Position numbers and translations under genes: made by a program. A stretch of 64,000 nucleotides of DNA. Origin: Candidatus Nomurabacteria bacterium (lineage in GTDB: Bacteria > Patescibacteriota > Minisyncoccia > Phycocordibacterales > UBA918). The stretch lies in contig CP060228.1 in the NCBI GenBank assembly GCA_023898565.1, positions 156,170-220,169 of the forward strand, given 5' to 3'. Positions 1 to 64,000 of this stretch are shown piece after piece (positions within the stretch are counted from its first letter, which is position 1; each line of letters opens with the position of its first letter). The notes under the pieces are model-generated. The model did no database searches. It worked only from the letters and a program-made list of their open reading frames with translations, and had not been told where the DNA came from.

Positions 1-253
1 GAGCGCCAGCCTTGGCCATACGCTGCTTGAAGCGATCCACGCGACCGGCGGTGTCCATCACCTTTTCCTGTCCAGTGTAGAAAGGATGTGATGCGCTGGT
101 TACGTCTACCTGAACGAGTGGGTACTCGTTACCATCTGTCCACGTATCAGTAGCGTCTGTCTCGATAGTTGAACCAATCAAGATACGCTCATTTGATGAG
201 TTATCGTGGAAGATTACCATGCGGTAGTTTTCTGGATGAATATCTTTTTGCAT
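1..253 (-). CDS. rpmE: 50S ribosomal protein L31, type B (non-zinc form); 3' end runs off the window
   Basis: The minus-strand ORF starts at the ATG whose complement is cat at 251-253 and has no stop before position 1. It translates to [33 protein letters not shown]...[36 protein letters not shown]. The IHPEY, GST, DVSS.SHPFYTG and GRV.RF motifs match L31 type B, and the CxxC zinc ligands are absent. It is missing from the ORF track because it has no in-window stop. Confidence 0.7.
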
Positions 254-284
254 ATTTTCAATTACTTCGGCGAACCCAATGATT

Positions 285-317
285 GGACGGGAAAATCTTG
301 AAAAGATTTTCCCGTCC
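285..317. promoter_or_regulatory. Perfect 15-bp stem / 3-nt loop hairpin between the lytic transglycosylase gene and rpmE
   Basis: The sequence ggacgggaaaatctt-gaa-aagattttcccgtcc is read directly and is a perfect inverted repeat. It has no flanking U-tract, so it is not a classical intrinsic terminator. It sits in the 5' leader of L31, so it could be an attenuator or a protein-binding site. Confidence 0.35.
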
Positions 318-397
318 AATCTGGAATATAATAAGCAGGAACACCTAATTACTTGTGGCGACAACTATACCAGAAGATACTGGTTTAGCAACTTTTA

Positions 398-1759
398 CTA
401 GCTTCCCAGAATCTGAATTTCCTGTGCCAAGCGAGATTTACGATTCATTACCTGGTCACCATAGAAAGCATTGGCAGGATTTGAGGCCCCTCCCCAGCCG
501 GCATAGTATCGCAGCGCAGCCAGGCGGTCGCCACTATACGTGCCATTCGCGCCATTGTCGCGAAGCAAGAGCGCAGTCGCAATGAACGCGTCTTTATTAT
601 TGAATGGGTTTGCTGGACTATTAGTACCATTGATACGACGAATCGCATCAGAATTCTTATCGTACACCCAGCCACTACCATTATTTATAATGCCGCCATA
701 AATCGCCCAAGTAGACGGAATGAACTGCGATGGTCCCATCGCACCTCCCCATCCCACACGGGAACCGTTTTGCATAATTGGACATGACACCGTGCGAGTA
801 AATGGATCGAACCCAAGAATATCTGCAATCGCCAAGAAGACTGGCTCGTCACGCGTCGGATGCATTACTGGGCGAGCACTATGACTATCGGTAAAAAGGC
901 AGCTACCAAGGTTTGAGCCAATGTTGGTCTCTTGTTCGAGAATAGCCAAAATCAGTGCCGCATCAACTCCTGTCACCTTCGAGGCGTACTGTGCCAAAGA
1001 AACAGCCTCGGGGAACGGGATGCCACCACCTCCACCAAGCAGCGTAAAGAGTGCGTTTCGTAGCTGCGCAGCAGTCTTACGTTGTGACTCTAAGAGTGCT
1101 TGATACTGTGCCTCCTCCCCTTTTGTAACAGTCAGAATTTCATGTTTCTCAGCTTCCTTGTCCTCAATTTCTTCTTTCTGTAACTCCTGGATACGCTTCA
1201 TCTCAGCCTCGGTCTGCTGCTTATTTTCAAGGTCATTTTTTTGCTCGACAGTATCACGCCGAATTTCATGGAGTGCACCAAGGGATTCATTGAGTGATTC
1301 TTTGATTGACTGATATGTGGCGACGTCAGTAAAAAATTCTGAGAAACTTTGCTTACTCAGCATAACCTCTACCAAAGAGTACTCATCTACCAGTGCAGAC
1401 TTCCGTACTAAATCTGCAAGAGATTCTTGCTGCTTCTCCAGACGTTCAGCCAAGATATCGAGCACAACTTCCTTCTCACCAATTTGGTCAGAGAGTTGTG
1501 CGATCGCCAGTGAGCGCGCCTGAATACCAAGCTGCGCTTTTTTAATCTCACCTTCAATAATGGTAATGTCGCGCTCGAGCGATTGACGTTCTTGTTGCTT
1601 GTCTTCCACTAAGCGCTGTTGCGTGAGAATTTGCCGCTCAACATTCTGCAGCTCAGTCTCAAGACGCTTGCGTCGCTCTGCGTCAGTTTCGCTTGATGCG
1701 GTCGTTGGCGGCAGCAAGAATATTAAAATAAAAAAGGCGGCAGCAATCCTCTGTATCAT
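398..1759 (-). CDS. Secreted coiled-coil protein with a C-terminal lytic transglycosylase (SLT_2/MltB-like) domain
   Basis: The track ORF 398..2149 was trimmed to the internal ATG at 1759 (MIQRIAAAFFILIFLLPP..., a signal or TM segment), because the upstream part overlaps the pfkB gene on the other strand. The middle is a long charged coiled-coil (ELQNVERQILTQQRLVEDKQQERQ...). The C-terminal segment GWGGAMGPSQFIPSTWAIYG matches the GAMGxxQFMPSTW motif of MltB/SLT_2 transglycosylases. Confidence 0.55.
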   Translation of the reverse strand: MIQRIAAAFFILIFLLPPTTASSETDAERRKRLETELQNVERQILTQQRLVEDKQQERQSLERDITIIEGEIKKAQLGIQARSLAIAQLSDQIGEKEVVLDILAERLEKQQESLADLVRKSALVDEYSLVEVMLSKQSFSEFFTDVATYQSIKESLNESLGALHEIRRDTVEQKNDLENKQQTEAEMKRIQELQKEEIEDKEAEKHEILTVTKGEEAQYQALLESQRKTAAQLRNALFTLLGGGGGIPFPEAVSLAQYASKVTGVDAALILAILEQETNIGSNLGSCLFTDSHSARPVMHPTRDEPVFLAIADILGFDPFTRTVSCPIMQNGSRVGWGGAMGPSQFIPSTWAIYGGIINNGSGWVYDKNSDAIRRINGTNSPANPFNNKDAFIATALLLRDNGANGTYSGDRLAALRYYAGWGGASNPANAFYGDQVMNRKSRLAQEIQILGS

Positions 1760-1910
1760 GCCGACATTATACCAGAGGCGCGCCACAGCCAAACTCGACA
1801 AACCTATGGATAGCTTTTCTGCTGTACGCACTTGGGCGGAAGCTTCGCTTCCGCCCGTAGTACTCACCATCAAACCCTCCTCCGCACCCGCCCAGTGGTA
1901 TACTTTTTCT

Positions 1911-2915
1911 ATGTCACAACAATATGATTTCGTAGCCATTGGCGACATTTTGATTGACGCCTTTATCCAATTAAATAAAGACCAGGCTGATGTTTCCATT
2001 GATATGGACACTGGCCGCAAGACCTTGCAAATGCCCTTCGGCAGCAAGCTGCCGTACGACAACGTCGTGGTAGTGCCAGCCGTCGGCAACTCACCAAACG
2101 CTGCAGTATCGGCACACCGACTTGGCCTTGAGACCGCACTCGTCACCAACCTCGGTCACGATAAGTTTGGTAAGGAGTGTATCGATGCACTCCGACAAGA
2201 AGGGATTCATACCGACTTTGTGAAGATTCATGAAGACAAGGTAACCAACTACCACTACGTACTTCGGTATGGCCCAGAGCGAACGATCCTCATCAACCAC
2301 GAGCATTACCCGTACTCACTACCCGACTTCCCGGTAGCACCGAAGTTCTTCTACTTCTCTTCGGTTGGCGAACACGGTCTCCCCTACCATCATGAAATTG
2401 CCGAGTACGTAAAAAATAACGAGACCAAGCTCGCCTTCCAACCAGGCACCTTCCAGATCAAGGTAGGATACGAAGAAATTCGCGACGTCTACGAAGCTAC
2501 TGAAATCTTCTTCTGCAACAAAGAAGAAGCTCAGGAAATTCTGAAGACCACGGAACAGCACATCCCAACCCTCATTCGCGGTATCCGCGAACTTGGCCCA
2601 ACGATTCCGGTAGTAACGGACGGTCCGAACGGTGCCTTCACCGTAGACGCCGACGATCAGGCCTGGCACATGCCAATGTACCCAGACCCAGCACCACCAG
2701 TGGATCGCACCGGCGCTGGAGACTCATTCTCCTCAACCTTCACCGCAGCGATTATCCTCGGCAAAGACCCAGCCGAAGCCCTCGCTTGGGGACCAATCAA
2801 TTCAATGAATGTGGTGCAATACGTCGGTGCACAAGCCGGCTTACTCCCCCGCGAAGAACTGCTCAAGTATCTCGAATCACGACCAGAAGATTACGTGGCT
2901 AAGAAGATTGATTAA
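1911..2915 (+). CDS. pfkB-family carbohydrate kinase (ribokinase/fructokinase-like)
   Basis: The track ORF was trimmed to the ATG at 1911 (MSQQYDFVAIGDILIDAF...). It has the pfkB N-terminal GD motif and the C-terminal DRTGAGDSFSS motif (DTxGAGD anion hole). The upstream extension overlaps the minus-strand gene. Confidence 0.75.
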   Translation: MSQQYDFVAIGDILIDAFIQLNKDQADVSIDMDTGRKTLQMPFGSKLPYDNVVVVPAVGNSPNAAVSAHRLGLETALVTNLGHDKFGKECIDALRQEGIHTDFVKIHEDKVTNYHYVLRYGPERTILINHEHYPYSLPDFPVAPKFFYFSSVGEHGLPYHHEIAEYVKNNETKLAFQPGTFQIKVGYEEIRDVYEATEIFFCNKEEAQEILKTTEQHIPTLIRGIRELGPTIPVVTDGPNGAFTVDADDQAWHMPMYPDPAPPVDRTGAGDSFSSTFTAAIILGKDPAEALAWGPINSMNVVQYVGAQAGLLPREELLKYLESRPEDYVAKKID

Positions 2916-2924
2916 GACGTGCAA

Positions 2925-2967
2925 AATAATAAAACTGGCCTAAAGCCAGTTTTATTATTTTAAATTT
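2925..2967 (+). terminator. Rho-independent terminator for the pfkB kinase gene
   Basis: A 15-bp stem (aataataaaactggc / gccagttttattatt) with loop ctaaa is followed by a T-rich run (ttaaattt), 10 nt after the stop at 2913-2915. Confidence 0.5.
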
Positions 2968-3008
2968 ACTGTATAGTCAAAACAGACAACCGAGCAAAGG
3001 AGCTCAAC

Positions 3009-3164
3009 ATGGACAGAAAACCTGGACCTAATGACGTACCCATAAAAGGAACTGGTGGAAGATATAGCACACCTCCAGGCAATTTTATTGAAAGAATGTC
3101 ACGGGGCCGAAATCACAACCGACCGCCGAAAAAACCGGCAAGCAAAAAACCGCTCAAGGAATGA
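3009..3164 (+). CDS. Putative small basic protein of 51 aa (sORF below the 60-aa track cutoff)
   Basis: A consensus SD (aaaggag, 2996-3002) lies 6 nt upstream of the ATG at 3009. The translation is MDRKPGPNDVPIKGTGGRYSTPPGNFIERMSRGRNHNRPPKKPASKKPLKE. The TGA stop lies inside the loop-proximal arm of the 3147-3173 hairpin. There is no homology support. Confidence 0.25.
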   Translation: MDRKPGPNDVPIKGTGGRYSTPPGNFIERMSRGRNHNRPPKKPASKKPLKE

Positions 3165-3180
3165 GCGGTTTTTCTATTTC
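3131..3180 (-). terminator. Bidirectional rho-independent terminator at the 3' end of the transketolase operon
   Basis: The stem aaaaccgctca / tgagcggtttt (3147-3157 / 3163-3173) has loop aggaa. On the minus-strand RNA it is followed by uuuuuugcuugccgguuuuuu, and on the plus strand by tttttctatttc. Confidence 0.55.
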
Positions 3181-3187
3181 AATATAT

Positions 3188-4195
3188 CTATCCAATCACC
3201 TCTTTCGCCGCTGCCACAATCCCAGGCACATCCATACCGAAGTGCGAAATCAGTTCATCTGGCTCGCCAGACTCACCGAAGCGGTCCTTCACCCCAACTC
3301 GAGCAATCTTGGTTGGACGGACGCTAGAGAGATACTCTGCGACCGCGCTACCAAGCCCACCAGTAATCTGATGTTCTTCAACAGTCACGAGCGTCTTATG
3401 CTCATTCGCAAACGAGAGAAGCGCTTCAGTATCAAGCGGCTTAATGGTGGCCATATGGAGCACAGACGCACCAATACCAGCAGCGTTTAATTCTTCAGCT
3501 GCTTTAATCGCGTTGAAAAGGAGTGAGCCAGTCACCACAATACCGACCGTCTGCTCATGTGCAGCATCACGCAAATACATCACCTGTGCCTTACCAATCT
3601 CAAATGGCGTTTCAGGCGTAGTAACTACCGGCGTCGCACTACGTCCAAGACGGAAATAAACCGGGCCGTCATACTTGGCAGCAGCCAAGGTTGCCTTACG
3701 CGCTTCATGTACATCGGCTGGCGCAATTACCACCATGTTTGGAATGACGCGCATAATCGCCATATCCTCAATCGCTTGGTGCGTAGCGCCATCAGGACCA
3801 ACCGACACACCAGCGTGCGCACCAACCACTTTTACATTGCTGTTGTTGTAACAAATCGTCGTGCGGATTTGCTCCCAGCTGCGACCTGGAGAAAACATTG
3901 CGTACGATGCAATAAATGGAATCTTACCCATTGCCGCCATACCTGATGCCACTGAAGCCATACTCTGCTCCGCAATACCAACCTGCACAAAACGATGCGG
4001 GAATTCATTGGCAAACTTATGTGTCTGTGTAGACTCAGTCAGATCACAACAAAGTGCCACAATGCGCTCATCGCGTTTCCCTGCCTCTAAGAGCCCATCA
4101 CCATAGCCGTGGCGAGTTGGTACTTTTTCTACGTCTCCTGACGCAAGATTTGGTTGTAGATGTTCGGCGTACATATTATGAGTCTTGAGGTTCAA
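3188..4195 (-). CDS. Transketolase, C-terminal subunit (pyrimidine-binding and C-terminal domains)
   Basis: The sequence ...GYGDGLLEAGKRDERIVALCCDLTESTQT...FVQVGIAEQSMASVASGMAAMGKIPFIASYAMF...VVIAPADVHE... is a typical transketolase central and C-terminal section encoded as a separate polypeptide. It overlaps the upstream N-subunit gene by about 20 nt; an alternative start is M8 at 4174. Confidence 0.85.
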   Translation of the reverse strand: MNLKTHNMYAEHLQPNLASGDVEKVPTRHGYGDGLLEAGKRDERIVALCCDLTESTQTHKFANEFPHRFVQVGIAEQSMASVASGMAAMGKIPFIASYAMFSPGRSWEQIRTTICYNNSNVKVVGAHAGVSVGPDGATHQAIEDMAIMRVIPNMVVIAPADVHEARKATLAAAKYDGPVYFRLGRSATPVVTTPETPFEIGKAQVMYLRDAAHEQTVGIVVTGSLLFNAIKAAEELNAAGIGASVLHMATIKPLDTEALLSFANEHKTLVTVEEHQITGGLGSAVAEYLSSVRPTKIARVGVKDRFGESGEPDELISHFGMDVPGIVAAAKEVIG

Positions 4196-5102
4196 TAGTA
4201 TCTGCTAAAGTGCGGAGTTTTTTGAGCGCAACTTCCGCCTGCTCGCTGCGATCTACTCGATCTTCTGGCCCCTTCCCTGGAGGATTACCATGCCAGCGGA
4301 AGTCGCGCTCAAAGACATCAACTCCCTTAGAGGCAATTGTGTGTGCAATAATCACGGATGGCTGACTGTATACCGACTGTGCCTTTCCAATCGCGTCATT
4401 AACTGAGCGAATGTTGTGCCCATCCACTTCCTGCACATCAAAGCCAAATGAGGCGAGTTTTTCTGCAAGTGGCTCAAGCGGCATCACGTCCTTGGTGTAG
4501 CCATCAATCTGAATACCGTTACGGTCGATAATGACGATAAGATTATGGAGCTTCTCTTTGCCGGCGTGCATGAGTGCTTCCCATACCTGCCCTTCATTCA
4601 GCTCACCATCACCAGTCAGACAGTAGAAAAACTTTGATGAATACGGATTGTCAATACGCTCGGCAATTGCCATACCAACCGCCTGCGACAGACCAGAACC
4701 TAGCGGACCAGAGCTTGTTTCAATCCCAGGCAACGTACCGCGATGCGGATGTCCCTGGAGACGTGACCCGAGCTTACGTAGCGTTAGCAGCTCCTCAACC
4801 GGAAAGTATCCAGCATGCGCAAGCGTGGCGTACAACACCGGACAGATGTGGCCATTAGAAAGAATCACACGATCACGCTCTTCCCAATCGGGATTTTCTG
4901 GATCGTGCCGCAAAATCCCAAAATACAACAGCGTAAAAATATCTGCCATGCCCAAAGGACCAGCGGTGTGACCACTCCCCGCTTCCACTAACATCTCAAT
5001 AATACTTTGACGAATACTATTCGCCTTGCGCTCCAGCGCTGTTACTTCGTCTGACGTAAGGTACTGCATATGTACCACCAGTATAGCAAAAGCTCTCACC
5101 AA
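4176..5102 (-). CDS. Transketolase, N-terminal subunit (TPP-binding)
   Basis: The segments GSGHTAGPLGMADIF, RDRVILSNGH, GHPH, GPLGSGLSQAVGMA and LTGDGELNEGQVWEA are TPP-binding transketolase N-domain motifs. A split tkt is typical of archaea and CPR. Confidence 0.85.
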   Translation of the reverse strand: MVRAFAILVVHMQYLTSDEVTALERKANSIRQSIIEMLVEAGSGHTAGPLGMADIFTLLYFGILRHDPENPDWEERDRVILSNGHICPVLYATLAHAGYFPVEELLTLRKLGSRLQGHPHRGTLPGIETSSGPLGSGLSQAVGMAIAERIDNPYSSKFFYCLTGDGELNEGQVWEALMHAGKEKLHNLIVIIDRNGIQIDGYTKDVMPLEPLAEKLASFGFDVQEVDGHNIRSVNDAIGKAQSVYSQPSVIIAHTIASKGVDVFERDFRWHGNPPGKGPEDRVDRSEQAEVALKKLRTLADTIEPQDS

Positions 5103-5114
5103 TGACGGTGAGAG

Positions 5115-5771
5115 CTAGTTAATAAGTGCTACGAGCGCTGCGTGCGCCGCCTTGGGGTCTGGTTGTTTTACAATCGCCGAGCCGCACACGAAGCGATCCA
5201 CACCGGCCTCTTTAAGGCGCACGATGGTGTCTTTATTAACACTGCCATCAACCGAAATCATCATATCAGGAAACGCTTTTCGGAGCTCGCGCACCTTATC
5301 TAGCGTTGGTTCGTAAAATGGTAGCCCTTGTGCACCAATTTCATAGATACCCATCAGCTGAATGTAGTCAGCATGCTTCGCGTACTCAATAAGCTTTTCA
5401 AGCGGTGTGTCACCATGTGCACTTACTCCAAGTGACACATCAGTTTGTTCTGAAAAGGCTATAAAAGCCTCCAATGATACTGTCTCTACATGGAAGACGA
5501 GCATGTCAGCCCCCGCCTTAATCCACTCACGTGCAGCCGGCAGTGGCTCCTCTACCATCAAATCAACTTCAAGCGTATAGACATCAAGTAAGTGCTTTAC
5601 TGACACAGGGTCACCAATTGGTTGGTACGGCCAGCATACAGAAGAGACGAATTTTCCATCTACCAAGTCGAGCTGCAGCTCACGCGAAAACGCTAAATCT
5701 TTTGCATATGAGAGCACCGCTTCTTTGCTTTCAGGGATTATGGCTGGTACAACCTGGCTATACTTCATCAT
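5115..5771 (-). CDS. rpe: Ribulose-phosphate 3-epimerase family protein
   Basis: It is 218 aa with a TIM-barrel RPE-like pattern (LDLVDGKFV, DLMVEEP, VFHVET, ISVDGSV), and it sits between rpiB and tkt. Confidence 0.6.
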   Translation of the reverse strand: MMKYSQVVPAIIPESKEAVLSYAKDLAFSRELQLDLVDGKFVSSVCWPYQPIGDPVSVKHLLDVYTLEVDLMVEEPLPAAREWIKAGADMLVFHVETVSLEAFIAFSEQTDVSLGVSAHGDTPLEKLIEYAKHADYIQLMGIYEIGAQGLPFYEPTLDKVRELRKAFPDMMISVDGSVNKDTIVRLKEAGVDRFVCGSAIVKQPDPKAAHAALVALIN

Positions 5772-5776
5772 ACTCT

Positions 5777-6238
5777 TTAACGAATCTTCTTAGAGATATC
5801 TTCAATCTTAAAATTGCGGCGTTCATATTTTTCAGCGGTGAGCGCTGGTTCATGGAGCCATGTCCAAATCACTTCTTTAGCGAGATTTATATCTACAAAG
5901 CGCGCACCGATCGAGAGTATGTTCGCATCATTGTGTTGCCTAGAAAGCGGCACAATAGACTTGTCTCCTCCATAAAATACAGCCGCTCGCACGTGCGGAA
6001 ACCGATTTGCCATCATAGCCTCACCTTGCCCTGAACCACCAAAAATAATACCGCGGCTCGACTCTGCAGCAGCACTCACCGCCGCCGCAGCCTTTGAAAT
6101 GAAATCTGGAAAATCGTCATCAGAAACAAAATCCTTCGCACCATGATCTACCACCTCAAACCCCTCTTGCTCTAGCCATGCCAAAACCGCATCTTTATGT
6201 TCAAGTCCGGCATGATCTGTAGCAAGATGAATCACCAT
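5777..6238 (-). CDS. rpiB: Ribose-5-phosphate isomerase B (RpiB/LacAB family)
   Basis: MVIHLATDHAGLEHKDAVLAWLEQEGFEVVDHG ... GIIFGGSGQGEAMMANRFPHVRAAV is a classic RpiB sequence of 153 aa. Confidence 0.85.
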   Translation of the reverse strand: MVIHLATDHAGLEHKDAVLAWLEQEGFEVVDHGAKDFVSDDDFPDFISKAAAAVSAAAESSRGIIFGGSGQGEAMMANRFPHVRAAVFYGGDKSIVPLSRQHNDANILSIGARFVDINLAKEVIWTWLHEPALTAEKYERRNFKIEDISKKIR

Positions 6239-6244
6239 AGTAAA

Positions 6245-7270
6245 TTACGAAATGTACTTGGAGGCCTCTGCCACATGTTCGACAAGCGTTTGTGTGTAGC
6301 TGGTTTCGTTGTCATACCACGCCAGCACTTTCACCAGGTTACCACCAACCACGCGTGTGAATGACAGATCAGCAATTGAACCGACACGCGCACCAATAAT
6401 GTCAGTTGATACTATCGGCTCATCGGTTGCTGCTAAAATATTCTTCCAACGTGGATCAGCAGCCGCTTTACGTAATGCTTCATTAATTTCTTCGACGGTC
6501 GTTTCGCGCTTCGCGATAAAGGTAAGGTCTACAATTGAGCCAACCGGTACCGGAACACGCATAGCGATTCCATCGAACTTCCCTTCAAGTTCAATGTGCG
6601 CCTTTGTTGTAGCAACAGCCGCACCCGTTGTAGCCGGAATAATATTGAGAGCGGCAGCTCGTCCAGAACGCAAATCTTTCTTGGCCGGACCGTCCACTAA
6701 TGACTGGGTTGCCGTGTATGCGTGCACAGTGTTAAGAATTGCTTTCTCGATACCAATTGTTTCCTTGAGGACGGCCACTACCGGACTGGTCGCATTAGTG
6801 GTACATGATGCATTTGAAGAAATATCACAAGTAGCCAACTGGTCATGATTGACCCCCATCAAGACGGTTGCGCCGCGCACGCCAGATTCTGCTGGTTCAT
6901 CTTTAGCTGGTGCAGAAATGACCACACGCTTAGCTCCAGCATCCATGTGTTGCTTCGCACCACCAAACTTAGTGAAGAAGCCAGTTGATTCAACCACAAC
7001 ATCAATATTTAAATCTTTCCACGGTAGCTTAGCAGGCTCTCGTTCACTTAAGAACTTTACTTCCTTTCCACCCACCTTAAGACCACCTTCCATCACTTCC
7101 ACCTCAAACGGAGCACGGCCGTAGACTGAGTCATATTTAAGCAGATACGCCAAATTATCGAGACTACCGAGATCATTGACCGCGACAATCTCAAAATCTG
7201 AACGCCCAAAGGCAGACCGCATAAAGTTGCGACCAATTCGACCAAAACCGTTGATTGCTACACGTACCAT
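6245..7270 (-). CDS. gap: Glyceraldehyde-3-phosphate dehydrogenase
   Basis: MVRVAINGFGRIGRNFMR is the NAD-binding N-terminus, and the active site SNASCTTN is present. The protein is 341 aa. Confidence 0.9.
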   Translation of the reverse strand: MVRVAINGFGRIGRNFMRSAFGRSDFEIVAVNDLGSLDNLAYLLKYDSVYGRAPFEVEVMEGGLKVGGKEVKFLSEREPAKLPWKDLNIDVVVESTGFFTKFGGAKQHMDAGAKRVVISAPAKDEPAESGVRGATVLMGVNHDQLATCDISSNASCTTNATSPVVAVLKETIGIEKAILNTVHAYTATQSLVDGPAKKDLRSGRAAALNIIPATTGAAVATTKAHIELEGKFDGIAMRVPVPVGSIVDLTFIAKRETTVEEINEALRKAAADPRWKNILAATDEPIVSTDIIGARVGSIADLSFTRVVGGNLVKVLAWYDNETSYTQTLVEHVAEASKYIS

Positions 7271-7332
7271 ATATAAGAAATAAACAAATTAATTAACTCC
7301 TGTAACTATACAAGCAATCAGACAACTCGACA

Positions 7333-8961
7333 TCACGCGTTATCCTCAGTTCGTCGTTTATGCAGAAGGAATAGAATAAGCAGTACAAGTAACACTCCCA
7401 GCACAAGCGCAACTGATGGCCACCATGCAAAAAGTAAGTCTGGGAAAATCACCGGTGTTTTTGTTTCATCAATCGTTTCGATAAAGATTACTGGTGTTTG
7501 GTACGTACCAACTACAAATGCTTCATAATCGTAAATCTCTAAAATGAGCAGTGATTGACCCACTACAAACAAGGCCGGGATTTGTGCTTCATAGGCAGTT
7601 CGATCTCGATTGATGCGAAGCAGGAAAGAATACGTTTTTTCAGGATCGACTGGATTTTGAATCGTGGCAATAAGCGACTTCAAATTACCCGCGACCGCAG
7701 TCCGCGGCACAGACACGGTAAAGGCAGTAGCGGCATCAAGCTGAATTGGCGCGTCGGTAAACAAATACGTAAGATTCCCCTGAGCAACCAACACTTCAGA
7801 CAACAGAGGCATTTTCATTTCAACCGTGAACCGCTTAGTATCAATCGAAGACGTGGCATCATTCGTGTCCGGCACAGGCACTCCGATTATCGGCCCTTGA
7901 CCTGGTCCAGTCTGTTCAAAACCTGCGCCAGGAAATACAGTAGCCGCATATACAACAGCCACCGCTCCCGACGAAATATTGCCAAACTGATCATACACAA
8001 AAGCGGTGTAGTACACAGGCGAGTACTGATTAAGCACGCGCTCATCGGTGGCAGATTCTTTTATTCCTTGGTACACAATCGCACCATCCTGTGGATGTTC
8101 TGGGAACCCCAAATGACTGCGCACAATCCGAACGTGCGCAAGATCGGGCTGGCTAGGCAATTTCCATGAGAGCAGCACATTGGTGTCTACTGCAATCGCA
8201 CTAAATTGTTCAACGTTTGAAACCGCATATTGTCCTTCGTCTTTTACCGTAGTAAATGAACCTTGCTTGATTACAGTCGCAACTCCAAATGGAGTGTACC
8301 CAACAATTTCATACTCGTACTCGGTGCCTGGCTCAAGATCAGTCAAAAGCACCGTATGATCCATTGCAAATACACTACTCACCACATACCCAAGCTCATA
8401 CGATCCTGTTCTTCCCCATCGCACCTCGAGACGAGCCTGATGCGCAGTTGTCACAAGCAAACTAGTAGTAGACATACCGACATCAATCGCGATTGCTTCA
8501 GCTATTACACGCGCTGCGGTTCCACTCTGACCACTTACTGGTTCTGTAGTGGTGGCCACCGGCGGCACCACGGGTGGATTTGGTGTGGTAGTTGCTAGAG
8601 CATTTGAAGTAGACGAGTAATTAAATGATGGATCAAATGCTCGAACTACGTAGCTGTAGGTGGTGCTTGCAACCAAACCAGAGTCGGAATATGACAGTAG
8701 TGTAGTGGTCGCAATTGGGACGCCGTCACGCAAGACCGAATAACCTGACAACATGGTGTCGTCTGTTGCTGCAGACCAGGTAATATCAATTTGTGTCGAC
8801 GCAACCGGAATGACAGAAAGCAACGTTGGTGTAGTCGGCGGGTTAGCATCCACTCCACCGAACACACGCACTACAAAGGTTTCATCAGATTGAGCTGATG
8901 CAAAACTCGCGGCGGCAACAAAAAAGCAAACAATCAGTGCGCGTGTGATTAAATACTTCAT
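7333..8961 (-). CDS. Cell-surface protein with fibronectin type III-like domains and a C-terminal membrane anchor
   Basis: The start was set at MKYLITRALIVCFFVAAASFASAQ, a signal peptide (ATG whose complement is cat at 8959-8961). Fn3-like segments include TPTLLSVIPVASTQIDITWSAATDDTMLSGYSVLRDGVPIATT. The C-terminal hydrophobic helix WWPSVALVLGVLLVLLILFLL is followed by HKRRTEDNA. It is the last gene of the surface operon. Confidence 0.6.
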   Translation of the reverse strand: MKYLITRALIVCFFVAAASFASAQSDETFVVRVFGGVDANPPTTPTLLSVIPVASTQIDITWSAATDDTMLSGYSVLRDGVPIATTTLLSYSDSGLVASTTYSYVVRAFDPSFNYSSTSNALATTTPNPPVVPPVATTTEPVSGQSGTAARVIAEAIAIDVGMSTTSLLVTTAHQARLEVRWGRTGSYELGYVVSSVFAMDHTVLLTDLEPGTEYEYEIVGYTPFGVATVIKQGSFTTVKDEGQYAVSNVEQFSAIAVDTNVLLSWKLPSQPDLAHVRIVRSHLGFPEHPQDGAIVYQGIKESATDERVLNQYSPVYYTAFVYDQFGNISSGAVAVVYAATVFPGAGFEQTGPGQGPIIGVPVPDTNDATSSIDTKRFTVEMKMPLLSEVLVAQGNLTYLFTDAPIQLDAATAFTVSVPRTAVAGNLKSLIATIQNPVDPEKTYSFLLRINRDRTAYEAQIPALFVVGQSLLILEIYDYEAFVVGTYQTPVIFIETIDETKTPVIFPDLLFAWWPSVALVLGVLLVLLILFLLHKRRTEDNA

Positions 8962-8968
8962 CAACCCA

Positions 8969-9733
8969 TTATAACGGCAAAGCCGTGATTGTAGTGGTTG
9001 CGATATACACGCCATCTAATACCCCTGCCCCACTTCCGACACCCACTCGAAAGCGCACGGAAGTTGTCGCTCCACTTGGGTGGTTCGCTCCTGCGCCCTC
9101 CGCGATTACTTGAGCAGTCGTTGACACACCAGCCCAACACGCAAAAGCAGTATCTAGCGAGCCGGTGTTACAAATACCGCCGCCGTCTTTGAAAAACTGA
9201 GTTATATCAATCCCTTCGGGAGTGTATCCAAAGTACGCCTCGCCTGCCCCAACAGTGAAGGAGTAGTCTGGCTCAGCTCCCTCATTGTAATCGGCAATAC
9301 TATAGGGAGGGTTTTGCATAGCAGGATCGTTTTGTCCCTTGATTGTAAGCTGATAACCAGACGGACTATCAGTCACAACGGTAAACGTTGAGGATCCATT
9401 TGCTTCACCTCCGGTAATACCCGGAATTGACTGATCCATAATTACATTACCCGTGGTAGTCAAACCAATAAAGACCTCTTGCATTTGCTGATAGCCCGCT
9501 TTTAACATGTATGACGCGCTGCTCGATTCTCCTGTTGCAACTTCGCCAACGGTACTTTCACTGATGTATGAAGTAGACGTAGACAAACCACCACCCACAT
9601 TAAGACTATCACTCTGCAATTGATAGCTTGCGCTCGAGCGCACCTGGGCCAAACTCACATTCAGCAACAACAAGACAATCATTGTTGTTGCCCCCGCTTC
9701 AAATATGCTACGCAAAAGAACAGTTTTTTTCAT
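8969..9733 (-). CDS. Small secreted Ser/Thr/Gly-rich protein, paralog A of the surface cassette
   Basis: The signal peptide is MKKTVLLRSIFEAGATTMIVLLLLNVSLAQV. It shares a conserved framework with the 10826..11530 product: T.F.V.T....GY..TI..., then C..G......A..CW...STTA, then a C-terminal Y.ATTT. There is no confident family assignment. Confidence 0.5.
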   Translation of the reverse strand: MKKTVLLRSIFEAGATTMIVLLLLNVSLAQVRSSASYQLQSDSLNVGGGLSTSTSYISESTVGEVATGESSSASYMLKAGYQQMQEVFIGLTTTGNVIMDQSIPGITGGEANGSSTFTVVTDSPSGYQLTIKGQNDPAMQNPPYSIADYNEGAEPDYSFTVGAGEAYFGYTPEGIDITQFFKDGGGICNTGSLDTAFACWAGVSTTAQVIAEGAGANHPSGATTSVRFRVGVGSGAGVLDGVYIATTTITALPL

Positions 9734-9735
9734 GC

Positions 9736-10806
9736 TTACGCATCTTTTCGTTTAAATTCAAACGTACGGAAAAATGCTCTCACACTGAAAATTATAATAA
9801 ATAAAGTCAAAAACACGCCCCCGACAATCTTCCAAGGAAGCACCCAGAAGCTAACTGCCACCTCATCAACAATATCATTGTACCCACGATTAACCCGAGC
9901 AGTAACCGTATAACGTCCGAGTAAAAACTCTCGATTCCACTCAATTTCACGCACACGTAGCGATTTTGGCAATACAAACCAAGGTTCCAGCTCAACAAAT
10001 CCGACCTCTTCTCCAAACATGTTAGTGATTGAAATCTCACCGTATGGATTAAGGTGAACGGTACCAGTGTTTTCATATAAAATACCCATGTTAACCGGTC
10101 CCGACTCATACCACATCTTGTCATCAATCAAATCAATTGATTTAGTCTGTCCAGATTCATCGACCTCTCCTTTTACGCGAATGAAGAACAACGAACCAAC
10201 ACGAGCAATAATCGGAGAACGTGGCACCACTCCCTCGCCCTCTGCAGGGGCGGTCTGCACCGTAGATACCAATACGCTACCATAATACCCGCCTGGGCTG
10301 GTATTTGGTGGAACACTAATAGTGATCGGGATTCGTGCTCGTTCACCCAAATTAAGTCTCACCGTGTCTTCTGGGAATGAGATAAAATCACGCACACTAT
10401 ATGGCCCCTTTTTATCGCCAAGCAGCGTAACCGCTGAGCTTCCGTCAGCCGAACCCTCAACGTCCTCAATTTCTAGCAAATATTCTTTATCGTTAGCCAC
10501 ACGGTTGGCAACCGTGATTTCACGCACGACCGTTTGGCCCGGACTAAGTTCGATTTCTGTTCGACCAGGCCCAACCACAAAATCACCCACTTCGACATTA
10601 CCAAAAATACGTTCCACTTTATACCAATCAGTCACAGCTACTGTTTGTGTTGTAGTTGACGCGATAGCCTCGGTAGAGCTGGCAGCAGCCAGTTCATCTG
10701 CTACATCTGTACCGCCAATAGACTGCGCAAACACCTCTCCAAAGCAGAGAGGTGTGAGCATGAGAGTAAAAATAAACGCAACGAGAATCTGTGTTCTGGT
10801 AGTCAT
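9736..10806 (-). CDS. Signal-peptide plus C-terminal TM-anchored surface protein (central gene of the cassette)
   Basis: The start was moved to MTTRTQILVAFIFTLMLTPLCFGEVFAQS (ATG whose complement is cat at 10804-10806). The beta-rich ectodomain contains IELSPGQTVVREITVAN, an Ig or chaperone-like pattern. The C-terminal TM helix WKIVGGVFLTLFIIIFSV is followed by RAFFRTFEFKRKDA. The overall architecture resembles DUF916/DUF3324-type anchored proteins, but this is weak. Confidence 0.5.
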   Translation of the reverse strand: MTTRTQILVAFIFTLMLTPLCFGEVFAQSIGGTDVADELAAASSTEAIASTTTQTVAVTDWYKVERIFGNVEVGDFVVGPGRTEIELSPGQTVVREITVANRVANDKEYLLEIEDVEGSADGSSAVTLLGDKKGPYSVRDFISFPEDTVRLNLGERARIPITISVPPNTSPGGYYGSVLVSTVQTAPAEGEGVVPRSPIIARVGSLFFIRVKGEVDESGQTKSIDLIDDKMWYESGPVNMGILYENTGTVHLNPYGEISITNMFGEEVGFVELEPWFVLPKSLRVREIEWNREFLLGRYTVTARVNRGYNDIVDEVAVSFWVLPWKIVGGVFLTLFIIIFSVRAFFRTFEFKRKDA

Positions 10807-10825
10807 AGAGTGACTACAGAATAGC

Positions 10826-11530
10826 TTACTTAGCAATAACCGACAAGGTCACTGTTGCAGTATACCATTCTGCCTGTGGCACCGGAGTGGCACCACTCGG
10901 TACAGTGAGATTAAAGGTTACTGTTGAGGTGGCACCGGTCACCGCAGCAGCTGACGTGTCCATGATACGGAACGCTGTGGTACTCGGCGCCATCCAACAG
11001 CTTACTGCGCCGTTTTGTGAACCACCCAAGTTACAAGCGGCGCCGTTATTCAAGAATGACTGATCAAGATCTGAAGTAGAAGAAGCGGTCACGGTGTACG
11101 CAAATTGAGCTGAAGTACTAGCTACATAGCCGTAGGTTGGCTGTCCAATGGTGTATCCCTGGTAATCATGAATCGCATCACTAAGTGAGGTGTCTCCCTG
11201 CATTGCTTCCGCTGATCCATTATCAAAGAAATCGATCGTTACGTAATAGCCTGCCGTGTTGTTGGTTTGTACCACAAACTGTGTGGTACCGGTTGCTTGA
11301 CCACCAGTCACACCGTTCAGTGTACCAGCCATGGTTACGTTTGCTGGCGGCACCAAGAATGAGGTTTCGTCAGTGATCTGGGCTCGAACAGTAATATCTA
11401 CACTTTCGTCGCCGTGACTGATTGCCGGTTCGATTAGGAAATACGTCGCAAAAAGCGTCGCTACCATAGTGACACTAGCCCAGAAAGCAAATATTCCAGA
11501 CTGAGCAAAATGTTTAAGATTGTAATTCAT
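10826..11530 (-). CDS. Small secreted protein, paralog B of the surface cassette
   Basis: It has an N-terminal hydrophobic segment and shares the C...CW and STTA motifs and the C-terminal Y.AT.T ending with paralog A (AVSCWMAPSTTAFR versus AFACWAGVSTTAQV). Confidence 0.5.
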   Translation of the reverse strand: MNYNLKHFAQSGIFAFWASVTMVATLFATYFLIEPAISHGDESVDITVRAQITDETSFLVPPANVTMAGTLNGVTGGQATGTTQFVVQTNNTAGYYVTIDFFDNGSAEAMQGDTSLSDAIHDYQGYTIGQPTYGYVASTSAQFAYTVTASSTSDLDQSFLNNGAACNLGGSQNGAVSCWMAPSTTAFRIMDTSAAAVTGATSTVTFNLTVPSGATPVPQAEWYTATVTLSVIAK

Positions 11531-11632
11531 GATTAATTTGTTGCGTTTTTAACCTATTAATTATAGCAATTTTCTGCCACCTACGGCCCGTTTTGAGCTG
11601 TGCCTGTGTATAAAGTAAGCATACTATACACT

Positions 11633-14600
11633 TTAAATAGCCCCGCCGCCGCCGGCCCCGCCGCCGCCAACGTAGTGATACACCCGCACCTGAATCGCAT
11701 CAACCTGTACTGTATTGCTGGATGGATTACCCACAATGCGTACCGCAAAGTTAGCATTACTGAGCTGACCAGCACTCCAGCCATGGCCCCAGGTATCACT
11801 CGCACCGCCGAGTGTAATGACTTTATCAGCGGTCGTGAGTGTTGGTGTTGTCTTGGCACTAGTCCACGTGGTACCGCCGTCCCACGAGAGCTGAACACCA
11901 ATGTCGCCGGCGGCGGTAGTACCAGACACTTCGAGCTTCACTTCAATACCGGTCACCACACTACTGCCGCCAAGCGCATAGCCGTACGCTGAGTATGAAG
12001 AAGAGGCATTAGTGGTGTTGGTTGTCGCATAGGTGCCGTCGGTCTGGTCATAGGCATTGGCACCGGTAGTGAAGTCACCAGCATGAGCAGTTGGCCACTT
12101 GTAATTTGGATCATCCCCAATCTGTTCCCCTGCCTCTTCGGTGCCGCCAGTCTCGACCGAACGACCTTCTGGTGCCGAATCGCCGACAGCTGCACTACTG
12201 CCGCCTCCGCCGCTTTGATTGTTGCGATTGTGCTGCACTGAGTCGACAGTACCGTACACATCCTGTACTCCCACTTCATCCGCCACTGCCAGATCATCCG
12301 CATACAGCGCAAGCATCATAGCAGCGCCATTTTCCGGCGCATTCCAGTCTGCAATTACAAGGTAGTTCGTGGTAGTAGTAGAGAGGAAGTCAGTTGTGAA
12401 AACAATCGTGCCAGTCTTGTCATCAAGTGTGAAAACACCTGTACCACCAACCTGCTCATCGCCTCCGTCGTAGAGAGCGTCATTATTGTGGTCACGGAAT
12501 AAGCGAATATTTGAGAAGTCACTCGCATCAATCTTCTTCGCACCGCTGACGGTAATAGTGAGGTCGGTCACCGTAGCAGAACCACTCTCCGGGATAAGCT
12601 TGAAAGCAAAGAGTGCTTCATCAGTTTTGTTTTGGAAGTTAAAGGCATTATTCACTTGCGTGTCGTCATGATTTGTAATCGTGGTGGAACCAACAACGAG
12701 AGATGACGTGCTGAACGTCCAGTTGACATTGTTTCCGTAATCGACCGAATCAAGAGCAGCAACAGTCGACGAAGCGCCGCTGTCTTCTACATTTACATAT
12801 CGAACATTCAGCTGACTACCTGGAATATCGAGGTACCACTGCGTACCCTGCTCACTTGAGCGAAGCCACACAGGAGAAGAAGCACCGCCTTGCCAGTCTA
12901 CGCTCTCAAATGTACTCGTAGCGCCTGCCACAAACTGAGCAGATGTACTTGCAGTCATGGTAAACGTACCGGTTGTTTCTACCGGCATACCGAAAATGAC
13001 TGATTGGGTAGTTGTACCATCCTGCGACGTGTTTGAAATGGTGAGATCATAGAATGCACTGTCACCAGACAATGTACCCGTGGCGGTTTGTTGCGTAACA
13101 CCCGAGAAAATCACCTCTGAAGTAGAAGCTGCTAAGATGCCGTTGTTGGTATAATCTCCACCCACAGAAAGTGTCGCGTCAGTCAGGTTTAAGTAACCGT
13201 CGTTGGTCAGAGAATCTGAGACAGTTACTGTAGACGTACTAATTACAGTCGCATAACTGGTACTTGCGTTAGTCAGAGAATCAAGGCTTAATGCATCGTA
13301 GATTGTTAGCGATGGAGTCACGCTTCGCATCACATTATCATCACTCCAACCAACCGCCACAAAATAACTATCGCCATACACAACCGATTCCCAGCTGCCA
13401 AGACCCTCGCGAACAGTCCACGTAATACCATCTGGTGAGGTTATGACGCGATCTGCGCCTGCTCCAACTGCTACAAAGAGACCGTTGCCGTAAGCCACCG
13501 AGTTCCATGAGCCTGTTGTTGAACGCACCGTCCAATTGACACCGTCGGGTGAGGTCATGACGCGGTCGCCAGAGTACCCCACCGCTACAAAGAGACCGTT
13601 GCCGTAGGTGACTGATAGCCAGCTGTCGTTATTTCCGGCGGCTGAACGCACCGTCCAATTGACACCGTCGGGTGAGGTCATGACGCGGTCGCCGGAGCTG
13701 CCTACCGCCACGAAGAGACCGTTACCGTAGGTGACTGATTGCCAGCTGTCGTTATCCCCGGCGGCGGAGCGGACGGTCCAAGTGATGCCGTCGGGTGAGG
13801 TCATGACGACGTCGTCTGCGCCATTACTAGCCCAACCCACCGCCACGAAGAGGCCGTTGCCGTAGGTAACATCATACCAGTCATCATTATCCCCCGCAGC
13901 ACTGCGCGCGGTCCATGCCCCACCTCCACTACTCGGCGCCACCACCACATCTCCGAGTGCGTTAGCTCCCACCAAGTCACCCATCACGAGCGGATCTGGT
14001 CCAGTGAAGTAGGTTGTGCCACCGTTGTTATCAAAGGTGCCATTCTGGCTAAAGTCACCACCGATAGTCAGAAGACTTGGCGCGACCAGAGAGCCAGAGA
14101 TGGTGAGGTTTGAGGTAGACGCATTGTTTGAGGCAGTGTATGAACCCTCAATAGAGATGTCGCCTAAAGCTGAAGAGCCGGTGAGGGTGCCAGAGAGCGT
14201 TTTGCTGGTGCCGGTGAATTTTGCTAAACCACCATTATTATCAAACACTCCGCCGTCGTTATGGAATGAACCAGAGAAGGTAGATGACGCAGCATTTACG
14301 AAAGTGCTACTACTCCAAATATATAACTCCTTACCGTCTTCAACGGTAAGAGTGTCACCCGTAGTAGAGGCGGTGTATCCAATATCAGCATGTTGGCTTG
14401 CATCATACGTATCCAAATCAGCCAACGTAGTACTTGTTGCTCCCTCCTGACGTACAATTATCCGATTATTGTAGATATCAACGCCAGTTAGATTCTCAGT
14501 TGACGAGGCAAATTTTGACACAACAGTTCCTTCGTCAAAACCAGAATTCCAAATCCAGATAACAAATGGCGTGTCGACACCAACACCATTACTATTATCA

Positions 14601-14845
14601 ACTGTGAAACTAAAATTCCCGCTATTGTCTGATGAAGTCGCCTGCACGCTGACAGTCGAAGTACCAATTGCTAAAAACAAAGATTCTGCAAATGAAGCAG
14701 CTGTCGCACCTTCATCATCATAAATTGTACCTGAAATCGTAAATGTACCTGCCTCAGCCAGCATCGGCGCAAACACAATCACAGCACAACCAGCGACAAC
14801 CGCGGCTTTAACGTACTCAATGATGTTTTTAATGGCTACTGTCAT
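11633..14845 (-). CDS. Large secreted surface protein (1070 aa) with an Asp-box/BNR-like beta-propeller built of tandem repeats
   Basis: It has an N-terminal signal-like segment. At least six tandem units of about 41 aa have the form W.SVTYGNGLFVAVG....VMTSPDG(I/V)(T/N)WTVRSAAG.ND. S-x-D-G-x-T-W is an Asp-box-like motif. There are Gly/Asn/Thr-rich beta regions and a Gly-rich C-terminus ending GGGGAGGGGAI. Confidence 0.65.
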   Translation of the reverse strand: MTVAIKNIIEYVKAAVVAGCAVIVFAPMLAEAGTFTISGTIYDDEGATAASFAESLFLAIGTSTVSVQATSSDNSGNFSFTVDNSNGVGVDTPFVIWIWNSGFDEGTVVSKFASSTENLTGVDIYNNRIIVRQEGATSTTLADLDTYDASQHADIGYTASTTGDTLTVEDGKELYIWSSSTFVNAASSTFSGSFHNDGGVFDNNGGLAKFTGTSKTLSGTLTGSSALGDISIEGSYTASNNASTSNLTISGSLVAPSLLTIGGDFSQNGTFDNNGGTTYFTGPDPLVMGDLVGANALGDVVVAPSSGGGAWTARSAAGDNDDWYDVTYGNGLFVAVGWASNGADDVVMTSPDGITWTVRSAAGDNDSWQSVTYGNGLFVAVGSSGDRVMTSPDGVNWTVRSAAGNNDSWLSVTYGNGLFVAVGYSGDRVMTSPDGVNWTVRSTTGSWNSVAYGNGLFVAVGAGADRVITSPDGITWTVREGLGSWESVVYGDSYFVAVGWSDDNVMRSVTPSLTIYDALSLDSLTNASTSYATVISTSTVTVSDSLTNDGYLNLTDATLSVGGDYTNNGILAASTSEVIFSGVTQQTATGTLSGDSAFYDLTISNTSQDGTTTQSVIFGMPVETTGTFTMTASTSAQFVAGATSTFESVDWQGGASSPVWLRSSEQGTQWYLDIPGSQLNVRYVNVEDSGASSTVAALDSVDYGNNVNWTFSTSSLVVGSTTITNHDDTQVNNAFNFQNKTDEALFAFKLIPESGSATVTDLTITVSGAKKIDASDFSNIRLFRDHNNDALYDGGDEQVGGTGVFTLDDKTGTIVFTTDFLSTTTTNYLVIADWNAPENGAAMMLALYADDLAVADEVGVQDVYGTVDSVQHNRNNQSGGGGSSAAVGDSAPEGRSVETGGTEEAGEQIGDDPNYKWPTAHAGDFTTGANAYDQTDGTYATTNTTNASSSYSAYGYALGGSSVVTGIEVKLEVSGTTAAGDIGVQLSWDGGTTWTSAKTTPTLTTADKVITLGGASDTWGHGWSAGQLSNANFAVRIVGNPSSNTVQVDAIQVRVYHYVGGGGAGGGGAI
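13431..13925. repeat. Near-identical 123-bp tandem repeats (about 4 copies plus diverged flanks) inside the 1070-aa gene
   Basis: Units begin at 13554, 13677 and 13800, each with gtcatgacgcggtcgcc...ccgtcgggtgag, and match at nearly every base. A shorter 114-bp unit begins at 13440. They encode the propeller blades. Confidence 0.7.
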
Positions 14846-14859
14846 ACAATTTTTCTTTA

Positions 14860-17800
14860 CTACACAGCATCTTCGCTATGTGGAGACTCTGCTTCTACTT
14901 CCTCAGTTGCCGAAACGGGGTCGGCTTCCGTTGTATCTGCAGCCGGCGGCTCCGGTACTTCCAGCGACTCATCTTCCGTTATGACTATATTTTCTTCATT
15001 CTCTGCCACGACTTCGTCCCCAAGCCCTTCACCTGCTTCTGTCACAGGCACACCTTGCTCAGCTTCTGTTTCAGATGAAGAAGTAGCCGTCTCCACTGGC
15101 GCCGGCGGCTCTTCCGTGGTGGTGGCTACCTCGTCGGTGGAAGTGGCGGAGTTCGGAGGGAGCACCTCAGTTGGTGGCTCCGATACAGCACCTTCTTCAG
15201 AGGATTCGCTACCCTCTCCTGTCACTGGTGAGTTATTTGAACTCACTGGCGCGCTAGAATTTGTGTTCAGCATAGTACGCAAGTCATCAGCGGTGACACA
15301 CACTCCGTCGACACAGAGCTCACTAGTCTCAACCTTGTCTGCCTTAAGTGTAAAGACTGAAAGAACGCCGTCTACGAAGTTGTTGGCAAGTGTCACTAGG
15401 CGATCGAAGATTGTTTCGTCTTCATTATCACCAACCGTCTCAATCGATGAGGTGCTAAAGAGTGTGCCGAGCGACGCAAGCTGTGAATCATCAAACCAGC
15501 GGTAGCTTCGATCAACAAACATTACCACGCGACCGACCTTCACTGCCGTACCGTCCGCCAATCGCTTTGTTTCACTTCGCTCATCACGCAGCGCGTCCAT
15601 TTGCTCAGCCACACTCTCTGCTTCAGCGATGTGGTTTGCTTCATCAATCTGACCTTGTGTAGTGGTGGCCGAGAGCGGCACACACGGTTCATCGCCTACC
15701 GCATTACCACCACCGTAATAACAACCATCATCAAGTCGCGGATCAAGATTGGTATAAATTGGCTCATACACTGGCTCCACCATGTCGTCACCAAATTGAT
15801 TGAGATATGTTTCACTGTACTTGCGTGCATCATCAAAGTCCTCTAGAGCAATACCAATAGTTGCTCCCGTGCCAGTTGCCTTCATGGCTACGCCCGGCAG
15901 AGATGAAAGCATAAGTGAATCACCACGCTTAATTGGACCGTTTTCGGTTGAAAGCTTCACTGGCACACGTCCAGATAGCGCCAGTGGGTACCCACGCTCT
16001 CCGGCACGAAGTGAGGAATCGTCAAAACCAAGAAGCAGACCCGGCTTGGTAGAAACCACACCAAGAACCGGCATGTCACTTCCCTGTTCTGCACGATCAA
16101 TTGAAAGCTCACCATCAAGCACCACCACTTCGCCTGGCTCGAGATTGGTGCTGCTGAAATACATTTCTGCGAGGTCAGAATTTCCAGTCAGACTTTCTAC
16201 TGAAGTGATGCGCCCTGACGTAGAAGCAGTACACGAACCATCATTATCGACACAAATACCACCAAAACCAATCTGAAGTCCTGCAAGATGGTTGGTGGTA
16301 CCATCACCGATGGTAGTCGTGCCGTAGGCTGATACTGTAAAGACCGATGCGCCGCCGTTTTGGAAGTCGAGGTACTTAGATGTGGACGAAGAGAATGACC
16401 CCGTGCCATTACCAAAATTCATCTCAAGGCCGGTACCGGCGAAGGTTGAGCTTGACTGGAACAGTGAAAGCAAGCTGGCAGTAGTAAGCGTATCAGTATA
16501 CGCACGAATTGCATTACCTTGAGCAGTACCTTCGGTCTCAAAGAAACCAGCTGCTGGCTCGTAGGTATCGCCTGCTTCACCAGTCGTGACTGCTCGCACA
16601 CCAAAAGTGCGGGCGAAGGCTGAAATCGCCGTATTTTCACCGTACGTATTCGCACCGCGATTGGCTTGTACTTCAAGCGTACGCACCGTATTACCATATG
16701 TAGTATCGTCCCGCAGGCGAATCATACTCCCCACAATGGTGGTAGTGGCAGTGTTATTAGCATCGAGGAAAAATCGATTACCATACTGCACTGCTGAAAG
16801 AACACTGTTTTGTGTTTCGAGGTACTGATCAAGTCCAACCACTCCTGCTCCAGAAAACGCAGTATTTTGAATTGCCAATTTTGCCGCTGGTGAAGTGGTG
16901 CCAATACCAACCCTACCTGCGTTTGTAATATGAAAGAGCGCATCACCGGTTGATGACGCAACCGTAAGGAGCGGCTTGGTAGCATCGGTTGCGTCACCAA
17001 GCACGCTGAAGCGTGCCCAAGGCGAGGTAGTACCAATACCCACAGCAAGATCGGTCACACTACCCGCTCCATCAGATTCACCATACAGAGTAAGTAGTGA
17101 GTTACCATCAATAGCAGCAGTATAACTTTCGACAGTACCAACCGAAGCGCCAGCAGTGACGCCCATGTCAGTCCACGTCACCACTCCAGCATCATCCTCA
17201 AACTTCATGTTGCCCAACGCCAGGTTCTCAATAGTGGTCTGGTTGGTTGCTGCGTTATACGAAATTGCACCATTATTAACATCAAAGCCACCAGAGATAA
17301 GTGTATTTGCATACGAACCTGAGGTATCAATCCGGAAGATTGGCGACACTGAACTTGAAGTAGCGATAGTCCACGCAAAACTATCACCATTCACTACCGT
17401 ACTGGTGGCAGCAGTGAAGTAATGAAGAAGGAGTGAAGATGCACTTGAAGACGCGAAGTTAATCACGTTTGAGTCGAGCCAGGTGTTGCCGGCGACAGAA
17501 AGTTTTGCCGCTGGACTTGACGTACCCAGGCCGAGATTGCCACTGTTGGTCATGGTTAAGACACGACCGGAAGCATTGTCGAGTGTGAGAATATCTCCTG
17601 CACCTAGCTGTGTGATAGCAGCGGACGTTGCAGTAGTTGAACCAATGATGCTGAAGAGATTGTACCCGCGAGCGCTATCTGTCGTGATCGTAGTCCTATC
17701 CCATTCGTTGTAGCGAGTACTCGCACTCGCATCCGCGATGTAGTTTGTGCTGTTTGGATTTTCGAAATGATTTGAAGCAAGAGTCGTATCAACAGCACCG

Positions 17801-20800
17801 CTGGCAATTTCTATCAACGCATACGTCGACGTCGAATAAATACTATTTGCAACGATTGCGATGTTTGTGGTTTCTGCAATATCGATTGCAGGATGTGCAC
17901 CAGACAAACCTATTGAGTACAATTGGTTATTAGAAATGACATTGTTGGCAGCATTGCCGCCGTACCTACTATATGCAGCAATTGCGGCATGTCCAACATT
18001 CTCAATTTTGTTGTTAGAAATAGTGTTATCTGAAGCACCCCAACCTAGAAAGATACCGTTTGCACCAACAAAGCTGCCGAAGATGTTTCTGATAACATTA
18101 TTGCTAACAATATTATGTGAAGGAGCATAGCTATACGGAGCGTCAAAATAAATACCTGCACTAAGATTTGATAGCTGGTTACTCGAAATAACGTTGTACA
18201 TAGACTCCTCAGTTAGAGTAACACCCTTGCCAGTATTGGAGATAACGTTATTAGCAACATTAGAGTAAGTTATATTCTCGAAGTAAAGAGCACTGTCAGC
18301 ACTCGCCCACATTGTATTGTTCTGAATTGACAACCGACTCGAATTATATGCAGCTATGCCGTCCCAATTTTCACTAATGTTGTTACTAGCAACCTCCACA
18401 TCAGACGAACCGTCAATATCAATGCCTGCGATATTGTTATTCTTGATTCTTATGCGACTGGAAAGAAAAACGTTTATTCCATATATATGTTTATTATTTA
18501 TCACAAGAACATCAGTCGAATTGTTAACATCAGCACCATAGTTATCAACATTAACTACCTCAAGCTCAGATATGGTTGAGCTACTTGAATCACTGAGGTA
18601 CACCGCAGTTTGTGAACTAGATTGGTTTGCCTGATTACCATCAATTTTGAGACTAGAAATTGCCACTCGAGGAGTGCTGCTTGCTCTCAAAATAACCACA
18701 TCACCCAAATCGTTATTGTCCTTCAATTTAATCACAGTAGAAACTCCTTGCCCGATAAGCTGAGTGTTGGTCGCCATATTTATTGCGATACCTGGTGCGG
18801 TGGATGTAGAAACTTCAAAGTTACCAGCCAAGAGATACACCGTACCACCACCGCCATTGGCATACACATAATCAATCGCCTGCTGAATCTCAACTTCGTC
18901 ACTCGTACCATCAGCCACGTAGTCAGCATATGCCTTTTCTGCTGCTGGAGAGTCTGAGGCTGCCACCACCACGGAAGTGTCGCCTGCGGTATTGAGACAG
19001 TTTCCATCGGCAGTCTGGAAACATCCACCAGAGAGAGCGATACCATTGGTGAAAGTTGAGGTAGCTGTCGTAGATGCCACAATCGCTGTATTAAACGTAC
19101 TCGTCGCACTCGTAAATGCTCCAATCACATTCGCACCCACGGTGCTGCCAGTACCGAGCTTGAAAGTGTCGTCTGAATCATCAAGACCAAAGTAATAATC
19201 GAGTGCGTTACCATCAAACAAAGTAAAGGTGTCTTCAGCTAAGCCAGAGCCAAGCGTGTAGCCGCTCCCTGTTCCACCAGTAGAGGCGAGTGAAAGGATA
19301 CCAGAACTATCAACGCTCAGCTCTGCATAATTTGAACCATCATATGAAAGCCGGAGGCTGTTGCCTGCTCCGAAAATATCGAGCATCGCGCCAGGTGAAG
19401 CAGTACCCAAACCAAGATTGGTACCGTCGTACACAAAGGTGGAATCAAACGCGAGCGCTGAACCTGAGACATACGGAATCGCATTACTGGTATAAGACCC
19501 CGGCGTATCAGACAACCCTAAGAAAGTGCCATTACCAAGGCCGAGCGATGAGGTGGCAATGTCTGCCCAGGCGGTACCATTCCAGTAAAAAAGGTCACCG
19601 TAATTTTTGGTCATGGCCGCCACGTCAGACAATTCTTCAATAGAGTTGTCAGTCAAATTATCAGCCGTACGCGCTGTCTGTTGTGTTTCCCAAAAATTTG
19701 CTGAAGTTGTTGAGAAGCTATTAGCTATGTAATAACTACCCTCTTGACCATCGAATGTGCCCACCCAATCACCGCTCGTGTCGGACAAAAAGCCTAGACT
19801 AGAAGTTGCGACCCACTCCACACCCGCACCCGTAGTCTGAAGCACCTGACCAGTAGTACCTCGAGTAGCATTATTGTCATACACACCTCCCGTAAGAGCT
19901 ATATCGCCAGCTACTGATAGCTTGGCGTACGGTGAGGTGGTACCGATGCCGACGTTGCCAGTTGGAGTAATAACCGCTGCTGTACCAGAACCAAAAACAG
20001 AACTGTTGACATTAAATTCAATACCTTTTCCAGAACCTCCATGTATAGCAGTATTTGCAGTACTACCGTTATACCCAAACGCAGCACGATCATTAGTGAT
20101 ACCTATATAGTTTACATCCGTAATAGCACCGTAACGGTTGACATAGATATGCGAGCTAGTACTCGTTGTTTGTATACTACCTGACACGTCAAGCCTAGCA
20201 GTTGGTGTTGATGTCCCAATACCAACGTTGCCGCCCGAGGTGATGGTAAGCCGTGAAGTGTTATTGGTAATGAGTCGTAAATCATGATTTGAGAAGGTGC
20301 CTAGGAAGCCTTGGAAGTCCTCACTGCGTACATCAACTTTTACCTCATTGGTCGTATCAGTGAAGCGAGCGCCAGCATTTGTCGCGCCTGCAACATTTAA
20401 TAAGCGATCCATAGTAGTCGTGCCAATTCCTACTCTACCAGCAGCCGTCACTGTAAATAAATCATTCGAATTATAGTCCAGCAACGACAAAACATCGCCT
20501 GGTGCAATACTTCTAGTTTGCTGGATTGTTAATACTGGAGTGCCGTCAAAAGTATTAGCAATCATTTGATCAGCCTCATCGGAACGTAAGAAAGACGACG
20601 AGGCAACACCACCAAGCTTCATCGATTCGAAAGCGGCGGGCACTGCACCAAGTGGCTTGCGAGGTGACATCTCGCCGTCCCAGGCAGGCGCTCCAGTGCC
20701 GCCAATCTCCACACCCAAATAGAGCGTCTGACCGAAGTCGACACTAGTAAGCGGTGAAGTGGAGCCAAGCATTACGCTAAAAAGACCATTAGTGACTTGC

Positions 20801-21054
20801 ACTTGATCAGCGCCAGTGAGTGATTCGGTCCATACTGCCGACGTAGTAGCCTGACTGGTGCTCTGCAACAACCAAAAACGCATGTTGTACGAACCATCAG
20901 GCACTGCCACTCCTGAACTGTCGGTAAGCTTACCTTGGTAATTAATTTGCTGATTTGGCTCAGCAGATACAAAACTTACCGCAACAAACAAAGCAAACAT
21001 GGCAAGACTCATTGCCCTGGTCACTTTCTTGATTGTCGAATAAGCTAAAAACAT
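14860..21054 (-). CDS. Giant secreted surface protein (2064 aa): repeated GIGTTSP.AKL motif region, parallel beta-helix (pectin-lyase fold) repeats, and an acidic disordered C-terminal tail
   Basis: It has a signal peptide (MSLAMFALFVAVSFVSAEP). A motif is repeated at least seven times: GRVGIGTTTMDRLLNV, GNVGIGTSTPTARLDV, GNVGIGTTSPYAKLSV, LGLGTASPGAMLDI, LGLGTSSPAAKLSV, GIGTTSPWARFSV and GRVGIGTTSPAAKLAI. A long run of NNxI(S/A)xN beta-helix rungs follows (NNNIAGIDIDGSSDVEVASNNISEN...NNVISNTGKGV...SNNKIENVGH...). The C-terminal roughly 200 aa are rich in Pro, Glu, Thr and Ser. Confidence 0.65.
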   Translation of the reverse strand: MFLAYSTIKKVTRAMSLAMFALFVAVSFVSAEPNQQINYQGKLTDSSGVAVPDGSYNMRFWLLQSTSQATTSAVWTESLTGADQVQVTNGLFSVMLGSTSPLTSVDFGQTLYLGVEIGGTGAPAWDGEMSPRKPLGAVPAAFESMKLGGVASSSFLRSDEADQMIANTFDGTPVLTIQQTRSIAPGDVLSLLDYNSNDLFTVTAAGRVGIGTTTMDRLLNVAGATNAGARFTDTTNEVKVDVRSEDFQGFLGTFSNHDLRLITNNTSRLTITSGGNVGIGTSTPTARLDVSGSIQTTSTSSHIYVNRYGAITDVNYIGITNDRAAFGYNGSTANTAIHGGSGKGIEFNVNSSVFGSGTAAVITPTGNVGIGTTSPYAKLSVAGDIALTGGVYDNNATRGTTGQVLQTTGAGVEWVATSSLGFLSDTSGDWVGTFDGQEGSYYIANSFSTTSANFWETQQTARTADNLTDNSIEELSDVAAMTKNYGDLFYWNGTAWADIATSSLGLGNGTFLGLSDTPGSYTSNAIPYVSGSALAFDSTFVYDGTNLGLGTASPGAMLDIFGAGNSLRLSYDGSNYAELSVDSSGILSLASTGGTGSGYTLGSGLAEDTFTLFDGNALDYYFGLDDSDDTFKLGTGSTVGANVIGAFTSATSTFNTAIVASTTATSTFTNGIALSGGCFQTADGNCLNTAGDTSVVVAASDSPAAEKAYADYVADGTSDEVEIQQAIDYVYANGGGGTVYLLAGNFEVSTSTAPGIAINMATNTQLIGQGVSTVIKLKDNNDLGDVVILRASSTPRVAISSLKIDGNQANQSSSQTAVYLSDSSSSTISELEVVNVDNYGADVNNSTDVLVINNKHIYGINVFLSSRIRIKNNNIAGIDIDGSSDVEVASNNISENWDGIAAYNSSRLSIQNNTMWASADSALYFENITYSNVANNVISNTGKGVTLTEESMYNVISSNQLSNLSAGIYFDAPYSYAPSHNIVSNNVIRNIFGSFVGANGIFLGWGASDNTISNNKIENVGHAAIAAYSRYGGNAANNVISNNQLYSIGLSGAHPAIDIAETTNIAIVANSIYSTSTYALIEIASGAVDTTLASNHFENPNSTNYIADASASTRYNEWDRTTITTDSARGYNLFSIIGSTTATSAAITQLGAGDILTLDNASGRVLTMTNSGNLGLGTSSPAAKLSVAGNTWLDSNVINFASSSASSLLLHYFTAATSTVVNGDSFAWTIATSSSVSPIFRIDTSGSYANTLISGGFDVNNGAISYNAATNQTTIENLALGNMKFEDDAGVVTWTDMGVTAGASVGTVESYTAAIDGNSLLTLYGESDGAGSVTDLAVGIGTTSPWARFSVLGDATDATKPLLTVASSTGDALFHITNAGRVGIGTTSPAAKLAIQNTAFSGAGVVGLDQYLETQNSVLSAVQYGNRFFLDANNTATTTIVGSMIRLRDDTTYGNTVRTLEVQANRGANTYGENTAISAFARTFGVRAVTTGEAGDTYEPAAGFFETEGTAQGNAIRAYTDTLTTASLLSLFQSSSTFAGTGLEMNFGNGTGSFSSSTSKYLDFQNGGASVFTVSAYGTTTIGDGTTNHLAGLQIGFGGICVDNDGSCTASTSGRITSVESLTGNSDLAEMYFSSTNLEPGEVVVLDGELSIDRAEQGSDMPVLGVVSTKPGLLLGFDDSSLRAGERGYPLALSGRVPVKLSTENGPIKRGDSLMLSSLPGVAMKATGTGATIGIALEDFDDARKYSETYLNQFGDDMVEPVYEPIYTNLDPRLDDGCYYGGGNAVGDEPCVPLSATTTQGQIDEANHIAEAESVAEQMDALRDERSETKRLADGTAVKVGRVVMFVDRSYRWFDDSQLASLGTLFSTSSIETVGDNEDETIFDRLVTLANNFVDGVLSVFTLKADKVETSELCVDGVCVTADDLRTMLNTNSSAPVSSNNSPVTGEGSESSEEGAVSEPPTEVLPPNSATSTDEVATTTEEPPAPVETATSSSETEAEQGVPVTEAGEGLGDEVVAENEENIVITEDESLEVPEPPAADTTEADPVSATEEVEAESPHSEDAV

Positions 21055-21056
21055 AC

Positions 21057-21779
21057 CTACATATTTGAAGACGATACAGGCACCCTTACAAAAGGCACTT
21101 CATTACCGACTTGATTACCGCTTGCGTCCACCGGAACAATCACTTGCGAACCATCAGAAAGACTTCGAACCTCTACTGTGTCGGAAAATAATCGTTCTGG
21201 TCGTTCTGTATTGAGCCCTGCCGGAAAAAGAATGATTCCATGATCAATCTCGCCGAGCGATGCTTGCGTAAATTGAGCCGTATCTTTCTGAGCCTGAGTC
21301 GCCGGCCGCTTTGCTTCTGAAACAACCGGACTTACTTGAGTCAACTGGGCCGATTGCTGTACGGTCACCTTGTCGGCAAGTGACACGTGAGCATTCGAGT
21401 GTTTTAGTTGGTACGCCCCTTGCCCCGCAAGCAAACCAACCCCGAGCACAAATGCAGCGGCAAAGGCAGCCCGTGCGTTAAGGGAATGTGCCTTTTTAAT
21501 CTGTAGGGTGCGACGTTCTTCAACAGCCTCACGCAACTGACGCTCACGCTTCCTCTCTTGACTTAAAATCTTTTTTCGTACCTCTTGCTCAAGCGCAGCG
21601 TTTTCTGCGTACGACTTGAGTGAAGCGAGATCGACAAACCACTGTCGACCGATGTAAGAAGCGACAACTTTACCTTCACGAGCGAGGCGCGTGATGTAAT
21701 CACGCGAATACGTTGTCGACCGAGCTGCTTCCTTGATTGGATGCAGTACTTTTCCATCAATCTCGAGTGAGCTATTCAT
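21057..21779 (-). CDS. Membrane-tethered HTH protein (N-terminal excisionase/MerR-like HTH_17 domain, coiled coil, single TM, extracytoplasmic C-domain)
   Basis: The N-terminus IKEAARSTTYSRDYITRLAREGKVVASYIGRQWFVDLASLKSY fits the HTH_17 pattern (EaA..lgvs..tvyRl...G.lpa.kiGrrwrv....L). It is followed by a charged helix, a TM segment AAFAAAFVLGVGLLAGQGAY, and a tail of about 115 aa. It lies 2 nt upstream of the giant protein gene. Confidence 0.5.
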   Translation of the reverse strand: MNSSLEIDGKVLHPIKEAARSTTYSRDYITRLAREGKVVASYIGRQWFVDLASLKSYAENAALEQEVRKKILSQERKRERQLREAVEERRTLQIKKAHSLNARAAFAAAFVLGVGLLAGQGAYQLKHSNAHVSLADKVTVQQSAQLTQVSPVVSEAKRPATQAQKDTAQFTQASLGEIDHGIILFPAGLNTERPERLFSDTVEVRSLSDGSQVIVPVDASGNQVGNEVPFVRVPVSSSNM

Positions 21780-21862
21780 ATCGATTTAACTTTAATTATA
21801 AAGCTGAATCGACTACTCGAAGAACGTTTATATGTGTATAACTTTTACTACATTAATCACTC

Positions 21863-22975
21863 TTATTGACGCAAAAAATCGAGCAGGCTCGCCATCTGAA
21901 AAACAAGTCGAGAGTCAGAATTATCGTTCGTAACCGTAACCTGGAGGCTACTTAAAAATAGCAACACAACAACCACCAGTGCCATAACCGTGGCAATAAC
22001 CGGCGAAAAAAGCACCAAGCTGCTTGTGCGATAACTGGCTTCATCCAAAGTAACTGATTTTGGCGAAAATGAAGAGACCATCTTTTTATCAGGAACAGTG
22101 CCTACAACGTGAGGAATTCCTTTTTCAAGACTTACCTTGGTCAAAAAGTCTCCCGTCGGTAGATTTGCTGGAGTTTCAGCCATTTGCGCCTCTTGAACAA
22201 GATTTGCACTGTTCCTTATTCTTTTAGTTTTTCCAACCTTGGCTAAAGCTGTGTCAGTGCCATGAACATTAACATCCAAAGACTCGGTACTTACAGGTTT
22301 ATCAGATATATCTTTATTTTTAAAGATATTTCGTCTATCTGATGCGACATCTGGTATTGTCTCCGCTGATAAATCAGGCGCAGCAAGAGTCGCTTCTGCA
22401 TCAGGATAGTCTAGAACAGGTATTTTACCTGATAAAGCTACCTCTGGCATCTCTGTTGGAGCAAATGATGACATATGGTGTGCACGGCTGCTCGATATAC
22501 CTAGCTTTTTAGACTCAGCAGGTTGGATGTGAATGTACTTGGGTGGTCTTGTCTCTCGCTTAGTAAGCGTTGGGATAAGATTGCCGTGATCCGGTTCGTA
22601 TGTGACACGCAAGCTGCGCCTGGCACCATGCTGGCGTAGTTGCTGATCGGCTAGAATTTTAAGGGTGGCCGACTTCAAAGGAGTACCGGCGACGCTGCGC
22701 TGTAGAGATGGTTGAACCTGAGTGTGAGTGATATTAGCTGACTCTTCCGCTACAAATTCTGTCTGCTGCGTAGCCTCTCTTTTTTGGTGCCGACCCGCTC
22801 TGTACTCATCCATCGAAAGCGGATTAACATACCAGGAACGACCAACCAACCTAGCATCAATTTTCTTGTTACGGCAGAGTTGACCAACATAATCTGCAGT
22901 ATACCGAAACCGCTTGGCAATAACTGAAGCCCGCACATACTCAATACCATCAAGAACCACCTTGTCCATGTCCAT
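21863..22975 (-). CDS. Membrane-tethered HTH protein, paralog (HTH_17-like N-domain, long Ser/Thr/Pro linker, C-terminal TM)
   Basis: The N-terminus LDGIEYVRASVIAKRFRYTADYVGQLCRNKKIDARLVGRSWYVNPLSMDEY is paralogous to the 21057..21779 N-domain (GR.W[FY]V. motif). The TM segment VLFSPVIATVMALVVVVLLFL lies near the C-terminus. It is the first gene of the surface operon. Confidence 0.5.
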   Translation of the reverse strand: MDMDKVVLDGIEYVRASVIAKRFRYTADYVGQLCRNKKIDARLVGRSWYVNPLSMDEYRAGRHQKREATQQTEFVAEESANITHTQVQPSLQRSVAGTPLKSATLKILADQQLRQHGARRSLRVTYEPDHGNLIPTLTKRETRPPKYIHIQPAESKKLGISSSRAHHMSSFAPTEMPEVALSGKIPVLDYPDAEATLAAPDLSAETIPDVASDRRNIFKNKDISDKPVSTESLDVNVHGTDTALAKVGKTKRIRNSANLVQEAQMAETPANLPTGDFLTKVSLEKGIPHVVGTVPDKKMVSSFSPKSVTLDEASYRTSSLVLFSPVIATVMALVVVVLLFLSSLQVTVTNDNSDSRLVFQMASLLDFLRQ

Positions 22976-22984
22976 ATTTTAACA

Positions 22985-23020
22985 GAGAAAAAAATAATAC
23001 ACCTCTACTTAAGGTGTATT
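22985..23020 (-). terminator. Rho-independent terminator downstream of gatB
   Basis: The stem aatacacct / aggtgtatt (22996-23004 / 23012-23020) has loop ctactta. On the minus-strand RNA it is followed by auuuuuuucuc. Confidence 0.5.
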
Positions 23021-23045
23021 ACTTTCCAGCCTAGACGAGAAAAGC

Positions 23046-24455
23046 TTATTTTAAAGCCTTTTCCAGCAAACTTTTTAGTACCGCAGGATTGGCAGCGCCA
23101 CGTGTTTTTTTCATGCCCTGTCCAAGCAAGTACTGTAGAGCAGCCGCTTTACCCGCACGATATTCAGCCGCAACAGTTTCGTTCTCAGTGATAATTTCAG
23201 CAATAACTGACTCTAGTGATGCAGTATCAGAAACTTGTAGTAAGCCTTTATTCTCGGCGAGTACCTGCGGTGACACCTCAGATCCAAAAAGTTCCGGCAA
23301 CAAATCCTTCGCTACACGAGAATTTATTTCGCCTGCACTTATCATATGCATAAGAGAAGCGAAATCAGCGACTTTGAGATCTGATAAGTGTCGATCTCCT
23401 GCAGACAGAATTGAAACCACATCTGAAGTGAGGTAGTTTGCTGAAAGCTTGAGTATTGATTCAGATTGCCCCACTTCAGTGATAAGCAAGGAAAAGTAAT
23501 CGTCAAGGTTTTTATCGGATATAATTACCTCTACTTGATCACTCGGTAATCCGAGATTTTTATAATCTAGCCTTTTTTTACTTGGTAAAATAGGCATTTT
23601 CTCGGATAGACGATTTGAAGAAAACTCAGCATGTTCAGCCACGTTAATCTTTGGAATATCAGGATCTGGGAAGTAGCGGTAATCTTTGGCGGTCTCTTTT
23701 GAACGCTGACTAAATGTCTTGCTACGGTTCTCATCCCACCCCCGTGTCTCCTGCACTACTTTCCCTCCCTTTTCCAAAAGCTCAATCTGTCGAGCAATCT
23801 CGTACTGTATCGCTGCTTCAACTGATTTAAACGAGTTGAGGTTTTTCACTTCAACTTTAGTGCCAAAATGTTCATTAGGACTGACAGATATATTTGCCTC
23901 AACACGCATTTCCCCTCGTTCCATATTGGCATCAGAAATACCAAGTGTCCGAAGCAAAAGCTGTAACTCGCGTGCAAACTTTCCGGCAGTCGCAGCATCG
24001 TGAATGACTGGCTCCGTAACGAGCTCCATGAGCGGCACACCTGACCGGTTGAAGTCAACCAGACTTCCCTCACCCTTATCATGTTGACTGCGAGCAGTAT
24101 CTTCTTCCAAATGTACTCGAGTGAGCTCAACCTCTTCTAGCGAGCCACCACTCAAGAACGGGTAAGCATACTGACTGATTTGGTACGCTTTGGGAATGTC
24201 TGGATAGAAGTAATTTTTTCGGTCAAACTCTGAGTATGTCGCTGGCGTTGCACCAACCGCTTGACCAAACATGAGAACCATCTCAATCGCCTGCTCATTA
24301 GGAACCGGCAGTGTACCTGGGTGTGCCAAGCATACTGGACAAACATTCGTATTAGGTTCATTGTCATGTGGAGCGTTTTTGCAACCACAAAACATTTTAC
24401 TAGCGGTCTTTAGTTCGGCATGAACTTCAAGACCAATTGTCGGGGTGTAAGACAT
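23046..24455 (-). CDS. gatB: Asp-tRNA(Asn)/Glu-tRNA(Gln) amidotransferase subunit B
   Basis: The start was trimmed to MSYTPTIGLEVHAELKTASKMFCGCKN (ATG whose complement is cat at 24453-24455). GatB motifs extend along the full length, including the C-terminal YqeY-like domain. Confidence 0.9.
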   Translation of the reverse strand: MSYTPTIGLEVHAELKTASKMFCGCKNAPHDNEPNTNVCPVCLAHPGTLPVPNEQAIEMVLMFGQAVGATPATYSEFDRKNYFYPDIPKAYQISQYAYPFLSGGSLEEVELTRVHLEEDTARSQHDKGEGSLVDFNRSGVPLMELVTEPVIHDAATAGKFARELQLLLRTLGISDANMERGEMRVEANISVSPNEHFGTKVEVKNLNSFKSVEAAIQYEIARQIELLEKGGKVVQETRGWDENRSKTFSQRSKETAKDYRYFPDPDIPKINVAEHAEFSSNRLSEKMPILPSKKRLDYKNLGLPSDQVEVIISDKNLDDYFSLLITEVGQSESILKLSANYLTSDVVSILSAGDRHLSDLKVADFASLMHMISAGEINSRVAKDLLPELFGSEVSPQVLAENKGLLQVSDTASLESVIAEIITENETVAAEYRAGKAAALQYLLGQGMKKTRGAANPAVLKSLLEKALK

Positions 24456-24593
24456 GGGTTTCAACAGATATTTAGCTACTAAGTCTGTGCTCCACATTGT
24501 ACGGACAGACTCTTCAACTGACAAGCTGGCGCGCAGACTCACCAACAAACAGCTGCGTTTTGCAAACAGTGTGTTTTGAGTAGAATTCAAACG

Positions 24594-25568
24594 CTACCGT
24601 GAGCGAGATTGCAGATGCTGCATCAATGTATCTTGCAGTTTTTTGTAGGAATCAGGGTCATTTTGACCAACAACAAGAACACGTTTCTCATTTTTTTCAA
24701 GTCTTTTACAGACATCTCCAATATGATCTTGATTTACAAGGTCTTTTTTACTCAAAATTATCCATTCCTCCTTCTCTAGTAAACCATCTCCGTACTTAGA
24801 TAGCTCTTCACGAATGGCATAATACTCAGAGACAGGGTCTTCGTGCTCAAGCGAAACCACATGAAGGAGCATCTTTGTGCGTGATACGTGACGTAGAAAC
24901 TTATGACCAAGACCTTTTCCGTCAGCGGCGCCACTGATAAGACCTGGGATGTCTGCCAAGACAAAACCATACAACTCACCCAAGTGAGGCTCCAGTGTGG
25001 TAAATGGATACGCGCCAACACGAGACTGCGCATTGGTAAGTGAATTGATGAGCGTAGACTTACCAGCATTTGGCAATCCAACAAACCCAACATCAACTAT
25101 CAGTGCGACCTCGATTAAGAAATTTCCTTCTTCGCCAGGACGACCTTTGGTCGCTTCCTCTGGAGATCGATTTGTTGCGGACTTAAAGTGCTCATTGCCA
25201 AGTCCGCCACCGCCACCTTTTAAAATACGCTCTGTCTGCCCCACATCAGTCACTTCAAATACTCGCCGACGGTCAATGTCAGTAATTTTAGACCCAACGG
25301 GCACGTCAATGAATAAATCTTCGCCGTCTTTACCCTCACGGCTATTGTTGGCGCCAGCAGCGCCAGCCTCCGCCACGAATGACTTATTCCCCGTATATTT
25401 AGCAAGGCGATTAAGGTCTTTTACTGCGCGCACAAAAACATCACCGCCGCGTCCGCCGTTGCCACCAGCTGGCCCTGCCATTGGCTTAAATTTTTCATGA
25501 CGCCAGCGAACAACGCCGTTACCGCCGTTGCCTGCTTTTGCGTAAATTGTAATTTCATCAACAAACAT
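24594..25568 (-). CDS. obg: GTPase Obg/CgtA
   Basis: MFVDEITIYAKAGNGGNGVVRWRHEKF...GGNGGRGGDV is the Obg fold. The G-domain has GLPNAGKST and DIPGLI. The protein is 324 aa. Confidence 0.9.
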   Translation of the reverse strand: MFVDEITIYAKAGNGGNGVVRWRHEKFKPMAGPAGGNGGRGGDVFVRAVKDLNRLAKYTGNKSFVAEAGAAGANNSREGKDGEDLFIDVPVGSKITDIDRRRVFEVTDVGQTERILKGGGGGLGNEHFKSATNRSPEEATKGRPGEEGNFLIEVALIVDVGFVGLPNAGKSTLINSLTNAQSRVGAYPFTTLEPHLGELYGFVLADIPGLISGAADGKGLGHKFLRHVSRTKMLLHVVSLEHEDPVSEYYAIREELSKYGDGLLEKEEWIILSKKDLVNQDHIGDVCKRLEKNEKRVLVVGQNDPDSYKKLQDTLMQHLQSRSR

Positions 25569-25640
25569 ACTGTTTTGAGTTTCAAAACAGTACCTTACTT
25601 AGGCAAAATATGCAATTAAAATACGGTTTGGCTAGACTCC

Positions 25641-25991
25641 TTAGCGAGTGGTACTTTTGCCAATCCAGCGACTACCAACAGTACTCACCACACTCATAAG
25701 AAGTGACCCTAGAAGCGCATACCAGAAACCATCAACAGCAAACCCTTCGATGAACGAAGCTGCGAACAAAAACAGCAGCGCATTCAATACAAAAGCGAAC
25801 AGGCCAAGAGTGATGACCGTGATTGGTAGTGTCAGAACAAAAAGAATTGGCTTGATAATCGCATTTAAAAGACCGAGAATGATGGCAGCAATAAGTGCTG
25901 CGTAAAAATCGTCGACATGAATGCCTGCTACAAAATTCGCGATACACAGCAAGCCAAGTGCGTTAAACAGAAGTCTTAGAATAAGAGTCAT
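25641..25991 (-). CDS. DUF360 / Phage_holin_4_2-family four-TM membrane protein
   Basis: At 116 aa it has a duplicated pattern: ...GIHVDDFYAALIAAIILGLLNAIIKPILFVLTLPITVITLGLFAFVLNALLF...GFAVDGFWYALLGSLL. Confidence 0.55.
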   Translation of the reverse strand: MTLILRLLFNALGLLCIANFVAGIHVDDFYAALIAAIILGLLNAIIKPILFVLTLPITVITLGLFAFVLNALLFLFAASFIEGFAVDGFWYALLGSLLMSVVSTVGSRWIGKSTTR

Positions 25992-26029
25992 AGAAGCACA
26001 TTGTAAACTGCATTTACTATTTGAACAAC

Positions 26030-26057
26030 AAAAAAATCCCTCGCGGGATCTTTTTTG
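26030..26057 (-). terminator. Putative terminator downstream of secA
   Basis: aaaaaaatccc-tcgc-gggatctttttt is an imperfect AT-extended stem with one mismatch and U-tracts on both strands. Confidence 0.4.
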
Positions 26058-26065
26058 ACTAACTG

Positions 26066-28585
26066 CTACTTAACTAATTTCCACCCTTCTGCCAAGAGCG
26101 GTTCAGCTTTTTTAAATTTGAGCTCTTGTGTCTCTGAGCCATTGGTGATAGTTACCACATCATTACGACTGTGCGTCTTATTGGCCACAACCGGTGCGCG
26201 TTTCTTGCTCTGCGATTCTACTGTCTCACCAGCTGATTGCTGCGCAACTTCAGCTTCATGCTTTCGTTCTTCTTCTTCCTTGGCTACCACTTGTGGCTGA
26301 ATGCGTGGCAATACTTCTGAAAGTCGCACGAAGAGAGCTTGTTGCATTTCCTTGAAGAGACGAGTGCCCTCCTTGCGATATTCAATCAGCGGGTCACGCT
26401 GTCCGTAGGCACGCAAACTCACACTTGAGCGCGTATAACCCATAACTTCAAGATGTTCCACCCAGAGCATATCGATCATTTGGAGCGTGAGGCGACGAAA
26501 CACATCAGTGAAAACTTCAGCACCGAATTCTTGTTTCTTAGCCACAACCACTGCCTCTAACTCCGGGAACTCGTCAGTGAATTCCTCCATAACACTCTCC
26601 ACTTCGGCCGGTTCACCAGTGAGCAGTTTGCGTCGACGAGCATAAATAGCCTGGCGCTGCACATTGAGTACATCATCGTAGGCAAGCACCTGCTTACGAG
26701 CATCAAAGTGGAACCCTTCGATCTTAGACTGAGCGCTCTCTAACGTGCGGGAAATCATACCCATTTCAATTGGCTGATCTTCGGGAATCTTAAACGTACC
26801 CATGAGGCTTTTCACTCGATCGCCACCAAAGACACGCATAAGCGAGTCATCCATTGAAACGAAGAACTGGGTTTCACCAGGGTCTCCCTGACGACCAGAA
26901 CGACCACGTAGCTGGTTGTCGATTCGACGTGCCTCGTGACGCTCAGTACCGAGCACAAAAAGCCCACCAAGTTCTTTCACCTTTTTCGCCTCATCCTTGG
27001 ACGCATCAGGTCCACCAAGCTTAATGTCGACACCGCGACCCGCCATGTTGGTAGCGAGCGTCACCGCACCTGGGCGACCAGCTGCCGCGATAATCTCACC
27101 TTCATGTTCGTGGTTCTTTGCGTTAAGCATTTCGTGCTTAATACTAGCAGTAGCAAGCGCCGCTGAGAGACGTTCGTTTGACTCAATTGAAGCAGTACCA
27201 ATCAAAATTGGCTGACCCTTGGCATGCACCTCTTTCACTTTTTCAATAATCGCTGCGAACTTACCTTTTTCGTTCTGATAGATGAGGTCGTTACGATCAA
27301 TACGTTGCACCTCACGATTAGTTGGTACCGGAATTACTTCAAGCTTGTACACCGTATAAAACTCCTCTTGTGAAGTCATCGCCGTACCGGTCATGCCTGA
27401 CAACTTATCATACATACGGAAGTAATTTTGATACGTAATAGACGCAAACGTTTTTGACTCTTTCTGAATCTGTACAGACTCCTTGGCTTCAACCGCTTGA
27501 TGCAAGCCGTCAGACCAACGTCGACCAGGCTGCAAACGACCAGTAAACTCGTCGACAATAACTACTTCACCATCACGCACCACATATTCCTTATCGCGGG
27601 TAAAGAGAGCTTTCGCACGAACAGCTGTCTCAAGATGATGTACATACTTAAGACCTTTCTCGGTATAAATATTTTCAATGCCGAGCATCTTTTCAGCCGC
27701 CTCAATCCCTGCATCAGTGAGCGTTGCACTCTTGTGCTTCTCGTCAACAGTGAAGTGCTCTTCGATATTTAGTCGTGCGGCAATGGTGGCAAAGGTTGGA
27801 TATAGATTCTCTGTGTCTGAAGCCGGTGCAGAAATAATAAGCGGGGTACGAGCCTCATCAATCAGGATGGAGTCAATCTCGTCGATAATGGCATACGCAT
27901 GGTGCGGTTGGCGTAACTTTGCTGCGTCGTACTCAATGTTGTCGCGCAAGAAATCAAAGCCGAACTCGCTGTTGGTACCATACGTAATGTCGGCAGCATA
28001 CGCCTCTTGACGCGTACATGGACGAAGAAACTCATGTACCACCTTGTATGAACCTTTTTCATCACGCTCAGCATCCTTCTCCTGATGCTCAGGGTCGTAG
28101 AGATACGACTCTTCATGATTTACAATACCAACACTGAGTCCGAGCTTGTTGTACACCTGACCCATCCACACCGCATCACGGCGCGCAAGGTAATCATTAA
28201 CGGTTACCACATGAACACCCTTGCCAGTGAGTGCATTGAGCGTCGCTGGCAGCGTTGCTACCAATGTTTTACCTTCACCCGTACGCATTTCGGTAATTTT
28301 CCCGCGGTGCAAGATAACACCACCAATGAGCTGCACATCGTAATGACGCATACCCTGTGTACGCTTAGCCGCCTCTCGCACCAGTGCAAACACATCAGGT
28401 AAAACCGCATCCAAATCGTCTGGACCGGATACTTTTGCTTTGTTTGCTTGCAAACGAGACACTAACTCATCATCAGACAACGCAGCGATTGCCTCCTCTC
28501 GACTATTAACATCAGCGACAATTGGCTTGATTGCCTTTAGTTCCTTTTCGTACGTAGGACCGAAAAATCTATCCAAAAATGACAT
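26066..28585 (-). CDS. secA: Preprotein translocase ATPase SecA
   Basis: The start was trimmed to MSFLDRFFGPTYEKELKAIKPIV (ATG whose complement is cat at 28583-28585). It has DEAD motor, PPXD and HWD/HSD regions throughout, for example GEGKTLVATLPATLNALTGKGVHVVTVNDYLARRD. Confidence 0.95.
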   Translation of the reverse strand: MSFLDRFFGPTYEKELKAIKPIVADVNSREEAIAALSDDELVSRLQANKAKVSGPDDLDAVLPDVFALVREAAKRTQGMRHYDVQLIGGVILHRGKITEMRTGEGKTLVATLPATLNALTGKGVHVVTVNDYLARRDAVWMGQVYNKLGLSVGIVNHEESYLYDPEHQEKDAERDEKGSYKVVHEFLRPCTRQEAYAADITYGTNSEFGFDFLRDNIEYDAAKLRQPHHAYAIIDEIDSILIDEARTPLIISAPASDTENLYPTFATIAARLNIEEHFTVDEKHKSATLTDAGIEAAEKMLGIENIYTEKGLKYVHHLETAVRAKALFTRDKEYVVRDGEVVIVDEFTGRLQPGRRWSDGLHQAVEAKESVQIQKESKTFASITYQNYFRMYDKLSGMTGTAMTSQEEFYTVYKLEVIPVPTNREVQRIDRNDLIYQNEKGKFAAIIEKVKEVHAKGQPILIGTASIESNERLSAALATASIKHEMLNAKNHEHEGEIIAAAGRPGAVTLATNMAGRGVDIKLGGPDASKDEAKKVKELGGLFVLGTERHEARRIDNQLRGRSGRQGDPGETQFFVSMDDSLMRVFGGDRVKSLMGTFKIPEDQPIEMGMISRTLESAQSKIEGFHFDARKQVLAYDDVLNVQRQAIYARRRKLLTGEPAEVESVMEEFTDEFPELEAVVVAKKQEFGAEVFTDVFRRLTLQMIDMLWVEHLEVMGYTRSSVSLRAYGQRDPLIEYRKEGTRLFKEMQQALFVRLSEVLPRIQPQVVAKEEEERKHEAEVAQQSAGETVESQSKKRAPVVANKTHSRNDVVTITNGSETQELKFKKAEPLLAEGWKLVK

Positions 28586-28711
28586 AATGGGCGTAGTATA
28601 GCGCAATCTGACCAAAGATAAAGGCTTCTACTATTGCACTACGCAAAATCGCCCCAAAGGGCGATTATGCAATAAGTCGAACACGGAGGTGACGAACACC
28701 GTCCGTCCTAA

Positions 28712-28900
28712 CTACTTTTTTTTCGAAGCTGTCTTCTTCTTTGCGGTCTTCTTTACTGCTTTCTTTGCAGTCTTCTTTACCGCTTTCTTGGTAGCTTTCT
28801 TTGCAGTCTTCTTTACTGCCTTCTTTGCTACCTTCTTAACAGCCTTCTTTGCAACTTTCTTAGCTGGCTTCTTAGCCACCTTTTTCTTTGCTGCTGGCAT
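28712..28900 (-). CDS. Lysine/alanine-repeat histone H1-like small basic protein
   Basis: MPAAKKKVAKKPAKKVAKKAVKKVAKKAVKKTAKKATKKAVKKTAKKAVKKTAKKKTASKKK is encoded by imperfect 21-nt tandem repeats. The track ORF starts earlier at a TTG at 28966, and neither candidate start has an SD. The FFAVFF ORF on the + strand is its mirror image. Confidence 0.5.
   Translation of the reverse strand: MPAAKKKVAKKPAKKVAKKAVKKVAKKAVKKTAKKATKKAVKKTAKKAVKKTAKKKTASKKK
28730..28880. repeat. Imperfect 21-nt (7-codon AKKAVKK) tandem repeats inside the lysine-rich gene
   Basis: Units of the form ctttctttgcagtcttctttac recur with substitutions about 7-8 times. Confidence 0.6.
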
Positions 28901-29047
28901 AGCGTGATGAGAGATACTTGTATGAATAAAGTTCGACCGCAAGACCTTCTCATTTTCAAAGAACAAACCAGGAGAAGATTTTTGCTTACAAATATTATGG
29001 CGCGTTATTAATCGTTACACAATTTTTTTTACAACCATTTTGGGGAT

Positions 29048-29085
29048 AAAAAAATTTCTTTAAAAATTTTTTAAAGAAATTTTTT
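29048..29085. promoter_or_regulatory. 38-bp AT-only near-perfect palindrome at the murB stop
   Basis: aaaaaatttcttttaaaaa | ttttttaaagaaattttta, with the dyad centre near 29066/29067. It lies between the murB 3' end and the lysine-rich gene. Confidence 0.3.
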
Positions 29086-30202
29086 ACCCGTATTTTTTCT
29101 CGCGATCATTACTCAAAACAAAATGTACCTCTGGCTCAATCGTAATTCCAAACGTACTCTCAACTGAGCGTATAATTAAGGTGACAAAATCGAGCACATC
29201 GCTTGCTGTTGCACCGACTTCTGTCACCACTGAGAGTGAATGCCTAGGTGAAATGCCGACCACTCCTCTATATCGCTTCTCACCATACGTGCGCTTGTTG
29301 TATGCGCTACACTCAAGCAAAAACGCAGTAGAAATTTTTTCTTCTGCTTCAGAAACCTCCCAGTGCCAGGGAGACATTTTTTCATCAAGTTCAGAAAACG
29401 TTTCATGCACCACCGACTGAATTTCAGCAAACTGTTTTTTACTCACGATTGTGTTTTTGAAAAACGATCCCGCTGAGCGAAACTGTCCCGCGAGCATGCC
29501 AATGTTGCTGCGCACATGCAGAATCGCTGCACGGATATCTGCCAAGCCAGGCTCAGCAACACCTTGTTCCTCTAGATATCGCGCAATGCTTTGTGACGAA
29601 CTACGATACTGGAGATTTACTACCGCAGCTTTTGTCAGCAAAAACACCACTTCCAACACCACCAAATCAGCTCCCGCCGCATGTTTGAAAGTACTATCTC
29701 GATACCCAAACGCGCACTCCGCAGCGGTTAGTACTCGTTCAACTCCGGCCTGCACATCGTACACGCGCACCGCCTCAATCACATCAGCTACCTGTGCTCC
29801 GTACGCATTGATGTTCTGAATTGGTGCGGCACCGACAGTGCCCGGTATTCCTGAGAGATTTTCGAGACCTGACAAATCTCGCTCAACTGTTGCTGCTACA
29901 AAAGCGTCCCACGGCTCTCCAGCAGCAGCGGTGACGCGCACTATAGCGTCATCAGCGGTCGCCTCAAACGAAACTCCAGTAAGCTCATTTTTAATCACGA
30001 GTCGACCAATCACTCCATCATCGATAAGCACATTTGACCCTCCCCCAAGCACCCATATGGGCACTTTGTGCTCTTGTGCAAAAGCTGACAGTTCCGGCAA
30101 AACTTGTTCATCAGTGAGTCGATGAAAATACGCAGCAACACCACCTACATGTAAGGTGGTGTGCACATCCAACGGAATATTTTCTTCTACTCGTACTGTC
30201 AT
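29084..30202 (-). CDS. murB: UDP-N-acetylenolpyruvoylglucosamine reductase
   Basis: The start was set at MTVRVEENIPLDVHTTLHVGGVAAYF (ATG whose complement is cat at 30200-30202), which avoids overlap with the upstream gene. It has an FAD-binding domain (LGGGSNVLIDDG) and a MurB C-terminal domain (ECAFGYRDSTFK). Confidence 0.85.
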   Translation of the reverse strand: MTVRVEENIPLDVHTTLHVGGVAAYFHRLTDEQVLPELSAFAQEHKVPIWVLGGGSNVLIDDGVIGRLVIKNELTGVSFEATADDAIVRVTAAAGEPWDAFVAATVERDLSGLENLSGIPGTVGAAPIQNINAYGAQVADVIEAVRVYDVQAGVERVLTAAECAFGYRDSTFKHAAGADLVVLEVVFLLTKAAVVNLQYRSSSQSIARYLEEQGVAEPGLADIRAAILHVRSNIGMLAGQFRSAGSFFKNTIVSKKQFAEIQSVVHETFSELDEKMSPWHWEVSEAEEKISTAFLLECSAYNKRTYGEKRYRGVVGISPRHSLSVVTEVGATASDVLDFVTLIIRSVESTFGITIEPEVHFVLSNDREKKYG

Positions 30203-30206
30203 AGTA

Positions 30207-32429
30207 CTAACAACCCTCCTGCGGATCGTTACCGTTCTCAATGTTGCCAATGAAACAGTTGGCAGTGGTCTCGAAATCTGGCAACGCCTCCTTTGCCTCT
30301 TCTAGCACAGTAATTGCCTGCTCCGGCTCACTATTTTGGTAGTAGAGATACGCGAGTGTGGCCCATGTCTGTGGCTCTTCAGCCCACTTCTGTGCACCAT
30401 CTGGCGCAGCCTGGGTGCGATACTCGAAGAGTTTAATTGCAATGTCGTACTGCCCAAACTGATTGGCGGCGCTGATGAGGAAGTCGCTCGCTGCCAAGCG
30501 ACGCATAATTGCGTCATCGGTGATTCGATCATCAGCACTTATCATAAGTAATCGCGCTTCATCTGGCTTTTGCGCATACAAAAGTCCCGCTGCGTAATAC
30601 TCACGTGCCTCAAGATTGCGCACGTCGAGTTCAAAGGCGGTCTTAAAGTATTCGAGCGCCTCGTCATTCTTTCCTTCTGAGAGCGCCACAAAACCTTGCT
30701 GCTCAATAATGGCCTGCTTTAGCGGTGAGTATTCACGCGCGAGTGCCATATGCTCAGCTGCTCTCTCAAGATTACCAATCGCGCGATAGTAACTTCCCAC
30801 AAACACATGCACGCGCGCGTCACCAGGCTTTTCCGACACTAAGCGACTCAGTTGTTCTTCAGTGTAGGACTGATACTCGGCCCGTACCGCTTCAGGAATC
30901 TTTGTGTCACGCACCACACTCATAGTTTGCTGAGCCAATTGTTCAGTAATCTCTTGATGAGCAAATGATTCGCGACCAATCGCCTGCTTAAAGTATCCGA
31001 GTCGCTCAGCCGGATCTGCCGCACGAAAAGCCAAAATAATATCACCTGCCGCATGCATACCCGGCACATGCGCAAAGTAAATCACCGCCACCACAAGCAC
31101 GGCCATGACCGGCGCAGCAAATTGTTCAATGATTGACTTGTCTACCTTCCACTCCGCTACAGCCTTTGGCACGAGTCCAACTCGTGAATTAATCAAACCA
31201 AGAATAATTGCAAAGAAGATGTAGCTGACAATATTGTCAAACACTACGAGATTGTGGGTGAAGTACCCGGCCAAGATACCAAGGAGCACCCCACGCTCCA
31301 TCGCATTAAACGCATGATCCTCCTTGTCGATAAGTGGACGAACAAGCAGGTACCACACGCACCACCCAAAGATGCTGAGATACACCACCAAACCAAGGAT
31401 GCCGCCGGTCACCAGCCAATCCATGAAAATGTTGTGCGATCGATCAAACCACTGCTCTTGACCGTACAGTCGTGGATCATAGTATTTGTTAAAGACGTAA
31501 TTGAAGTTGCTCTGGCCATACCCAAGGACTGGACTTTCTTTCACCCCTTCCCAAGCAGTACCCCAAATGATAGTTCTGATTTCCAAGTCGCCCAGAGAAA
31601 TATTGGCGATACGTGCCAAGTTTGGGCTATTCTGCACAAATGCGGTATCACGAGCCGCAATAAACGTACCAACGCCAAGTAGTAGCACCACAAATGCACC
31701 GATGGCATACTTGCGATACTGCACAAACTGCTTGCCGAAGAGACCAATGTACGCTGCCATCACCATGATGCCAACCGCCAAACCAATTGCCGTACCACGA
31801 GTACCGGTCTCGATGAGCACAAAGGTAAACATGGCAGCCAGCACGCCATAGAGCACTTTATGGAACGTGACACGCGTCTCTACAAAGAGCCAAAACGCTA
31901 CGAAAATATGGAAGAGCATGTACACCGCCATGTATGCGGCATTACCCAAACGGCTATCGATACGACTGCTGCCATCGACAAATCCACCATACTGCGCCAA
32001 GCCATAAAACGCTACTGCAAACGCCACGAAGAGTGAGGTGTTGAGCAGTCGCTGCCAATGCTCTTTCGTTTGCAGCACACTTCCTGCCACCAGCATGTAC
32101 AAGAATGTGTGCACAAGCGATACGTAGCCATCCATACGCTCGAAGTTGCTCCAGAAGCTTACATTGCGATTGAGACCCCACCAGTCGGCCGCAAACATCA
32201 CCACCAAAAGCGCACCAAAGCTCCAGACAATACCCGAAACTTTCGGCCGATACTTTACTTCATACAACGCGAGAATTGCCCACGCCGCGAATGTTACATC
32301 GACAATAATGCGAAACCAAAAATTCTTACCAGTAATGTACGGGAAGAAGTAATCATTCTCCACGTACAAGGTCAAAAACGGCACGGCAAAAATACCTGCG
32401 TAGACCAACCATTTCATTACGTCTTTCAT
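30207..32429 (-). CDS. O-antigen ligase (Wzy_C) family polytopic membrane protein with C-terminal TPR repeats
   Basis: It has about 12 TM helices with a Wzy_C-like core (GTRGTAIGLAVGIMVMAAYIGLFG). The soluble C-terminal portion has TPR-like repeats (LERAAEHMALAREYSP..., EALEYFKTAFELDVRN...). Confidence 0.65.
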   Translation of the reverse strand: MKDVMKWLVYAGIFAVPFLTLYVENDYFFPYITGKNFWFRIIVDVTFAAWAILALYEVKYRPKVSGIVWSFGALLVVMFAADWWGLNRNVSFWSNFERMDGYVSLVHTFLYMLVAGSVLQTKEHWQRLLNTSLFVAFAVAFYGLAQYGGFVDGSSRIDSRLGNAAYMAVYMLFHIFVAFWLFVETRVTFHKVLYGVLAAMFTFVLIETGTRGTAIGLAVGIMVMAAYIGLFGKQFVQYRKYAIGAFVVLLLGVGTFIAARDTAFVQNSPNLARIANISLGDLEIRTIIWGTAWEGVKESPVLGYGQSNFNYVFNKYYDPRLYGQEQWFDRSHNIFMDWLVTGGILGLVVYLSIFGWCVWYLLVRPLIDKEDHAFNAMERGVLLGILAGYFTHNLVVFDNIVSYIFFAIILGLINSRVGLVPKAVAEWKVDKSIIEQFAAPVMAVLVVAVIYFAHVPGMHAAGDIILAFRAADPAERLGYFKQAIGRESFAHQEITEQLAQQTMSVVRDTKIPEAVRAEYQSYTEEQLSRLVSEKPGDARVHVFVGSYYRAIGNLERAAEHMALAREYSPLKQAIIEQQGFVALSEGKNDEALEYFKTAFELDVRNLEAREYYAAGLLYAQKPDEARLLMISADDRITDDAIMRRLAASDFLISAANQFGQYDIAIKLFEYRTQAAPDGAQKWAEEPQTWATLAYLYYQNSEPEQAITVLEEAKEALPDFETTANCFIGNIENGNDPQEGC

Positions 32430-32934
32430 ATGGGTGAAACTATACCACGTACGCCCGATAAGCTCCGACTAGACGAGGCCGAGATTTGGAGGTGTAGGCT
32501 ATACACAGAAAGACTGGTGGGCGCTTCACTACAAGAGTACTTCAATTTTCATAGTCGCTTCGCTTCTTGAAAATTTAGTCGCACGACCCACCGGTTTTAT
32601 CCTCTACCGTTTCTCTCCCTTTCTTTTCCCTTCTTTCTCGCGCAGCTCTTTGTGTCCACTGTCACCATTTCTCAATTGCTCTTGCAAGACATAAACTGCA
32701 GTCACTTTGCACATTTTTACGAGAAACAACACATCAAACTTAAAGAGACATCTTTAAAGGTTCTACTTATGGTTAACAATGTACTTAATTACTAATTAGC
32801 TGCTAATATTAACCTATGAGAAAGATGCAAAATTTTGGTTACACTATTTTGTAACTAATTACAAAGTATAACTGTTAGACACTAGATGTGGTCATACAGA
32901 ATTTGTAACATCGAATTCATTCTTCAGGAAAATT

Positions 32935-34161
32935 ATGATTGAAAAACTCTTAAATTTGATAAGGTCTCATCGGCATCATCTCACAAACGGTGGATTTTTA
33001 GCCTACTCCAATCTAATCACCTCAATCACAAGCTTCGGCATTGTCTATATATTTGCTAATTTTATACCGCAAGAAACTTTCGGTACATATAAATATGTTC
33101 TGTCGATTGCAAGCATTCTGTCCATTTTTACACTTCAAGGAATGAATACTGCGGTCGCGCAGTCAGTGAGTCGCGGCTACGAAAACGCTCTCAAAGAAGG
33201 TATCCGCACCAAAATGTTATTCGGAAGCATTGGAACAGCTATTGGTTTGACTATAAGTGCATACTACTTTCTTCAAGAGAACACCATACTGGGAAGCTCT
33301 TTTTTAGTCACCGCTCTTGCAATACCTTTTTTTGGCACCTTTAACTTATACCGATCATACCTCAACGGGAAGAAAGAATATAAAGCAATCGCTCGCGAAA
33401 CTACATTGTACAATATAGCTTTTTTTCTATTGTTCTCTGCCGTACTGCTCCTAACCAATAACATTGTCGTTATACTACTTGGTTACTTTTTATTTTCCGT
33501 TCTGCTGCAACTATATATCTACCTTAAAATTTCACGAACACTCCGCAACACCCAACAAACAACTGACCCTGAGATTGTCGGGTACGCAAAACACCTATCG
33601 CTACTCAAAGGACTTACCGTTGCCTCTGGCTCCATTGGCACCATAGCTCTTTGGCAAATCCTGGGCCCTCTTGCCCTCCCTGTATACACACTGGCACTCG
33701 CACCGATTGAACAAGTCCGGCCAATGCTTCAGCTAACTGAAAACCTACTCATGCCAAACATGGCTCAAAAAACATGGAGAACCTACTCCATTGGATGGTT
33801 TTTTAAAAAATCTGCAACTTTTCTTCTCATAATCTTGCTTCTTGTGGCCATTTACATTGGCTTAGCGCCACTTATCTATGAGCTATTCTTCCCAAATTAT
33901 GCAGAATCTGTCTTTCTTTCACAGGTGTTTTCAGTAAGCCTTCTGTTCACAGGCATCAACATCATCCTGATGACTATAATGAAATCAAAAAAACAAATCC
34001 GTAATCTCTATCTAAGTAACGGCATTCTTATTTTCTTTGACCTTTTGACGATACCCGCTATCTATTTCTTCGGCATTTTAGGACTTGTAGTTAATGTACT
34101 ACTCGGAAAAGCTTTTCTGACACTCGTTAGTTTATTCTTGATATTCAAACGAACTCGCTAA
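32935..34161 (+). CDS. Wzx-like oligosaccharide flippase (MOP/polysaccharide biosynthesis protein family)
   Basis: At 408 aa it has about 12 TM helices and an N-terminus typical of Polysacc_synt proteins (GFLAYSNLITSITSFGIVYIFANFIPQETFGTYKYVLS). It is the first gene of the AT-rich island. Confidence 0.7.
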   Translation: MIEKLLNLIRSHRHHLTNGGFLAYSNLITSITSFGIVYIFANFIPQETFGTYKYVLSIASILSIFTLQGMNTAVAQSVSRGYENALKEGIRTKMLFGSIGTAIGLTISAYYFLQENTILGSSFLVTALAIPFFGTFNLYRSYLNGKKEYKAIARETTLYNIAFFLLFSAVLLLTNNIVVILLGYFLFSVLLQLYIYLKISRTLRNTQQTTDPEIVGYAKHLSLLKGLTVASGSIGTIALWQILGPLALPVYTLALAPIEQVRPMLQLTENLLMPNMAQKTWRTYSIGWFFKKSATFLLIILLLVAIYIGLAPLIYELFFPNYAESVFLSQVFSVSLLFTGINIILMTIMKSKKQIRNLYLSNGILIFFDLLTIPAIYFFGILGLVVNVLLGKAFLTLVSLFLIFKRTR

Positions 34162-34166
34162 AATTC

Positions 34167-34934
34167 CTATTGCATAGGTTTCGTGGCCACAGAGATTACT
34201 CGACGACCTTTGTTATTTTCACACTTATTAAAATACTTAGGCCAGATACTAAGATTGTAATGACTAGAAAGCTTTTTAAGTGTCCAGATTTTATTGTCAA
34301 TCAACTTATCATAAATCTTAAGTGGATGAAAACCCATTTTGTCCTGCCCCACCACTTCTTTAACATCAAAAAAGGGACTTAGTGTGTCGGTCAGCTTTTG
34401 TGCTGAAAAATGCTGGTAATGCTTCGGTCCAGGAGGCAGCGCATCTGATGGAACAGTTACAATAAACTCACCTCCCGGCTTCAACATCCTGCTCACCTCT
34501 TTTAAGAGAGACGGTATTTCATCAGGGATGATATGTTCTAACGTTTCAATCATGAAAATAACATCAAAATAGTTACTCTCGCACGTAACTTCATTAGCAA
34601 TATTTTTAGATGAAAATGTAACATTAGGCAAAAGTAGTTTTGCAAACGATATTGCCCTCTCTGAATAATCTATACCATAAAGACTGTGTTGATATCGATC
34701 TTCTAATTCTTTTAAGAAACGTGCATCACCACACCCTAAATCAAGAATTTTCAAAGTACGAGATTCTTTCATTAAAGATGACTGTCTTATTGCAAGGTCA
34801 AGATAACCAAAGTACAAGCGACCCGAAGAAGTGGAACTTTTCTTACACCAGTGATATGGATAACTGTACTCATCTTCCTGTATTTGCTGCTCTAATGTTA
34901 AATCTTTTTTTGTCATATTTACGAAGTTTAGCAT
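34167..34934 (-). CDS. Class I SAM-dependent methyltransferase
   Basis: It has motif I ILDLGCGDARFLKEL and post-I motifs (FDVIFMIETLEHI, LKPGG). Confidence 0.7.
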   Translation of the reverse strand: MLNFVNMTKKDLTLEQQIQEDEYSYPYHWCKKSSTSSGRLYFGYLDLAIRQSSLMKESRTLKILDLGCGDARFLKELEDRYQHSLYGIDYSERAISFAKLLLPNVTFSSKNIANEVTCESNYFDVIFMIETLEHIIPDEIPSLLKEVSRMLKPGGEFIVTVPSDALPPGPKHYQHFSAQKLTDTLSPFFDVKEVVGQDKMGFHPLKIYDKLIDNKIWTLKKLSSHYNLSIWPKYFNKCENNKGRRVISVATKPMQ

Positions 34935-34937
34935 AGC

Positions 34938-35864
34938 TTAAACACGCAATGCTTTTTTATCGGCAATAAATCTCATTATTTTTGAAGAAAAAGGAAGTAC
35001 TGAAAAAGCAAAAAACAAAAAATATCTACCTCTCCATGAGTACAGAAACGCCTGCCAGGCGTTCCAAAGAGCCCTTCTTTTATTGCCGCCAAGAAGCAGA
35101 CCAACAGCAGCACCATATGCATGACCCGCATACTTATCGCGTGCATCTGCAACCAGATACAGATACCTATGTTTTAATAGGAAAGCGTCTAGAACGGGAC
35201 CCCTTTCAATTGAGAGCGCAACGTTCATCTTTTTCCTCTGAATTGTAAGCGACATTGAGTCTGACTCTAAAAATACTTCACCACAGGTTTCATTAATGTA
35301 GGCAATGTTGCTTCCAGATTTTTCCAATATTTCAATATAAAACATGAAGTCAATTCCTCTGGAACGAAACCGCACGTCATCTATCAAATTTCTTTTAACT
35401 GCAATAATTTCAGCATCTTGAGGCCTTCGTCCCCCAACCCAATCATATTTTGTTAAAAGACCCGTTTGACAACGCGGGAGCATTTGCGGCTCTCCATCAT
35501 TACGATAGAAAACAGTACTTGCACAAACGACCCCAACCTCAAATTTTTGGAAACCACTTAACAAAACCTCGAGAGCATTAGGCAGTAACAAGTCATCACT
35601 GTCCCATATAATTAAAGCATCTCCAGTCGCATGTTCTATGCCCGTATTCCTAGCAACTGTCGCAGCTCCGTAGTTTCTATTTAATTTGATGTATTTAATG
35701 CGCTGATCTTTAAATCTACCCATCACTTTCTGAGTATCATCCGTAGAACCATCATCTACAACCAGAAGTTCAAATTTTTGATATTTTTGGCTAAGAACAC
35801 TTTCAACACACTTTTGCAAAACCTTAGACCGATTGTAAGTAGCAACAATGATACTAAATTTCAT
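34938..35864 (-). CDS. Family 2 glycosyltransferase
   Basis: FSIIVATYNRSKVLQKCVESVLSQKYQKFELLVVDDGSTDDT is the GT-A N-terminus, and a DxD-like IWDSDD is present. Confidence 0.8.
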   Translation of the reverse strand: MKFSIIVATYNRSKVLQKCVESVLSQKYQKFELLVVDDGSTDDTQKVMGRFKDQRIKYIKLNRNYGAATVARNTGIEHATGDALIIWDSDDLLLPNALEVLLSGFQKFEVGVVCASTVFYRNDGEPQMLPRCQTGLLTKYDWVGGRRPQDAEIIAVKRNLIDDVRFRSRGIDFMFYIEILEKSGSNIAYINETCGEVFLESDSMSLTIQRKKMNVALSIERGPVLDAFLLKHRYLYLVADARDKYAGHAYGAAVGLLLGGNKRRALWNAWQAFLYSWRGRYFLFFAFSVLPFSSKIMRFIADKKALRV

Positions 35865-36595
35865 AAGCCAATATTTTTCCGTACTGATTTTAGTACACTC
35901 AAGAATCTGGTATGTCTCTCATAGAGATACTCGTCAACGATATCGCCACCAAAACCCAACTTAAATCTGTTAATCCCAGATTTTGACTCGTCGGTCATAT
36001 TAATGTATGCCAAATCTACATATTCAAATCCTCTTGCCCCGCCAAAGCAGCAAACTTCGTATATCAGCCTCTTACTTATATAGCCAATATCTTTCTGAGA
36101 AACGTTTTCATCATGCTTTCTTGATGAAAAAATTGAAATGACCTTTAAAACAGGATTAGCATCAATAAGATAAATGCCGGAAACCACCTTCCCGTTACAG
36201 CAACCAAGCGCCCAAATACCGTTTGCATTCCTTCTCTTGAGAGACGGGCGATTGCTTTCTTTTTCAAATACATCATACAAAGAGTAACCTTCCTCAGAAA
36301 AACCCTTAACTAGCTTAAACGAATAATTTTCTTTGTATGTTTTACGAATTTCGTTTCTATAATTCTTTTTAAATGAGAGTAAAATATCCTCGTCCGTCTT
36401 ACTTGTCAAAAAAATTCTTGTTGTTTTTTTAACTCGACTCAGTTTGAAATCGTCCGGCAAATTCATCGGAAGATAGGAATATACCCTCGCAGAGTGAAAT
36501 GAGTATTTTCTTATAACATCTAAAACAACGTTTTCACTTTCGTAATAAATCTCACACACTCTTATTAAATTGTAAACTGTTTTTTTTCTAATCAT
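35861..36595 (-). CDS. Hypothetical protein, possibly a FemAB/GNAT-like (Acetyltransf_6-like) acyltransferase
   Basis: The C-terminal region ...LIYEVCCFGGARGFEYVDLAYI... weakly resembles the BioF2/FemAB-like acetyltransferase fold. The gene is embedded in the glycan cluster. Confidence 0.3.
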   Translation of the reverse strand: MIRKKTVYNLIRVCEIYYESENVVLDVIRKYSFHSARVYSYLPMNLPDDFKLSRVKKTTRIFLTSKTDEDILLSFKKNYRNEIRKTYKENYSFKLVKGFSEEGYSLYDVFEKESNRPSLKRRNANGIWALGCCNGKVVSGIYLIDANPVLKVISIFSSRKHDENVSQKDIGYISKRLIYEVCCFGGARGFEYVDLAYINMTDESKSGINRFKLGFGGDIVDEYLYERHTRFLSVLKSVRKNIGL

Positions 36596-37257
36596 TTCTT
36601 GTTACGACAAACGAAATAGGTCGTCTTACTGAACCACGGGAAGAATCTGTAAATCTTATCTTTCCAATTTAAATTATCTTCTTTTGCCAATGAAATCTTA
36701 TGAATAATTTCTATATCCCTGAAATATTTTTTAAGTTTAAAAAAATCTGACGGGCTTGTTCTGTATGTTTTAAGTTCATGATAATAATCAAATCTACCAG
36801 AAAAAAAACGGTGCAACTTTTTTAAATATAAACGATTATGAGAACTAAAAATAAATACACCGTCTCTTTTTAATACACGCGCAGCTTCTGACACGGCAGA
36901 ATAGATATCTGGTTCAACATAATCAATGCCGTGAAAAGGAAAAAAAATTGTGTCAAACGTATCATCTTCAAATGCTAGTCGACTAGCATCCATCTCAAAT
37001 ACTTTTACTTGATATCCTGCCATTCTTTTTTTTGACTGGTCAACCATTTCAGGAACAATGTCAACTCCTGTAACACAGAATCCTAAATCATGCAGTGGCT
37101 TCAGAGTTCTCCCTCCACCACACCCAAGCACTAACACATTATCTCTTTTAAAGTGTTTCTTTGCTAAAATTTCCTCATCGTGCCCCCAATAATTTACTTC
37201 ACCATATTGACTGGCTTGGTGTGCATATACTTTCTTATTCTGTTCAGATATGCTCAT
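36592..37257 (-). CDS. Class I SAM-dependent methyltransferase
   Basis: Motif I is NVLVLGCGGGRTLKPLHDLGFCVTGVDIVPEMV, and LKRDGVF is also present. Confidence 0.7.
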   Translation of the reverse strand: MSISEQNKKVYAHQASQYGEVNYWGHDEEILAKKHFKRDNVLVLGCGGGRTLKPLHDLGFCVTGVDIVPEMVDQSKKRMAGYQVKVFEMDASRLAFEDDTFDTIFFPFHGIDYVEPDIYSAVSEAARVLKRDGVFIFSSHNRLYLKKLHRFFSGRFDYYHELKTYRTSPSDFFKLKKYFRDIEIIHKISLAKEDNLNWKDKIYRFFPWFSKTTYFVCRNKK

Positions 37258-38018
37258 CTCTTTAGCAAAAATTTAAATTTTTCAAAAGTCGTCCACGAAT
37301 ATACTCCTTTTCTGTTCAAATGTAACATATTCGAATTATCAACAGTAACTCTACCCGGCCTTGTGCCAAAAGCAACATCATAGTATTTCGCAACTTCAGC
37401 CTCTATACGCTCGCTCCTTTTACCTTTCGGGTAGGCAAAATACCTACAGTCTATGTTCAACTTACTATTGAGAGTTTCCCTGCTTTCTTTAAGCTCTAAC
37501 GAAAGAAGATCTAGATTGGTCACGTCTGGTAAAACAAGGTGTGATTTGGTATGTGAGCCAATAGTTACAAGTGGGTGAGCGGCAAGATTTATTAAGTGAG
37601 ACCAGTTCAAGAGAGGCAACGCTCCATCCACATTGTTCATGCTTCGACCCACAAAATCGGTTGGTACAAAAATCGTTGCTGGTATTTCATATTTTTCAAG
37701 CACCGGTAAAGCATTTTCAATAAAATCAGAGTACGCGTCATCAAAAGTTATAGCGACTGTTTTTAGGGGGATTTTTCTCTTTTTTTTCAACATCACAACA
37801 AGTTCCGGCAGTGACACAACATTCCATTTTTTATTCTTAATATACTTAAGTTGTCTTTCAAAGACTTTCTTACTCACAGTGAACGAAAAACCATTATCTC
37901 CAACTGAATGATACGTAAGAACTACAGCTCCAGACTTAGTCGGCAATAGCGCTGCTGCCATAAACCAATAGATTGATTTCCCAATGTTTAGAATCGCCTG
38001 TAAAAGTTTTATATTCAT
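37254..38018 (-). CDS. Polysaccharide deacetylase (NodB homology, CE4)
   Basis: KTVAITFDDAYSDFIENALPVLEKYEIPATIFVPT is the NodB motif 1/2 region, followed by a His-containing motif (GSHTKSH). Confidence 0.75.
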   Translation of the reverse strand: MNIKLLQAILNIGKSIYWFMAAALLPTKSGAVVLTYHSVGDNGFSFTVSKKVFERQLKYIKNKKWNVVSLPELVVMLKKKRKIPLKTVAITFDDAYSDFIENALPVLEKYEIPATIFVPTDFVGRSMNNVDGALPLLNWSHLINLAAHPLVTIGSHTKSHLVLPDVTNLDLLSLELKESRETLNSKLNIDCRYFAYPKGKRSERIEAEVAKYYDVAFGTRPGRVTVDNSNMLHLNRKGVYSWTTFEKFKFLLKR

Positions 38019-38030
38019 AGTAATGACTAA

Positions 38031-39182
38031 TCAAAGTTTTTGCTCAGGAACATTTTTTGACATAAACGAAATTATATTTTCAGCTCTCCTGCTCCATGTA
38101 TATTTGCTGGCCTGCTCTAGTAACTGGTTCGATACACCCGCCCTTTTTGCAATAACTTCACTAGCCACAGAAATAAAATCGCCCACATCATCAGGACTAA
38201 AAAAGTACCCTTCCTCTTTAAGCACTTCTCTAATTGATGGCAAATCAGAGGCGATTACAGGCTTCCCCATTGCCATATATTCAAATAGTTTAATTGGAGA
38301 CATGTAGTATCGATAGTGGTCAGTGTTTGGAAATGGAGCCACAAAAGCATCAGCTACGTTTAAATAACTCGCCATACTATGATGTGGAACTCTCCCGACA
38401 AAAAAGAATTTTTCTTTAACCGAATACATCTCAGCAATTCCCTGATATTCTGCGATATCTGCTTCAGACCCTCCAATCACTAAAAAAACGACCCCTGGAG
38501 GCAATTGTATCGCTGCTTCAATTAATAAACGAATTCCTTTGTCCATACCAAGCGTTTTAAGCATTCCTGCGTAACATATAATGTTTGCATCAATTGGTAT
38601 TCCAATTTTATCTCGTTTGACGGGAATAACATTAGGCGAGAACAGTTTTGGATCAAAACCGTTGGGAGCGGTTAAGACGTCAGAAACTGAAAGTCCAAAT
38701 CGGTTCACAACCTCTCTCTTCTTCCATTCGTTTGTAACTATGACAAGCCCTGCATTTTTAATGGCAGAGGTAAATAACTTCAAGTATCTCTCAGGAAAAT
38801 CATGCATTTCATAGAAGACACTTAAATAACGCCCAAAGAATAGTGCAAAAAAAATATCCCTAGTTACTACTTTCACGCCTTCGTTCTTTTTTTCCTTTCT
38901 AAAGAAGAACCAAAGTAACTGAAATAAAAATGACACTTCCAATAGGTAGTATCCAAACAACGTGTTGGGAAAAATAGTGACAATAGGTAAATAAGTAACT
39001 TTGAAATTTTTACTTACCCCATAAAATTCGAAAACATCCTCATTAAGGCTGTTTTTTCGTCTTGGAACAACCAAGTTAACCAAATGACCTTGTGCAGCAT
39101 AGGCCTCACACATTTTTGAGATTTGTAACCCATGAGCTTTTTCTGTCGGGATTCTTACATTCGCAACATAGTAAATATCCAT
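38031..39182 (-). CDS. Family 4 (GT-B) glycosyltransferase
   Basis: The C-terminal GT-B donor-binding signature is present: ...FVAPF...EYMAMGKPVIASDLPSIREVL. Confidence 0.75.
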   Translation of the reverse strand: MDIYYVANVRIPTEKAHGLQISKMCEAYAAQGHLVNLVVPRRKNSLNEDVFEFYGVSKNFKVTYLPIVTIFPNTLFGYYLLEVSFLFQLLWFFFRKEKKNEGVKVVTRDIFFALFFGRYLSVFYEMHDFPERYLKLFTSAIKNAGLVIVTNEWKKREVVNRFGLSVSDVLTAPNGFDPKLFSPNVIPVKRDKIGIPIDANIICYAGMLKTLGMDKGIRLLIEAAIQLPPGVVFLVIGGSEADIAEYQGIAEMYSVKEKFFFVGRVPHHSMASYLNVADAFVAPFPNTDHYRYYMSPIKLFEYMAMGKPVIASDLPSIREVLKEEGYFFSPDDVGDFISVASEVIAKRAGVSNQLLEQASKYTWSRRAENIISFMSKNVPEQKL

Positions 39183-39195
39183 ACGTAATTTTTAA

Positions 39196-40050
39196 TCACT
39201 CCAGCAGTGAAATTCCATATACACCAGCAACTAGACTCTTATCCTTACCAGTACTGCCTAACAAGTCAAGATTTTTGGCTTCCAGAGATTTTAACACTTC
39301 TAAACCGACCTTATCCTCAGCTACTAAACTATCATACAAGAAACGAAAAGCAGCCATATCCTTTATGAAACAAGCACCCCCTGCTCCACGACCACTCTTA
39401 TGAATCGGACTATTGTAATACGGTGACATCATAACGTCTTCGTCCATCATTTTTCTCACCGCTTCCCAGTCACCACCAGTTTTTTCACCTACCTCAAAAA
39501 GCAAATTAGAAAGAATCACTCTAAAGTAACCCTGTAGATTGTGCGCATATTTAAACAGTTCTGCCTCTTGAGCTAAAACTACGTGATTGTATTTCGACTT
39601 CGGGAACAATGACAACACTCTTTCAGCTGCCCCTTTCTGCTGCTCTGTGCTCAAAGGGTGACCAACTACATTTATAATCGGATTTGCCACATCATACGCA
39701 GCAGTCTTTTCGCACAAAAACTCAGGCGAAAATAGCACCGTAATACCTGGATACTTTTCTTGCAGTTTTTTTGTAGTGCCAGGCAGAATGGTTGATTTAA
39801 TAACGGCCACCGCTCCCTCAGTAACTAGCGCAAGAACTTCTTCGACAATACTATAATCGAAGCCCACAGGAGTGGTTGGTGTGGGGACGGCGATAAAAAC
39901 CACATCACATTCGGAGATCTTTTCCTCATTATGTACATACTCAGACTCTACAGAGTATCGAACCACCTCATAACCACGGTGTTCAAAATTATCAGCAATA
40001 TTTTTCCCGACAAAACCTTGTCCAATGCAACCGATTTTCATATACTTCAT
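39196..40050 (-). CDS. UDP-glucose/GDP-mannose dehydrogenase family protein, short form (C-terminal UDP-binding domain absent)
   Basis: MKIGCIGQGFVGKN is the NAD Rossmann motif, CDVVFIAVPTP is present, and GGACFIKD matches the catalytic GGxCxxKD. Only about 50 aa follow the catalytic Cys, so the usual C-terminal domain of about 100 aa is missing. Confidence 0.5.
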   Translation of the reverse strand: MKYMKIGCIGQGFVGKNIADNFEHRGYEVVRYSVESEYVHNEEKISECDVVFIAVPTPTTPVGFDYSIVEEVLALVTEGAVAVIKSTILPGTTKKLQEKYPGITVLFSPEFLCEKTAAYDVANPIINVVGHPLSTEQQKGAAERVLSLFPKSKYNHVVLAQEAELFKYAHNLQGYFRVILSNLLFEVGEKTGGDWEAVRKMMDEDVMMSPYYNSPIHKSGRGAGGACFIKDMAAFRFLYDSLVAEDKVGLEVLKSLEAKNLDLLGSTGKDKSLVAGVYGISLLE

Positions 40051-40142
40051 ATTAACACTCTAAATTTATTTTTAGTTACAACCAAAAGAATCAGGTGGCT
40101 TTTTAAAAATAAGTCAACAAAAAGCTCTTTAATTTAAACTAA

Positions 40143-40859
40143 TCAAACTTTCCTATATTCACTATTTTCTTTTACAAAGACAATATCAATCATTTTCAGC
40201 ACACCATTTTTATATGAATGTCCACCGAAGAAATCAAATACGACAAACGAGTTTTGTTTCATAAAACTAACGATAGTTGCAAAATCACTCGGGGTTGAAA
40301 CGCTACCTAGTGGATTAATCCAAGACTCCAACAAAACCACATCACACAATGCTAGAGTTTTAGTCGCCCCCCTCAAGACATCCATTTCAGCCCCCTCGAC
40401 ATCAATTTTAAGAAATATATTACCTTTAATATGATATTTTTCGCACAATGAATCGAGTTTCTTAACCTCTTTCTTAATAACACTAGAAGATTCACGATTG
40501 GCATATTTTGATGACAATCGACCGTTTTTATTTTCATAAAAATCAACAGTCCCATCCTCCGCGCCGCAGAAACAATTTTCAACATTAACAGTAGACATAT
40601 ATTGCTTTTCAAGCACATCCAGTGACTCACTATACCGAGAATCTGCCTCTACCAATAAGTAGTTATAATGTTTGAACGGGAAAGCATTGATTAACTCTGG
40701 CGTACCATCAGCAACACCAATGTCAATGACCCAATCTGGTTTTGATATTAACGTACTTAAAAACAAGAGTCCTTCACAATAAGGCTTCGCGGGAGCATGG
40801 TAATTAGTAATCCTTTTACCAAAATATCTGAATACTTTTTTGGTCATTTCTTTAATCAT
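40143..40859 (-). CDS. FkbM-family methyltransferase
   Basis: WVIDIGVADGTPELINAFPFKHYNYLLVEADSRY ... IDVEGAEMDVLRGA is the Methyltransf_21 pattern. Confidence 0.7.
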   Translation of the reverse strand: MIKEMTKKVFRYFGKRITNYHAPAKPYCEGLLFLSTLISKPDWVIDIGVADGTPELINAFPFKHYNYLLVEADSRYSESLDVLEKQYMSTVNVENCFCGAEDGTVDFYENKNGRLSSKYANRESSSVIKKEVKKLDSLCEKYHIKGNIFLKIDVEGAEMDVLRGATKTLALCDVVLLESWINPLGSVSTPSDFATIVSFMKQNSFVVFDFFGGHSYKNGVLKMIDIVFVKENSEYRKV

Positions 40860-40880
40860 ATGTATAACAATATCATTCGC

Positions 40881-41528
40881 TTATTTTGAAATTTTAAATA
40901 AGTAGCCCAATACATATTTATTACGCAAAGGTCTTCTCAACATAAAATACAGCCAATCAAGGCCATAGAATATAATCAAAAATACTGGCCTTAAAAATAG
41001 CGGCAAGCTTAAATTAAACATTTGAAATGAAGCAATGAAAGGACCCTCCTCAATTGGTATAATTTCTGTACACCTTGCTCCAGCACATTCAAATATTTTC
41101 CGCAACGATTCATCTGTATATCTAAAAAAATCAGAATGATCGGGGTGGTACCACATCAAAAACGGAACGAAACCTATAAGTTGTCCGTCATTTTTTGTTA
41201 TTCTAACCACCTCGTTTGCAATATGCTGATAATTAAATATGTGCTCCATTACGTTTAAAAAAAGTACAGTGTCGTACGAATTATCTACAGCAGGAAGAGT
41301 ATCGGTTTCAAAATTTACATTGTTTCCTGATTTTAAATCGAAGGTTTCAAACGTCACTCCTTCTTTCCTAGGAATAAATGAAAGGTATGATGATTTTCGA
41401 CCGCCGCCAATATCAATTGTTTTCCCTTTCAACTCTTCTTTCAAAAGTGCAAAATTAAGGTAAGCACGCGTTACACTTTTCCCACCACTAACTTCCATCA
41501 ATAAAAATTTAAATTTTGATAAATTCAT
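40881..41528 (-). CDS. Class I SAM-dependent methyltransferase
   Basis: KTIDIGGGRKSSYLSFIPRKEGVTFETFD..YDTVLFLNVMEHI is Methyltransf_11-like. Confidence 0.65.
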   Translation of the reverse strand: MNLSKFKFLLMEVSGGKSVTRAYLNFALLKEELKGKTIDIGGGRKSSYLSFIPRKEGVTFETFDLKSGNNVNFETDTLPAVDNSYDTVLFLNVMEHIFNYQHIANEVVRITKNDGQLIGFVPFLMWYHPDHSDFFRYTDESLRKIFECAGARCTEIIPIEEGPFIASFQMFNLSLPLFLRPVFLIIFYGLDWLYFMLRRPLRNKYVLGYLFKISK

Positions 41529-42532
41529 ACTTCAATTAATATTTTAGGTATTAGTTTCTCCAAACTATGAAATTCATTCACAAAGCCGATTTTTTTTTCT
41601 TCGATTGAGTTTCTTTCATCAAGGAATTTTATTATTTCATTAGAAAAATCTTTTTTATTTACAACTTGAGCAGCGCCGAGTTGCAAAGAGTTTGTGCCCT
41701 CAGCCATAGAGACCACAGGCAAGCCACAAGCCATCGCTTCGAGCACCGCCTTATCTAAGCTACCATTTTTTGCCGCCGTAACAAAAACTTTTGCTCTATT
41801 TAAAACGGCAGGCAATGAATTTTGATCGACTTTTCCAAGAAAATGAACTTTGTTCTCTAGTCCCTTTTTCGCAATACAACTTTTTAATCTTTCCAAATAC
41901 CTTTTTTCTGATTCAGTGACAGCCAATCCAACAATCGCCAAAGAAGCACTCGTCTTTTTGTTAACTAAGTTCAACACGTCGACAAGTACCAAAAGATTTT
42001 TAGATTCCGTAATTCTACCAACTGTAATCAGGTCAGTATCCTTTTCAATCTTTTGAGGCTTGAACAAATTAGTATCAATTCCGTGTCCAGTAACTACCAA
42101 TTTGTCACTAATTAGACGAAAACTTTCAACTGAGCCACTATAAATGGTATCTGCTAATTTCTCGGCTAAACGAAGTGAAAGGGGCACACTTCCGTGCATA
42201 TACCAAAAACCAATTCTTTTTCCTAAAATACGCCAAAGTGAGGCCCCTAAAATTACATAAATTTGATTCATGTGTACAAAAACTCGATCGTACTCATGCC
42301 GCAGACTCCAGATATACTTATAGAAACGCCACACATAGGTAAATCTCCCCTTCCCATCCTCTTTACCCAGGGAATGAACTGTGACATTGCTAGGCAAATC
42401 AAAATCACCTTGCCGCAAGCAAATGACATGTAGATGATCACAATGTTTCGCAAACTCTGCAATCCAACGATGGAAAAAGCCAAGCACTGGATGCTGCTTG
42501 TCTACCACCTGTGTAACGATAAGTAACTTCAT
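41525..42532 (-). CDS. Family 4 glycosyltransferase
   Basis: It has a GT-B fold: the N-terminus MKLLIVTQVVDKQHPVLGFFHRWIAEF and the C-terminus EAMACGLPVVSMAEG. It is the last gene of the AT-rich island. Confidence 0.7.
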   Translation of the reverse strand: MKLLIVTQVVDKQHPVLGFFHRWIAEFAKHCDHLHVICLRQGDFDLPSNVTVHSLGKEDGKGRFTYVWRFYKYIWSLRHEYDRVFVHMNQIYVILGASLWRILGKRIGFWYMHGSVPLSLRLAEKLADTIYSGSVESFRLISDKLVVTGHGIDTNLFKPQKIEKDTDLITVGRITESKNLLVLVDVLNLVNKKTSASLAIVGLAVTESEKRYLERLKSCIAKKGLENKVHFLGKVDQNSLPAVLNRAKVFVTAAKNGSLDKAVLEAMACGLPVVSMAEGTNSLQLGAAQVVNKKDFSNEIIKFLDERNSIEEKKIGFVNEFHSLEKLIPKILIEV

Positions 42533-42582
42533 AATCTATACAACTTACCACGACTACATGAAGTAACAATCGTAGCTAAATG

Positions 42583-43467
42583 TTACTTCTTAGCCACTAC
42601 ATCAAAGTGCACCGCACAGTAGTATTTGAGGAACGGTGGGGTGATTTTTTCGAGTAGAAAATTGAGCGGCTTCGCAACCACCACTCGCCAGACTGTGTCT
42701 AAAATATGCGGCAAAAAGATAATCGACTTTGGCAGCACTGCATACCCTACCGGCTTTAACTCCACTTCGGTAAACCCATCTAATAGATGGAGGACCTCAC
42801 GTCGTGTGTAATATCGTACTGGACCATTCTTAAACGGACGGCCGATCAGATTGAGTAGTGCTTGGTACGCAAGTCCTTGTATGCCCATAAGCGTAACCGA
42901 CCGCGGGAAAGATGAATACACCAGTAGCGTTCCGCCTGGTTTCAATACTCGCTTAATCTCACTCATTGCCTGCTCTACCACGCTCTTGTGATTATGAAGA
43001 AACACCGCTGAGACAATTGCTACATCAACACTACCATTCTTCAGCGGAAGCGTGTGGATGTCGGCATTGAGAAACAGCGCCGGCGTTTGCTGTTCTGCTT
43101 CATTGCCGTTATAGCGCTGCTTGAAGAGAGTGAGCATTTCGTACGCACTATCAACACCGATGTAGCCAGCAAGCGGCATATCAGGCAGTACGTACTTAGC
43201 CACGCGACCATAGCCAGTCCCACAATCAAGCAATACTTCATTGCCGGTGAGATGGCTTTTGATGTCGGCAATCTGGGTTTCTGATTTACGCTTCGCCTCG
43301 GTTTCATCCTTGGCAGAAATTACCGCGTGCGTAGGATTTTCGGTAGCAAGCTTGTCCCAAACGGTCTTTTCAGCGATTTCTTTTGCTATTTTGATGCCGT
43401 CTCGCTCAATCGTGGACTGCGGTTTAAGCAGTGTCTCTAATGTCTCTGTGTTCATAGTTCGGCCCAT
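42583..43467 (-). CDS. Class I SAM-dependent methyltransferase
   Basis: Motif I is LLDCGTGYGRVAKYVL, and LKPGGTLLVYSS is present. GC content returns to about 50% here. Confidence 0.65.
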   Translation of the reverse strand: MGRTMNTETLETLLKPQSTIERDGIKIAKEIAEKTVWDKLATENPTHAVISAKDETEAKRKSETQIADIKSHLTGNEVLLDCGTGYGRVAKYVLPDMPLAGYIGVDSAYEMLTLFKQRYNGNEAEQQTPALFLNADIHTLPLKNGSVDVAIVSAVFLHNHKSVVEQAMSEIKRVLKPGGTLLVYSSFPRSVTLMGIQGLAYQALLNLIGRPFKNGPVRYYTRREVLHLLDGFTEVELKPVGYAVLPKSIIFLPHILDTVWRVVVAKPLNFLLEKITPPFLKYYCAVHFDVVAKK

Positions 43468-43506
43468 AATACCACACTCATCTGCTGATACAGCAGCCTA
43501 TTTTAC

Positions 43507-44844
43507 CTACGTATGGTCTGATTCTGATGATTCACCAACGAAAAAAGCTTGTTCGATACTAGTACGGTAGGCCTCCTGATATTCACGCGGGTCGTGATGG
43601 AACTTTTCACGAATCATGTCTTGCGCATTTTCAATAAATTCCTCACGCTGCGGAACACTATTTAAAAGATCATTGACTCGGTCGGTAAAAGCCTGGACGT
43701 CACTCGGCTCACAGAGGTACGCGTCCTCACCATGTTCAAAAATATCAGCGCGCTTTTCGGTGCGTGACATAATCATCGGAATTCCAGCAGCGGCCCCCCG
43801 CAAGACAATTTCCTCACTTTCTGGATCGGTATCGGTCACGATAAGCATGTTGGCTGCCTTTAAATAAGGCAGCGCTTCTTCTGCCTTGGTCTCAAACACT
43901 ACCTGATGTTCAATCTCTAAAATTTTGGCGCGTTTTTCAAACTCCGATCGAGCTGGGCCATCACCAAGCACAATCATGCCCACTCGCGGATTACGTAAAA
44001 CAAACCGTGCTGCATCAAGTGCGCGAAAGAGCGTGCTTTGGTGATCTAAACGGCCGATGTATAGCAAGAAGAAAATGAACGGCTTGTACTTACTCTTAAG
44101 ATCAAGTGAAGACTCCGCGGTGATGAGTGCCTCGTAATTTTGGTACCGTGGCAAAAGTGCAATATCTGAAATAACGTATTTCTTTTGCAACCAAGTCAAC
44201 ATGGTGTCTGTCAGCGTACGCACACTCAGGAAACGCGGCACGGTGAAAATCGGCAAAAACAAACGCCAAAAATTACGGCGACTGCGGCGTAAAAAATCTG
44301 TCGTGCGATAGTCGTCAAGAATATGGAGCTGAGTTGGACGATCGTAGAGCTTAGCTGCCTGAAGCGCCACCACCGCTGACTCAAATGGATCACGAGCGAC
44401 GATTAAATCTGGCCGAAATCCTGAAGCAAACTCTAATTGGCTTTTGAGCATTTCCATACCAGCACGTGGTGTAAGCCACCACTGTGAGGCAGCAGCAGTA
44501 TAAATCCAAACATTTGGCGCCACACGCAAAACCGGATCCTTCGGTGCGATTCCAGTACGCAAAATCAGAATATGCACCTCATCGAACAGGTTACGAATAT
44601 CGATGTAACCATCGAGCGATTGCTGTGTAGGATTCAACAACTCTGTGTTATACGAGATAAAAAGTACGCGAGTAACGTTGCGATTTGATTTGAACTCGAG
44701 CATACGCTTAGAATGCAAAGCTTGCTCAGCGGTCACTCTACGCACAGCACCCTCCGCCGTTCGTTTTTCGTTACGGATGATGTACTGAAGCTCTGATGCT
44801 GCATGATCTGAAGCATCACGCTGTGAAAGATCTCGTCTCGCCAT
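43507..44844 (-). CDS. GT-B glycosyltransferase (GT4-like)
   Basis: The C-terminal half has the GT1/GT4 pattern (…GDGPARSEFEKRAKIL…EALPYLKAANMLIVTDTDPESEEIVLRGAAAGIPMIMS). Confidence 0.6.
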   Translation of the reverse strand: MARRDLSQRDASDHAASELQYIIRNEKRTAEGAVRRVTAEQALHSKRMLEFKSNRNVTRVLFISYNTELLNPTQQSLDGYIDIRNLFDEVHILILRTGIAPKDPVLRVAPNVWIYTAAASQWWLTPRAGMEMLKSQLEFASGFRPDLIVARDPFESAVVALQAAKLYDRPTQLHILDDYRTTDFLRRSRRNFWRLFLPIFTVPRFLSVRTLTDTMLTWLQKKYVISDIALLPRYQNYEALITAESSLDLKSKYKPFIFFLLYIGRLDHQSTLFRALDAARFVLRNPRVGMIVLGDGPARSEFEKRAKILEIEHQVVFETKAEEALPYLKAANMLIVTDTDPESEEIVLRGAAAGIPMIMSRTEKRADIFEHGEDAYLCEPSDVQAFTDRVNDLLNSVPQREEFIENAQDMIREKFHHDPREYQEAYRTSIEQAFFVGESSESDHT

Positions 44845-44863
44845 TACCAGCTAGTATAGCAGG

Positions 44864-46006
44864 CTATCTAGGGACACAAGAAGCGTAAGATTCCACTAAC
44901 TGCGTAATATAGGCTGCCTCATCCAGCGTCGTTTCGAGCGCCAGCTTGTGTCCTCGCACACCTTCAGTTGCTACGAGGCTATGATTTTTAAGATATACTT
45001 CCATTGCTTGTACATAGTGGTCACGGTCACCCACTAAAACCACCTGACCCGTTTCTCCACTCCTTACACACTCGCCGGCACAACCCACATCCGTAGTGAT
45101 AACTGGCATACCAGCTGCAGCTGCTTCAACCAGCACCATACCCCAACCTTCATGATTGGACGTAAGACAAAAGATGTCATGCGTTGCCATAATTGCCGCA
45201 ACGTTTTCAGTCCACGGGATAAACGTGACGCGGCTTTGTAAGCCAAGCGCAGTGATTTGCTTTTCAAGCACCTTCTGTAAAGAACCTCCACCAACAAGCG
45301 TAAGTGACGTATTTGGATATCGCACTGCCACTTGAGCAAACGCATCAATTAAAAACGGAAGATTCTTTTCCGGAGCAAACCGACCAACATATAAAAATGA
45401 GACTCTACCGCCCACTGCGTAATTTCTACTGACACCAACCGCCTTGAAAGCTGTGATATCTGAGAAAATCGGTAAGACGGTGATTTTTTCTTCCGATACA
45501 CCAAGCGATAGAAGTGAGCGCTTAATACGTGATGAAACGACGCGGATGCCGTCCGCGCGACGTACGGCCAAATGGCCGTACGTCGCGCGGACCCGCTGCA
45601 ATAAAGACACTTGATAACTCCGCGGATTAAATACGTCGCCATGAATTTGAATATGGTGGGTAGCGCAGTTGCCAAAGGCAACCGCGCTACCCACCACGCT
45701 CGTCTCAAACGGATCCTGACTCGATACCACCCAGTCACCACCCCGCTGCGCTAAAATCCGTCTACCAATTTTAAATGCTTGCCACATCATTCCTAATCGA
45801 GTACGAGTATTGGTGGCATACAAATGTAAATTACCATCCTGAACATACGCTGGGTATCCATCGTGTTTACGCGTAAATACAATAAGGTGATACTCACCCA
45901 TTGCTTCCGCATACGCCAACATACGCGCGCGCTCACGCGTGCCTGTCTCAAGCGCCCGCTTAGCGTAGCTGATTGCAATCAACCGCAACTTAGATTCGTC
46001 CTTCAT
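44864..46006 (-). CDS. Family 4 glycosyltransferase
   Basis: ...SRVTFIPWTENVAAIMATHDIFCLTSNHEGWGMVLVEAAAAGMPVITTDVGCAGECV is the GT4 EX7E region. Confidence 0.75.
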   Translation of the reverse strand: MKDESKLRLIAISYAKRALETGTRERARMLAYAEAMGEYHLIVFTRKHDGYPAYVQDGNLHLYATNTRTRLGMMWQAFKIGRRILAQRGGDWVVSSQDPFETSVVGSAVAFGNCATHHIQIHGDVFNPRSYQVSLLQRVRATYGHLAVRRADGIRVVSSRIKRSLLSLGVSEEKITVLPIFSDITAFKAVGVSRNYAVGGRVSFLYVGRFAPEKNLPFLIDAFAQVAVRYPNTSLTLVGGGSLQKVLEKQITALGLQSRVTFIPWTENVAAIMATHDIFCLTSNHEGWGMVLVEAAAAGMPVITTDVGCAGECVRSGETGQVVLVGDRDHYVQAMEVYLKNHSLVATEGVRGHKLALETTLDEAAYITQLVESYASCVPR

Positions 46007-47132
46007 AGATCGATGTAAGAAGTGAAACTATTTCTTTCACCACCTCTTCTTTAGCGAATTGTTTTGATCGACCACGAGCCGATTGCACTAATCGCTCGCG
46101 CGACTCAGGATGCCCAAGGACTCGCGCAATTGCTTCAGTCAGAGCATCAACATCGTTAAACTCCACTAAAAAGCCATTTACGCCATCAGTGATAAGCTCT
46201 GGATTGCCACCGGCATCAGTCGTCACAATTGGTGTACCAATATCCATTACCTCAATCAGCTGGTGAGAAAGTCCTTCATATGCAGTATTAAGTACAAAAA
46301 CATCAGCCGCTTTGATCGTAGCGCCGAGCGCGTCTTTGGTAATACTGCCAGTAAACCACACATGCTGTGCGAGCTTGAGCTGTGCTACCTTTTCTTCCAG
46401 TGCTGCGCGCTCGGCGCCATCACCCACAATAACCAACGCAATCTGCGGATATCGATCCTTTAGACGATGCACCACATCAATCAGTACCGAAAAGCCCTTC
46501 CAGGGCACCAGGCGCCCAGCCGAGACAATGGTTGGGTACGGGCACTCGAGCTCTTCGCGCAGTTCTTGTCTGGTTCCATGCACCTCGAGCGGATACAGTG
46601 CACTATAAATCACTTTTATCTTCTTCGAATCAATTCCCCACTGCACCACTACGCGCTTGAGATACTCACTCGGCACCACTACGCGCACGGCTTGTGACAC
46701 CACAAACGTCTGCACCTTCGCAAGCTGCCGCACCATAAATGGCCACGATGCCCGCTTCGTCAAAAAGACATCTAGCGTATCAGTCACTCCAAACCGCATC
46801 CGACCCTGCTCCCAAGCATAATCACCGCCCAGTCGGACCAAGAACGGCTTGTGACGCACTCTTGCTACCAAGTACGCAGCTAAGCCAACGCTGGTTGGAT
46901 CTAGCGCATAAATCATATCGGCACCTTTGCTTTCCCGCCAAAGCTTCCAAGCATACACCAGGTGTCGAAGCACTTTTGGATACTGTCTCACCCAGCCAAA
47001 CGGTACGGTGGTAAGCTCAAATCCATGTCCAGGCAGCTCCGTCTCAAGCATGGCAGCGTAGGTCGCTGGTCCGCCAATTTCCGGTGGATATAATCCTGTT
47101 GCAATCGTTACTTTCATATTCATTCTCATCAT
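45990..47132 (-). CDS. Family 4 glycosyltransferase
   Basis: MKVTIATGLYPPEIGGPATYAAMLE is the GT4 N-terminus, and EGLSHQLIEVMDIGTPIVTTDAGGNPELI is the C-terminal motif. It overlaps the downstream GT by 17 nt. Confidence 0.75.
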   Translation of the reverse strand: MMRMNMKVTIATGLYPPEIGGPATYAAMLETELPGHGFELTTVPFGWVRQYPKVLRHLVYAWKLWRESKGADMIYALDPTSVGLAAYLVARVRHKPFLVRLGGDYAWEQGRMRFGVTDTLDVFLTKRASWPFMVRQLAKVQTFVVSQAVRVVVPSEYLKRVVVQWGIDSKKIKVIYSALYPLEVHGTRQELREELECPYPTIVSAGRLVPWKGFSVLIDVVHRLKDRYPQIALVIVGDGAERAALEEKVAQLKLAQHVWFTGSITKDALGATIKAADVFVLNTAYEGLSHQLIEVMDIGTPIVTTDAGGNPELITDGVNGFLVEFNDVDALTEAIARVLGHPESRERLVQSARGRSKQFAKEEVVKEIVSLLTSIYEGRI

Positions 47133-47171
47133 ACCAATATCAGTCTCTTGGCAGAAGTAGACAGACTGCTT

Positions 47172-48194
47172 CTATAAGAGCCCGATGAGCTTCCGGGCTA
47201 ACTTTCGCGAATCGTGACGAATCAAGCTACGCTTAAGCACATCGCCTCGGCTTTTTTGTACCACCTCATCCGCCAGCAAATCAGCTGGAATAATTCGACA
47301 ATTCTCTGTCTCACAATTAAAGACGACCGGGTACTCGCCATCAGCAGCGTAGCGTGCCAGCAAATCAGCTGGCAGTGGTGCAGTATTAACCACCACGGCA
47401 TCTGGATGTCGTCCAATGTACCTGGTTATTTCTGACAAATGTTCAGCTAATCCCATACCTGCTGTCTGCCCCACCTTCGTCATGAGGTTTGAGACGTACA
47501 CTAATTTCGCTGTGGCGTGCCGAACCGCTTCGGACACTCCGTCCACGACACAATTTGCCAGTACGCTGGTATACAAATCGCCTGGACCGATTACAATCAA
47601 ATCAGCCTGCAAGAGAGCCGCTTCGGCCGCTTCGCTAATGGTGGCGTGGGGAGTGACCTCTAGCGCGATGATTTTGTGGCGCGCACGATCTTCGTCTGGC
47701 TCATCAATGCCGTGCTCTCCCACCAACTGTACGCCATCATCGTAGGTCGCCATAAGATTAACTTTTTCAGTAGTGACCGGAATCACGGCGCCACGCACAC
47801 CAAGGAGGCGACCGGCAGCGCGAATGGCAGCTTCCTCGCCGCCGAGAATATCAGTGAGCGCGACTAGTAGTAAATTGCCAAAGTTGTGCCCCGAGAGGCC
47901 GTGCCCTTTTTCAAACCGGTACAAGAACAGCTGGCGCACCAACTCTTCATATTCATCATCAGCACTCCCAAGGGCTGCAAGTGCCATACGCACATCACCG
48001 ACAGGCAGATAACCAAACTCATCACGCAGCCGCCCCGTCGAACCGCCTGAGTCAGCCATCGTTACAATCGCCGCGAGATCAACGTGCTTCTGATACTTTC
48101 GCAAACCTTTTAGTACGGTATGGGTTCCCGTTCCACCGCCAATAACAACCACTTTCTGTTTCTGCATCAGTGGACTATAACAGTAAATATTCAC
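47172..48194 (-). CDS. YvcK/CofD-like (UPF0052) gluconeogenesis-factor family protein
   Basis: KVVVIGGGTGTHTVLKGLRKY...AIVTMADSGGSTGRLRDEFGYLPVGDVRMALAAL is the hallmark YvcK N-terminus. The likely start is MQKQK at about 48167. Confidence 0.75.
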   Translation of the reverse strand: MNIYCYSPLMQKQKVVVIGGGTGTHTVLKGLRKYQKHVDLAAIVTMADSGGSTGRLRDEFGYLPVGDVRMALAALGSADDEYEELVRQLFLYRFEKGHGLSGHNFGNLLLVALTDILGGEEAAIRAAGRLLGVRGAVIPVTTEKVNLMATYDDGVQLVGEHGIDEPDEDRARHKIIALEVTPHATISEAAEAALLQADLIVIGPGDLYTSVLANCVVDGVSEAVRHATAKLVYVSNLMTKVGQTAGMGLAEHLSEITRYIGRHPDAVVVNTAPLPADLLARYAADGEYPVVFNCETENCRIIPADLLADEVVQKSRGDVLKRSLIRHDSRKLARKLIGLL

Positions 48195-48256
48195 CCCGTG
48201 TCACTTTACGTTTACAATAAATGTTTCTGAATAATACGTTATAATCAATCGATACC

Positions 48257-48793
48257 ATGAAAGTACTTATTATTACTCCACTTTTTCCTCCCGACACCGG
48301 TGCACCGGCGCCGTACTCTAAGCTACTGGCCAAACGACTCGCCAAACACGACGTAACCGTTCTTGCTCACGGCACCCTTCCCGAAACGGTACCGCACGCC
48401 ACTATCATTTCTATTCCTAAAAATTCTCTCAAGACTATCCTCATCGCAAAAACCCTGCGCCAACTATTCCTAGTCAAGACTGACCTTATCGTAGTGAATA
48501 ACGGACCAGCTGTTGAACTACCAATGCTCATCTATTCTTTTTTTGCAAAAACACCTTTCATTTTGATTGAGAGCGACCCAATTTCTCTCTCTCATAGCCA
48601 GACAGGACTGCGCGCATTGGTACACCGGAATCTACGAAAGCGTGCCCGCGGTGTATTACAACTGCCAACACACGAATCGGACTACCTGCCACTTGAAATA
48701 CTTCCTTTTAGGAAAATCGACACAGCGTGCCAAGCGGCTCAAGATGCCTGGTGGAATGAACACTGTAAACAAATTGAATCGTATGGGTCATAA
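48257..48793 (+). CDS. Short protein matching only the N-terminal (acceptor) domain of GT4 glycosyltransferases
   Basis: MKVLIITPLFPPDTGAPAPYSKLLAKRLAKHDVTVLAHG matches Glyco_trans_4-like N-termini. At 178 aa it has no donor-binding C-domain. It may be a split-GT partner or a remnant. Confidence 0.4.
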   Translation: MKVLIITPLFPPDTGAPAPYSKLLAKRLAKHDVTVLAHGTLPETVPHATIISIPKNSLKTILIAKTLRQLFLVKTDLIVVNNGPAVELPMLIYSFFAKTPFILIESDPISLSHSQTGLRALVHRNLRKRARGVLQLPTHESDYLPLEILPFRKIDTACQAAQDAWWNEHCKQIESYGS

Positions 48794-49883
48794 CACCGAA
48801 CAAACTTGGCGAGAATATGTCAGTGTGGAACTCGCGGTATTAGAACCGATTTTAGCTCGGCGTGGCATTGCATTGGATGATAATCAACCCCACATTAGCG
48901 GTGAACGCTTTCTCATGAGAAACATTACCACCACGAGCGGCACCAAATTAATCCTTATTGGTACTACACACACAGGAACACCTGTGGTGATAAAAGCAAC
49001 GCGAGACTATGCCGGCAAAGCTGAACTGCAGCATGAGCGAAAATGTCGCGAGCTGCTACATAAAATTAATTTTGCATATGAGACCTTCTCATCACCGGAA
49101 GAACTTGCCTTGTTTACTGAACACAACTTCTTAATATCAATACAGCGTTTTATAGAGCAGTCTTCAAGTTTTACCGAACGATCACTGCCAGAACAGTTCT
49201 CGTACGCACTAACCGGACTAAAAAACCAAGAAAGCGTGCACGCCACGACGCGCAATCACTATCAGCAAATCACCAGAATCTTTGGTGTGCGAACCAGCCA
49301 AAGCTACCAAGACTTATTTGATGGCTTCTCAAAATTTCTCGAACACAATTGCAGTTCAAAAGAAGTACGAACTGTTGTTGCTCGCGCGCACACACACTTT
49401 TGCAACAATCTTATCCGCGTCCAACAGTATTGCGGCTTTCTGACACACACTGATTTTGTTCCACACAACTTCCGTATTGCCGACGACAAACTATACCTGC
49501 TCGACTTCTCCTCACTCACGTTTGGCAACAAACACGAAGGCTGGGCACGTTTTTTAAATTTTATGACACTCTATAACCCTGAACTTGAAGCGCTGCTCAT
49601 ACGCTACGTTGAAGACAATCGAGCTCCAGAAGAACGCGAATCACTACAACTCTTGCGCATCTATCGACTCGCTGAAATCATCACGTACTATGTTCGCACG
49701 CTCGGAAGTAGCACGGGCAGTCTACACGATCTCAACACCGCTCGTATTCACTTCTGGCGTGATGTGCTCGAAGCAGAACTGGAAAATACGCGAGTTGATC
49801 ACACCATCGTAGCCGCGTATAAAAAACTTCGCGACACACTTCGTAGCGATGAAGAAAAAATGAGACAGAAAAACTTGCACTAG
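48783..49883 (+). CDS. Aminoglycoside/choline-kinase-like phosphotransferase (APH/ChoK fold)
   Basis: The track ORF was trimmed to MGHNTEQTWREY..., with MPGG at 48744 as an alternative start. The Brenner-type catalytic motif HTDFVPHNFRIADDKLYLLDFSSLTFG (HxDxxxxN...D) is present. It overlaps the upstream ORF. Confidence 0.55.
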   Translation: MGHNTEQTWREYVSVELAVLEPILARRGIALDDNQPHISGERFLMRNITTTSGTKLILIGTTHTGTPVVIKATRDYAGKAELQHERKCRELLHKINFAYETFSSPEELALFTEHNFLISIQRFIEQSSSFTERSLPEQFSYALTGLKNQESVHATTRNHYQQITRIFGVRTSQSYQDLFDGFSKFLEHNCSSKEVRTVVARAHTHFCNNLIRVQQYCGFLTHTDFVPHNFRIADDKLYLLDFSSLTFGNKHEGWARFLNFMTLYNPELEALLIRYVEDNRAPEERESLQLLRIYRLAEIITYYVRTLGSSTGSLHDLNTARIHFWRDVLEAELENTRVDHTIVAAYKKLRDTLRSDEEKMRQKNLH

Positions 49884-49919
49884 AAATGAGCGCGGCCCTT
49901 CGGGCCGCGCTCATTTCTA
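49883..49919. terminator. Bidirectional GC-rich hairpin terminator with UUCG loop between convergent genes
   Basis: agaaatgagcgcggccc-ttcg-gggccgcgctcatttct is a 17-bp perfect stem. The kinase TAG stop (49881-49883) and the HD-gene stop (complement of 49917-49919) lie in its two arms. Confidence 0.6.
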
Positions 49920-50462
49920 TTCCTCAAGTCCTTTCAACTGTTCAATTAATCTCCCGTATCGCTCCAAGAGTGGATGTTCCCAGTCTTTCTTTAGTTCAGT
50001 ATAGAGCAATTCTTCAAACCACAGCTTCTTCGCTTTGCCGCGATTAAACACATTCCAAACCGCGCGACCTTTGTGCTCGTAATCGTTTAAAATACTCTCC
50101 GCATTGTGAATCTTATCCGCAATTGAAACCGCGCGCACTCCTTCACCGGCCGCCACCACTCCCGCGACATACCGCTCTTTCCGCGCCTCCCACGACAAGT
50201 CTTTATCTTCACTCACTCCGTCCACCATCACTGCAACATCTTCACCAAGTTTCGCCGCCAACTCTTCCCGCGTCACTGACGTATCTTCAAGCACATCATG
50301 TGTAAAGCCAGCTGCTACCACAGCCTCAGAAAAACCGTACTCTTTAAGGAGCACGCCCACCATCACTGGATGTGTGATGTACGGCGAACCATCACTCTTT
50401 CGCACTTGGTCTTTGTGGGCGGCTGTGGCGAGCCGGAGCGCCTTCTCGGTTAGTGTCATCAT
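49917..50462 (-). CDS. HD-domain small alarmone hydrolase-like protein (RelA/SpoT N-terminal hydrolase fold)
   Basis: ...YITHPVMVGVLLKEYGFSEAVVAAGFTHDVLEDTSVTREELAAKLGEDVAVMVDGVSED matches the (p)ppGpp hydrolase HD domain (HP...HD.vEDT..t.eel...FG..Va.lVdGvtk). It is 181 aa and has no synthetase domain. Confidence 0.6.
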   Translation of the reverse strand: MMTLTEKALRLATAAHKDQVRKSDGSPYITHPVMVGVLLKEYGFSEAVVAAGFTHDVLEDTSVTREELAAKLGEDVAVMVDGVSEDKDLSWEARKERYVAGVVAAGEGVRAVSIADKIHNAESILNDYEHKGRAVWNVFNRGKAKKLWFEELLYTELKKDWEHPLLERYGRLIEQLKGLEE

Positions 50463-50463
50463 A

Positions 50464-51657
50464 CTAATCTACTACTTTGCTAAAGACTTCCTCACGCATC
50501 TTCTTCGCCACAGCATCCCAGTGATACTCCGTCTCCATGAGCTTTCGAGCATTGGCGGTCACTTCAGCCACTTTTTCTGGGTGCGTCAAAATATCCTCAA
50601 CCGCTTTGGCAATTTGCTCTGGCGCATCCGGCTCTACCACCCAAGCGGTTGGTGCTTTGTTTGGATTGTGCGCTTCGTCAAACACAAAATCTTTTAACCC
50701 ACCGACATTTGAAGCAATCACCGGCAAGCGGCCAGCCATAGCTGAAAGTACTGAGTTACCCAGCCCTTCCGAACGACTCGGGTGTACAAAAATATCGCTC
50801 ACAATCGTGTTGCGATACTTTGGCACATCGTCGCGCTCAAGCTGTCCTAAAAATTTCACTCGCTCGCTTACACCTAGCTCTGCAGCCAAAGCCTTGAGTA
50901 TGGCTTCATCAGGTCCGCCGCCGCCAATCAAAAAATGTACATTCTCTGGCAAAAGCGTCAGCGCTCGCACCACTGCATCAATTCCCTTCTGATACACCAG
51001 TCGCGCTGCAATAAAAAGGTACACGTCTCCCTCTTTCTTTCCGAGTGATTCTTTAACCGTTTCAAGCTCGGCATCACCGTAGTACTGGTCGAAGTTTTTT
51101 GGATTAGCACCATTACGCACCAGTACCACCTCACCAGTGTAGCCACGCTTTTCTGGCCACGTTGCCAGATATTCTGAGATAGCCTGAATAACTGCAGCAT
51201 TTTTAATGCCACTATCAATCAGCGGAAGCGCTGGCTTAATAAACCAGCGCTCAAAGACCTTATCGTATGGGTCACCATCTTGGAACGTCACCACATGTGA
51301 CACCTTCACTCCAATCCACCGCGCAAGCGTGAGCGGCATAGTCATGTAGGTCATCATCGCCCACATACCGGCAAGTGGCGATTCTGTGTGTAGCGCCCGT
51401 GCCGTACGTGCAGCCAAAAACACAAACAGAATTTTCGAAAGATACGCTCCACCAAACCCAACCCGGTGCACGGTCACATTTCCCATCACTTCAGTTCGCG
51501 GCGCAGTTGTATCAAAGAGTAGCGTAATGACGTGAAACTCAATATCTTCTGGACTAATCCTCTCGGTGATTTCTTTAATTGCCGCCTCCGCGCCGGAGAC
51601 ATGACATGGATAGTAGGCCAAGGAAAACACTGCTATTCGCTTTTTCATATAACTCAC
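50464..51657 (-). CDS. Family 4 glycosyltransferase
   Basis: It has a GT-B fold and the C-terminal segment ...FVHPSRSEGLGNSVLSAMAGRLPVIASNVGGLKDFV. Confidence 0.75.
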   Translation of the reverse strand: MSYMKKRIAVFSLAYYPCHVSGAEAAIKEITERISPEDIEFHVITLLFDTTAPRTEVMGNVTVHRVGFGGAYLSKILFVFLAARTARALHTESPLAGMWAMMTYMTMPLTLARWIGVKVSHVVTFQDGDPYDKVFERWFIKPALPLIDSGIKNAAVIQAISEYLATWPEKRGYTGEVVLVRNGANPKNFDQYYGDAELETVKESLGKKEGDVYLFIAARLVYQKGIDAVVRALTLLPENVHFLIGGGGPDEAILKALAAELGVSERVKFLGQLERDDVPKYRNTIVSDIFVHPSRSEGLGNSVLSAMAGRLPVIASNVGGLKDFVFDEAHNPNKAPTAWVVEPDAPEQIAKAVEDILTHPEKVAEVTANARKLMETEYHWDAVAKKMREEVFSKVVD

Positions 51658-51696
51658 TTTATCATAAAAGTAGCCCTCAACTTCGGACCATTTTTG

Positions 51697-52572
51697 CTAC
51701 AAATTAGACTGTGTATACTCAGACAACTCGTACTGCTGTTGCCAACCAAGAGCTTCAAGCTTACTCGTATCATCTGCCATACTAGAACGTGATGACTTTG
51801 TTGCGGGAGCATATTGCTTCTCCAGCCCAAACATATCGGCCAGTTCATTCAGTGAATACACTTCTTTGGCGCAAATTGCGTACTCATCGCGCATGCCCTT
51901 TTCGGCAATGAGAAGCAGCGCACTAACCGTGTCTGACACATGTGTAAACGCGCGCGTTTGTTCGCCGGTACCATTGATGGTGCATGGCTCGTGTTTTATG
52001 GCGCACTGCCTGAATGTTTCTACCACCGTACCATACGCACCAGTGTACTGCCCCGCACGTTCACGTGGTCCGTAGACATTATAAAAATACGCAATCGAAT
52101 ACTCGAGATTGTACCAGCGACCGTAGTTGTGTACCAGCTCTGAGTTCATTGCCTTAGAAAAACTATACGGCGCTCGATTGCGCGCTTCTATCTCACTGCT
52201 CCGCTCATCTTGCGTATGTTTGGTCGAGCTGCCAGCGTACACCAACTTGCACTGCTTCTCGCGCCAGAATTCAAGCACAGCCATTGTGCCAGCAGTATTT
52301 AAATCCCACACCAAGTGCGGCTCCGCCAGACTCGGCGCAATGCGAGAGTATTCACCAAGATGAAAAATCACCGTTGGTGTTTCAGAAATATGGAGCGCAA
52401 TATCCTTAGTGTGACCTTCGCGATACTCAACTCCAGGCACATGATTGTCTTTGGTACCTGAAAAGTAATTATCGAGTGAAATGACCGCATACCCTTCCTG
52501 CACCAACCGCTCACAAAGGTGCGACCCGACAAATCCGGCTCCGCCGGTCACGACTGCTAATTGCTGTTCCAT
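51697..52572 (-). CDS. NAD-dependent epimerase/dehydratase (extended SDR; UDP-sugar epimerase or decarboxylase-like)
   Basis: VVTGGAGFVGSHLCERLVQEGYAVISLDNYFSG is the Rossmann motif, and the YxxxK region is present. The protein is 291 aa. Confidence 0.8.
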   Translation of the reverse strand: MEQQLAVVTGGAGFVGSHLCERLVQEGYAVISLDNYFSGTKDNHVPGVEYREGHTKDIALHISETPTVIFHLGEYSRIAPSLAEPHLVWDLNTAGTMAVLEFWREKQCKLVYAGSSTKHTQDERSSEIEARNRAPYSFSKAMNSELVHNYGRWYNLEYSIAYFYNVYGPRERAGQYTGAYGTVVETFRQCAIKHEPCTINGTGEQTRAFTHVSDTVSALLLIAEKGMRDEYAICAKEVYSLNELADMFGLEKQYAPATKSSRSSMADDTSKLEALGWQQQYELSEYTQSNL

Positions 52573-52613
52573 AGTGGTTAGATAGTACCAAAAATACGTC
52601 TGTGATACGAGCG

Positions 52614-53999
52614 TTATTTTGAGTCGGTAAAAAAGGCGCTTTCAGCTGGTTTTGCTGGGCGCGGCGCCACGAGCACACCAAACGTGCCGACTACCAACAA
52701 TGCTCCAAAGGCATAGTATGGCCACGACTCACCGCCTGCTCGTGGCACCGCGCCTGCCGGTGATTGCGACGGCGCAGCAGTGACTTCACTCACCTCAACA
52801 GACTGAGCTAACGGAAACTCTGTGGACTTCTCTGGCATCTCATCACGTATCACTGGATAAAAAGTCACCGCACTATCAGCATACGCAAGTTCAATTTCAT
52901 TCTCTGTTTGCAGCTGCTTGGGAAGCTTGAGTGCCACACTCTCACCTTGTGCGTCGTACACCGCCAGCACCATATCAGTACTACCAATACGTTTTTTTGA
53001 GAGTGTAATGGTCTGATTCGGCAAGAGAATTGTTCGCGGCGGCAACAGCACCTCCTTTGCACCCACTACGCGATACCCAGACAAATCAAGTTCGTACGGC
53101 GAGTCATTATTGATTTGCAAATCACCCACCGAGTTGGTGGTAAGCGACAACGCAACCGGCAGCACCGTAATCGTGTGGCGCGCAATTTGTTCTTGCCGCT
53201 TAAAGCTAGCATACAAAACTACCGCGTACGTTCCTGGGTGCGTAAAATAGTGCGTCGTCTCACTCCCGCTACTCACTGACCCGTCGCCAAAATTCCACTC
53301 ATACAAAAGAGAGTCAATCAAATGATCCCCGATGCCGGAAGCGCTACTTAAAAAAGTGATATCCTGATTCACATACACCGTCTTTGGTGCACTAATTGCC
53401 AATTCCAAAGTGATGCCTGGTAAAACTAATTTTGTTTCAGTTACCTCAACCGGCTTCGCGAGTGGCCCACCATCAGTTTTTCGGACGGAGGCGGATTCAG
53501 ACTTCGCTTGGGCTACTTGTATCTCAGTTGTCGTAATTCCTCGCCCAGGAGTGGCTGCCGCTGTCACCCAGCCACTTGCGGTGTACTGCGCCGTTTCCTT
53601 CGTTACATTATCGCCTCCAATATTTTCCCAATCTTCTCCCCCACTCACTTGATCAACCAGACTCCCATCAACCCTAGCAAGACTCAAGGTCGCACCGGTG
53701 TTTACCAATGCTCCAGTGTAAATCATAAATGCAGAACCAGGAGCAGACGCATCACTACTGCGCTCTAAAACCACATAGCTGTCAGCTGCAATCACACCGC
53801 TCAACGTGATATCAAGATTCACACCATCATTCACATGCCACCCTGTAACGTCTATTGCCGCTCCATCATTATGCAACTCTATCCACTCATAATTCGCAGA
53901 CTCAGCCGAGCCCATCCAAGCTACTTCACTGATTGAAACCGCAGCTTGGACAGCCGTCGGAAACATACCTGTAAACAAGACCAACACCACCCGCCACAT
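52614..53999 (-). CDS. Secreted/anchored protein with a lamin-tail domain (LTD) and a PKD domain
   Basis: It has a signal peptide. The LTD is ISEVAWMGSAESANYEWIELHNDGAAIDVTGWHVNDG, and the PKD domain is YEWNFGDGSVSSGSETTHYFTHPGTYAVVL. The C-terminal hydrophobic anchor is YYAFGALLVVGTFGVLVA. Confidence 0.6.
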   Translation of the reverse strand: MWRVVLVLFTGMFPTAVQAAVSISEVAWMGSAESANYEWIELHNDGAAIDVTGWHVNDGVNLDITLSGVIAADSYVVLERSSDASAPGSAFMIYTGALVNTGATLSLARVDGSLVDQVSGGEDWENIGGDNVTKETAQYTASGWVTAAATPGRGITTTEIQVAQAKSESASVRKTDGGPLAKPVEVTETKLVLPGITLELAISAPKTVYVNQDITFLSSASGIGDHLIDSLLYEWNFGDGSVSSGSETTHYFTHPGTYAVVLYASFKRQEQIARHTITVLPVALSLTTNSVGDLQINNDSPYELDLSGYRVVGAKEVLLPPRTILLPNQTITLSKKRIGSTDMVLAVYDAQGESVALKLPKQLQTENEIELAYADSAVTFYPVIRDEMPEKSTEFPLAQSVEVSEVTAAPSQSPAGAVPRAGGESWPYYAFGALLVVGTFGVLVAPRPAKPAESAFFTDSK

Positions 54000-54005
54000 A
54001 GTTAC

Positions 54006-56066
54006 CTACTGGAATGGCGACCGGCCTTCAGGTGATTCTCTAAGCAGCTTACGAACTGTTGCGATATCAACACCAACATCACCAGACTCCTTAGTAAATG
54101 ATTTTACCTGTGCAGTTGATGACACCTCAGCACCTGACACAGGAATGGGTTTATCTTTACGGTACTCCAATACCACGCGCCTGGCATCGGCAGCTAGAGT
54201 ATTAGCCGGCTGTACTGGTGGCACAATTGATTCTGTTGATGTCGTAGAAGGAGTTGAGACAGATTCAGGTCTCGGAGCTGGCGCTGAAATCGTTTGTGTA
54301 GCAGAATCACTTGGCTGAACACTTTTTAGGGCATCAGCCAAAGCCATGCGAAGTGGTGATGCATCTTCTGATTTCTGTGGCCTTGGCTGCAGCTGCTCTT
54401 TCTTATCGCTATACTTATTTCTATTTCTAGCTGTCACTTCATTTTGTTTTTGGGAAGAGCCGGCTGCCGGCTCTTTTGGTTGTTCTGAAGTCTTTTGCTC
54501 TGCTTGCTTCGCTTCTTTTTTATCAGTATCAGAATCACTCGCCATCTTGGCAAGAATTTGGCGCAAATCATCTGGGCTTTTCTCAGGCGGCCGCTTGCGC
54601 TCATCGGAGCGCACGTCATGTTGCGAATCCCTGCTTCGCGGTGCCGCACTACCACGAGACTGACTGTTGCCAGCATTGTTTCCGAATCCTCCACTGTTGT
54701 TGCCTGAACGCTTTTGCCCACCAGCTCCGCCGCCTGGCTTTTTATCAAATCTCTTCGGTTCTTCGGTACGCTCCGGTGTGTGCAGCTCTGCCACGATCTT
54801 TTCTACTGCCTCACGCTCATTGCCGTATAGTCCTCGACTCGATTCCACCACCATCTCCCGACACGACACCTGCGGCATTGGCACCGGCGGGAGCGTCTTA
54901 GCAGAAAACGGCTGCGAACCAATCCCATCAATCATAAGCGTGAGGTAAATCTGCGCAAAGCCCAAGTTCACTAAGTCAGTCGCCTCAAAGCGTGGCGCGA
55001 AGACTGTTTCGAGCACTTCGGCATCGAACGGACCGACCCGAAATGCAATCGTGGTACCCACGTTTCCAAACACCGCGTTGCGCACGTCTTCCTCCATCTG
55101 CTCGATGTACTGGTGTGCAATGATGAGATTGAGGTGATATTTACGTGCCTCAGAAAGAATATTGGCGAAAGTAGCGTTTGCAAATGACTGAAACTCGTCG
55201 ACGTAAAAATAGAAGTTTGGCATCTGCTTCATCTGCGCTACCGGCAAATCGGCGCGACTCATTGCTGCCAAGTAAATACGCGTGGTGAGCATTGACCCTA
55301 ATAGATTGGCATTGGTTTCACCGATCAATCCTTTTGAAAGGTTCATAATGAGAATTTTCTTCTCATCCATGAGCTTTCGAATATCAAAGCTTGAATGTGG
55401 CTGCCCGATAATGTTACGAATGAGCGGATTGCCTGTAAACTGACCGATCTTATTTTGAATGGCTGGCAGTGCTTCAGCAGTGAAGCGGTCAGTGTAGTTG
55501 GCGAATTCATCCACCCAAAATGCCTTCACCGCTGGGTCTTGAATGTAGTCCACCACCTTCTTACGAAACTCCTTATCGACAAACAAGCGATTTACTGACA
55601 AGAGTGTAGTGTCTGGATACTCAATGAGTGCCAAGAGCGCATTGGTAAGGATGTACTCCATGCGCGCACTCCAGGCATCAACCCAAATCTTTTTGAAGGT
55701 CGACATGAGCCCAGACACCACCAAGTGCCGCTTGTCCGGACCAACGTCTTCCATGACGTTAAATGAAATTGGATGGTCTAAATCAAACGGCGCAAAATAT
55801 ACCACGTCCTGTACGCGATGTTCTGGCACATACTCAAGCAGGGTTTCAGCGGCGGAGCCGTGCGGATCAATGAAAGCCATCCCTTCACCATTTTGGATGT
55901 CTTGCGCGGCCATGTTTTCGAGCAAGGTGGACTTACCCATACCGGTCTTTCCCACCACGTACATGTGACGCTGACGATCCTTCGCCTTAATACCAAAAGC
56001 CACCTCCTGACCTCGAGCGTCAGTCTTAGCGAAAAAGGTAATCTTTTCCGGATCAAAAGCTGTCAT
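54006..56066 (-). CDS. TraD/TrwB/VirD4-like AAA ATPase (type IV secretion DNA-binding-domain family) with a long disordered C-terminal tail
   Basis: The N-terminus ...RQRHMYVVGKTGMGKSTLLENMAAQDIQNGEGMAFIDPHG has a Walker A motif and a coupling-protein-like context. FYVDEFQSF is a Walker B-like segment and IIAHQYIEQM is present. The last roughly 250 aa are low-complexity and rich in K, E, S, Q, P and G. No N-terminal TM helices are present. Confidence 0.5.
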   Translation of the reverse strand: MTAFDPEKITFFAKTDARGQEVAFGIKAKDRQRHMYVVGKTGMGKSTLLENMAAQDIQNGEGMAFIDPHGSAAETLLEYVPEHRVQDVVYFAPFDLDHPISFNVMEDVGPDKRHLVVSGLMSTFKKIWVDAWSARMEYILTNALLALIEYPDTTLLSVNRLFVDKEFRKKVVDYIQDPAVKAFWVDEFANYTDRFTAEALPAIQNKIGQFTGNPLIRNIIGQPHSSFDIRKLMDEKKILIMNLSKGLIGETNANLLGSMLTTRIYLAAMSRADLPVAQMKQMPNFYFYVDEFQSFANATFANILSEARKYHLNLIIAHQYIEQMEEDVRNAVFGNVGTTIAFRVGPFDAEVLETVFAPRFEATDLVNLGFAQIYLTLMIDGIGSQPFSAKTLPPVPMPQVSCREMVVESSRGLYGNEREAVEKIVAELHTPERTEEPKRFDKKPGGGAGGQKRSGNNSGGFGNNAGNSQSRGSAAPRSRDSQHDVRSDERKRPPEKSPDDLRQILAKMASDSDTDKKEAKQAEQKTSEQPKEPAAGSSQKQNEVTARNRNKYSDKKEQLQPRPQKSEDASPLRMALADALKSVQPSDSATQTISAPAPRPESVSTPSTTSTESIVPPVQPANTLAADARRVVLEYRKDKPIPVSGAEVSSTAQVKSFTKESGDVGVDIATVRKLLRESPEGRSPFQ

Positions 56067-56083
56067 TTGTATTTAGTATACCA

Positions 56084-57616
56084 CTAGCGTCCAAAGCGAT
56101 TTTGGACATACTCAAGCAAAGTCACAACATCGCCAGTCCGATCATCAGAACCAAGAATAATCACAATCAAAGTACGGACCTGACCCTGCAGCTCAACCTC
56201 GTGCAGTGAAATGGATGTTTTGCCAGCAGCCAAGGTTTCACCCACTTTACCGCCAACGAAATTATCCATATCTTCTACTTCATTGAAATTGATGAGGCCA
56301 TCAAACTCACCACCAACATACGCACTTGGGATTTTATCATTAGCAGTTATTTCTAAAATAAAGCTGCGATTACTACGAATGTACTTGGTCAACCGAAACA
56401 AATCACCAAGAGAAGAAACATTGTCAGCACTCAAACCCGATGGGTCAGCGAAGCGCGAATGCATCATGCCCAGCTGGCGCGCTTTTGCATTCATTGCTTC
56501 GATAAATTCAACCCGACCCATTTCACCAGCAATTGTTTCAGCTGCTTCGTTGGAAGATTCAACCAAGAGCAACTGTAATAAGCTGTACATTGATACACTG
56601 CTACGCTCAGACAAACGTGGGATAAGTGAGTGAACAAAGGTTGGTGACGTAATCTGCACACGACCATCAAGGTCGAGCTCTTCCGCTGTCACTACTGCGG
56701 TCATCAACTTAGTGAGCGATGCGATAGGTGCCTCTGCATCTAAGTCTGTTGCAGCCAGAATGGTGCCGTTATCGATATCCGCGATGAAGTAGTGCGGCGT
56801 GTCTAGATTTGGTACCTGTGGCTCATACACAAACACATCACGCTTCTGCTCTAACTTGGCGCGCACCAAGACCGGCAACCCTGCAGCAACATCTCGATAC
56901 AGCTGCTCAGCCTTATCATTAGCCAGCCGAATTCCACCACCAACAAAATCATCGGGAACTGCACCGCCTCCTGGATAGGTTGGTATACCATGAATAATGT
57001 AATTGCCACCAAACTTTAATTGCCAAGGAAATTCAACCTGCGCAATATTACTAAACTCCTCAATATCACGAGCTTCAATCTGGTACAAACCAGACGGTGT
57101 CTCCCACCAAGAACCAACTTCACCAACTGCAAGCACATCAGCACTAAAATACAAAACACCCTTCTTAAACAAGCGAACCTGCTTAGTACTTAAATCGACT
57201 TCAATAAAACTAAGTCCTGCCTCAATGAACGAATCTCTCGTACTGGCAAAAAATGACTCCTGCGCTAGAGCCGGTTGTGGACCGTACTCAAGATCAACAC
57301 TCACCTGACTGTACGGATTCACCACCGTTACGACTGGAGCTGCTAGATTTCGCTCTGAAACCAATCCGTATCCAGTCGCTCCCAGAATAAAAAGCGCACA
57401 TACGGCCATGATTGTAACAATCACTCGTGAAGCAGGTAAAAGCAACGGTGTCGGCCGAGCACTTTGTGGCGTAAAGGTGTGTTTAGGATGTACGGTTGCT
57501 TTTGAGCCAGTTTGCGGAATAAGCATCCCCTTTCCATTCTTAGGCACATCATCACTATACGAAAACAGCTTTACAGACGAATCTGGCTTTTTTGACATAC
57601 CACTATCATACCGCAC
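56084..57616 (-). CDS. Membrane-anchored peptidoglycan enzyme: YkuD (L,D-transpeptidase)-like domain apparently lacking the catalytic Cys, plus a C-terminal serine DD-carboxypeptidase (S11) domain
   Basis: It has an N-terminal TM segment. The YkuD-like segment is NYIIHGIPTYPGGGAVPDDFVGGGIRLANDKAEQLY, where the conserved (S/T)xGC(I/V)R motif appears as GGGIR. The C-terminal domain has SLTKLMT (SxxK), VESSNEA (SxN-like) and GKTS (KTG-like) motifs. Confidence 0.5.
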   Translation of the reverse strand: MRYDSGMSKKPDSSVKLFSYSDDVPKNGKGMLIPQTGSKATVHPKHTFTPQSARPTPLLLPASRVIVTIMAVCALFILGATGYGLVSERNLAAPVVTVVNPYSQVSVDLEYGPQPALAQESFFASTRDSFIEAGLSFIEVDLSTKQVRLFKKGVLYFSADVLAVGEVGSWWETPSGLYQIEARDIEEFSNIAQVEFPWQLKFGGNYIIHGIPTYPGGGAVPDDFVGGGIRLANDKAEQLYRDVAAGLPVLVRAKLEQKRDVFVYEPQVPNLDTPHYFIADIDNGTILAATDLDAEAPIASLTKLMTAVVTAEELDLDGRVQITSPTFVHSLIPRLSERSSVSMYSLLQLLLVESSNEAAETIAGEMGRVEFIEAMNAKARQLGMMHSRFADPSGLSADNVSSLGDLFRLTKYIRSNRSFILEITANDKIPSAYVGGEFDGLINFNEVEDMDNFVGGKVGETLAAGKTSISLHEVELQGQVRTLIVIILGSDDRTGDVVTLLEYVQNRFGR

Positions 57617-57648
57617 GAACCAACCTTATTTTGACACTAGCTCACACT

Positions 57649-59007
57649 TTACAAGGCCAGTCCGGTACTCGTGGCGGCCGGCAACAACGCCGCTTTGGTG
57701 TAGATATTAGATGGTGCCCAGATCATCCAGCTTTCCACCCCAGCGTCATAGCTCGCTTGAATCTGCGTACGCACATCAGCCGCGTCATAATCGCCACCAT
57801 AATCAAAGTCCTGGATCCACGTGCGGAGCTTTTCTGGGCCATATACTGGCTTCGTATACTTCCCGGTCGCAAGCGGCGTACCACTCGCATTGTAGGTAAA
57901 GAGCGGCTCGTGCAAGAAGCCATTCATTGGTGTCGTACTAGCTGCCAAGCGATCGACTCCGGTCTTCATGGCGTGATAGACCACTTCATATGGGTGATCG
58001 TTTGGATCCCCCAGACCAAGGTAATTATTCGGGTAGTGTGATGGATACACCATCGGCGCGATGAAATCAAAATATGGCACGGCCCGATCTTGCACTTGCC
58101 CAATCGAGAGGTCGTCGTAATTCGTAGTTGTCATACCAAAAAGATCAGCCGAGGTATACGGAGTGCTTGAAGCGCGACCAGTATTAGTATGTTTTTTAGC
58201 AGAAAATTTCGACTCGTCGTCGAGCTGCTCGTTGAGATATTTGAAAAACGCTTCGAGATTGGCCTGCCTGTCCATTCCATACTGCCCAGCTACGCTTTGT
58301 GGATAGTATGTATCGCTCATGTTGCCGTCTGACGGATAGCGTACGTAATCGAAGTTTAGTTCATCAAAGCCGATGTTGTATGAATCTACTGAGAGCTGAA
58401 TGATGTGATCCCAATATGGCTTCGAAGCCACATCAATAAACGACAACCCTTTCCCGTCTTTCCAAACTGTCTGCTGATCACTACGTAGCACTGCTAGTTC
58501 CGGATGACTCGGCGCATAGTATGGATCTTGAAAGACCGTAATGCGACCAATCACATAGATGTCATGGTCATGCAACATCGTAATCAGCTCTGGCATATCA
58601 CGCGTACCACAACGCGCGTCTACCCAAGCAGATTGCCACTCAGTGCTTTCTGGTGGGAATGAAATGGTACCTGAGTAATCCTTAATATCAATCACGACAG
58701 AATTTATCTCCGTCGCGCGAATCAGCTCCACCAGCTTCGTACGAAACGACGGCGTTCCGGCTACACACGAAGTCATATAGATAGCTTTCACCGCTTCAGG
58801 GAGTGGTACATGCTGCACTACTGGCCGTACGTCAACTGGCTCCGGCAGCGGTTCGGTTACCATCGCAGGCCCAGCAGTAGTGGTGGTTGAGCTAGACACT
58901 GCGCTTGCAGTCTGCTCAACGGTCACATCAAAAAAAGTAACCGGCACAAAACTCAAGACCGCAAATGCTACTGCAGCGAGAACCAGTGGTGTGCCATATG
59001 TATGCAT
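57649..59007 (-). CDS. Secreted putative glycoside hydrolase-like TIM-barrel protein (DUF4015/GHL-type)
   Basis: It has a signal peptide. The region ...ELITMLHDHDIYVIGRITVFQDPYYA...GFDELNFDYVRYPSDG fits the GHL/DUF4015 pattern. The assignment is tentative. Confidence 0.4.
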   Translation of the reverse strand: MHTYGTPLVLAAVAFAVLSFVPVTFFDVTVEQTASAVSSSTTTTAGPAMVTEPLPEPVDVRPVVQHVPLPEAVKAIYMTSCVAGTPSFRTKLVELIRATEINSVVIDIKDYSGTISFPPESTEWQSAWVDARCGTRDMPELITMLHDHDIYVIGRITVFQDPYYAPSHPELAVLRSDQQTVWKDGKGLSFIDVASKPYWDHIIQLSVDSYNIGFDELNFDYVRYPSDGNMSDTYYPQSVAGQYGMDRQANLEAFFKYLNEQLDDESKFSAKKHTNTGRASSTPYTSADLFGMTTTNYDDLSIGQVQDRAVPYFDFIAPMVYPSHYPNNYLGLGDPNDHPYEVVYHAMKTGVDRLAASTTPMNGFLHEPLFTYNASGTPLATGKYTKPVYGPEKLRTWIQDFDYGGDYDAADVRTQIQASYDAGVESWMIWAPSNIYTKAALLPAATSTGLAL

Positions 59008-59010
59008 ACC

Positions 59011-59253
59011 TTATTGTAGCGTAGAATCTTCAAAAAGCCGCTCGGTCGTTTCAACAAACGAATCTGTGCCGCGCTCGCCATTACCAAGGTCGAGCTGTCG
59101 TAAGTAGACCGCGCGCCGAAGCGCATAGCCAATCAGTATTAAAAGAATACCAAACCCAAAAATAATATATTGTCTCCAAGCTAACGGAATTCCGAGATAC
59201 GGCACAATCGTGAGTACAATCCCTGCAACAAAAACCAGCGTTTCTTTCGTCAT
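59011..59253 (-). CDS. Small two-TM membrane protein (80 aa from the ATG; the track ORF starts at an upstream TTG)
   Basis: MTKETLVFVAGIVLTIVPYLGIPLAWRQYIIFGFGILLILIGYAL... has no homology assignment. Confidence 0.4.
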   Translation of the reverse strand: MTKETLVFVAGIVLTIVPYLGIPLAWRQYIIFGFGILLILIGYALRRAVYLRQLDLGNGERGTDSFVETTERLFEDSTLQ

Positions 59254-59316
59254 ACGTAAATACAAGAGGCAGTATAACGCAAAATGCGAAATGATGCGAA
59301 ATGTGTATAAATCAGA

Positions 59317-60051
59317 CTATTTTGCAGCAGATGTGTCTACCACGACTACGAATTCCCCTTTTTGAGTAACCGGAGTTTCGGTTAGTTCCGTAAGCAGCTC
59401 CCCCGCCGCGCCGACATGAAGCGTCTCATGGAGCTTGGTCAGTTCTCGCGCGAGATAGACGGTCGCCTCTGGATACACGTCATTAAGCGCCTCAAGAGTT
59501 TTGAGAATGCGATGGGTAGATTCAAAGAAAACCACTGGCTGGACATGGGCCGGCAAACGTTCGAAGAACGTTTGCCGGCCCTTTTTCTGCGGCACAAAGC
59601 CAAGGAAAGTAAATTGATTACCGGGGATACCCACGAGCGATACCGCAGCCGTCACCGCTGACGGACCAGGGATGACCTCAATACGCGCGCCCGCTTCGCG
59701 GGCGCGCTGAATCAAAAGCACGCCCGGATCACTCACTCCCGGCGTCCCCGCATCGCTCACGAGCGCAATCCGCTTCCCTTCTGCCAAATCAGCGAGAATT
59801 TGCTCATGCGCCCCTTCGCTCGCGTGCGCATCATAACGACGAAGCTTCGCAACAATGTCGTACCGCTCCATCAATCGCCCAGTCACACGAGTATCCTCAC
59901 ACAGCACATAATCTACCTCACCCAAAATCCGCACCGCACGGTACGTAATATCTTCAAGATTACCAATTGGTGTCGCCACTATATATAACGTGCCTGTTTC
60001 CATATCGTCGTACAGTAGCACACAAAACATCGTTCCGCTCGCAGTTGACAT
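59317..60051 (-). CDS. rsmI: 16S rRNA (cytidine1402-2'-O)-methyltransferase
   Basis: GTLYIVATPIGNLEDITYRAVRILGEVDYVLCEDTRVTGRL is the RsmI tetrapyrrole-methylase-fold N-terminus. An alternative start, METGT, lies at about 60003. Confidence 0.85.
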   Translation of the reverse strand: MSTASGTMFCVLLYDDMETGTLYIVATPIGNLEDITYRAVRILGEVDYVLCEDTRVTGRLMERYDIVAKLRRYDAHASEGAHEQILADLAEGKRIALVSDAGTPGVSDPGVLLIQRAREAGARIEVIPGPSAVTAAVSLVGIPGNQFTFLGFVPQKKGRQTFFERLPAHVQPVVFFESTHRILKTLEALNDVYPEATVYLARELTKLHETLHVGAAGELLTELTETPVTQKGEFVVVVDTSAAK

Positions 60052-60107
60052 TTACTGACTTCATACTACTGTTACGTGCAGTTTTGCACCTTACAAGGAG
60101 ATGCCTC

Positions 60108-60887
60108 GTGGCCCTCACACCATATCTTGGACTATGCATTGGCATCGGCTGTTCAATTTCGCTTGATGTCTTTTTTGCCACTCTAGCACGACACAAAAGT
60201 GGAGTAAGCATAAAGAGCTGGGCCCTTCCCATTGCGGTAACACACACGCTGTTTCCAGCACTCACCTTTACCGCAGCCTGGCTTCTTGGACAACTGGGTC
60301 TTATCGCTGAGTTATTTATCAACCTAATCGGCTTTGCCTTCATTAGTCTCTTTCTCTATGAAGAGTTCTGCGAGAAAATTGGCGTCGACGCAAAATTTGC
60401 GATTGTTAGCAAGCTAGAAACCTTGCTCGGCCTTGAGAGAAAGACGGCCAGTAATACACTCGCAATCTTGTCGGTCAGTTGGGACGCTTTGCTCTTTGGA
60501 CCATCGCTCGTAGCTATCGGCAACACCAAAGGATGGAGCTTCGCCGAAACCGGGACAGCCTTTCTTATAATCGGCAGCACCGTATTTATCTGTACATCAC
60601 TCGCAATTGCGGCTGCAGCGCCGATTAATCAAAAGCTACACAAATCCGCTCAGAGATTTACCGGCACCGTAGCGCAAGCGCACTACTGGTCTGATCTGGC
60701 CAGCTTTTCCGTGATTGGCGGCTTTGGCATACTGTCACTCCTGCGCTGCGTCTCTGACGAAATTCAGCTTCTGCCGAGCATTGCTCTTTCTCTCATCATT
60801 TGGACAGCTCTCTTCTACCAACATCGTCATGTCATCATGCAACACGAATGTGACGAAGTGATTGAAAGCGTCTTGGATAATGAGTAA
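60108..60887 (+). CDS. Polytopic membrane protein (possibly MntP/DUF204-like)
   Basis: The track ORF 59967..60887 overlaps rsmI. An in-frame GTG at 60108 is preceded by a consensus SD (aaggag, 60095-60100) with a 7-nt spacer. The product VALTPYLGLCIGIGCSISLDVFFATLA... has about 6-8 TM helices. The family call is weak. Confidence 0.45.
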   Translation: MALTPYLGLCIGIGCSISLDVFFATLARHKSGVSIKSWALPIAVTHTLFPALTFTAAWLLGQLGLIAELFINLIGFAFISLFLYEEFCEKIGVDAKFAIVSKLETLLGLERKTASNTLAILSVSWDALLFGPSLVAIGNTKGWSFAETGTAFLIIGSTVFICTSLAIAAAAPINQKLHKSAQRFTGTVAQAHYWSDLASFSVIGGFGILSLLRCVSDEIQLLPSIALSLIIWTALFYQHRHVIMQHECDEVIESVLDNE

Positions 60888-60889
60888 CC

Positions 60890-60918
60890 AAAGCGCCGAC
60901 CCTACGGGTCGGCGCTTT
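60890..60918. terminator. Bidirectional GC-rich hairpin with UACG loop (convergent genes)
   Basis: The sequence is aaagcgccgaccc-tacg-ggtcggcgcttt. The stops of the membrane protein (60885-60887) and murC (complement of 60928-60930) flank it. Confidence 0.6.
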
Positions 60919-60927
60919 CTCTATGGC

Positions 60928-62223
60928 TCACTCCACCAACATTTTTGCCAACTCTGTGACACTCCCCGCTCCCATTACCAGCAACACCTCATGCGGTGTA
61001 AGCGTCTGCTTTAAGTACTGCTCAGCCGCAGCAAAATCTTCTACAAACTGCACATTTTTATTAAACTCGAGCGCGCGCACTGACAGCTCACGACTGGTCA
61101 CGCCACTGCTATTTTCTTCACGTGCGGCGTAAATCGGCAGTAGTAGCACCTCATCTGCTCGTCCAAACACCTTGGCAAACTGCTCAAACAACACCTTGGT
61201 ACGTGTGTACGTGTGCGGCTGAAACACTACAATTACTCGACGATCGGGGTAAAGCTCACGAGCTCCTTCGATCGATGCGAACATTTCGGTTGGATGATGT
61301 GCGTAGTCATCATACACAAGCGCGCCATTGCAATCTCCCTTGTATTCAAACCGACGCCACGTTCCGGCAAACTGAAGTGCTGCATCGTTAATGGTCTCGC
61401 TTTCAATTTTCTCATGCCTAGCGGCAGCAAACGCTGCGGCAGCATTGAGACGATTATGTACACCAGGAATCTTAAGTGCCAATTGTGGATCGAAATAGTC
61501 CATGTAGTCCACCACCTCGACCGGCGACCCTTCGATAATCGGCTTAACATTTGGATCGCTCGTATCCGCTACTACTACACCATTTTCATTTACTTGTGAC
61601 ACCAATGTACGAAATGCCTCCTGCACTTCTGCAAGATTTTTGTAGCAATCAACATGCTCAAGTTCAACGTTTGTAATTACTAAAATATCTGGCCGCAAAC
61701 TTAAAAAGTCTCGCTTGTATTCACACGCCTCTACGATTGCGTATTTGGTTTTCCCTGCGCGGTAGTTACTCTTTGTCTTTGCTCGTAGCGACCCGATCAC
61801 GGCAGTTGGATCTTTGCCTGCTGCTTCAAAAATATCAGTAAGCATAGCGGTAGTTGTGGTCTTGCCATGTGTACCAGCTACCGCAATTAAATAGTATGGA
61901 TTCATCGCCAGGCCGAGCGCTTCGAAATAATTCATCATCGGCACTCCAAGCTTTCTGGCTGCTTTCATTTCTTCGTGATCTGGCGACATTGCCTCGGTGT
62001 AGACCACCAACTGAATGTCGTCGGAGATATTCTCTGCTACCTGTTCACCAAAAATCTGTACCCCTTCGGCATCAAGTGCTTTTGTCAGCGGCGAAAGTGA
62101 GCGATCTGAACCACTTACTATTTTTTTCTCAGTCAAAAAATGACGAGCCAAAGCGGACATGCCGATGCCGCCAACGCCAATGAAGTGAATCCGCGTAATC
62201 TGATTAATATCTATGCTTGACAT
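60928..62223 (-). CDS. murC: UDP-N-acetylmuramate--L-alanine ligase
   Basis: The start was trimmed to MSSIDINQITRIHFIGVGGIGMSALARHF (ATG whose complement is cat at 62221-62223). Mur ligase central and C-terminal domains are present (GTHGKTTTTAML). Confidence 0.9.
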   Translation of the reverse strand: MSSIDINQITRIHFIGVGGIGMSALARHFLTEKKIVSGSDRSLSPLTKALDAEGVQIFGEQVAENISDDIQLVVYTEAMSPDHEEMKAARKLGVPMMNYFEALGLAMNPYYLIAVAGTHGKTTTTAMLTDIFEAAGKDPTAVIGSLRAKTKSNYRAGKTKYAIVEACEYKRDFLSLRPDILVITNVELEHVDCYKNLAEVQEAFRTLVSQVNENGVVVADTSDPNVKPIIEGSPVEVVDYMDYFDPQLALKIPGVHNRLNAAAAFAAARHEKIESETINDAALQFAGTWRRFEYKGDCNGALVYDDYAHHPTEMFASIEGARELYPDRRVIVVFQPHTYTRTKVLFEQFAKVFGRADEVLLLPIYAAREENSSGVTSRELSVRALEFNKNVQFVEDFAAAEQYLKQTLTPHEVLLVMGAGSVTELAKMLVE

Positions 62224-62282
62224 ACCTCGAACAAAGCATAATATCACAAATAGACCATTCTTTACATTGCCAGGAGATTGAG

Positions 62283-63023
62283 ATGATTGTTTATGAACGA
62301 GACTTAGTTGCACCTCCTTATAAATCCCAAGCGACAGTCGCTTTGTATCATGGCCAGTCGACCAGTAGTAATCCTCGCTATCTGGCAGCGCAAAAAGGAG
62401 CACGCTTAAAAAACATCTGCTTTATTCGGGCTGCCGCCACATTCGGACAACCGGGTTTTGGAGCAGTGAAGGAGCCAGTGTATGGACCAGTCGAACAATC
62501 AGGGCACGATATCGCAGCTGACGGCGTCCTCTTAAGCGAGGCTGGCAGTGCTGCTATCATCCGCACCGGCGACTGCCCAGCTGTAGCGCTGTTTGCGCCG
62601 GCTCATGGGAAGGCGGTACTTCTGCATGCCGGCCGAGCGGCTCTCACTCCACGTGGCAACTCGGACGAATTAAGCAATATCATTACCTCAGGTTTCAGCC
62701 GACTGACAAAAGAACTGCCTGCGTCACGAGTGATTGCGCTCATTACCGGATCAATCTGTGCCAACCACTTTCCGCACGACCTGCCAGAAGCGCGTGCGCT
62801 CGTCGAGCCTTTCACCGTATTTGGCGAACACGCCTTCATCGACTATGCGACCGGCAGGCTTAATCTGGTGGCGATTATTCGTCAGCAGCTTATTGACCTC
62901 GGCGTGGCTGAATCAGACCTCCACCATGATGGACTCTGTACACACGAACACGCGAAACTTGCCAGCAATCGACGTGATCCAGGGGTCAAGTTGAGAAACC
63001 CAGTAATTCTCGTTCTTCGCTAA
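62283..63023 (+). CDS. pgeF: Peptidoglycan editing factor PgeF (YfiH/DUF152, Cu-oxidase_4 family)
   Basis: The start was set at MIVYERDL (ATG at 62283) with an SD (aggag, 62272-62276) 6 nt upstream. TGDCPAVALFAP...AVLLHAGRAAL matches the (A/T)DC.PV...HAGWRG core. Confidence 0.75.
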   Translation: MIVYERDLVAPPYKSQATVALYHGQSTSSNPRYLAAQKGARLKNICFIRAAATFGQPGFGAVKEPVYGPVEQSGHDIAADGVLLSEAGSAAIIRTGDCPAVALFAPAHGKAVLLHAGRAALTPRGNSDELSNIITSGFSRLTKELPASRVIALITGSICANHFPHDLPEARALVEPFTVFGEHAFIDYATGRLNLVAIIRQQLIDLGVAESDLHHDGLCTHEHAKLASNRRDPGVKLRNPVILVLR

Positions 63024-63025
63024 AT

Positions 63026-63053
63026 AAACGGCGGCCCTACGGGCCGCCGTTTC
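63026..63053. terminator. Bidirectional GC-rich hairpin with UACG loop between pgeF and murD
   Basis: The sequence is aaacggcggccc-tacg-gggccgccgttt. The stop codons of both convergent genes abut it. Confidence 0.6.
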
Positions 63054-64000
63054 CTATTCTGATTTATTTACACAGGCCACAAACGCGTCGTTACGCTCGT
63101 ACTCGTTTTTGAAGAGCCCAAACGAGGCGAAGCCGGGTGAGAAGAGCAGCACGTCGCCGGGCTGGCCTACGGCCAGCCCGGCCGCCACCGCCGCTTCCAT
63201 ACTCTCCACCACCTCTGCTTCAAGCAAGCCTTTAATTACATCAGTACCCGTGCCTGGTAGCAAAACCACCTTTTTGCAGTAGCGACCAATTGCTTCAAGC
63301 AATTCAGCCGGATCAATATTTTTATTGGCTCCACCAGCAATCAGCACCACATTTTTATCATCAGCATTGCCGACTGCCTCTAAACCACGAATGGTCGCCG
63401 CCGGCGTGGTGGCATTGTTGTCGTTATAAATCTTCACCCCATCGCGCTCACCAAGATACTCTAACCGCCCCGGCACACCTGGGAACGACGCCAAGCCCGC
63501 AAAAATTTCTTCGTCTTCCAGACTGACCGCTTTCAGAGCTTCGTACGCTAGAGCAGCGTTTAAGCGATTGTGTGCTCCTGGCATTGAAAGAAGCGAGTCC
63601 TCAGGAATTACCGATTCATCAGCCAAAATCACTTCTTGCCCAATCTCCACCCCAGCCAACTGTTTGGCACGTTCGAAGACTGCTGGTGTGGTGATAAACA
63701 CCCCACTCTCTTCTTGATGTGTGAATATATTGGCCTTATCTTCAAAGTAGTGCCGCATTGCCTCCTCCTTGCTCACTCCATCGGCACCGTAGTAATTGAG
63801 ATGATCTTCCATGAAGTTGGTAAAAACCGCAATCTGCGGCGACATCTTCGCCCACCCAAACCCTTGAAGCTGCCAGGAATCAAGCTCCATCACACAGAGT
63901 GAGTCTTCTTTCACTTGTTTCAAAAGCTGCAAGTTGGACAACCCTCGCACATTGCCTCCCAGCAAAATTTCTTCTCCGGTCGCTTGTGTCAGTACGTGAT
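63054..64000 (-). CDS. murD: UDP-N-acetylmuramoylalanine--D-glutamate ligase, C-terminal about 300 aa (5' end beyond the window)
   Basis: ...CVMELDSWQLQGF... (compare ELSSFQL), AHNRLNAALAYEA and GVPGRLEYLGERDGVKIYNDNNATTPAAT are MurD central and C-terminal motifs. The reading frame continues open to position 64000. Confidence 0.85.
   Translation of the reverse strand, partial: HVLTQATGEEILLGGNVRGLSNLQLLKQVKEDSLCVMELDSWQLQGFGWAKMSPQIAVFTNFMEDHLNYYGADGVSKEEAMRHYFEDKANIFTHQEESGVFITTPAVFERAKQLAGVEIGQEVILADESVIPEDSLLSMPGAHNRLNAALAYEALKAVSLEDEEIFAGLASFPGVPGRLEYLGERDGVKIYNDNNATTPAATIRGLEAVGNADDKNVVLIAGGANKNIDPAELLEAIGRYCKKVVLLPGTGTDVIKGLLEAEVVESMEAAVAAGLAVGQPGDVLLFSPGFASFGLFKNEYERNDAFVACVNKSE

What the first reader, a model, noticed from the sequence alone, without database searches (positions are those of the whole stretch)
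14860..21054. 2064-aa protein with a phage-tail-fibre-like motif array, a beta-helix and an acidic disordered C-terminal tail
The motif [GL]-[IL]-G-T-[TS]-[ST]-P-x-A-[KR]-L-x-[VI] recurs at least seven times in the N-terminal 1200 aa. Dozens of NN(x)I(x)xN rungs follow, typical of pectin-lyase or NosD-type right-handed beta-helices as found in tailspikes and adhesins. The last roughly 200 residues are an acidic, Pro-rich, low-complexity tail. A tailspike-like adhesin in a cellular chromosome with no phage genes nearby is notable. It may bind or degrade a host polysaccharide.
Basis: partly seen in the sequence, partly recalled or inferred. Interest (0 to 1): 0.6.

Follow-up and report, generated by a model that had tools for sequence, protein, structure and literature searches.

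The report
Phage-fibre-like surface fibre of a CPR bacterium
This gene encodes a 2064-residue exported, modular fibre built from phage tail-fibre parts, and it belongs to a very large, undescribed family in ultra-small Patescibacteria (CPR), where it is a good candidate for how these cells grip other microbes or their sugar coats.

Summary
It is a cellular mosaic fibre, not a stray tailspike.

- **N-terminus:** a signal peptide is followed by a domain that matches the N-terminal domain of Bdellovibrio MAT fibres.
- **Stalk:** the GIGTTSPxAKL motif (7 copies, 0.04 expected by chance) fits the published capping-loop consensus of MAT and S74 fibres.
- **Beta-helix:** residues 690-1120 fold with high confidence as a right-handed beta-helix homologous to AlgE mannuronan epimerase A-modules. 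The AlgE catalytic set is incomplete.

More than 1000 sequence clusters, all from Patescibacteria, share the N- and C-terminal modules and differ in the middle. The gene sits at a conserved housekeeping locus behind two HTH-transmembrane genes.

The most likely function is a trimeric surface fibre for polysaccharide or host recognition. Trimer formation, cleavage and ligand are inferred, not shown.

The parts
20962..21054 (-). Signal peptide, aa 1-31 (MFLAYSTIKKVTRAMSLAMFALFVAVSFVSA|EP)
   Evidence: This is the only hydrophobic segment in the protein (aa 11-33). It has a basic n-region and a small-residue VSA motif. The cleavage site is inferred, because no signal-peptide predictor was available.
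20560..20961 (-). Conserved N-terminal domain, aa 32-165, related to the Bdellovibrio MAT N-terminal domain. Presumed to be the cell-proximal anchor.
   Evidence: NCBIfam Bdello_MAT_N matches at E 6.6e-6 on the full protein. All 22 family N-domains match, with best E 1.4e-11, but all fall below the 60-bit cut-off and cover only profile positions 3-78 of 162. The domain is conserved in about 100 of 120 top homologues.
18988..20559 (-). Stalk 1, aa 166-689, with capping-loop motifs at aa 209, 278, 369 and 548 and a Cys pair (C677/C686)
   Evidence: Motif positions are. PDB phmmer hits Bd2133 (8ond, E 1e-4) and 8ojn over aa 254-424. tblastn hits phage tail-fibre genes over aa 180-440 at about 30% identity. 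A near-identical strain has aa ~280-472 replaced.
17695..18987 (-). Right-handed parallel beta-helix domain, aa 690-1120, of the AlgE A-module / NosD / CASH type
   Evidence: Pfam NosD and Beta_helix match. The AF2 model has pLDDT 87.5. Foldseek hits AlgE4 at E 2.7e-12, plus tailspikes and lyases. The family profile hits AlgE4 at E 6.3e-37. AlgE4 Y149, D152 and D178 align to Y839, D842 and D881; H154 has no counterpart.
16921..17694 (-). Stalk 2, aa 1121-1378, with capping loops at aa 1175 and 1339
   Evidence: Motif positions are. Its conservation among relatives is intermediate.
16177..16920 (-). Conserved pre-cleavage module, aa 1379-1626. It has a capping loop at 1383, a short-strand/Gly-turn pattern and an invariant Cys pair (C1601/C1608). 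It is presumed to be an intertwined trimeric beta-solenoid and the mature C-terminal tip.
   Evidence: It is highly conserved in 73 homologues. It recurs in tandem and together with S74 chaperones in P0085 and P0086. The monomer AF2 model has pLDDT below 50 here, so the fold is unresolved.
15505..16176 (-). Intramolecular-chaperone domain, aa 1627-1850, of the phi29 gp12 D4 / Peptidase_G2 type (beta-tulip). It begins at the predicted self-cleavage site S1626|D1627-L-A-E1630.
15253..15504 (-). Conserved C-terminal element, aa 1851-1934 (LANNFVDGVL ... ELCVDGVCVTADDLR, helical, with Cys pair C1914/C1919)
   Evidence: It is conserved across the family. It also follows S74 domains in P0085 and P0086. 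Its function is unknown.
14863..15252 (-). Acidic, Pro/Ser/Thr-rich low-complexity tail, aa 1935-2064
   Evidence: It has 29 Glu, 6 Asp and 15 Pro, with net charge -35. Few homologues align over this stretch, and their tails differ in sequence while staying low in complexity.
21057..21779 (-). Upstream partner gene, 240 aa: an HTH_17-like N-terminus, a charged helix, one TM segment and an extracytoplasmic C-terminus. Its stop codon lies 2 nt before the fibre start codon.
   Evidence: Pfam HTH_17 matches at E 3.6e-4. The TM segment is at aa 100-122. An orthologue lies directly upstream of the fibre gene in 48 of 80 loci from other species. HTH-TM-fibre fusions exist (P0106, P0113, P0207).
21863..22975 (-). 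Second upstream partner gene, 370 aa: an HTH-like N-terminus and a C-terminal TM segment
   Evidence: It is found in tandem with the 240-aa gene in the same 48 of 80 loci. The TM segment is at aa 316-351. The HTH_17 match is only faint (E 0.08).

Best explanation
The gene encodes a Sec-exported, modular cell-surface fibre of a Kaiserbacteria-like Patescibacterium (CPR). It is built on the same principles as phage tail fibres and Bdellovibrio MAT fibres.

Proposed mechanism:
1. The signal peptide takes the chain out of the cell. This is inferred.
2. The C-terminal phi29-gp12-type beta-tulip domain (aa 1627-1850) folds and trimerises first. It sets the register for the beta-solenoid module before it (aa 1379-1626) and for the capping-loop stalks. 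The fold homology is shown; the chaperone role is inferred by analogy.
3. The chain then cleaves itself at S1626|D1627. This releases the chaperone, the conserved C-terminal element and the acidic tail. The motif is shown; the cleavage is inferred.
4. The MAT-like N-terminal domain holds the mature fibre at the cell surface, probably by docking on the two co-transcribed HTH-transmembrane proteins. This is inferred from conserved adjacency and from fusion proteins.
5. The AlgE-like right-handed beta-helix in mid-fibre, which other family members replace with propellers, LamG or LVIVD modules, is the variable ligand-facing part. Most likely it binds a polysaccharide of a host or partner cell envelope or matrix, and possibly also modifies it.
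For: **Architecture.**
- One N-terminal hydrophobic segment and no other TM segment.
- Eight Cys residues, all in four close pairs, three of them invariant or nearly invariant across homologues. This fits an extracytoplasmic protein.

**N-terminal domain.** All 22 family members tested match NCBIfam Bdello_MAT_N, with best E 1.4e-11.

**Stalk.**
- 7 capping-loop motifs against 0.04 expected, fitting the published MAT/S74 consensus.
- The best PDB sequence hits are the MAT fibres 8ond and 8ojn.
- Phage tail-fibre genes match aa 180-440.

**Beta-helix.** Searches agree on the fold and on homology to AlgE A-modules.

**C-terminal chaperone.**
- Pfam Peptidase_G2 matches at E 6.5e-5, and 8 of 20 relatives match.
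- The remaining fold hits are beta-tulip capsid decoration proteins, the fold known for gp12 D4 (bioRxiv 10.1101/216911).
- The domain starts exactly at the invariant S-D-L-A-E motif.

**Family and context.**
- 1606 homologues were found, all named ones from Patescibacteria.
- 1029 clusters at 50% identity match the C-module at E<=1e-30.
- At least 511 genomic loci encode the N-domain. Nearly all record titles name Patescibacteria lineages; three say only 'bacterium' and two name other taxa.
- The N- and C-modules are conserved while the middle varies.
- The locus is the same in Nomurabacteria and Paceibacterota: SecA-Obg-GatB-HTH-HTH-fibre, continuing to GAPDH in the Nomurabacteria genome.
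- The HTH-TM pair lies upstream in 48 of 80 loci.
- HTH-TM-fibre fusions lack the N-domain.
Against: - No experiment or multimer model shows trimerisation. The monomer AF2 model of aa 1370-1629 has low confidence. That fits an obligate trimer but proves nothing.
- The Peptidase_G2 and Bdello_MAT_N matches are below their curated cut-offs. The MAT_N match covers only the first half of that profile.
- The C-terminal region extends about 200 aa beyond the tulip domain and is itself strongly conserved. That is unusual for a discarded pro-piece, so it may have a role of its own or may stay attached.
- The mature tip, if cleavage occurs, is conserved, and the variable module sits mid-fibre. This is the reverse of the tip-variable logic of MAT fibres and most phage fibres.
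- The ligand is unknown. Paceibacteria hosts are mostly unknown.
- The gene lies at a conserved core locus, which could instead point to a housekeeping envelope role.
Confidence: 0.6

Rival explanations
1. The protein is mainly an extracellular polysaccharide-modifying enzyme, an AlgE-like uronate epimerase or lyase. The fibre parts only space or anchor the catalytic beta-helix so that it can remodel a matrix or a host capsule.
For: - The beta-helix family profile hits AlgE4 and AlgE6 A-modules at E 6e-37 and 3e-36, and alginate epimerase/lyases at about 3e-32.
- Foldseek gives the same top hits.
- In this protein, AlgE4 Y149, D152 and D178 align to Y839, D842 and D881.
- phi29 gp12 itself combines a beta-helix enzyme with this type of chaperone.
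Against: - His154 of the AlgE catalytic set has no counterpart, and the D178 match requires an inserted rung.
- The catalytic positions are not conserved in the 17 related modules: Tyr in 4 of 18 and Asp in 2 of 18 sequences.
- Other family members replace the beta-helix with non-enzymatic propeller, LamG or LVIVD modules.
- Non-catalytic adhesins such as PfbA also match.
Confidence: 0.15
2. The protein is a structural envelope component of the cell, an S-layer-like or spacing fibre with no specific partner recognition. Its mid-region varies through antigenic or phage-escape pressure.
For: - The gene sits at a conserved locus among housekeeping genes in many species.
- The N- and C-modules are strongly conserved.
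- Two genomes in the scan carry two loci each, far fewer than the 21 MAT fibres of Bdellovibrio.
Against: - The swappable middle modules (beta-helix, LamG, propellers, LVIVD, YadA-head-like) are typical ligand-binding modules.
- The closest characterised relatives, MAT and phage fibres, are recognition devices.
- A near-identical strain differs only by one cassette in the stalk.
Confidence: 0.15
3. The gene is a phage or prophage tail fibre or tailspike gene that happens to lie in the chromosome.
For: - It has phage-type capping loops and a phage-type C-terminal chaperone.
- There are local tblastn hits to tail-fibre and baseplate genes.
Against: - The fibre protein has no PHROGs match, and the Pfam scan of 20 neighbouring ORFs shows housekeeping, surface or unassigned proteins and nothing phage-like.
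- The locus is the same across different Patescibacteria species.
- The protein has a signal peptide and a cellular MAT-like N-terminal domain.
- No phage record covers more than 11% of the protein.
- GC content matches the flanks.
Confidence: 0.03

Closest known systems
Bdellovibrio bacteriovorus MAT (mosaic adhesive trimer) fibres, e.g. Bd2133, Bd2439 and Bd3182 (Caulton et al. 2024, PMC10769870)
   Same: - Both have a signal peptide followed by a related N-terminal domain.
- Both have long stalks carrying the same capping-loop motif.
- Both are mosaic and use swappable adhesive modules.
- Both are cellular rather than viral, and both occur in bacteria that live on other bacteria.
- MAT fibres are the best PDB sequence hits.
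   Different: - The N-domain match is below the family cut-off and covers only half of the profile.
- The C-terminal chaperone is of the G2 (phi29 gp12) type, not S74.
- The variable module sits mid-fibre between conserved ends, rather than at the C-terminal tip.
- This protein is about twice as long as a typical MAT fibre.
- It has partner HTH-TM genes.
- The host lineage is Patescibacteria, generally regarded as lacking an outer membrane (my own knowledge, not tested here).
Bacillus phage phi29 gp12 pre-neck appendage (tailspike), MEROPS/Pfam Peptidase_G2 (PDB 3gq7, 3gqh, 3suc)
   Same: - Both have a right-handed beta-helix in the same polypeptide as a C-terminal beta-tulip autochaperone.
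- The chaperone begins with D-x-A-E-Y/M-F, aligned to residue 2 of the gp12 C-terminal fragment.
- The gp12 chaperone is cleaved off after folding.
   Different: - In gp12 the chaperone follows the beta-helix directly. Here about 500 aa of stalk and a conserved solenoid module lie between them.
- This protein continues about 200 aa beyond the tulip domain.
- The Pfam score is just below the gathering threshold.
- It is secreted by a cell rather than assembled in the cytoplasm. ATP, which I recall is involved in gp12 maturation, would not be available outside the cell.
Azotobacter vinelandii mannuronan C-5 epimerase A-modules (AlgE4, AlgE6) and alginate epimerase/lyases
   Same: - The beta-helix domains are clearly homologous (profile E 6e-37, Foldseek E 3e-12).
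- The N-terminal cap motif DG..D...IQ.AID......GGG.V.L..G is shared.
- Tyr and two Asp residues of the catalytic set can be aligned.
   Different: - The catalytic His is absent.
- There are no Ca-binding R-modules.
- The domain is embedded in a fibre.
- The catalytic positions are not conserved among paralogous modules.
S74-type endosialidase and T5 pb1 tail fibres with an intramolecular chaperone
   Same: - They share the same logic: an intertwined trimeric beta-helix with capping loops, folded with the help of a self-cleaving C-terminal chaperone.
- Some members of this CPR family do use S74 (PF13884; P0085, P0086).
   Different: This protein has no S74 domain and no SDxxxK motif.

Membership tests
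MAT (mosaic adhesive trimer) superfamily | A signal peptide followed directly by the conserved beta-rich N-terminal domain of about 130 aa | tested here: inconclusive
   NCBIfam NF053851 Bdello_MAT_N matches this protein at E 6.6e-6 (full protein) and 3e-8 (N-terminal fragment). All 22 family N-domains match, with best E 1.4e-11. All scores (26-34 bits for this protein) are below the 60-bit cut-off and cover only profile positions 3-78 of 162.
MAT (mosaic adhesive trimer) superfamily | The capping-loop motif V-G-G/N-pi-x-x-P-x-x-x-L recurring along the fibre | tested here: met
   6 copies fit [VLFI]G[IL]G[TS]xxPxxx[LF] and 7 fit the looser form, against 0.04 expected. The consensus is taken from PMC10769870. 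phmmer hits 8ond and 8ojn through these repeats.
MAT (mosaic adhesive trimer) superfamily | An intertwined homotrimeric fibre | not testable with these tools
   Only monomer AlphaFold2 was available. The stalk and pre-cleavage parts gave pLDDT below 50.
MAT (mosaic adhesive trimer) superfamily | A variable adhesive domain or an S74 chaperone at the C-terminal tip | tested here: not met
   The C-terminal about 570 aa are the most conserved part of the family, and the variable module is internal. The chaperone is G2-type, not S74.
Peptidase_G2 / phi29 gp12 autochaperone (PF11962) | A sequence match to the family model above its gathering score | tested here: inconclusive
   The score is 22.9 bits (E 6.5e-5) against a cut-off of 25, on aa 1610-1676. 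8 of 20 relatives match at E<=0.01, with best E 2.2e-6.
Peptidase_G2 / phi29 gp12 autochaperone (PF11962) | The beta-tulip fold of the gp12 C-terminal domain | tested here: met
Peptidase_G2 / phi29 gp12 autochaperone (PF11962) | A cleavage-site motif Ser|Asp-x-x-Glu at the start of the domain. The gp12 residue numbers S691|D692 and E695 are from my memory of Xiang et al. 2009. | tested here: met
   S1626-D1627-L-A-E1630 is present and invariant in the 20-sequence alignment. It aligns to the start of the crystallised gp12 fragment. D-L-A-E is invariant in jumbo-phage homologues.
Peptidase_G2 / phi29 gp12 autochaperone (PF11962) | Actual autoproteolysis and chaperone-dependent trimer folding | not testable with these tools
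   This needs expression of the fragment and of point mutants.
Pectin-lyase-like right-handed beta-helix superfamily (NosD / Beta_helix / CASH) | A right-handed parallel beta-helix fold | tested here: met
   Pfam NosD scores 57 bits (cut-off 23.6) and Beta_helix 50.8 bits (cut-off 25.9). The AF2 model has pLDDT 87.5. 194 PDB matches reach E<=1e-3; the 50 best listed are all beta-helix enzymes, tailspikes or adhesins.
AlgE-type mannuronan C-5 epimerase | The catalytic residues Tyr149, Asp152, His154 and Asp178 (YG(F/I)DPH(D/E) motif). The residue roles are from my memory of Rozeboom et al. 2008. The numbering was checked against the printed alignment. | tested here: not met
   Y839, D842 and D881 can be aligned, but His154 has no counterpart (Y-G-A-D-V-N-N) and D881 requires an extra rung. 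The positions are variable in related modules.

The most novel reading that the evidence does not exclude
Paceibacteria-type CPR bacteria carry, at a conserved core locus, a domesticated phage-fibre assembly system. It would work as a plug-and-play host-recognition organelle.
- The constant N-terminal dock and the constant C-terminal self-cleaving chaperone would allow almost any binding module to be displayed mid-fibre.
- The repeated capping-loop motif would serve as the recombination joint for swapping cassettes between strains.
- The two co-encoded HTH-transmembrane proteins would both anchor the fibre and relay contact across the membrane to gene expression.

If this is right, the family would be the main determinant of host range in a major part of the CPR.
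Probability: 0.15. Interest if true: 0.85.

Novelty: new variant of a known kind. Interest (0 to 1): 0.55.

Why it matters
How ultra-small CPR/Patescibacteria cells find and hold on to their hosts is largely unknown outside the Saccharibacteria, where type IV pili are implicated. My literature searches found no description of this fibre family.

- **A concrete candidate.** The gene points to a very widespread candidate recognition device in the Paceibacteria branch, with more than 1000 sequence clusters. Its domain boundaries, predicted maturation site and swappable cargo can all be tested in vitro without growing the organisms.
- **A wider pattern.** The phage-fibre and MAT building principle would now extend from predators (Bdellovibrio) to episymbiont-type bacteria.
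- **A cellular G2 chaperone.** The phi29-type (G2) autochaperone, known mainly from phage tail proteins, is used here by a cellular secreted protein.
- **A possible host predictor.** The type of middle module might be usable as a marker to predict hosts or substrates from metagenomes.

Tried and rejected
- **PHROGs scan of the whole protein.** No match, so it gives no support for a phage gene.
- **phmmer of the C-terminal 341 aa against PDB.** Only chance-level GGDEF hits, E 0.3-1.3; rejected. The relation to gp12 appeared only with a profile and by fold.
- **Monomer AF2 of the C-module.** Residues 1370-1629 and 1850-1945 were not modelled with confidence. The fold of the pre-cleavage module and of the ELCVDGVCV element stays unknown.
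- **Word-indexed homologue search with the beta-helix segment.** It returned only 8 proteins and missed the protein itself. This is probably because Asn-rich words saturated the candidate list (my inference). Related modules were recovered instead by local BLAST among proteins already fetched.
- **S74 chaperone.** No Pfam hit and no SDxxxK motif in this protein.
- **C-terminal membrane anchor.** No second hydrophobic segment was found. An LPXTG motif was not searched for systematically.
- **Paralogues in the window.** None.
- **Promoter and terminator scan.** Counts were at or below chance. Only the hairpin at 22989-23027 stands out.
- **Literature searches for a described CPR fibre family.** Nothing relevant.
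- **Xiang et al. 2009.** The paper is not held, so the gp12 residue numbers and the ATP dependence are quoted from memory.

Full report
**1. Observation**

The ORF at 14860..21054 on the minus strand is real, starts with ATG and encodes 2064 aa.

- **Motif.** A looser form occurs 7 times, at aa 209, 278, 369, 548, 1175, 1339 and 1383. Shuffled sequence gives 0.04 loose matches. Only five of the seven copies lie in the first 1200 residues.
- **Beta-helix.** Pfam NosD (E 2.5e-15) and Beta_helix (E 1.9e-13) pass their gathering scores. About ten separate Asn-rich rung motifs are found, not dozens.
- **Tail.** The last 130 residues have net charge -35 and 15 Pro.
- **Surroundings.** The neighbours are housekeeping genes: split transketolase, Rpe, GAPDH, GatB, Obg, SecA and MurB. 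All lie on the minus strand. No tRNA, Rfam family or phage protein family was found.

**2. What the protein is made of**

*Signal peptide.* A single N-terminal hydrophobic segment (aa 11-33) is followed by VSA|EP. There is no other hydrophobic segment. All eight cysteines fall in four close pairs, and three pairs are invariant or nearly invariant across homologues. This fits an exported protein.

*N-terminal domain, aa 32-165.*
- It matches NCBIfam Bdello_MAT_N, the N-terminal domain of the Bdellovibrio 'mosaic adhesive trimer' fibres.
- All 22 diverse family members tested match, with best E 1.4e-11.
- All scores are below the curated cut-off and cover only the first half of the model.

*Stalks.*
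- The best PDB sequence hits of the whole protein are the MAT fibres Bd2133 (8ond, E 1e-4) and 8ojn.
- Tail-fibre genes of Pelagibacter and Synechococcus phages match aa 180-440 at about 30% identity.

*Beta-helix, aa 690-1120.*
- With an alignment of 18 related modules, AlphaFold2 gives pLDDT 87.5 and pTM 0.86.
- Foldseek against PDB returns AlgE4 and AlgE6 mannuronan epimerase A-modules (E 2.7e-12). It also returns alginate epimerase/lyase, HK620 and Sf6 tailspikes, inulin lyases, the PfbA adhesin and the RbmB lyase.
- A profile of the modules hits AlgE4 at E 6.3e-37 by sequence alone.
- In a profile-guided alignment, AlgE4 Y149, D152 and D178 align with Y839, D842 and D881. His154 has no counterpart, and the D178 match needs an extra rung.
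- These positions are not conserved in related modules.
- Binding is therefore better supported than AlgE-type catalysis. Catalysis of some other kind is not excluded.

*Pre-cleavage module, aa 1379-1626.* This is a very conserved Gly/Asn-turn, short-strand module. The monomer model has low confidence here. It recurs in tandem, and in front of S74 chaperones, in relatives. I read it as an intertwined trimeric solenoid, but this is inference.

*Chaperone, aa 1627-1850.*
- Pfam Peptidase_G2 matches at E 6.5e-5, just under the cut-off. 8 of 20 relatives match.
- The confident part of the model starts exactly at aa 1629.
- The gp12 D4 autochaperone is known to consist of beta-tulip domains like those decoration proteins (bioRxiv 10.1101/216911). 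It is cleaved off after folding (PMC3357383).
- The profile alignment puts LAEMYFS on FAEYFES at residue 2 of the crystallised fragment. That places D1627 at the position where the fragment starts.
- S-D-L-A-E is invariant in the 20-sequence alignment. D-L-A-E is invariant in the C-terminal domains of jumbo-phage tail proteins, whose matches begin at aa 1623-1626.
- I recall that gp12 cleaves at S691|D692 with E695 involved, and that ATP is required (Xiang et al. 2009). The paper could not be read.

*C-terminal end.* A conserved helical and Cys-pair element (aa 1851-1934) is followed by the acidic tail (aa 1935-2064).

**3. Family and context**

- The protein has 1606 detectable homologues. 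All that carry names come from Patescibacteria (Kaiserbacteria, Nomurabacteria, Paceibacterota). The closest is a Kaiserbacteria MAG protein at 91% identity.
- Coverage mapping shows a conserved N-module (aa 1-162/223) and a conserved C-module (aa ~1376-1940) around a variable middle. In other members the middle holds LVIVD, lactonase-propeller, LamG, EPTP, YadA-head-like or one to three beta-helix modules.
- A profile of the C-module finds 1029 clusters at 50% identity with E<=1e-30.
- The N-domain is encoded at 511 or more loci in species-representative genomes. Nearly all record titles name Patescibacteria lineages; three say only 'bacterium' and two name other taxa. Two genomes in the listed set carry two loci each.
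- There is no paralogue in this window.
- The locus is syntenic in Nomurabacteria and Paceibacterota: SecA, Obg and GatB, two HTH-type genes (only the second has an HTH_17 hit on record there), then the fibre. In the Nomurabacteria genome four small surface-protein genes, GAPDH, RpiB, Rpe and transketolase follow.
- Orthologues of both upstream HTH-TM genes lie directly upstream, on the same strand, in 48 of 80 loci.
- Three relatives (P0106, P0113, P0207) carry an N-terminal HTH_17-like domain similar to those of the two upstream genes. For P0106 and P0113 a TM-like segment follows, the fibre modules come after it, and the MAT-like N-domain is missing. This suggests that the N-domain and the HTH-TM proteins work together, most simply as dock and membrane anchor.

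**4. Mechanism**

This section is inferred except where marked.
1. The protein is exported through the Sec pathway.
2. The C-terminal tulip domain trimerises and sets the register of the solenoid and stalks. The fold homology is shown.
3. The chain self-cleaves at S1626|D1627. The motif is shown. The chaperone, the conserved C-terminal element and the acidic tail are lost.
4. The mature fibre of about 1600 aa per chain is held at the membrane through the N-domain and the HTH-TM partners.
5. The mid-fibre beta-helix presents a lateral polysaccharide-binding groove, as in tailspikes.

Points that do not fit neatly:
- The variable part is internal and the tip is conserved.
- The 'pro-piece' is long and conserved.
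- ATP would not be available outside the cell.

**5. Rivals**

- An AlgE-like enzyme on a stalk (0.15).
- A non-specific envelope or spacing fibre (0.15).
- A prophage gene (0.03).

**6. Comparison and novelty**

The protein works like a MAT or phage fibre with an intramolecular chaperone. It fails one MAT criterion, the variable or S74 C-terminal tip, and is sub-threshold on another, the N-terminal domain. I therefore do not file it as a MAT member. It is a new variant of that kind: Patescibacteria-wide, with a G2-type chaperone, a mid-fibre cargo module and HTH-TM partner genes. The library searches found no paper describing it.

**7. Verdict**

The finding is real and more interesting in context than as first described, because it is a lineage-wide candidate host-recognition fibre. 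All functional steps beyond fold and homology remain untested. Interest is 0.55.

Noticed in passing
window 21057-21779 and 21863-22975 (minus strand): Two tandem genes encode proteins with an HTH_17-like N-terminus and one transmembrane segment. The stop codon of the second lies 2 nt before the fibre start codon. Orthologues of both lie directly upstream of the fibre gene in 48 of 80 loci from other Patescibacteria. Relatives P0106, P0113 and P0207 carry a similar HTH_17-like N-terminus on proteins that contain fibre modules; P0106 and P0113 lack the MAT-like N-domain. They could be a membrane anchor, a contact sensor or both.
   Followed up: partly
window ~19640-20220 (aa ~280-472 of the fibre): A near-identical Kaiserbacteria MAG protein (P0002) is 100% identical over aa 1-250 and over most of aa 500-1450 (96-100% per 50-aa bin). 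Between about aa 280 and 472 it has a replaced and shortened cassette. The left breakpoint lies exactly in the capping-loop motif GNVGIGT. This is either strain-level cassette exchange at the repeated motif or a metagenome assembly artefact at a repeat.
   Followed up: partly
window 11633-14845 (minus strand), aa 289-508 of the 1070-aa product: The next gene downstream encodes a secreted 1070-aa protein with no Pfam match. Its repeated 'GNGLFVAVG...MTSPDG..WT.RS' region looks propeller-like by eye. That region is 55-69% identical to middle modules embedded in other members of the fibre family, such as P0049, P0021, P0066 and P0026. The same cargo module is therefore used in the fibre in some genomes and in a separate neighbouring protein here. 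This gene is absent from the syntenic Nomurabacteria locus.
   Followed up: partly
window 7333-11530 (minus strand): 10826-11530, 9736-10836, 8969-9733, 7333-9015: Four genes for small exported or membrane-anchored proteins lie between the fibre region and GAPDH. Genes of matching size and order, one also with a faint fn3 hit, occupy the same position in a Nomurabacteria genome. Two (234 and 254 aa) have similar C-termini. One has a weak WxLIP_PGBD hit plus a C-terminal TM segment. One has fn3 plus a C-terminal TM segment. This is reminiscent of the WxL/Csc cell-surface complexes of Firmicutes, but the Pfam support is below threshold.
   Followed up: partly
window ~32000-42000: A low-GC island (0.34-0.39, against 0.45-0.52 elsewhere) carries a Wzx-like flippase (Polysacc_synt), a methyltransferase, a GT2 glycosyltransferase and further ORFs that I did not scan. 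It lies next to a Wzy_C/TPR protein at 30207-32429. It is probably a surface-polysaccharide gene cluster and possibly horizontally acquired.
   Followed up: no
window 22989-23027 (minus strand): A 17-pair hairpin followed by a T-run lies between the end of gatB and the first HTH-TM gene. It may mark the start of the HTH-HTH-fibre transcription unit. Overall terminator-like counts in the region are at chance level.
   Followed up: no
relatives P0126, P0082, P0128 (protein ids; not in the window): Some family members carry two or three tandem copies of the AlgE-like beta-helix module in one fibre. Members P0085 and P0086 carry the pre-cleavage module twice, together with an S74 chaperone instead of the G2 type. 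Modules are shuffled at every level in this family.
   Followed up: partly
L083 (Pseudomonas phage vB_Pa-PAC2, PA5oct-like) 1469-2905; L084 (Sinorhizobium phage Phosso) 1025-2905: Jumbo-phage tail proteins, annotated 'baseplate wedge subunit and tail pin' or hypothetical, end in a domain 34-35% identical to aa ~1600-1785 of the fibre. It includes the D-L-A-E, GVVST.PG and ALSGRVPV motifs. These phage proteins probably also carry unannotated G2-type C-terminal autochaperones.
   Followed up: partly

Follow-up and report, generated by a model that had tools for sequence, protein, structure and literature searches.

Among the described proteins that this locus most resembles, Hc2 of Chlamydia (HctB) measures 165-237 aa and carries Lys-rich pentamers in 36-aa elements; its K/A-repeat regions bind DNA, and its length varies by the gain or loss of repeat elements (PMC2848022). 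In Pseudomonas, PhaF binds RNA through its KPAA repeats, which also activate translation; AlgP, an H1-like protein with K/A/P repeats, is associated with polyphosphate granules, and repeat number differs between species (PMC12818456; for AlgP, also PMC9239181). Within the Parcubacteria, ribosomal protein uS19 is extended at its C-terminus by about 25 Ala/Lys-rich residues specific to the lineage, which shows that A/K-rich segments serve the RNA machinery of the group, and one subgroup is reported to lack the 16S anti-SD motif; translation initiation in SD-less CPR lineages is merely touched on in the same work (PMC9297842).

The literature searched contained no paper on chromatin proteins of the Patescibacteria/CPR. 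No protein of the kind described here was linked to the Patescibacteria in that search, nor was leaderless or SD-less initiation tied to its gene, and a metatranscriptome paper on the Paceibacteria does not discuss the gene. The present analysis concerns a stretch of 64,000 nt from a Candidatus Nomurabacteria genome, referred to below as the window.

The reading frame and its product

The window contains a minus-strand ORF (28712..28966) between murB (29084..30250) and secA (26066..28585), both recognized by Pfam, in which an internal ATG at 28900 opens a product of 62 aa (MPAAKKKVAKKPAKK...KKK). The antisense frame is likewise open (28689..28907, plus strand).

28712..28900, minus strand: coding sequence of 62 codons plus TAG, product MPAAKKKVAKKPAKKVAKKAVKKVAKKAVKKTAKKATKKAVKKTAKKAVKKTAKKKTASKKK, assigned from the frame and orthologue conservation

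The original prediction left the length of the product at 62-84 aa, with TTG at 28966 or ATG at 28900 as the start. Met1 is invariant in 52 of 52 orthologues, 13 of which carry an in-frame stop 1-5 codons 5' of the ATG, and the TTG (28964..28966) constitutes the first three bases of a conserved motif, TTGTTCTTTGAA, in the loop of the leader hairpin described below. The TTG is thus ruled out as a start, and the true product, as read from these comparisons, is the 62-aa protein initiated at ATG 28900. Judged by the same start, the databases annotate the gene incorrectly: in entries P0009, P0032, P0054 and P0087 the called ORF is extended into the leader, and exact-sequence look-up of 10 orthologues found none in the database because the entries begin upstream, inside the leader. 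The lack of an SD at both candidate starts, noted originally, was confirmed as an observation but is uninformative, since an SD-like motif precedes only 1 of the 47 putative starts in the window. The host genome is of the Patescibacteria (Paceibacteria-type) and almost without SD sites, so that lacking them is the rule.

The comparison drew on about 60 orthologues, 13-106 aa in length. The closest relative has a SecA identity of about 84% among the matches listed, and a metagenome scan for strain-level relatives gave a best match of 71% identity, again among the matches listed. The orthologues identify the ORF as real and protein-coding, which bears out the original call of a small lysine-repeat gene 5' of secA. 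Despite very different nucleotide sequences and lengths, about 60 divergent loci preserve the frame together with its Met start and its stop. All indels are in frame, internal repeat offsets are all multiples of 3, and the alternative sense frames are interrupted by stops in 34-41 of 52 loci. Changes from Lys to Arg occur mostly via CGN codons (154 of the 212 Arg codons in 52 orthologues), and it is therefore the charge, rather than A/G-rich DNA, that is conserved. These observations bring close to refutation the alternative that the frame is a by-product of an A/G-rich non-coding repeat or a structured RNA locus, which could appeal to the low-complexity sequence, the open antisense frame, the missing SD, the lack of a profile or database family match and the conservation of the flanks at the RNA level; we regard its probability as negligible.

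The 62 residues comprise 31 K, 15 A, 7 V and 5 T (50% Lys) together with two Pro, arranged in x-x-K-K units; KPAA motifs are absent, as are acidic, aromatic and bulky hydrophobic residues. Once Met is removed, the N-terminus is predicted to read PAAKKK. AAG usage in the ORF is 77%, compared to 49% in the background. A restricted alphabet is common to the 52 orthologues (K 45%, A 22%, V 9%, R 8.5%, T 8%, P 4%), in which D, E, F, W, Y, L, C, N and Q are absent and, at the N-terminus, position 2 is A or P while positions 4-6 are K/R. Repeat number varies widely between related species through in-frame duplications, exact copies of 41-66 nt being present in L022, L027, L032, L034 and L051; the slippage between strains suggested originally stays conjectural. 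The unit itself had been given as 21 nt, which autocorrelation and codon shuffles rule out: base identity is 0.62-0.66 at lags of 12, 24 and 36 nt, compared to 0.41±0.05 in codon shuffles (0 of 2000 reach the observed values), and only 0.364 at lag 21, which equals background (z = -0.9). TRF gave periods of 12 and 36, and autocorrelation of the amino-acid sequence against shuffles gave periods of 4, 8 and 12, i.e., a 4-aa x-x-K-K unit with 8- and 12-aa super-units. AF2 models residues 11-61 as one continuous helix (pLDDT 86.5); the free protein is probably disordered and becomes helical on binding.

Searches of Pfam, NCBIfam, PHROGs, PDB and a set of 5.8 billion proteins at E<=1e-3 gave no usable match to the protein. 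At E<=10 the Pfam scan returned nothing beyond noise and no Linker_histone winged-helix domain, and a relaxed search at the same threshold yielded compositional look-alikes, some of them true family members with mis-called starts. Neither the Pfam nor the NCBIfam scan produced an HC2 profile match, although the composition correction of HMMER suppresses low-complexity matches and makes such an absence weak evidence. The likeness to AlgP, Hc2 and BpH1 drawn originally holds for composition, but family membership is not established, given the missing profile match, the different repeat unit and the lack of a folded domain; low complexity cannot prove homology, and homology to any of the three cannot be established.

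Like Hc2 of Chlamydia and the Hc2-like proteins of Bordetella and Burkholderia (BpH1 type), the product is a bacterial Lys/Ala-repeat protein of varying length, with in-frame duplications among its orthologues. Collapse of the nucleoid is reported for Hc1/Hc2. Unlike Hc2, it has a 4/8/12-aa unit rather than pentamers in 36-aa elements and is only 62 aa long (13-106 in relatives), and the phylum, promoter and leader all differ. With AlgP and PhaF it shares Lys/Ala-rich repeats of varying number, but those proteins combine KPAA repeats with a folded N-terminal domain, whereas here Pro accounts for 2 of 62 residues and no other domain is present. The C-terminal tail of linker histone H1 and protamine-like proteins are similarly rich in Lys and Ala, with some Pro, Thr and Val and no acidic or aromatic residues. 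As in H1, helicity induced by polyanions would be expected from the AF2 helix, and condensation by charge neutralization is presumed. The product has the Lys/Ala-rich basic tail of H1/H5 without their winged helix; it is bacterial, 62 aa long and composed entirely of repeats, in a strict x-x-K-K register instead of S/TPKK or KPAA.

The promoter and the structured leader

The upstream region of the gene, together with one site elsewhere in the window, contains the following elements:

29041..29049, minus strand: DnaA-box-like 9-mer TTATCCCCA, which departs from TTATCCACA at one base and has its centre about 58 nt 5' of the predicted start of transcription
29023..29040, minus strand: A/T-rich spacer of 18 nt, preceding the -35
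29017..29022, minus strand: -35-like hexamer TTGTGT, conserved, 17 nt upstream of the -10
28994..28999, minus strand: -10 hexamer CATAAT (GATAAT in most relatives), kept in nearly all loci
near 28986-28987, minus strand: predicted transcription start, placed by the customary 7-nt spacing and by A7/A8, which are invariant in alignment A1
21833..21841: TTATACACA box by an HTH_17-like gene (window 21060..21782)

Exact TTATCCACA, in the orientation of the gene and at the position of the box, occurs in 47 of 57 orthologous loci, and 56 of the 57 have it with at most one mismatch; in 590 kb of loci there are 57 exact boxes in total, 47 of them at this site. In 43 loci, 40-43 nt separate the end of the box from the -10. 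With the DnaA box 9-mer TTATNCACA as yardstick, TTATCCCCA of the window is mismatched at position 7. The same box also precedes the HTH_17-like gene, and for this reason the factor that binds it may be the HTH_17-like protein rather than DnaA. The literature search revealed no paper that ties TTATCCACA to such a gene in the Patescibacteria. An oriC at the box region was rejected (a single box, with no sign change in GC skew), as were the box pairs of L057 and L059 as oriC marks, which precede an HTH_17-like gene and not dnaA.

The -35 varies among loci (TTGTGT, TTGTAT or TTGTGC) and was missed by a consensus promoter scan because TTGTGT matches TTGACA at 3 of 6 positions. Promoter and leader together are 78.5% identical between the window and L161, compared to 72%, at the protein level, for the SecA N-terminus. 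Neither GGTCGA nor the string -10-N7-GGTCG is a general promoter feature: the combination with the box, sought in 1.35 Mb, marks 12 promoters of the lysine-repeat gene and one HTH_17 gene.

Downstream of the predicted start, the leader is organized as follows:

28939..28985, minus strand: 5'-terminal leader hairpin, from the RNAalifold consensus, closed by the pairs G28985-C28939 and C28984-G28940
28972..28979, minus strand: hairpin arm ATCTTCTC
28944..28951, minus strand: hairpin arm GAGAAGGT
28955..28966, minus strand: hairpin loop core, the motif that contains the TTG
28932..28938, minus strand: invariant motif GGTCGAA, within GCGGTCGAA (28932..28940)
28904..28913, minus strand: pyrimidine-rich CTCTCATCAC, just upstream of the start codon, conserved in alignment A1

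The hairpin covaries across relatives, as seen in the alignments. In alignment A2, built with a covariance model, 93.5% of cells are paired, compared to 42-65% in slid controls, and compensatory changes occur in all 8 stem pairs, with 40 double-change cells against 11.1±4.6 in shuffled alignments (0 of 500 reaching the observed number). The model finds exactly one match per locus (E 1e-8 to 1e-17), and outside its seed it also matches L081 and L083 (E about 1e-13 to 1e-14), L082 (6e-5) and the truncated L084 (0.005). GCGGTCGA is invariant in 24 of 24 leaders of alignment A1, and 41 of 52 leaders contain GGTCGA, in most cases 30-40 nt ahead of the ATG; it also occurs in a second clade whose SecA is 54% identical. 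The motif of the CTCTCATCAC type is not enriched elsewhere in the window. Two further pairings were discarded. A switch between the 3' arm of the hairpin (GAGAAG) and CUCUC before the AUG cannot form with the A/U-only stems of L024 and L028, and the MFE fold of the window that carries it is no stabler than shuffles (z = -0.06); pairing of GGTCGAAC in the 5' UTR with GTTCGAC in the 3' UTR occurs in the window only and is not conserved.

The hairpin of the ompA mRNA is an example of a 5'-terminal stabilizing stem-loop, and the leaders of ribosomal-protein mRNAs are autoregulatory. The present leader is similar to these in that its hairpin begins 1-2 nt from the 5' end predicted for the mRNA, which encodes a small basic protein. 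It differs in that Rfam gave no gathering-score match in the window (only noise, with E above 1, in 28600..29100) and that no counterpart is known for GGUCGAA or for the conserved loop UUGUUCUUUGAA. The control region is not described in the papers or the RNA-family library searched, and the leader is a candidate for a new cis-regulatory RNA.

The end of the transcript and the relation to secA

Between the stop codon and secA, the following elements were identified:

28683..28708, minus strand: first 3'-UTR hairpin (GGACGG ... CTCCGT), from the MFE fold, with similar hairpins in the 3' UTRs of relatives
28641..28670, minus strand: intrinsic terminator GCATAATCGCCC-TTTG-GGGCGATTTTGC with a T-containing tail, from the fold
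28595..28600, minus strand: -10-like box TATACT of secA, 9 nt before the secA ATG (28583..28585)

The terminator has the G+C-rich hairpin and following T-tract of an intrinsic terminator: its core, TCGCCC-TTTG-GGGCGA, is succeeded by TTTTGCGT and can be extended to a 12-bp stem. A consensus scan missed it, probably since part of the T-run can enter the stem. RNAalifold on MAFFT-aligned 3' UTRs found nothing because the stems are out of register, and a per-sequence terminator test was used instead, in which a hairpin and T-tract follow the stop in 52 of 52 orthologues (mean dG -18.5, compared to -4.6 kcal/mol in shuffles). TATACT is conserved in relatives directly before the secA ATG, at 9-12 nt, which suggests a separate, leaderless-type transcript for secA. 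With its own promoter, a terminator in 52 of 52 orthologues and a separate -10 for secA, the lysine-repeat gene reads as an independent monocistronic transcription unit, whose predicted transcript would extend over about 345 nt from about 28986 to about 28641 on the minus strand.

SecM of E. coli is a regulatory ORF upstream of secA, and the present gene is likewise short and, in 51 of 80 genome loci, directly precedes secA in the same orientation. The adjacency is kept in about 15 loci where the upstream neighbour is not murB and in the second clade, which has a different upstream neighbourhood. A SecM-like leader peptide, in which slow translation of a poly-basic nascent chain would tune secA in cis, might explain this arrangement. 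We consider it highly improbable, however, in view of the strong terminator and separate secA promoter that intervene, the variable gap to secA (59 to 441 nt among loci) and a product with no signal peptide, TM segment or hydrophobic residue to engage the Sec machinery. Moreover, the close relatives L007, L009 and L025 lack the gene altogether between murB and secA while secA is intact (there, the gene is either dispensable or located elsewhere in the genome), and L166 has a similar small K-repeat ORF away from secA.

The proposed role of the protein

Its composition and context make it, on balance, probable that the product is an abundant polycation that binds nucleic acid, most likely as an H1-tail-like protein associated with the nucleoid. 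Binding would be electrostatic and sequence-non-specific, neutralizing the charge of the nucleic acid, most probably chromosomal DNA, and in ultra-small Patescibacteria the nucleoid would thereby receive a minimal coat of the 'histone H1 tail / protamine-like' kind. The putative unit, i.e., an operator-like TTATCC(A/C)CA box at about -58, the promoter, the leader with its 5' hairpin and GGUCGAA, an AUG lacking an SD, an ORF of biased codon usage and a strong terminator, suggests high, regulated expression, which is possibly tied to DnaA and hence to replication. At 13-25 aa, the shortest orthologues are very short by the standard of classical nucleoid proteins, and a nucleoid role leaves the lasting adjacency to secA unaccounted for.

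Composition alone cannot tell DNA from RNA, the ribosome or polyphosphate as the target. The main rival is a polycationic RNA chaperone or translation factor that would aid mRNA recruitment or ribosome function without SD pairing, a reading that we hold to be less likely though of real weight. It would suit a genome with almost no SD-like starts and a group in which one Parcubacteria subgroup is reported to lack the anti-SD motif, and it has precedents in the Ala/Lys-rich extension of uS19 (PMC9297842) and in the RNA-binding, translation-activating repeats of PhaF (PMC12818456). Translation genes neighbour the gene in other clades (rpsP-khpA upstream in L162-L165; prmC-prfA-rpmE and rpsB-tsf in L166), and a structured leader on its own mRNA would fit autoregulation in the style of ribosomal proteins. 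The uS19 extension has the same lineage and composition, but the present protein comes from a free-standing gene that varies in length and has a promoter and a terminator to itself. An 8-fold length range (13-106 aa) and absence from the locus in some close relatives are unlike a stoichiometric ribosomal component, for which near-constant length and near-universal presence would be expected; in addition, no specific RNA-binding fold is present, and the DnaA-box-like operator favours replication or DNA.

The charge pattern would bind any polyanion, and the protein might, in place of binding DNA, organize polyphosphate granules or another polyanion, for which AlgP offers a precedent. Such a role appears very unlikely here, as no polyphosphate metabolism genes were found in the window, the KPAA motif and N-terminal domain of AlgP are missing, and the operator resembles a DnaA box.

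A more extended form of the nucleoid reading is speculative and rather unlikely as a whole. It holds that the Paceibacteria and related CPR package their DNA with a genetically minimal 'histone tail only' protein, that its supply is coupled to the initiation of replication through a DnaA box at -58 and tuned by an undescribed leader (the 5' hairpin, GGUCGAA and a loop able to pair with the GCA-AAG-AA codon repeats of the gene itself), and that current gene calling largely misses or mis-starts the gene. If true, this would amount to a bacterial counterpart of histone supply coupled to replication, in cells whose small size leaves no room for a conventionally organized nucleoid.

Standard methods would overlook such a protein: trypsin would reduce it to peptides of 1-5 residues, Glu-C and chymotrypsin are likewise uninformative for its sequence, profile searches suppress it and gene callers extend it into the leader. 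In annotation, the longer calls should give way to the 62-aa start. The operator, promoter, leader and terminator constitute testable elements in a group with almost no characterized regulation, and the handles they provide include a possible DnaA regulon and the candidate cis-regulatory RNA. The Patescibacteria/CPR make up a large share of bacterial diversity, and the protein, if abundant, would be a candidate nucleic-acid-coating protein of these ultra-small cells.

Sequence and conservation of the lysine-repeat gene

Between murB and secA lies a small lysine-repeat gene, termed here the K gene, which occupies 62 codons plus the stop (28712..28900, minus strand) within a longer frame:

TTG at 28966 to TAG at 28712..28714, minus strand: open reading frame with an internal ATG at 28900

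Read from the ATG, the product is a 62-aa polypeptide, MPAAKKKVAKKPAKKVAKKAVKKVAKKAVKKTAKKATKKAVKKTAKKAVKKTAKKKTASKKK, that includes 31 Lys, 15 Ala, 7 Val and 5 Thr residues. The repetition of the gene, claimed in the original prediction, is real, but its period is not the proposed 21 nt: base identity at lag 21 (0.364) is at background level, whereas at lags 12, 24 and 36 it reaches 0.62-0.66, compared with 0.41±0.05 in codon shuffles (0 of 2000 reach the observed value), and TRF detects tandem periods of 12 and 36. Inside the gene, the longest exact repeat covers 23 nt, with its copies offset by 36. The unit of the protein is therefore four residues (x-x-K-K), with super-units of 8 and 12 residues. 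The codons are biased relative to the surrounding long ORFs (AAG, 77% vs 49%; GCA, 60% vs 28%; GTA, 57% vs 20%). The antisense frame (28689..28907, plus strand) is also open, encoding 72 F/A/V/T-rich residues; this frame is an artefact that mirrors the Lys-codon repeats, and annotation as a gene would be wrong.

A search with the SecA N-terminus yielded 80 loci (55 to 84% SecA identity). Almost all come from MAGs of Patescibacteria, under labels such as Paceibacteria, Kaiserbacteria, Nomurabacteria and Zambryskibacteria; three loci among the most distant bear other labels and are possibly bin contaminants. No strain-level relative of the window was found in this search or among the metagenome matches listed. 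Of the 80 genome loci, 51 have a small K/R-rich ORF immediately 5' of secA and in the same orientation; L035 has it partly masked, and it occurs in seven more metagenome loci and in relatives' loci L161-L165. The predicted gene is a conserved, protein-coding one. All 52 orthologous sequences compared begin with Met1, followed by Ala or Pro at position 2 and by Lys or Arg at each of positions 4-6. Their composition is 45% K, 22% A, 9% V, 8.5% R, 8% T and 4% P; D, E, F, W, Y, L, C, N and Q are entirely missing. CGN triplets account for 154 of the 212 Arg codons; the conserved property is therefore positive charge rather than purine-rich DNA. The comparison of repeat number across relatives, as had been suggested, revealed lengths of 13 to 106 aa, internal repeat offsets that are all multiples of three, and exact in-frame duplications in several genes (60 nt in L022, 59 in L027, 66 in L051, 52 in L034 and 41 in L032), indicating that repeat units have been gained and lost over evolutionary time.

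The start codon, previously considered ambiguous (TTG 28966 or ATG 28900, for 62-84 aa), is the ATG: Met1 is invariant, an in-frame stop occurs 1-5 codons 5' of it in 13 of the 52 sequences, and a conserved leader motif, TTGTTCTTTGAA, begins with the TTG (28964..28966). The seeming conservation of an "N-terminal extension" (…SCGRNLF…) is leader nucleotide conservation read in frame. Public calls for the family begin within this leader, adding 30-45 spurious N-terminal residues. Among the proteins from a relaxed database search, P0009, P0032, P0054 and P0087 (L161, 602..835) belong to the family, their N-termini being translated leader sequence, and exact look-ups of ATG-started orthologues failed because the database entries start in the leader. 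Compositional look-alikes from the same search bear unrelated source names, e.g., "YycI" and "RNase J1/J2".

Operator, promoter, leader and terminator

The elements that surround the coding sequence are the following:

29041..29049, minus strand: DnaA-box-like 9-mer TTATCCCCA (the box)
Between box and -35, minus strand: A/T-rich spacer of 18 nt
29017..29022, minus strand: -35-like TTGTGT, 17 nt 5' of the -10
28994..28999, minus strand: -10 CATAAT (GATAAT in most relatives)
28985..28939, minus strand: leader hairpin found by RNAalifold, beginning 1-2 nt from the predicted 5' end
28932..28938, minus strand: GGTCGAA, invariant in 24 aligned leaders
28904..28913, minus strand: pre-AUG CTCTCATCAC, followed by the AUG
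28683..28708, minus strand: small 3' hairpin after the stop codon
28641..28670, minus strand: intrinsic terminator, 3' of the small hairpin

In the relatives, the box is the perfect DnaA-box consensus TTATCCACA, oriented as the K gene; 47 of 57 loci carry it exactly, and 56 with at most one mismatch. Only 57 exact boxes occur in 590 kb of loci, 47 of them at this site. In 43 loci, 40-43 nt separate the end of the box from the -10; relative to the transcription start that we infer, the box thus lies at about -62 to -54. Just 3 of the 6 bases of the -35 agree with the E. coli consensus, and this promoter was not listed by a generic scan of the window; so weak a -35 would fit a promoter activated from the upstream box. 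Abutting the box and overlapping the murB stop codon is an A/T-only palindrome, AAAAAATTTCTTTAAAAAATTTTTAAAGAAATTTTTTT (29048..29085), reported by TRF as a 12-nt repeat. It possibly acts as an UP-like element or as a weak terminator for both directions.

In many loci the same box is also found upstream of a second gene, whose product is a membrane protein with HTH_17-like repeats:

21833..21841, minus strand: box TTATACACA, upstream of the HTH_17-like ORF 21060..21782 (minus)
L001:8186, L043:11021, L048:5684, L059:12136, L071:10554, L073:10730, L074:10359/11443: TTAT(C/A)CACA box in the promoters of this family

The products begin M..I.V.GK.YISSK.AA..TGYS.DYVGQL.R.G, match HTH_17 weakly, and sometimes contain two repeats and a TM helix. 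By sequence, the two gene families would constitute a small regulon, and the box-binding factor could therefore be either DnaA or the HTH_17-like protein. In L165, between khpA and an HTH_5 gene (about 3215..3420, minus strand), TTGACT-N17-TATACT comes after an exact TTATCCACA box, and a hairpin and T-tract stand about 90 nt beyond, with no ORF; this element is possibly a box-driven small RNA in the second clade (L162-L165).

A covariance model built from 24 leaders and searched over 950 kb matches once per locus, only upstream of the K gene (E 1e-8 to 1e-17); outside the seed, it also matches L081 and L083 (about 1e-13 to 1e-14), L082 (6e-5) and the truncated L084 (0.005). In an alignment fitted to the model, which somewhat favours the structure, 93.5% of the hairpin's cells are paired, and each of the eight stem pairs has compensatory changes; slid controls pair at only 42-65%. 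Double-change cells number 40, compared with 11.1±4.6 in shuffles (0 of 500), for related sequences aligned to the model. Of 52 leaders, 41 contain the GGTCGA motif, in most cases 30-40 nt 5' of the ATG. More distant lineages without the hairpin have GGTCGA exactly 7 nt after the -10, so that the motif lies at the 5' end of the transcript; folding of the hairpin would likewise place GGUCGAA beside the 5' end. GGTCGA persists in the second clade, whose SecA is only 54% identical. Promoter and leader are 78.5% identical between the window and L161, though the SecA N-termini are only 72% identical as protein. The leader has no match among Rfam families and is a candidate new cis-regulatory RNA. 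Its loop, UUGUUCUUUGAA (28955..28966, minus strand), shows a 7-nt complementarity (UUCUUUG:CAAAGAA) with the repeated GCA-AAG-AAx codons of the coding sequence (28715..28897, minus strand), which could allow leader-CDS pairing or be a coincidence between two low-complexity sequences; the loop motif is absent in L016, L024 and L028 and relocated in L062. Downstream of the stop, a hairpin and T-tract occur in 52 of 52 orthologues (mean dG -18.5 vs -4.6 kcal/mol in shuffles), with stem sequences that vary between lineages.

Neither candidate start has a Shine-Dalgarno (SD) motif, as was noted originally, but this carries no weight: an SD-like motif occurs at 1 of 47 putative gene starts in the window, and the 16S anti-SD motif is reported to be missing in a Parcubacteria subgroup (Tsurumaki et al. 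2022; PMC9297842), so that a missing SD is normal for this genome. Many starts, that of secA included, instead have a TATACT/TATAGT-like box 6-12 nt 5' of the ATG:

28583..28600 (secA); near 32429 (Wzy-like gene); near 5114, 44850 and 56072: examples of such starts

From this pattern, leaderless mRNAs would seem to be the rule in this genome, in agreement with the anti-SD loss described for a Parcubacteria subgroup; the K gene, with its leader of about 90 nt, is an exception.

Linkage to secA and genomic surroundings

The flanking genes were confirmed with Pfam:

29084..30250, minus strand: murB
26066..28585, minus strand: secA

Pfam also confirmed further genes on this strand: on the upstream side, one for a Wzy_C/TPR membrane protein; on the downstream side, one for a Phage_holin_4_2-family protein, together with obg and gatB. 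Genes are thus arranged as Wzy-like, murB, K gene, secA, holin-family, obg. L007, L009, L025, L056 and L065 cleanly lack the K gene, and in these loci murB ends 40-60 nt before secA; in about 15 loci without murB, the K gene still adjoins secA. In the second clade it is again directly 5' of secA, with rpsP, khpA and an opposite-strand HTH gene upstream. One SD-using lineage (L166) has a similar small K-repeat ORF elsewhere, beside prmC-prfA-rpmE, without box or GGTCGA. The adjacency is thus persistent, not obligatory. A SecM-like role toward secA is unlikely: the terminator and a separate secA promoter, with its own conserved TATACT box 9-12 nt 5' of the ATG, lie between the two genes, the gap between them ranges from 59 to 441 nt, and the peptide lacks any hydrophobic residue that could engage the translocon.

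Elsewhere in the window, a low-GC island at about 32000..44000 (0.34-0.42 vs 0.46-0.51 elsewhere) contains a polysaccharide biosynthesis cluster (an opposite-strand Polysacc_synt flippase, a methyltransferase, and GT2 and GT4 glycosyltransferases) and is probably a horizontally acquired or variable surface-glycan locus. Two very large ORFs (1070 and 2064 aa) occupy 11636..21099 (minus strand), the 1070-aa product having no Pfam match. At 54009..56066 (minus strand), a homologue of TrwB/TraG-like type IV coupling proteins adjoins a gene for a bifunctional YkuD L,D-transpeptidase/D-Ala-D-Ala carboxypeptidase.

Possible function of the K protein

Bacterial "histone H1-like" Lys/Ala-repeat proteins are well known, and the K protein is not new in kind. 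The literature searched contained no paper on a form that stands alone without any other domain, can measure as little as 13 aa and is widespread in Paceibacteria, on the systematic mis-annotation of its start, on its deeply conserved operator, promoter, leader and terminator, or on its linkage to secA. AKK-repeat tails also occur in other proteins (P0001/P0004/P0010 etc.; P0025/P0026/P0038/P0041/P0044; P0005/P0017/P0042/P0049), in three architectures: an N-terminal TM helix, acidic linker and tail; an N-terminal tail with a conserved C-terminal "...EAYYIYRER...GNPESDWLAAE" domain; and a topoisomerase I C-terminal repeat (PF13368) with a tail.

No homology-based assignment was possible with Pfam, NCBIfam, PHROGs, PDB or a set of 5.8 billion proteins. 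AF2, run on the single sequence, predicts one long helix (residues 11-61, pLDDT 86.5); with K-K every four residues, the charges would spiral round it and leave no amphipathic face, which argues against a membrane-active peptide. In its Lys/Ala repeats the K protein resembles regions of Hc2, which bind DNA (PMC2848022), of PhaF, which bind RNA, and of AlgP, which associate with polyphosphate granules (both PMC12818456). A role at RNA or the ribosome, the main rival, is favoured by the SD-less biology of the lineage and by an Ala/Lys-rich uS19 extension in Parcubacteria (PMC9297842), and appears rather improbable overall. We lean modestly towards a protein that would coat nucleic acids non-specifically and would most probably be nucleoid-associated, because it is an extreme polycation with such Lys/Ala-repeat precedents, and its gene combines dedicated expression signals, biased codons and a DnaA-box-like operator.

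Follow-up and report, generated by a model that had tools for sequence, protein, structure and literature searches.

Gene content of the locus

The region at 30207-52572 of the window (the whole stretch of 64,000 nucleotides analyzed here) is best read as a glycan-assembly locus of a Paceibacteria (Patescibacteria/CPR) bacterium, one that would serve lipid-carrier-dependent glycosylation of the cell surface. Family assignments from Pfam and NCBIfam bear out an earlier, sequence-only reading of these ~22 kb as a glycosylation gene cluster, and the cluster is clearly a functional one: seven glycosyltransferase and five methyltransferase genes were found by Pfam among its 22 ORFs. The Pfam-backed set consists of one GT2 and six intact GT4 enzymes, five methyltransferases, YvcK and an SDR enzyme; the single GT2, YvcK and the SDR enzyme agree with the earlier reading, which had counted seven GT4 genes and six methyltransferases. 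All genes below are on the minus strand unless marked plus.

At one side lies a gene for a 740-aa transferase of WaaL fold (30207-32429), with a Pfam Wzy_C domain and a C-terminal TPR domain modelled as extracytoplasmic; its product is the sole candidate for the final glycan transfer step outside the membrane. Directly downstream, as read before, is murB (UDP-N-acetylenolpyruvoylglucosamine reductase, 29084-30250; FAD_binding_4 and MurB_C in Pfam), probably co-transcribed with the transferase gene, a conserved partner that lies outside the glycan cassette. A 505-bp divergent intergenic region on the ORF map (32430-32934), the left edge of the island, separates the transferase gene from wzx (32935-34161, plus), which encodes a flippase-type protein with 8 hydrophobic segments (Polysacc_synt PF01943, 8.1e-15). 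These two are the only polytopic proteins of the locus.

The AT-rich, strain-variable cassette (32500-42550) runs from wzx through the second GT4 gene. After wzx it holds methyltransferase 1 (34167-34934; Methyltransf_25/11); the soluble GT2 (34938-35864; Glycos_transf_2, 2.4e-36), whose NCBIfam matches (e.g., TuaG, PglI) are all sub-threshold; and an unknown 244-aa protein (35861-36595), possibly a FemAB/GNAT-like transferase, with a faint FemAB match only (E 0.019) and an orthologue of 50% identity in the cassette of the related locus L001. There follow methyltransferase 2 (36592-37257; Methyltransf_25/11), a CE4 polysaccharide de-N-acetylase (37254-38018; Polysacc_deac_1, 8.9e-21; PgaB/IcaB-like below cutoff), GT4a (38031-39182; Glyco_trans_1_4/Glycos_transf_1) and a 284-aa NDP-sugar dehydrogenase-like protein (39196-40050) that has UDPG_MGDP_dh_N and the central domain only, lacking the C-terminal domain; 281-aa orthologues of 69% identity occur in L001 and L002. 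The cassette closes with an FkbM-family methyltransferase (40143-40859; Methyltransf_21, 2.4e-13; TIGR01444 above cutoff), methyltransferase 4 (40881-41528; Methyltransf_23/11) and GT4b (41525-42532; Glycos_transf_1, 1.2e-23), inside which the right border falls.

The conserved flank begins with methyltransferase 5 (MT5, 42583-43467; Methyltransf_11, 2.5e-18), whose orthologues share 71% identity in L004 and 68% in L006, and continues with the Glycos_transf_1 enzymes GT4c (43507-44844), GT4d (44864-46006; 1.5e-35) and GT4e (45990-47132; 1.2e-42). The YvcK/CofD-related UDP-GlcNAc-binding protein (47172-48194; CofD, 5.9e-82; TIGR01826, 282 bits, above cutoff) is probably a housekeeping neighbor. 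A 178-aa ORF (48257-48793, plus), also called as a gene in L084 and L085, had been taken for a GT4 N-terminal fragment; it does resemble the N-terminus of GT4e (38% identity over 55 aa), but the Pfam search returned no match. Next come a 379-aa kinase-like protein (~48744-49883, plus; APH/CotS-like), with faint APH and CotS matches, an HxDxxxxN...DFS motif in its translation and a 379-aa gene call in L084 and L085; an HD-domain, SpoT-hydrolase-like protein (49917-50462; HD_4, 2.8e-16) that probably has no part in the glycan pathway; GT4f (50464-51657; Glycos_transf_1, 5.5e-36); and the SDR NDP-sugar epimerase/dehydratase (51697-52572; Epimerase, 9.4e-42). The locus is thus “contiguous” only loosely, the run being broken by the YvcK, HD and kinase-like genes. 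The sequence-only reading had passed over Wzx, the deacetylase and the NDP-sugar dehydrogenase-like, kinase-like and HD genes, as well as the core-plus-swappable-island structure.

A conserved core and an exchanged island

Over 32-43 kb the GC content drops to 0.33-0.42, from 0.46-0.52 in the rest of the window, which confirms the AT island noted before. This island of ~10 kb (32.5-42.5 kb) is replaced whole between near-identical strains, with conserved genes on both sides. L084 matches the window at 99.1% identity over 42233-59460, and this match breaks down within the GT4b orthologue (51% overall in this near-identical strain, the first ~120 aa better matched and the rest poorly). Between L001 and L002, identity is 99.96% along the 13.6 kb that close with the 3' end of wzx, and beyond it the two are unrelated: they carry an identical transferase (P0003) and the same wzx next to unrelated cassettes. 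With L003 the window shares 81% identity over 26898-32501 and then 94.7% over 32762-34751 (wzx and MT1). Judging from these comparisons, the cassette is horizontally exchanged among strains, which would make the outer part of the glycan strain-specific. The locus is made up of a fixed part (transferase-murB at one side; MT5, GT4c-e, YvcK, GT4f and SDR at the other) and a variable part, and this pairing of a conserved core with a swappable island is its most informative feature.

The transferase is more conserved than MurB in 30 of 33 loci: mean identity is 53% for the former and 42% for the latter, compared with 63-72% for gatB/obg/secA and a median of 29% for Wzx. In 47 of 61 related loci murB starts at most 600 bp downstream of the transferase gene. 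Upstream neighbors were counted in the 53 loci whose upstream flank reaches 8 kb or more: a glycan-related match was present in 48 and Wzx within 10 kb in 33, while tblastn with the glycosyltransferases of this window, a screen that underestimates divergent ones, found none near the transferase in 28. GT4c lies directly upstream of the Wzy_C-TPR gene in several relatives (L017, L025, L026, L027, L029, L033, L056, L064 and L066, at 30-48% identity), marking it as a conserved core glycosyltransferase; YvcK adjoins it in L017, L026, L027 and L029, and in the first three of these YvcK/GT4c stand between the transferase and the cassette. The transferase is the one Wzy-like protein detected in the window, the cassettes of three relatives showed no second one either, and ten other polytopic proteins in relatives' flanks proved to be AT3 or AT3-SGNH acetyltransferases, GtrA fusions, PMT_2 and Wzx, with no rival polymerase among them.

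The transferase and its possible acceptors

An AF2 model of the transferase (pLDDT 84) matches WaaL with a Foldseek TM-score of 0.63, and WaaL is the sole PDB match of the transmembrane-domain profile (E 8.6e-7), in which the R/R/H residues line up; in both structure and sequence the best match is thus WaaL and not a solved OTase. An hhalign comparison with E. coli WaaL gave E 0.008 and paired the TRGT motif; the E values for WzyE and WbbH were 0.6 and 0.25. R211, R273, R285 and H332 are invariant in 29 of 29 sequences. The 13 modelled helices and the positive-inside pattern place the 259-333 loop and the TPR domain outside, the latter beside the catalytic loop; C725 and C740 are both present in 15 of the 29 sequences and both absent in the others, which would fit an external disulfide. 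None of the NCBIfam OTase, ligase and polymerase models matches the transferase (the best is IctB, whose 40 bits fall far short of the cutoff of 366), and PF15864 (PglL_A), the motif that defines PglL (PMC3643930), is absent even at E<=10, as is Wzy_C_2. The PglL-type resemblance proposed earlier therefore stands for the Wzy_C-plus-TPR architecture, which PMC2943079 describes in PglL and WsfB, both O-oligosaccharyltransferases, and for the external TPR of the model, but not for the defining motif or the best match. The tight linkage to murB and a TPR resembling those of PBP activators (LpoP), among many other TPRs, are also compatible with a cell-wall-directed role. The close relatives of the transferase are all Patescibacteria (Paceibacteria/Kaiserbacteria), an established monoderm group without LPS; this supports the conclusion that it is not a lipid-A-core ligase, the alternative that the sequence-only reading had named.

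The enzyme probably ties the finished glycan to some cell-surface target, and as the best explanation we tentatively favor O-glycosylation, in which a lipid-linked glycan is flipped and then put on secreted surface proteins. To judge from their families, the soluble GT2 and GT4 enzymes would work at the inner membrane face and assemble an oligosaccharide with undecaprenyl phosphate as its carrier. SAM methyltransferases, the de-N-acetylase and sugar-nucleotide enzymes would decorate the glycan; the Wzx-type protein would flip it to the outer face, and the 13-TM WaaL-fold enzyme, with its invariant Arg211/Arg273/Arg285/His332 on the outer loops and the TPR domain on the same side, would move it en bloc onto the acceptor. 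The lipid-linked start is an assumption, since neither the window nor the flanks of three relatives yielded an initiating phosphoglycosyltransferase (Bac_transf or MraY/WecA type). An identical transferase beside unrelated cassettes, conserved like a housekeeping enzyme, points to a ligase that is promiscuous for its donor and whose acceptor is conserved, rather than to a repeat-unit-specific polymerase. In an organism without LPS, an external, protein-binding TPR makes Ser/Thr/Tyr of secreted surface proteins (S-layer, pilins or the giant adhesin-like proteins) the most likely acceptor, as for WsfB/WsaB and PglL.

The giant secreted proteins themselves (1070 aa, 11633-14845, and 2064 aa, 14860-21054) are hypothetical acceptors. 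Both have signal-like helices at the N-terminus, the larger a NosD/Beta_helix match, and both are indeed Ser/Thr-rich (23.8% and 22.4% S+T, against 12.3% in other window proteins); they have few mucin-like tracts, and the D[ST][AILVMT] motif occurs in them no more often than expected (7 and 9 times, against an expected 8.3 and 12.4). They are not “next to” the locus, as had been stated, but 9-19 kb from it, with HTH240, unk370, gatB, obg, a holin-like gene, secA and murB in between. Their synteny with the transferase is conserved, but as part of a long housekeeping block (secA-obg-gatB), and so carries little functional weight.

Somewhat unlikely, in our judgment, is ligation onto a non-protein acceptor, peptidoglycan or a membrane glycolipid, giving a wall polysaccharide or lipoglycan: the enzyme would be a monoderm counterpart of WaaL doing the job of the LCP enzymes of Firmicutes, its TPR docking the wall-synthesis machinery. 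WaaL, the nearest solved relative, ligates onto a lipid acceptor and is reported to take lipid II as donor once mutated (PMC4296511). The immediately 3' murB, the LpoP-like TPR and the abundance of wall genes in the window (Mur ligases, a YkuD+S11 fusion, SLT) speak for this reading, and strong conservation would suit an invariant acceptor other than protein. Yet WaaL binds its lipid acceptor without an extra soluble domain, and the murB linkage may be gene order kept in a reduced genome, the block running on through secA-obg-gatB. TMTC and OGT are cases of TPR and glycosyltransferase tied to protein substrates. TPRs fused to membrane glycosyltransferases likewise go with protein substrates in the known cases of WsfB and PglL (PMC2943079).

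It is improbable that the enzyme is a Wzy-type polymerase of a Wzx/Wzy-dependent capsule or exopolysaccharide, whose polymer it would not itself attach. Its gene is divergently paired with wzx, it is the sole Wzy-like protein of the locus, and most Wzy_C-family proteins encoded in the capsule loci of Gram-positive bacteria are polymerases. Against this, unrelated glycosyltransferase sets stand beside an identical enzyme, and it outdoes MurB in conservation across genera, with Wzx at ~29%, whereas Wzy polymerases normally track the repeat unit; this argument is weakened by the wzx common to L001 and L002, because the reducing end of the glycan may be conserved, and the polymerized linkage could be as well. 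In addition, the window yielded neither a chain-length regulator (Wzz/PCP) nor a tyrosine kinase, the profile fits WaaL and not E. coli WzyE or WbbH, and the WaaL-type histidine is invariant. Very doubtful is another core envelope role unrelated to the cassette (cf. cyanobacterial IctB-type Wzy_C), with the island merely inserted at a permissive site beside the gene: the top NCBIfam match is IctB, though far below cutoff, and some loci have no detected glycosyltransferase nearby or a displaced cassette, but that screen undercounts divergent enzymes, Wzx and glycan-related matches recur upstream, GT4c recurs as the direct neighbor, and relatives' flanks hold typical glycan-modifying genes (AT3-SGNH, GtrA fusions, PMT_2).

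Comparison with known glycosylation systems

The closest parallels to the favored protein O-glycosylation are WsfB of Paenibacillus alvei and WsaB plus WsaA of Geobacillus stearothermophilus, which in these Gram-positive bacteria are predicted to act as O-oligosaccharyltransferases on S-layer proteins (PMC2943079). Their hosts too are monoderm, and a glycosyltransferase cluster and methyltransferase activity are encoded alongside; WsfB is, by its description, a polytopic Wzy_C enzyme with a C-terminal TPR, and WsaB has the adjacent TPR protein WsaA (PMC2943079). Those systems, however, export via an ABC transporter (Wzm/Wzt) rather than a Wzx flippase, and encode an initiating transferase (WsaP/WsfP) and an S-layer gene nearby, neither of which was found here. 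PglL, PilO(TfpO) and PglS, the general and pilin O-oligosaccharyltransferases of Gram-negative hosts, share, again by description, the Wzy_C domain and conserved Arg/Arg/His (PMC3643930), and PglL the C-terminal TPR motif (PMC2943079); their relaxed donor specificity is what the cassette swaps would imply here. They differ in that PF15864 is undetected in the transferase, no pilin or other acceptor gene adjoins it, its host is monoderm, and it is far more conserved across genera, PglL members sharing low homology (PMC3643930).

WaaL (7TPG/7TPJ, Cupriavidus metallidurans; E. coli), the only significant PDB profile match, with catalytic residues aligned, by family likewise uses a flipped lipid-linked glycan, but identity is 16%, the transferase adds a 13th helix and, outside the membrane, a TPR domain of 280 aa, and it sits in an operon with murB in a lineage without LPS, lipid A-core or waa genes. 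In layout, the locus resembles the ~27-kb general protein O-glycosylation locus of Tannerella forsythia and other Bacteroidetes, where five Gtfs and three Mtfs accompany Wzx and sugar-nucleotide genes and where a conserved core is likewise joined to a strain- or species-specific part (PMC6120980), although that host is diderm and its OTase is unidentified in PMC6120980, whereas here a candidate transferase stands at the locus edge. The conserved flanks here encode further GT4 enzymes, and Wzz/PCP, outer-membrane export and a lipid A-core acceptor are absent, unlike in proteobacterial O-antigen and capsule loci; with those loci it nevertheless shares AT-richness, sharp recombination borders in conserved flanks and whole-cassette replacement between near-identical strains.

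Gene content of the glycan assembly locus

The sequence-only reading had described a contiguous glycosylation region here, which proved essentially right when every ORF at 29-59 kb of the window was scanned with Pfam and NCBIfam models, except that the counts became one GT2, six intact GT4 genes and five methyltransferases, and that the Wzx flippase, the gene that defines the pathway type, had been overlooked. Genes of the window lie mainly on the minus strand, as do those listed next unless marked otherwise, and GC is about 48%. The 740-aa Wzy_C and TPR protein (30207-32429), here called the transferase, has murB (29084-30250) directly downstream. On its other side lies the island, an AT-rich, strain-variable cassette at about 32.5-42.5 kb: a divergent Wzx-type flippase (32935-34161, plus strand), a methyltransferase (34167-34934), the GT2 (34938-35864), a 244-aa protein without family (35861-36595), a second methyltransferase (36592-37257), a polysaccharide deacetylase (37254-38018), a GT4 (38031-39182), a short NDP-sugar-dehydrogenase-like gene (39196-40050), an FkbM methyltransferase (40143-40859), a further methyltransferase (40881-41528) and a GT4 (41525-42532). 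Beyond the island are the fifth methyltransferase (42583-43467), three GT4 genes (43507-44844, 44864-46006 and 45990-47132), YvcK (47172-48194), a 178-aa ORF and a kinase-like gene on the plus strand (48257-48793 and about 48744-49883), an HD-domain gene (49917-50462), the last GT4 (50464-51657) and an SDR epimerase/dehydratase (51697-52572).

With Wzx, several cytoplasmic glycosyltransferases and sugar-modifying enzymes all present, the region has the make-up of a Wzx-dependent lipid-linked assembly locus. No initiating polyprenyl-phosphate glycosyl-1-phosphate transferase was recognised by Pfam in the window or in the flanks of the related loci L001-L003; it may be encoded elsewhere in the genome, as is the case for wecA of E. 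coli. Neither a chain-length regulator (Wzz/PCP) family among the window ORFs scanned with Pfam nor a second polymerase in the window was found, and tRNA and Rfam scans gave no sign of an integration site or a regulatory RNA at the island.

The 244-aa island protein has a faint FemAB-like match only (E 0.019) and a 50%-identical orthologue in the cassette of L001; its role might be to attach an amino acid or an acyl group to the glycan. The 178-aa ORF matches only the N-terminal half-domain of GT4 and overlaps the start of the kinase-like gene, whose 379-aa product carries an HxDxxxxN...DFS motif. The two are separate gene calls in the near-identical strain contigs L084 and L085, and the ORF may be a decayed GT4 or a functional small protein. 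Further on, a VirD4/TrwB-like coupling ATPase (54006-56066, minus strand) is flanked by genes (52614-53999 and 56084-57616) for a secreted LTD and PKD protein and a fused YkuD L,D-transpeptidase and S11 D-Ala-D-Ala carboxypeptidase. The window ORFs scanned with Pfam included no further recognisable type IV secretion gene, and the VirD4-LTD/PKD pair is also found near the transferase in the related locus L066 (VirD4 homologue 71% identical).

Fold, conservation and family of the transferase

The transferase has more than 2400 homologues, the best 120 of them at 61-99% identity, and every named match among these 120 comes from Kaiserbacteria, Nomurabacteria, Paceibacteria or Parcubacteria; among species-representative genomes, at least 533 carry a relative, all those listed being Patescibacteria. 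The gene order transferase-murB-secA-holin-like-obg-gatB-unknown-HTH-giant protein is kept across 80 related loci, and the murB start is less than 600 bp away in 47 of the 61 loci whose flank is long enough. Identity averages 53% for the transferase, 42% for murB, 72% for secA, 64% for obg and 63% for gatB, the transferase being more conserved than MurB in 30 of 33 loci; the median for Wzx is 29%. Glycosyltransferase and methyltransferase neighbours in the relatives were counted by tblastn with the window proteins, which underestimates divergent genes. The 116-aa, four-TM “Phage_holin_4_2” protein (25641-25991, minus strand) is kept between secA and obg in most related loci, evidently as part of the core gene set and not as the holin of a prophage.

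In an AlphaFold model made from 42 homologues (pLDDT 84), the chain crosses the membrane with 13 helices and, from about residue 470 on, forms an all-helical TPR domain; helix count, the positive-inside pattern and simple hydropathy would place the N-terminus inside and both the large 259-333 loop and the TPR domain outside. A PDB sequence search with the full transferase gave TPR matches only and was replaced by a profile of the membrane domain, for which WaaL is the sole match in the whole PDB (E 8.6e-7). The transferase has the polytopic Wzy_C domain and GT-C(B)-type fold of WaaL, and the periplasmic Arg/Arg/His set of the E. coli enzyme (R215, R288 and H338) is present as well: in the profile alignment R211, R285 and H332 of the transferase fall on conserved WaaL residues. 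These three and R273 are invariant in 29 of 29 orthologues (35-88% identity), and invariant motifs lie on all six outer loops. By hhalign, the match to E. coli WaaL is weak but sensible (E 0.008), with TRGT aligned to TQTRAT, and no meaningful alignment was obtained with E. coli WzyE or WbbH. None of the curated NCBIfam ligase, OTase or polymerase models matches the transferase (IctB comes best, far under its cutoff), and an exact look-up of its sequence returned no record. Two cysteines, C725 and C740 (residues 725-740, window 30207-30254), are both present in 15 of the 29 orthologues, in the closer half of the family, and are lost jointly in the distant half; this joint pattern would fit an external disulfide and suggests a clade-specific loop at the tip of the TPR domain.

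The sequence-only reading had named one finding that would count against protein glycosylation, a lipid-A-core ligase in an LPS producer. Since Patescibacteria, to which the relatives belong, are a monoderm lineage without LPS, this objection does not apply, and a lipid-A-core ligase was rejected on the host lineage together with the lack of waa or lpx genes within the 64-kb window (Pfam scans). A ligase that transfers the glycan onto peptidoglycan or a glycolipid is recommended both by the murB operon and by the resemblance to WaaL, and would fit the data in an unlikely but serious way; the lack of LPS and the predicted external position of the TPR domain together favour protein Ser, Thr or Tyr as the acceptor.

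Among protein O-oligosaccharyltransferases, PglL has a Wzy_C domain and has the Arg/Arg/His set in common with WaaL (PMC3643930), features that the transferase also has. Membership of PglL was rejected: the PglL_A motif (PF15864), which separates PglL from WaaL, was not found at E<=10 in the Pfam scan, and no acceptor gene is adjacent, the neighbours being murB and wzx and the nearest secreted giant protein lying 9 kb off. The combination expected of the Gram-positive S-layer O-OTases WsfB and WsaB, a Wzy_C enzyme with a C-terminal or partner TPR domain in a monoderm, is present in architecture and in the modelled outside topology; Pfam recognised neither a Bac_transf/WecA-type gene nor an S-layer gene in the window. 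The subfamily itself, with its 13-TM WaaL fold, predicted external TPR domain, core conservation in Paceibacteria and operon with murB, is uncharacterised.

Exchange of the cassette between strains

Loci L001 and L002 carry an identical transferase and are 99.96% identical in DNA over 13.6 kb, as far as the 3' end of wzx; past this point their cassettes are unrelated except for the short dehydrogenase-like gene. One conserved transferase with unrelated cassettes is the signature of donor-promiscuous ligases (WaaL, PglL) and the opposite of repeat-unit-specific Wzy polymerases, whose sequence is expected to vary with the repeat-unit cassette. A Wzy polymerase could still be accommodated, since L001 and L002 also share wzx and the reducing end of the glycan could therefore be conserved, but conservation exceeding that of MurB argues against it, and we judge it improbable. 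That the transferase merely sits beside the cassette, with no functional link to it, we hold to be very improbable.

The dehydrogenase-like gene, the sole cassette gene common to L001 (4238-5083) and L002 (956-1801), is 99.6% identical in DNA between them; its product (about 281-284 aa, without the usual C-terminal domain) is 69% identical to the window copy. Several genes in the L001 cassette, which is homologous to the island, are split (2573-7089: GT4 pieces of 123, 176 and 173 aa, methyltransferase pieces of 87 and 136 aa), from either cassette decay or assembly indel errors.

Other comparisons show where the exchange ends. L084, whose strain is 99.1% identical, follows the window sequence from 59460 to about 42.2-42.5 kb and then diverges inside the GT4 gene at 41525-42532, whose orthologue is 51% identical overall, the first ~120 residues being visibly better matched than the rest. 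Between the window and L003, identity is 81% across the core but 94.7% across wzx and the first methyltransferase, which indicates that pieces of the cassette have been exchanged laterally. The cassette borders coincide with the low-GC tract, and in more distant genomes the GT4 corresponding to 43507-44844 and YvcK lie directly upstream of the transferase, so that gene order suggests an insertion of the island between conserved partners in the window lineage.

The flanks of the relatives carry Wzx and, as typical glycan-diversifying genes, O-acetyltransferases of the AT3 and AT3-SGNH types, GtrA fusions and PMT_2 enzymes, and neither a second Wzy-like polymerase nor an initiating transferase. 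GtrA-domain fusions (about 515 aa, 12 TM) and AT3-SGNH O-acetyltransferases are found at L025 4751-6310, L026 2760-4307, and L044 3728-5731 and 7868-9877; genes of these types modify O-antigens in enterobacteria, and they suggest that the surface glycans of Paceibacteria vary in additional ways.

Giant surface proteins and the acceptor

The giant proteins (1070 and 2064 aa; 11633-14845 and 14860-21054, minus strand), which the sequence-only reading had placed next to the locus as its possible targets, are secreted-looking beta-helix proteins and are indeed Ser/Thr-rich (23.8% and 22.4% vs. a background of 12.3%), but they are not adjacent: they lie 9-19 kb off, behind two HTH/TM proteins, gatB, obg, the holin-like gene, secA and murB. 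They are truly syntenic with the transferase; we set this aside as functional evidence, since housekeeping genes lie in between and the block as a whole keeps its order throughout the class. Action of the locus on these proteins is neither supported nor excluded. Mucin-like tracts are few, the exceptions being an acidic tail of the 2064-aa protein, T/E/A/P-rich and at residues ~1969-2064, and a linker with TTTPNPP in the protein at 7333-9015, and the Bacteroidetes O-glycosylation sequon D[ST][AILVMT] is not enriched in the giant proteins.

Four secreted or membrane-anchored proteins (7333-11530, minus strand) follow in a row immediately downstream of the giant proteins; one is an fn3 protein, and two are paralogues of 234 and 254 aa that share 34% identity. 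With the giant proteins they make up a surface-protein block of about 14 kb. Just upstream of the giant protein is another paralogue pair (21057-21779 and 21863-22975, minus strand), each with an HTH_17-like N-terminus and one predicted TM helix (at about residue 100 of 240 and 326 of 370); kept at the same position in many Paceibacteria loci, they may serve to regulate the giant-protein gene from the membrane, to which they would be anchored.

The mechanism we find most likely, and propose tentatively, is that the GT2 and GT4 enzymes build an undecaprenyl-phosphate-linked oligosaccharide (as their families imply), which would receive methyl groups, lose part of its N-acetyl groups, be flipped by Wzx and be passed on, outside the cell, by the WaaL-fold enzyme to Ser, Thr or Tyr of protein. 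More doubtfully, the transferase could be a general protein O-OTase of Paceibacteria, a core enzyme co-transcribed with murB that coats S-layer, pilin and giant adhesin-like proteins with glycan; a further step, possible but equally doubtful, would have the outer part of that glycan swapped between strains via the AT-rich cassette, setting the specificity of host attachment and phage.

Patescibacteria spend their lives attached to other microbes, and it is the cell surface that determines which host they bind and which phages infect them; to our knowledge, almost nothing is known of their surface glycans, and a search of the accessible literature for protein glycosylation or O-antigen-ligase homologues in Patescibacteria found no relevant paper. 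The locus gives a concrete, testable picture of such a glycan: a nearly universal WaaL-like transferase, conserved at housekeeping level, beside a cassette exchanged like O-antigen loci. If the general O-OTase reading is true, the Candidate Phyla Radiation (CPR) would gain its first described protein-glycosylation system. A protein acceptor would extend en bloc O-glycosylation to the CPR and offer a compact, very donor-tolerant transferase for glyco-engineering; a cell-wall or lipid acceptor would mean that a monoderm can anchor its wall glycans by a route other than LCP enzymes. The individual gene families are ordinary; the transferase is a good marker and experimental target whichever the acceptor.

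The gene families here are all known, and the overall logic is that of known en bloc glycosylation combined with O-antigen-like cassette variation. The closest described architecture, as judged from published descriptions, is WsfB of Paenibacillus alvei, a Wzy_C protein with a C-terminal TPR domain; PglL has also been described with a C-terminal TPR, and WsaB with an adjacent TPR protein, WsaA (PMC2943079). The closest described locus logic is that of the Tannerella O-glycosylation cluster, which has Wzx, five Gtfs and three Mtfs and combines a conserved core with a variable part (PMC6120980).
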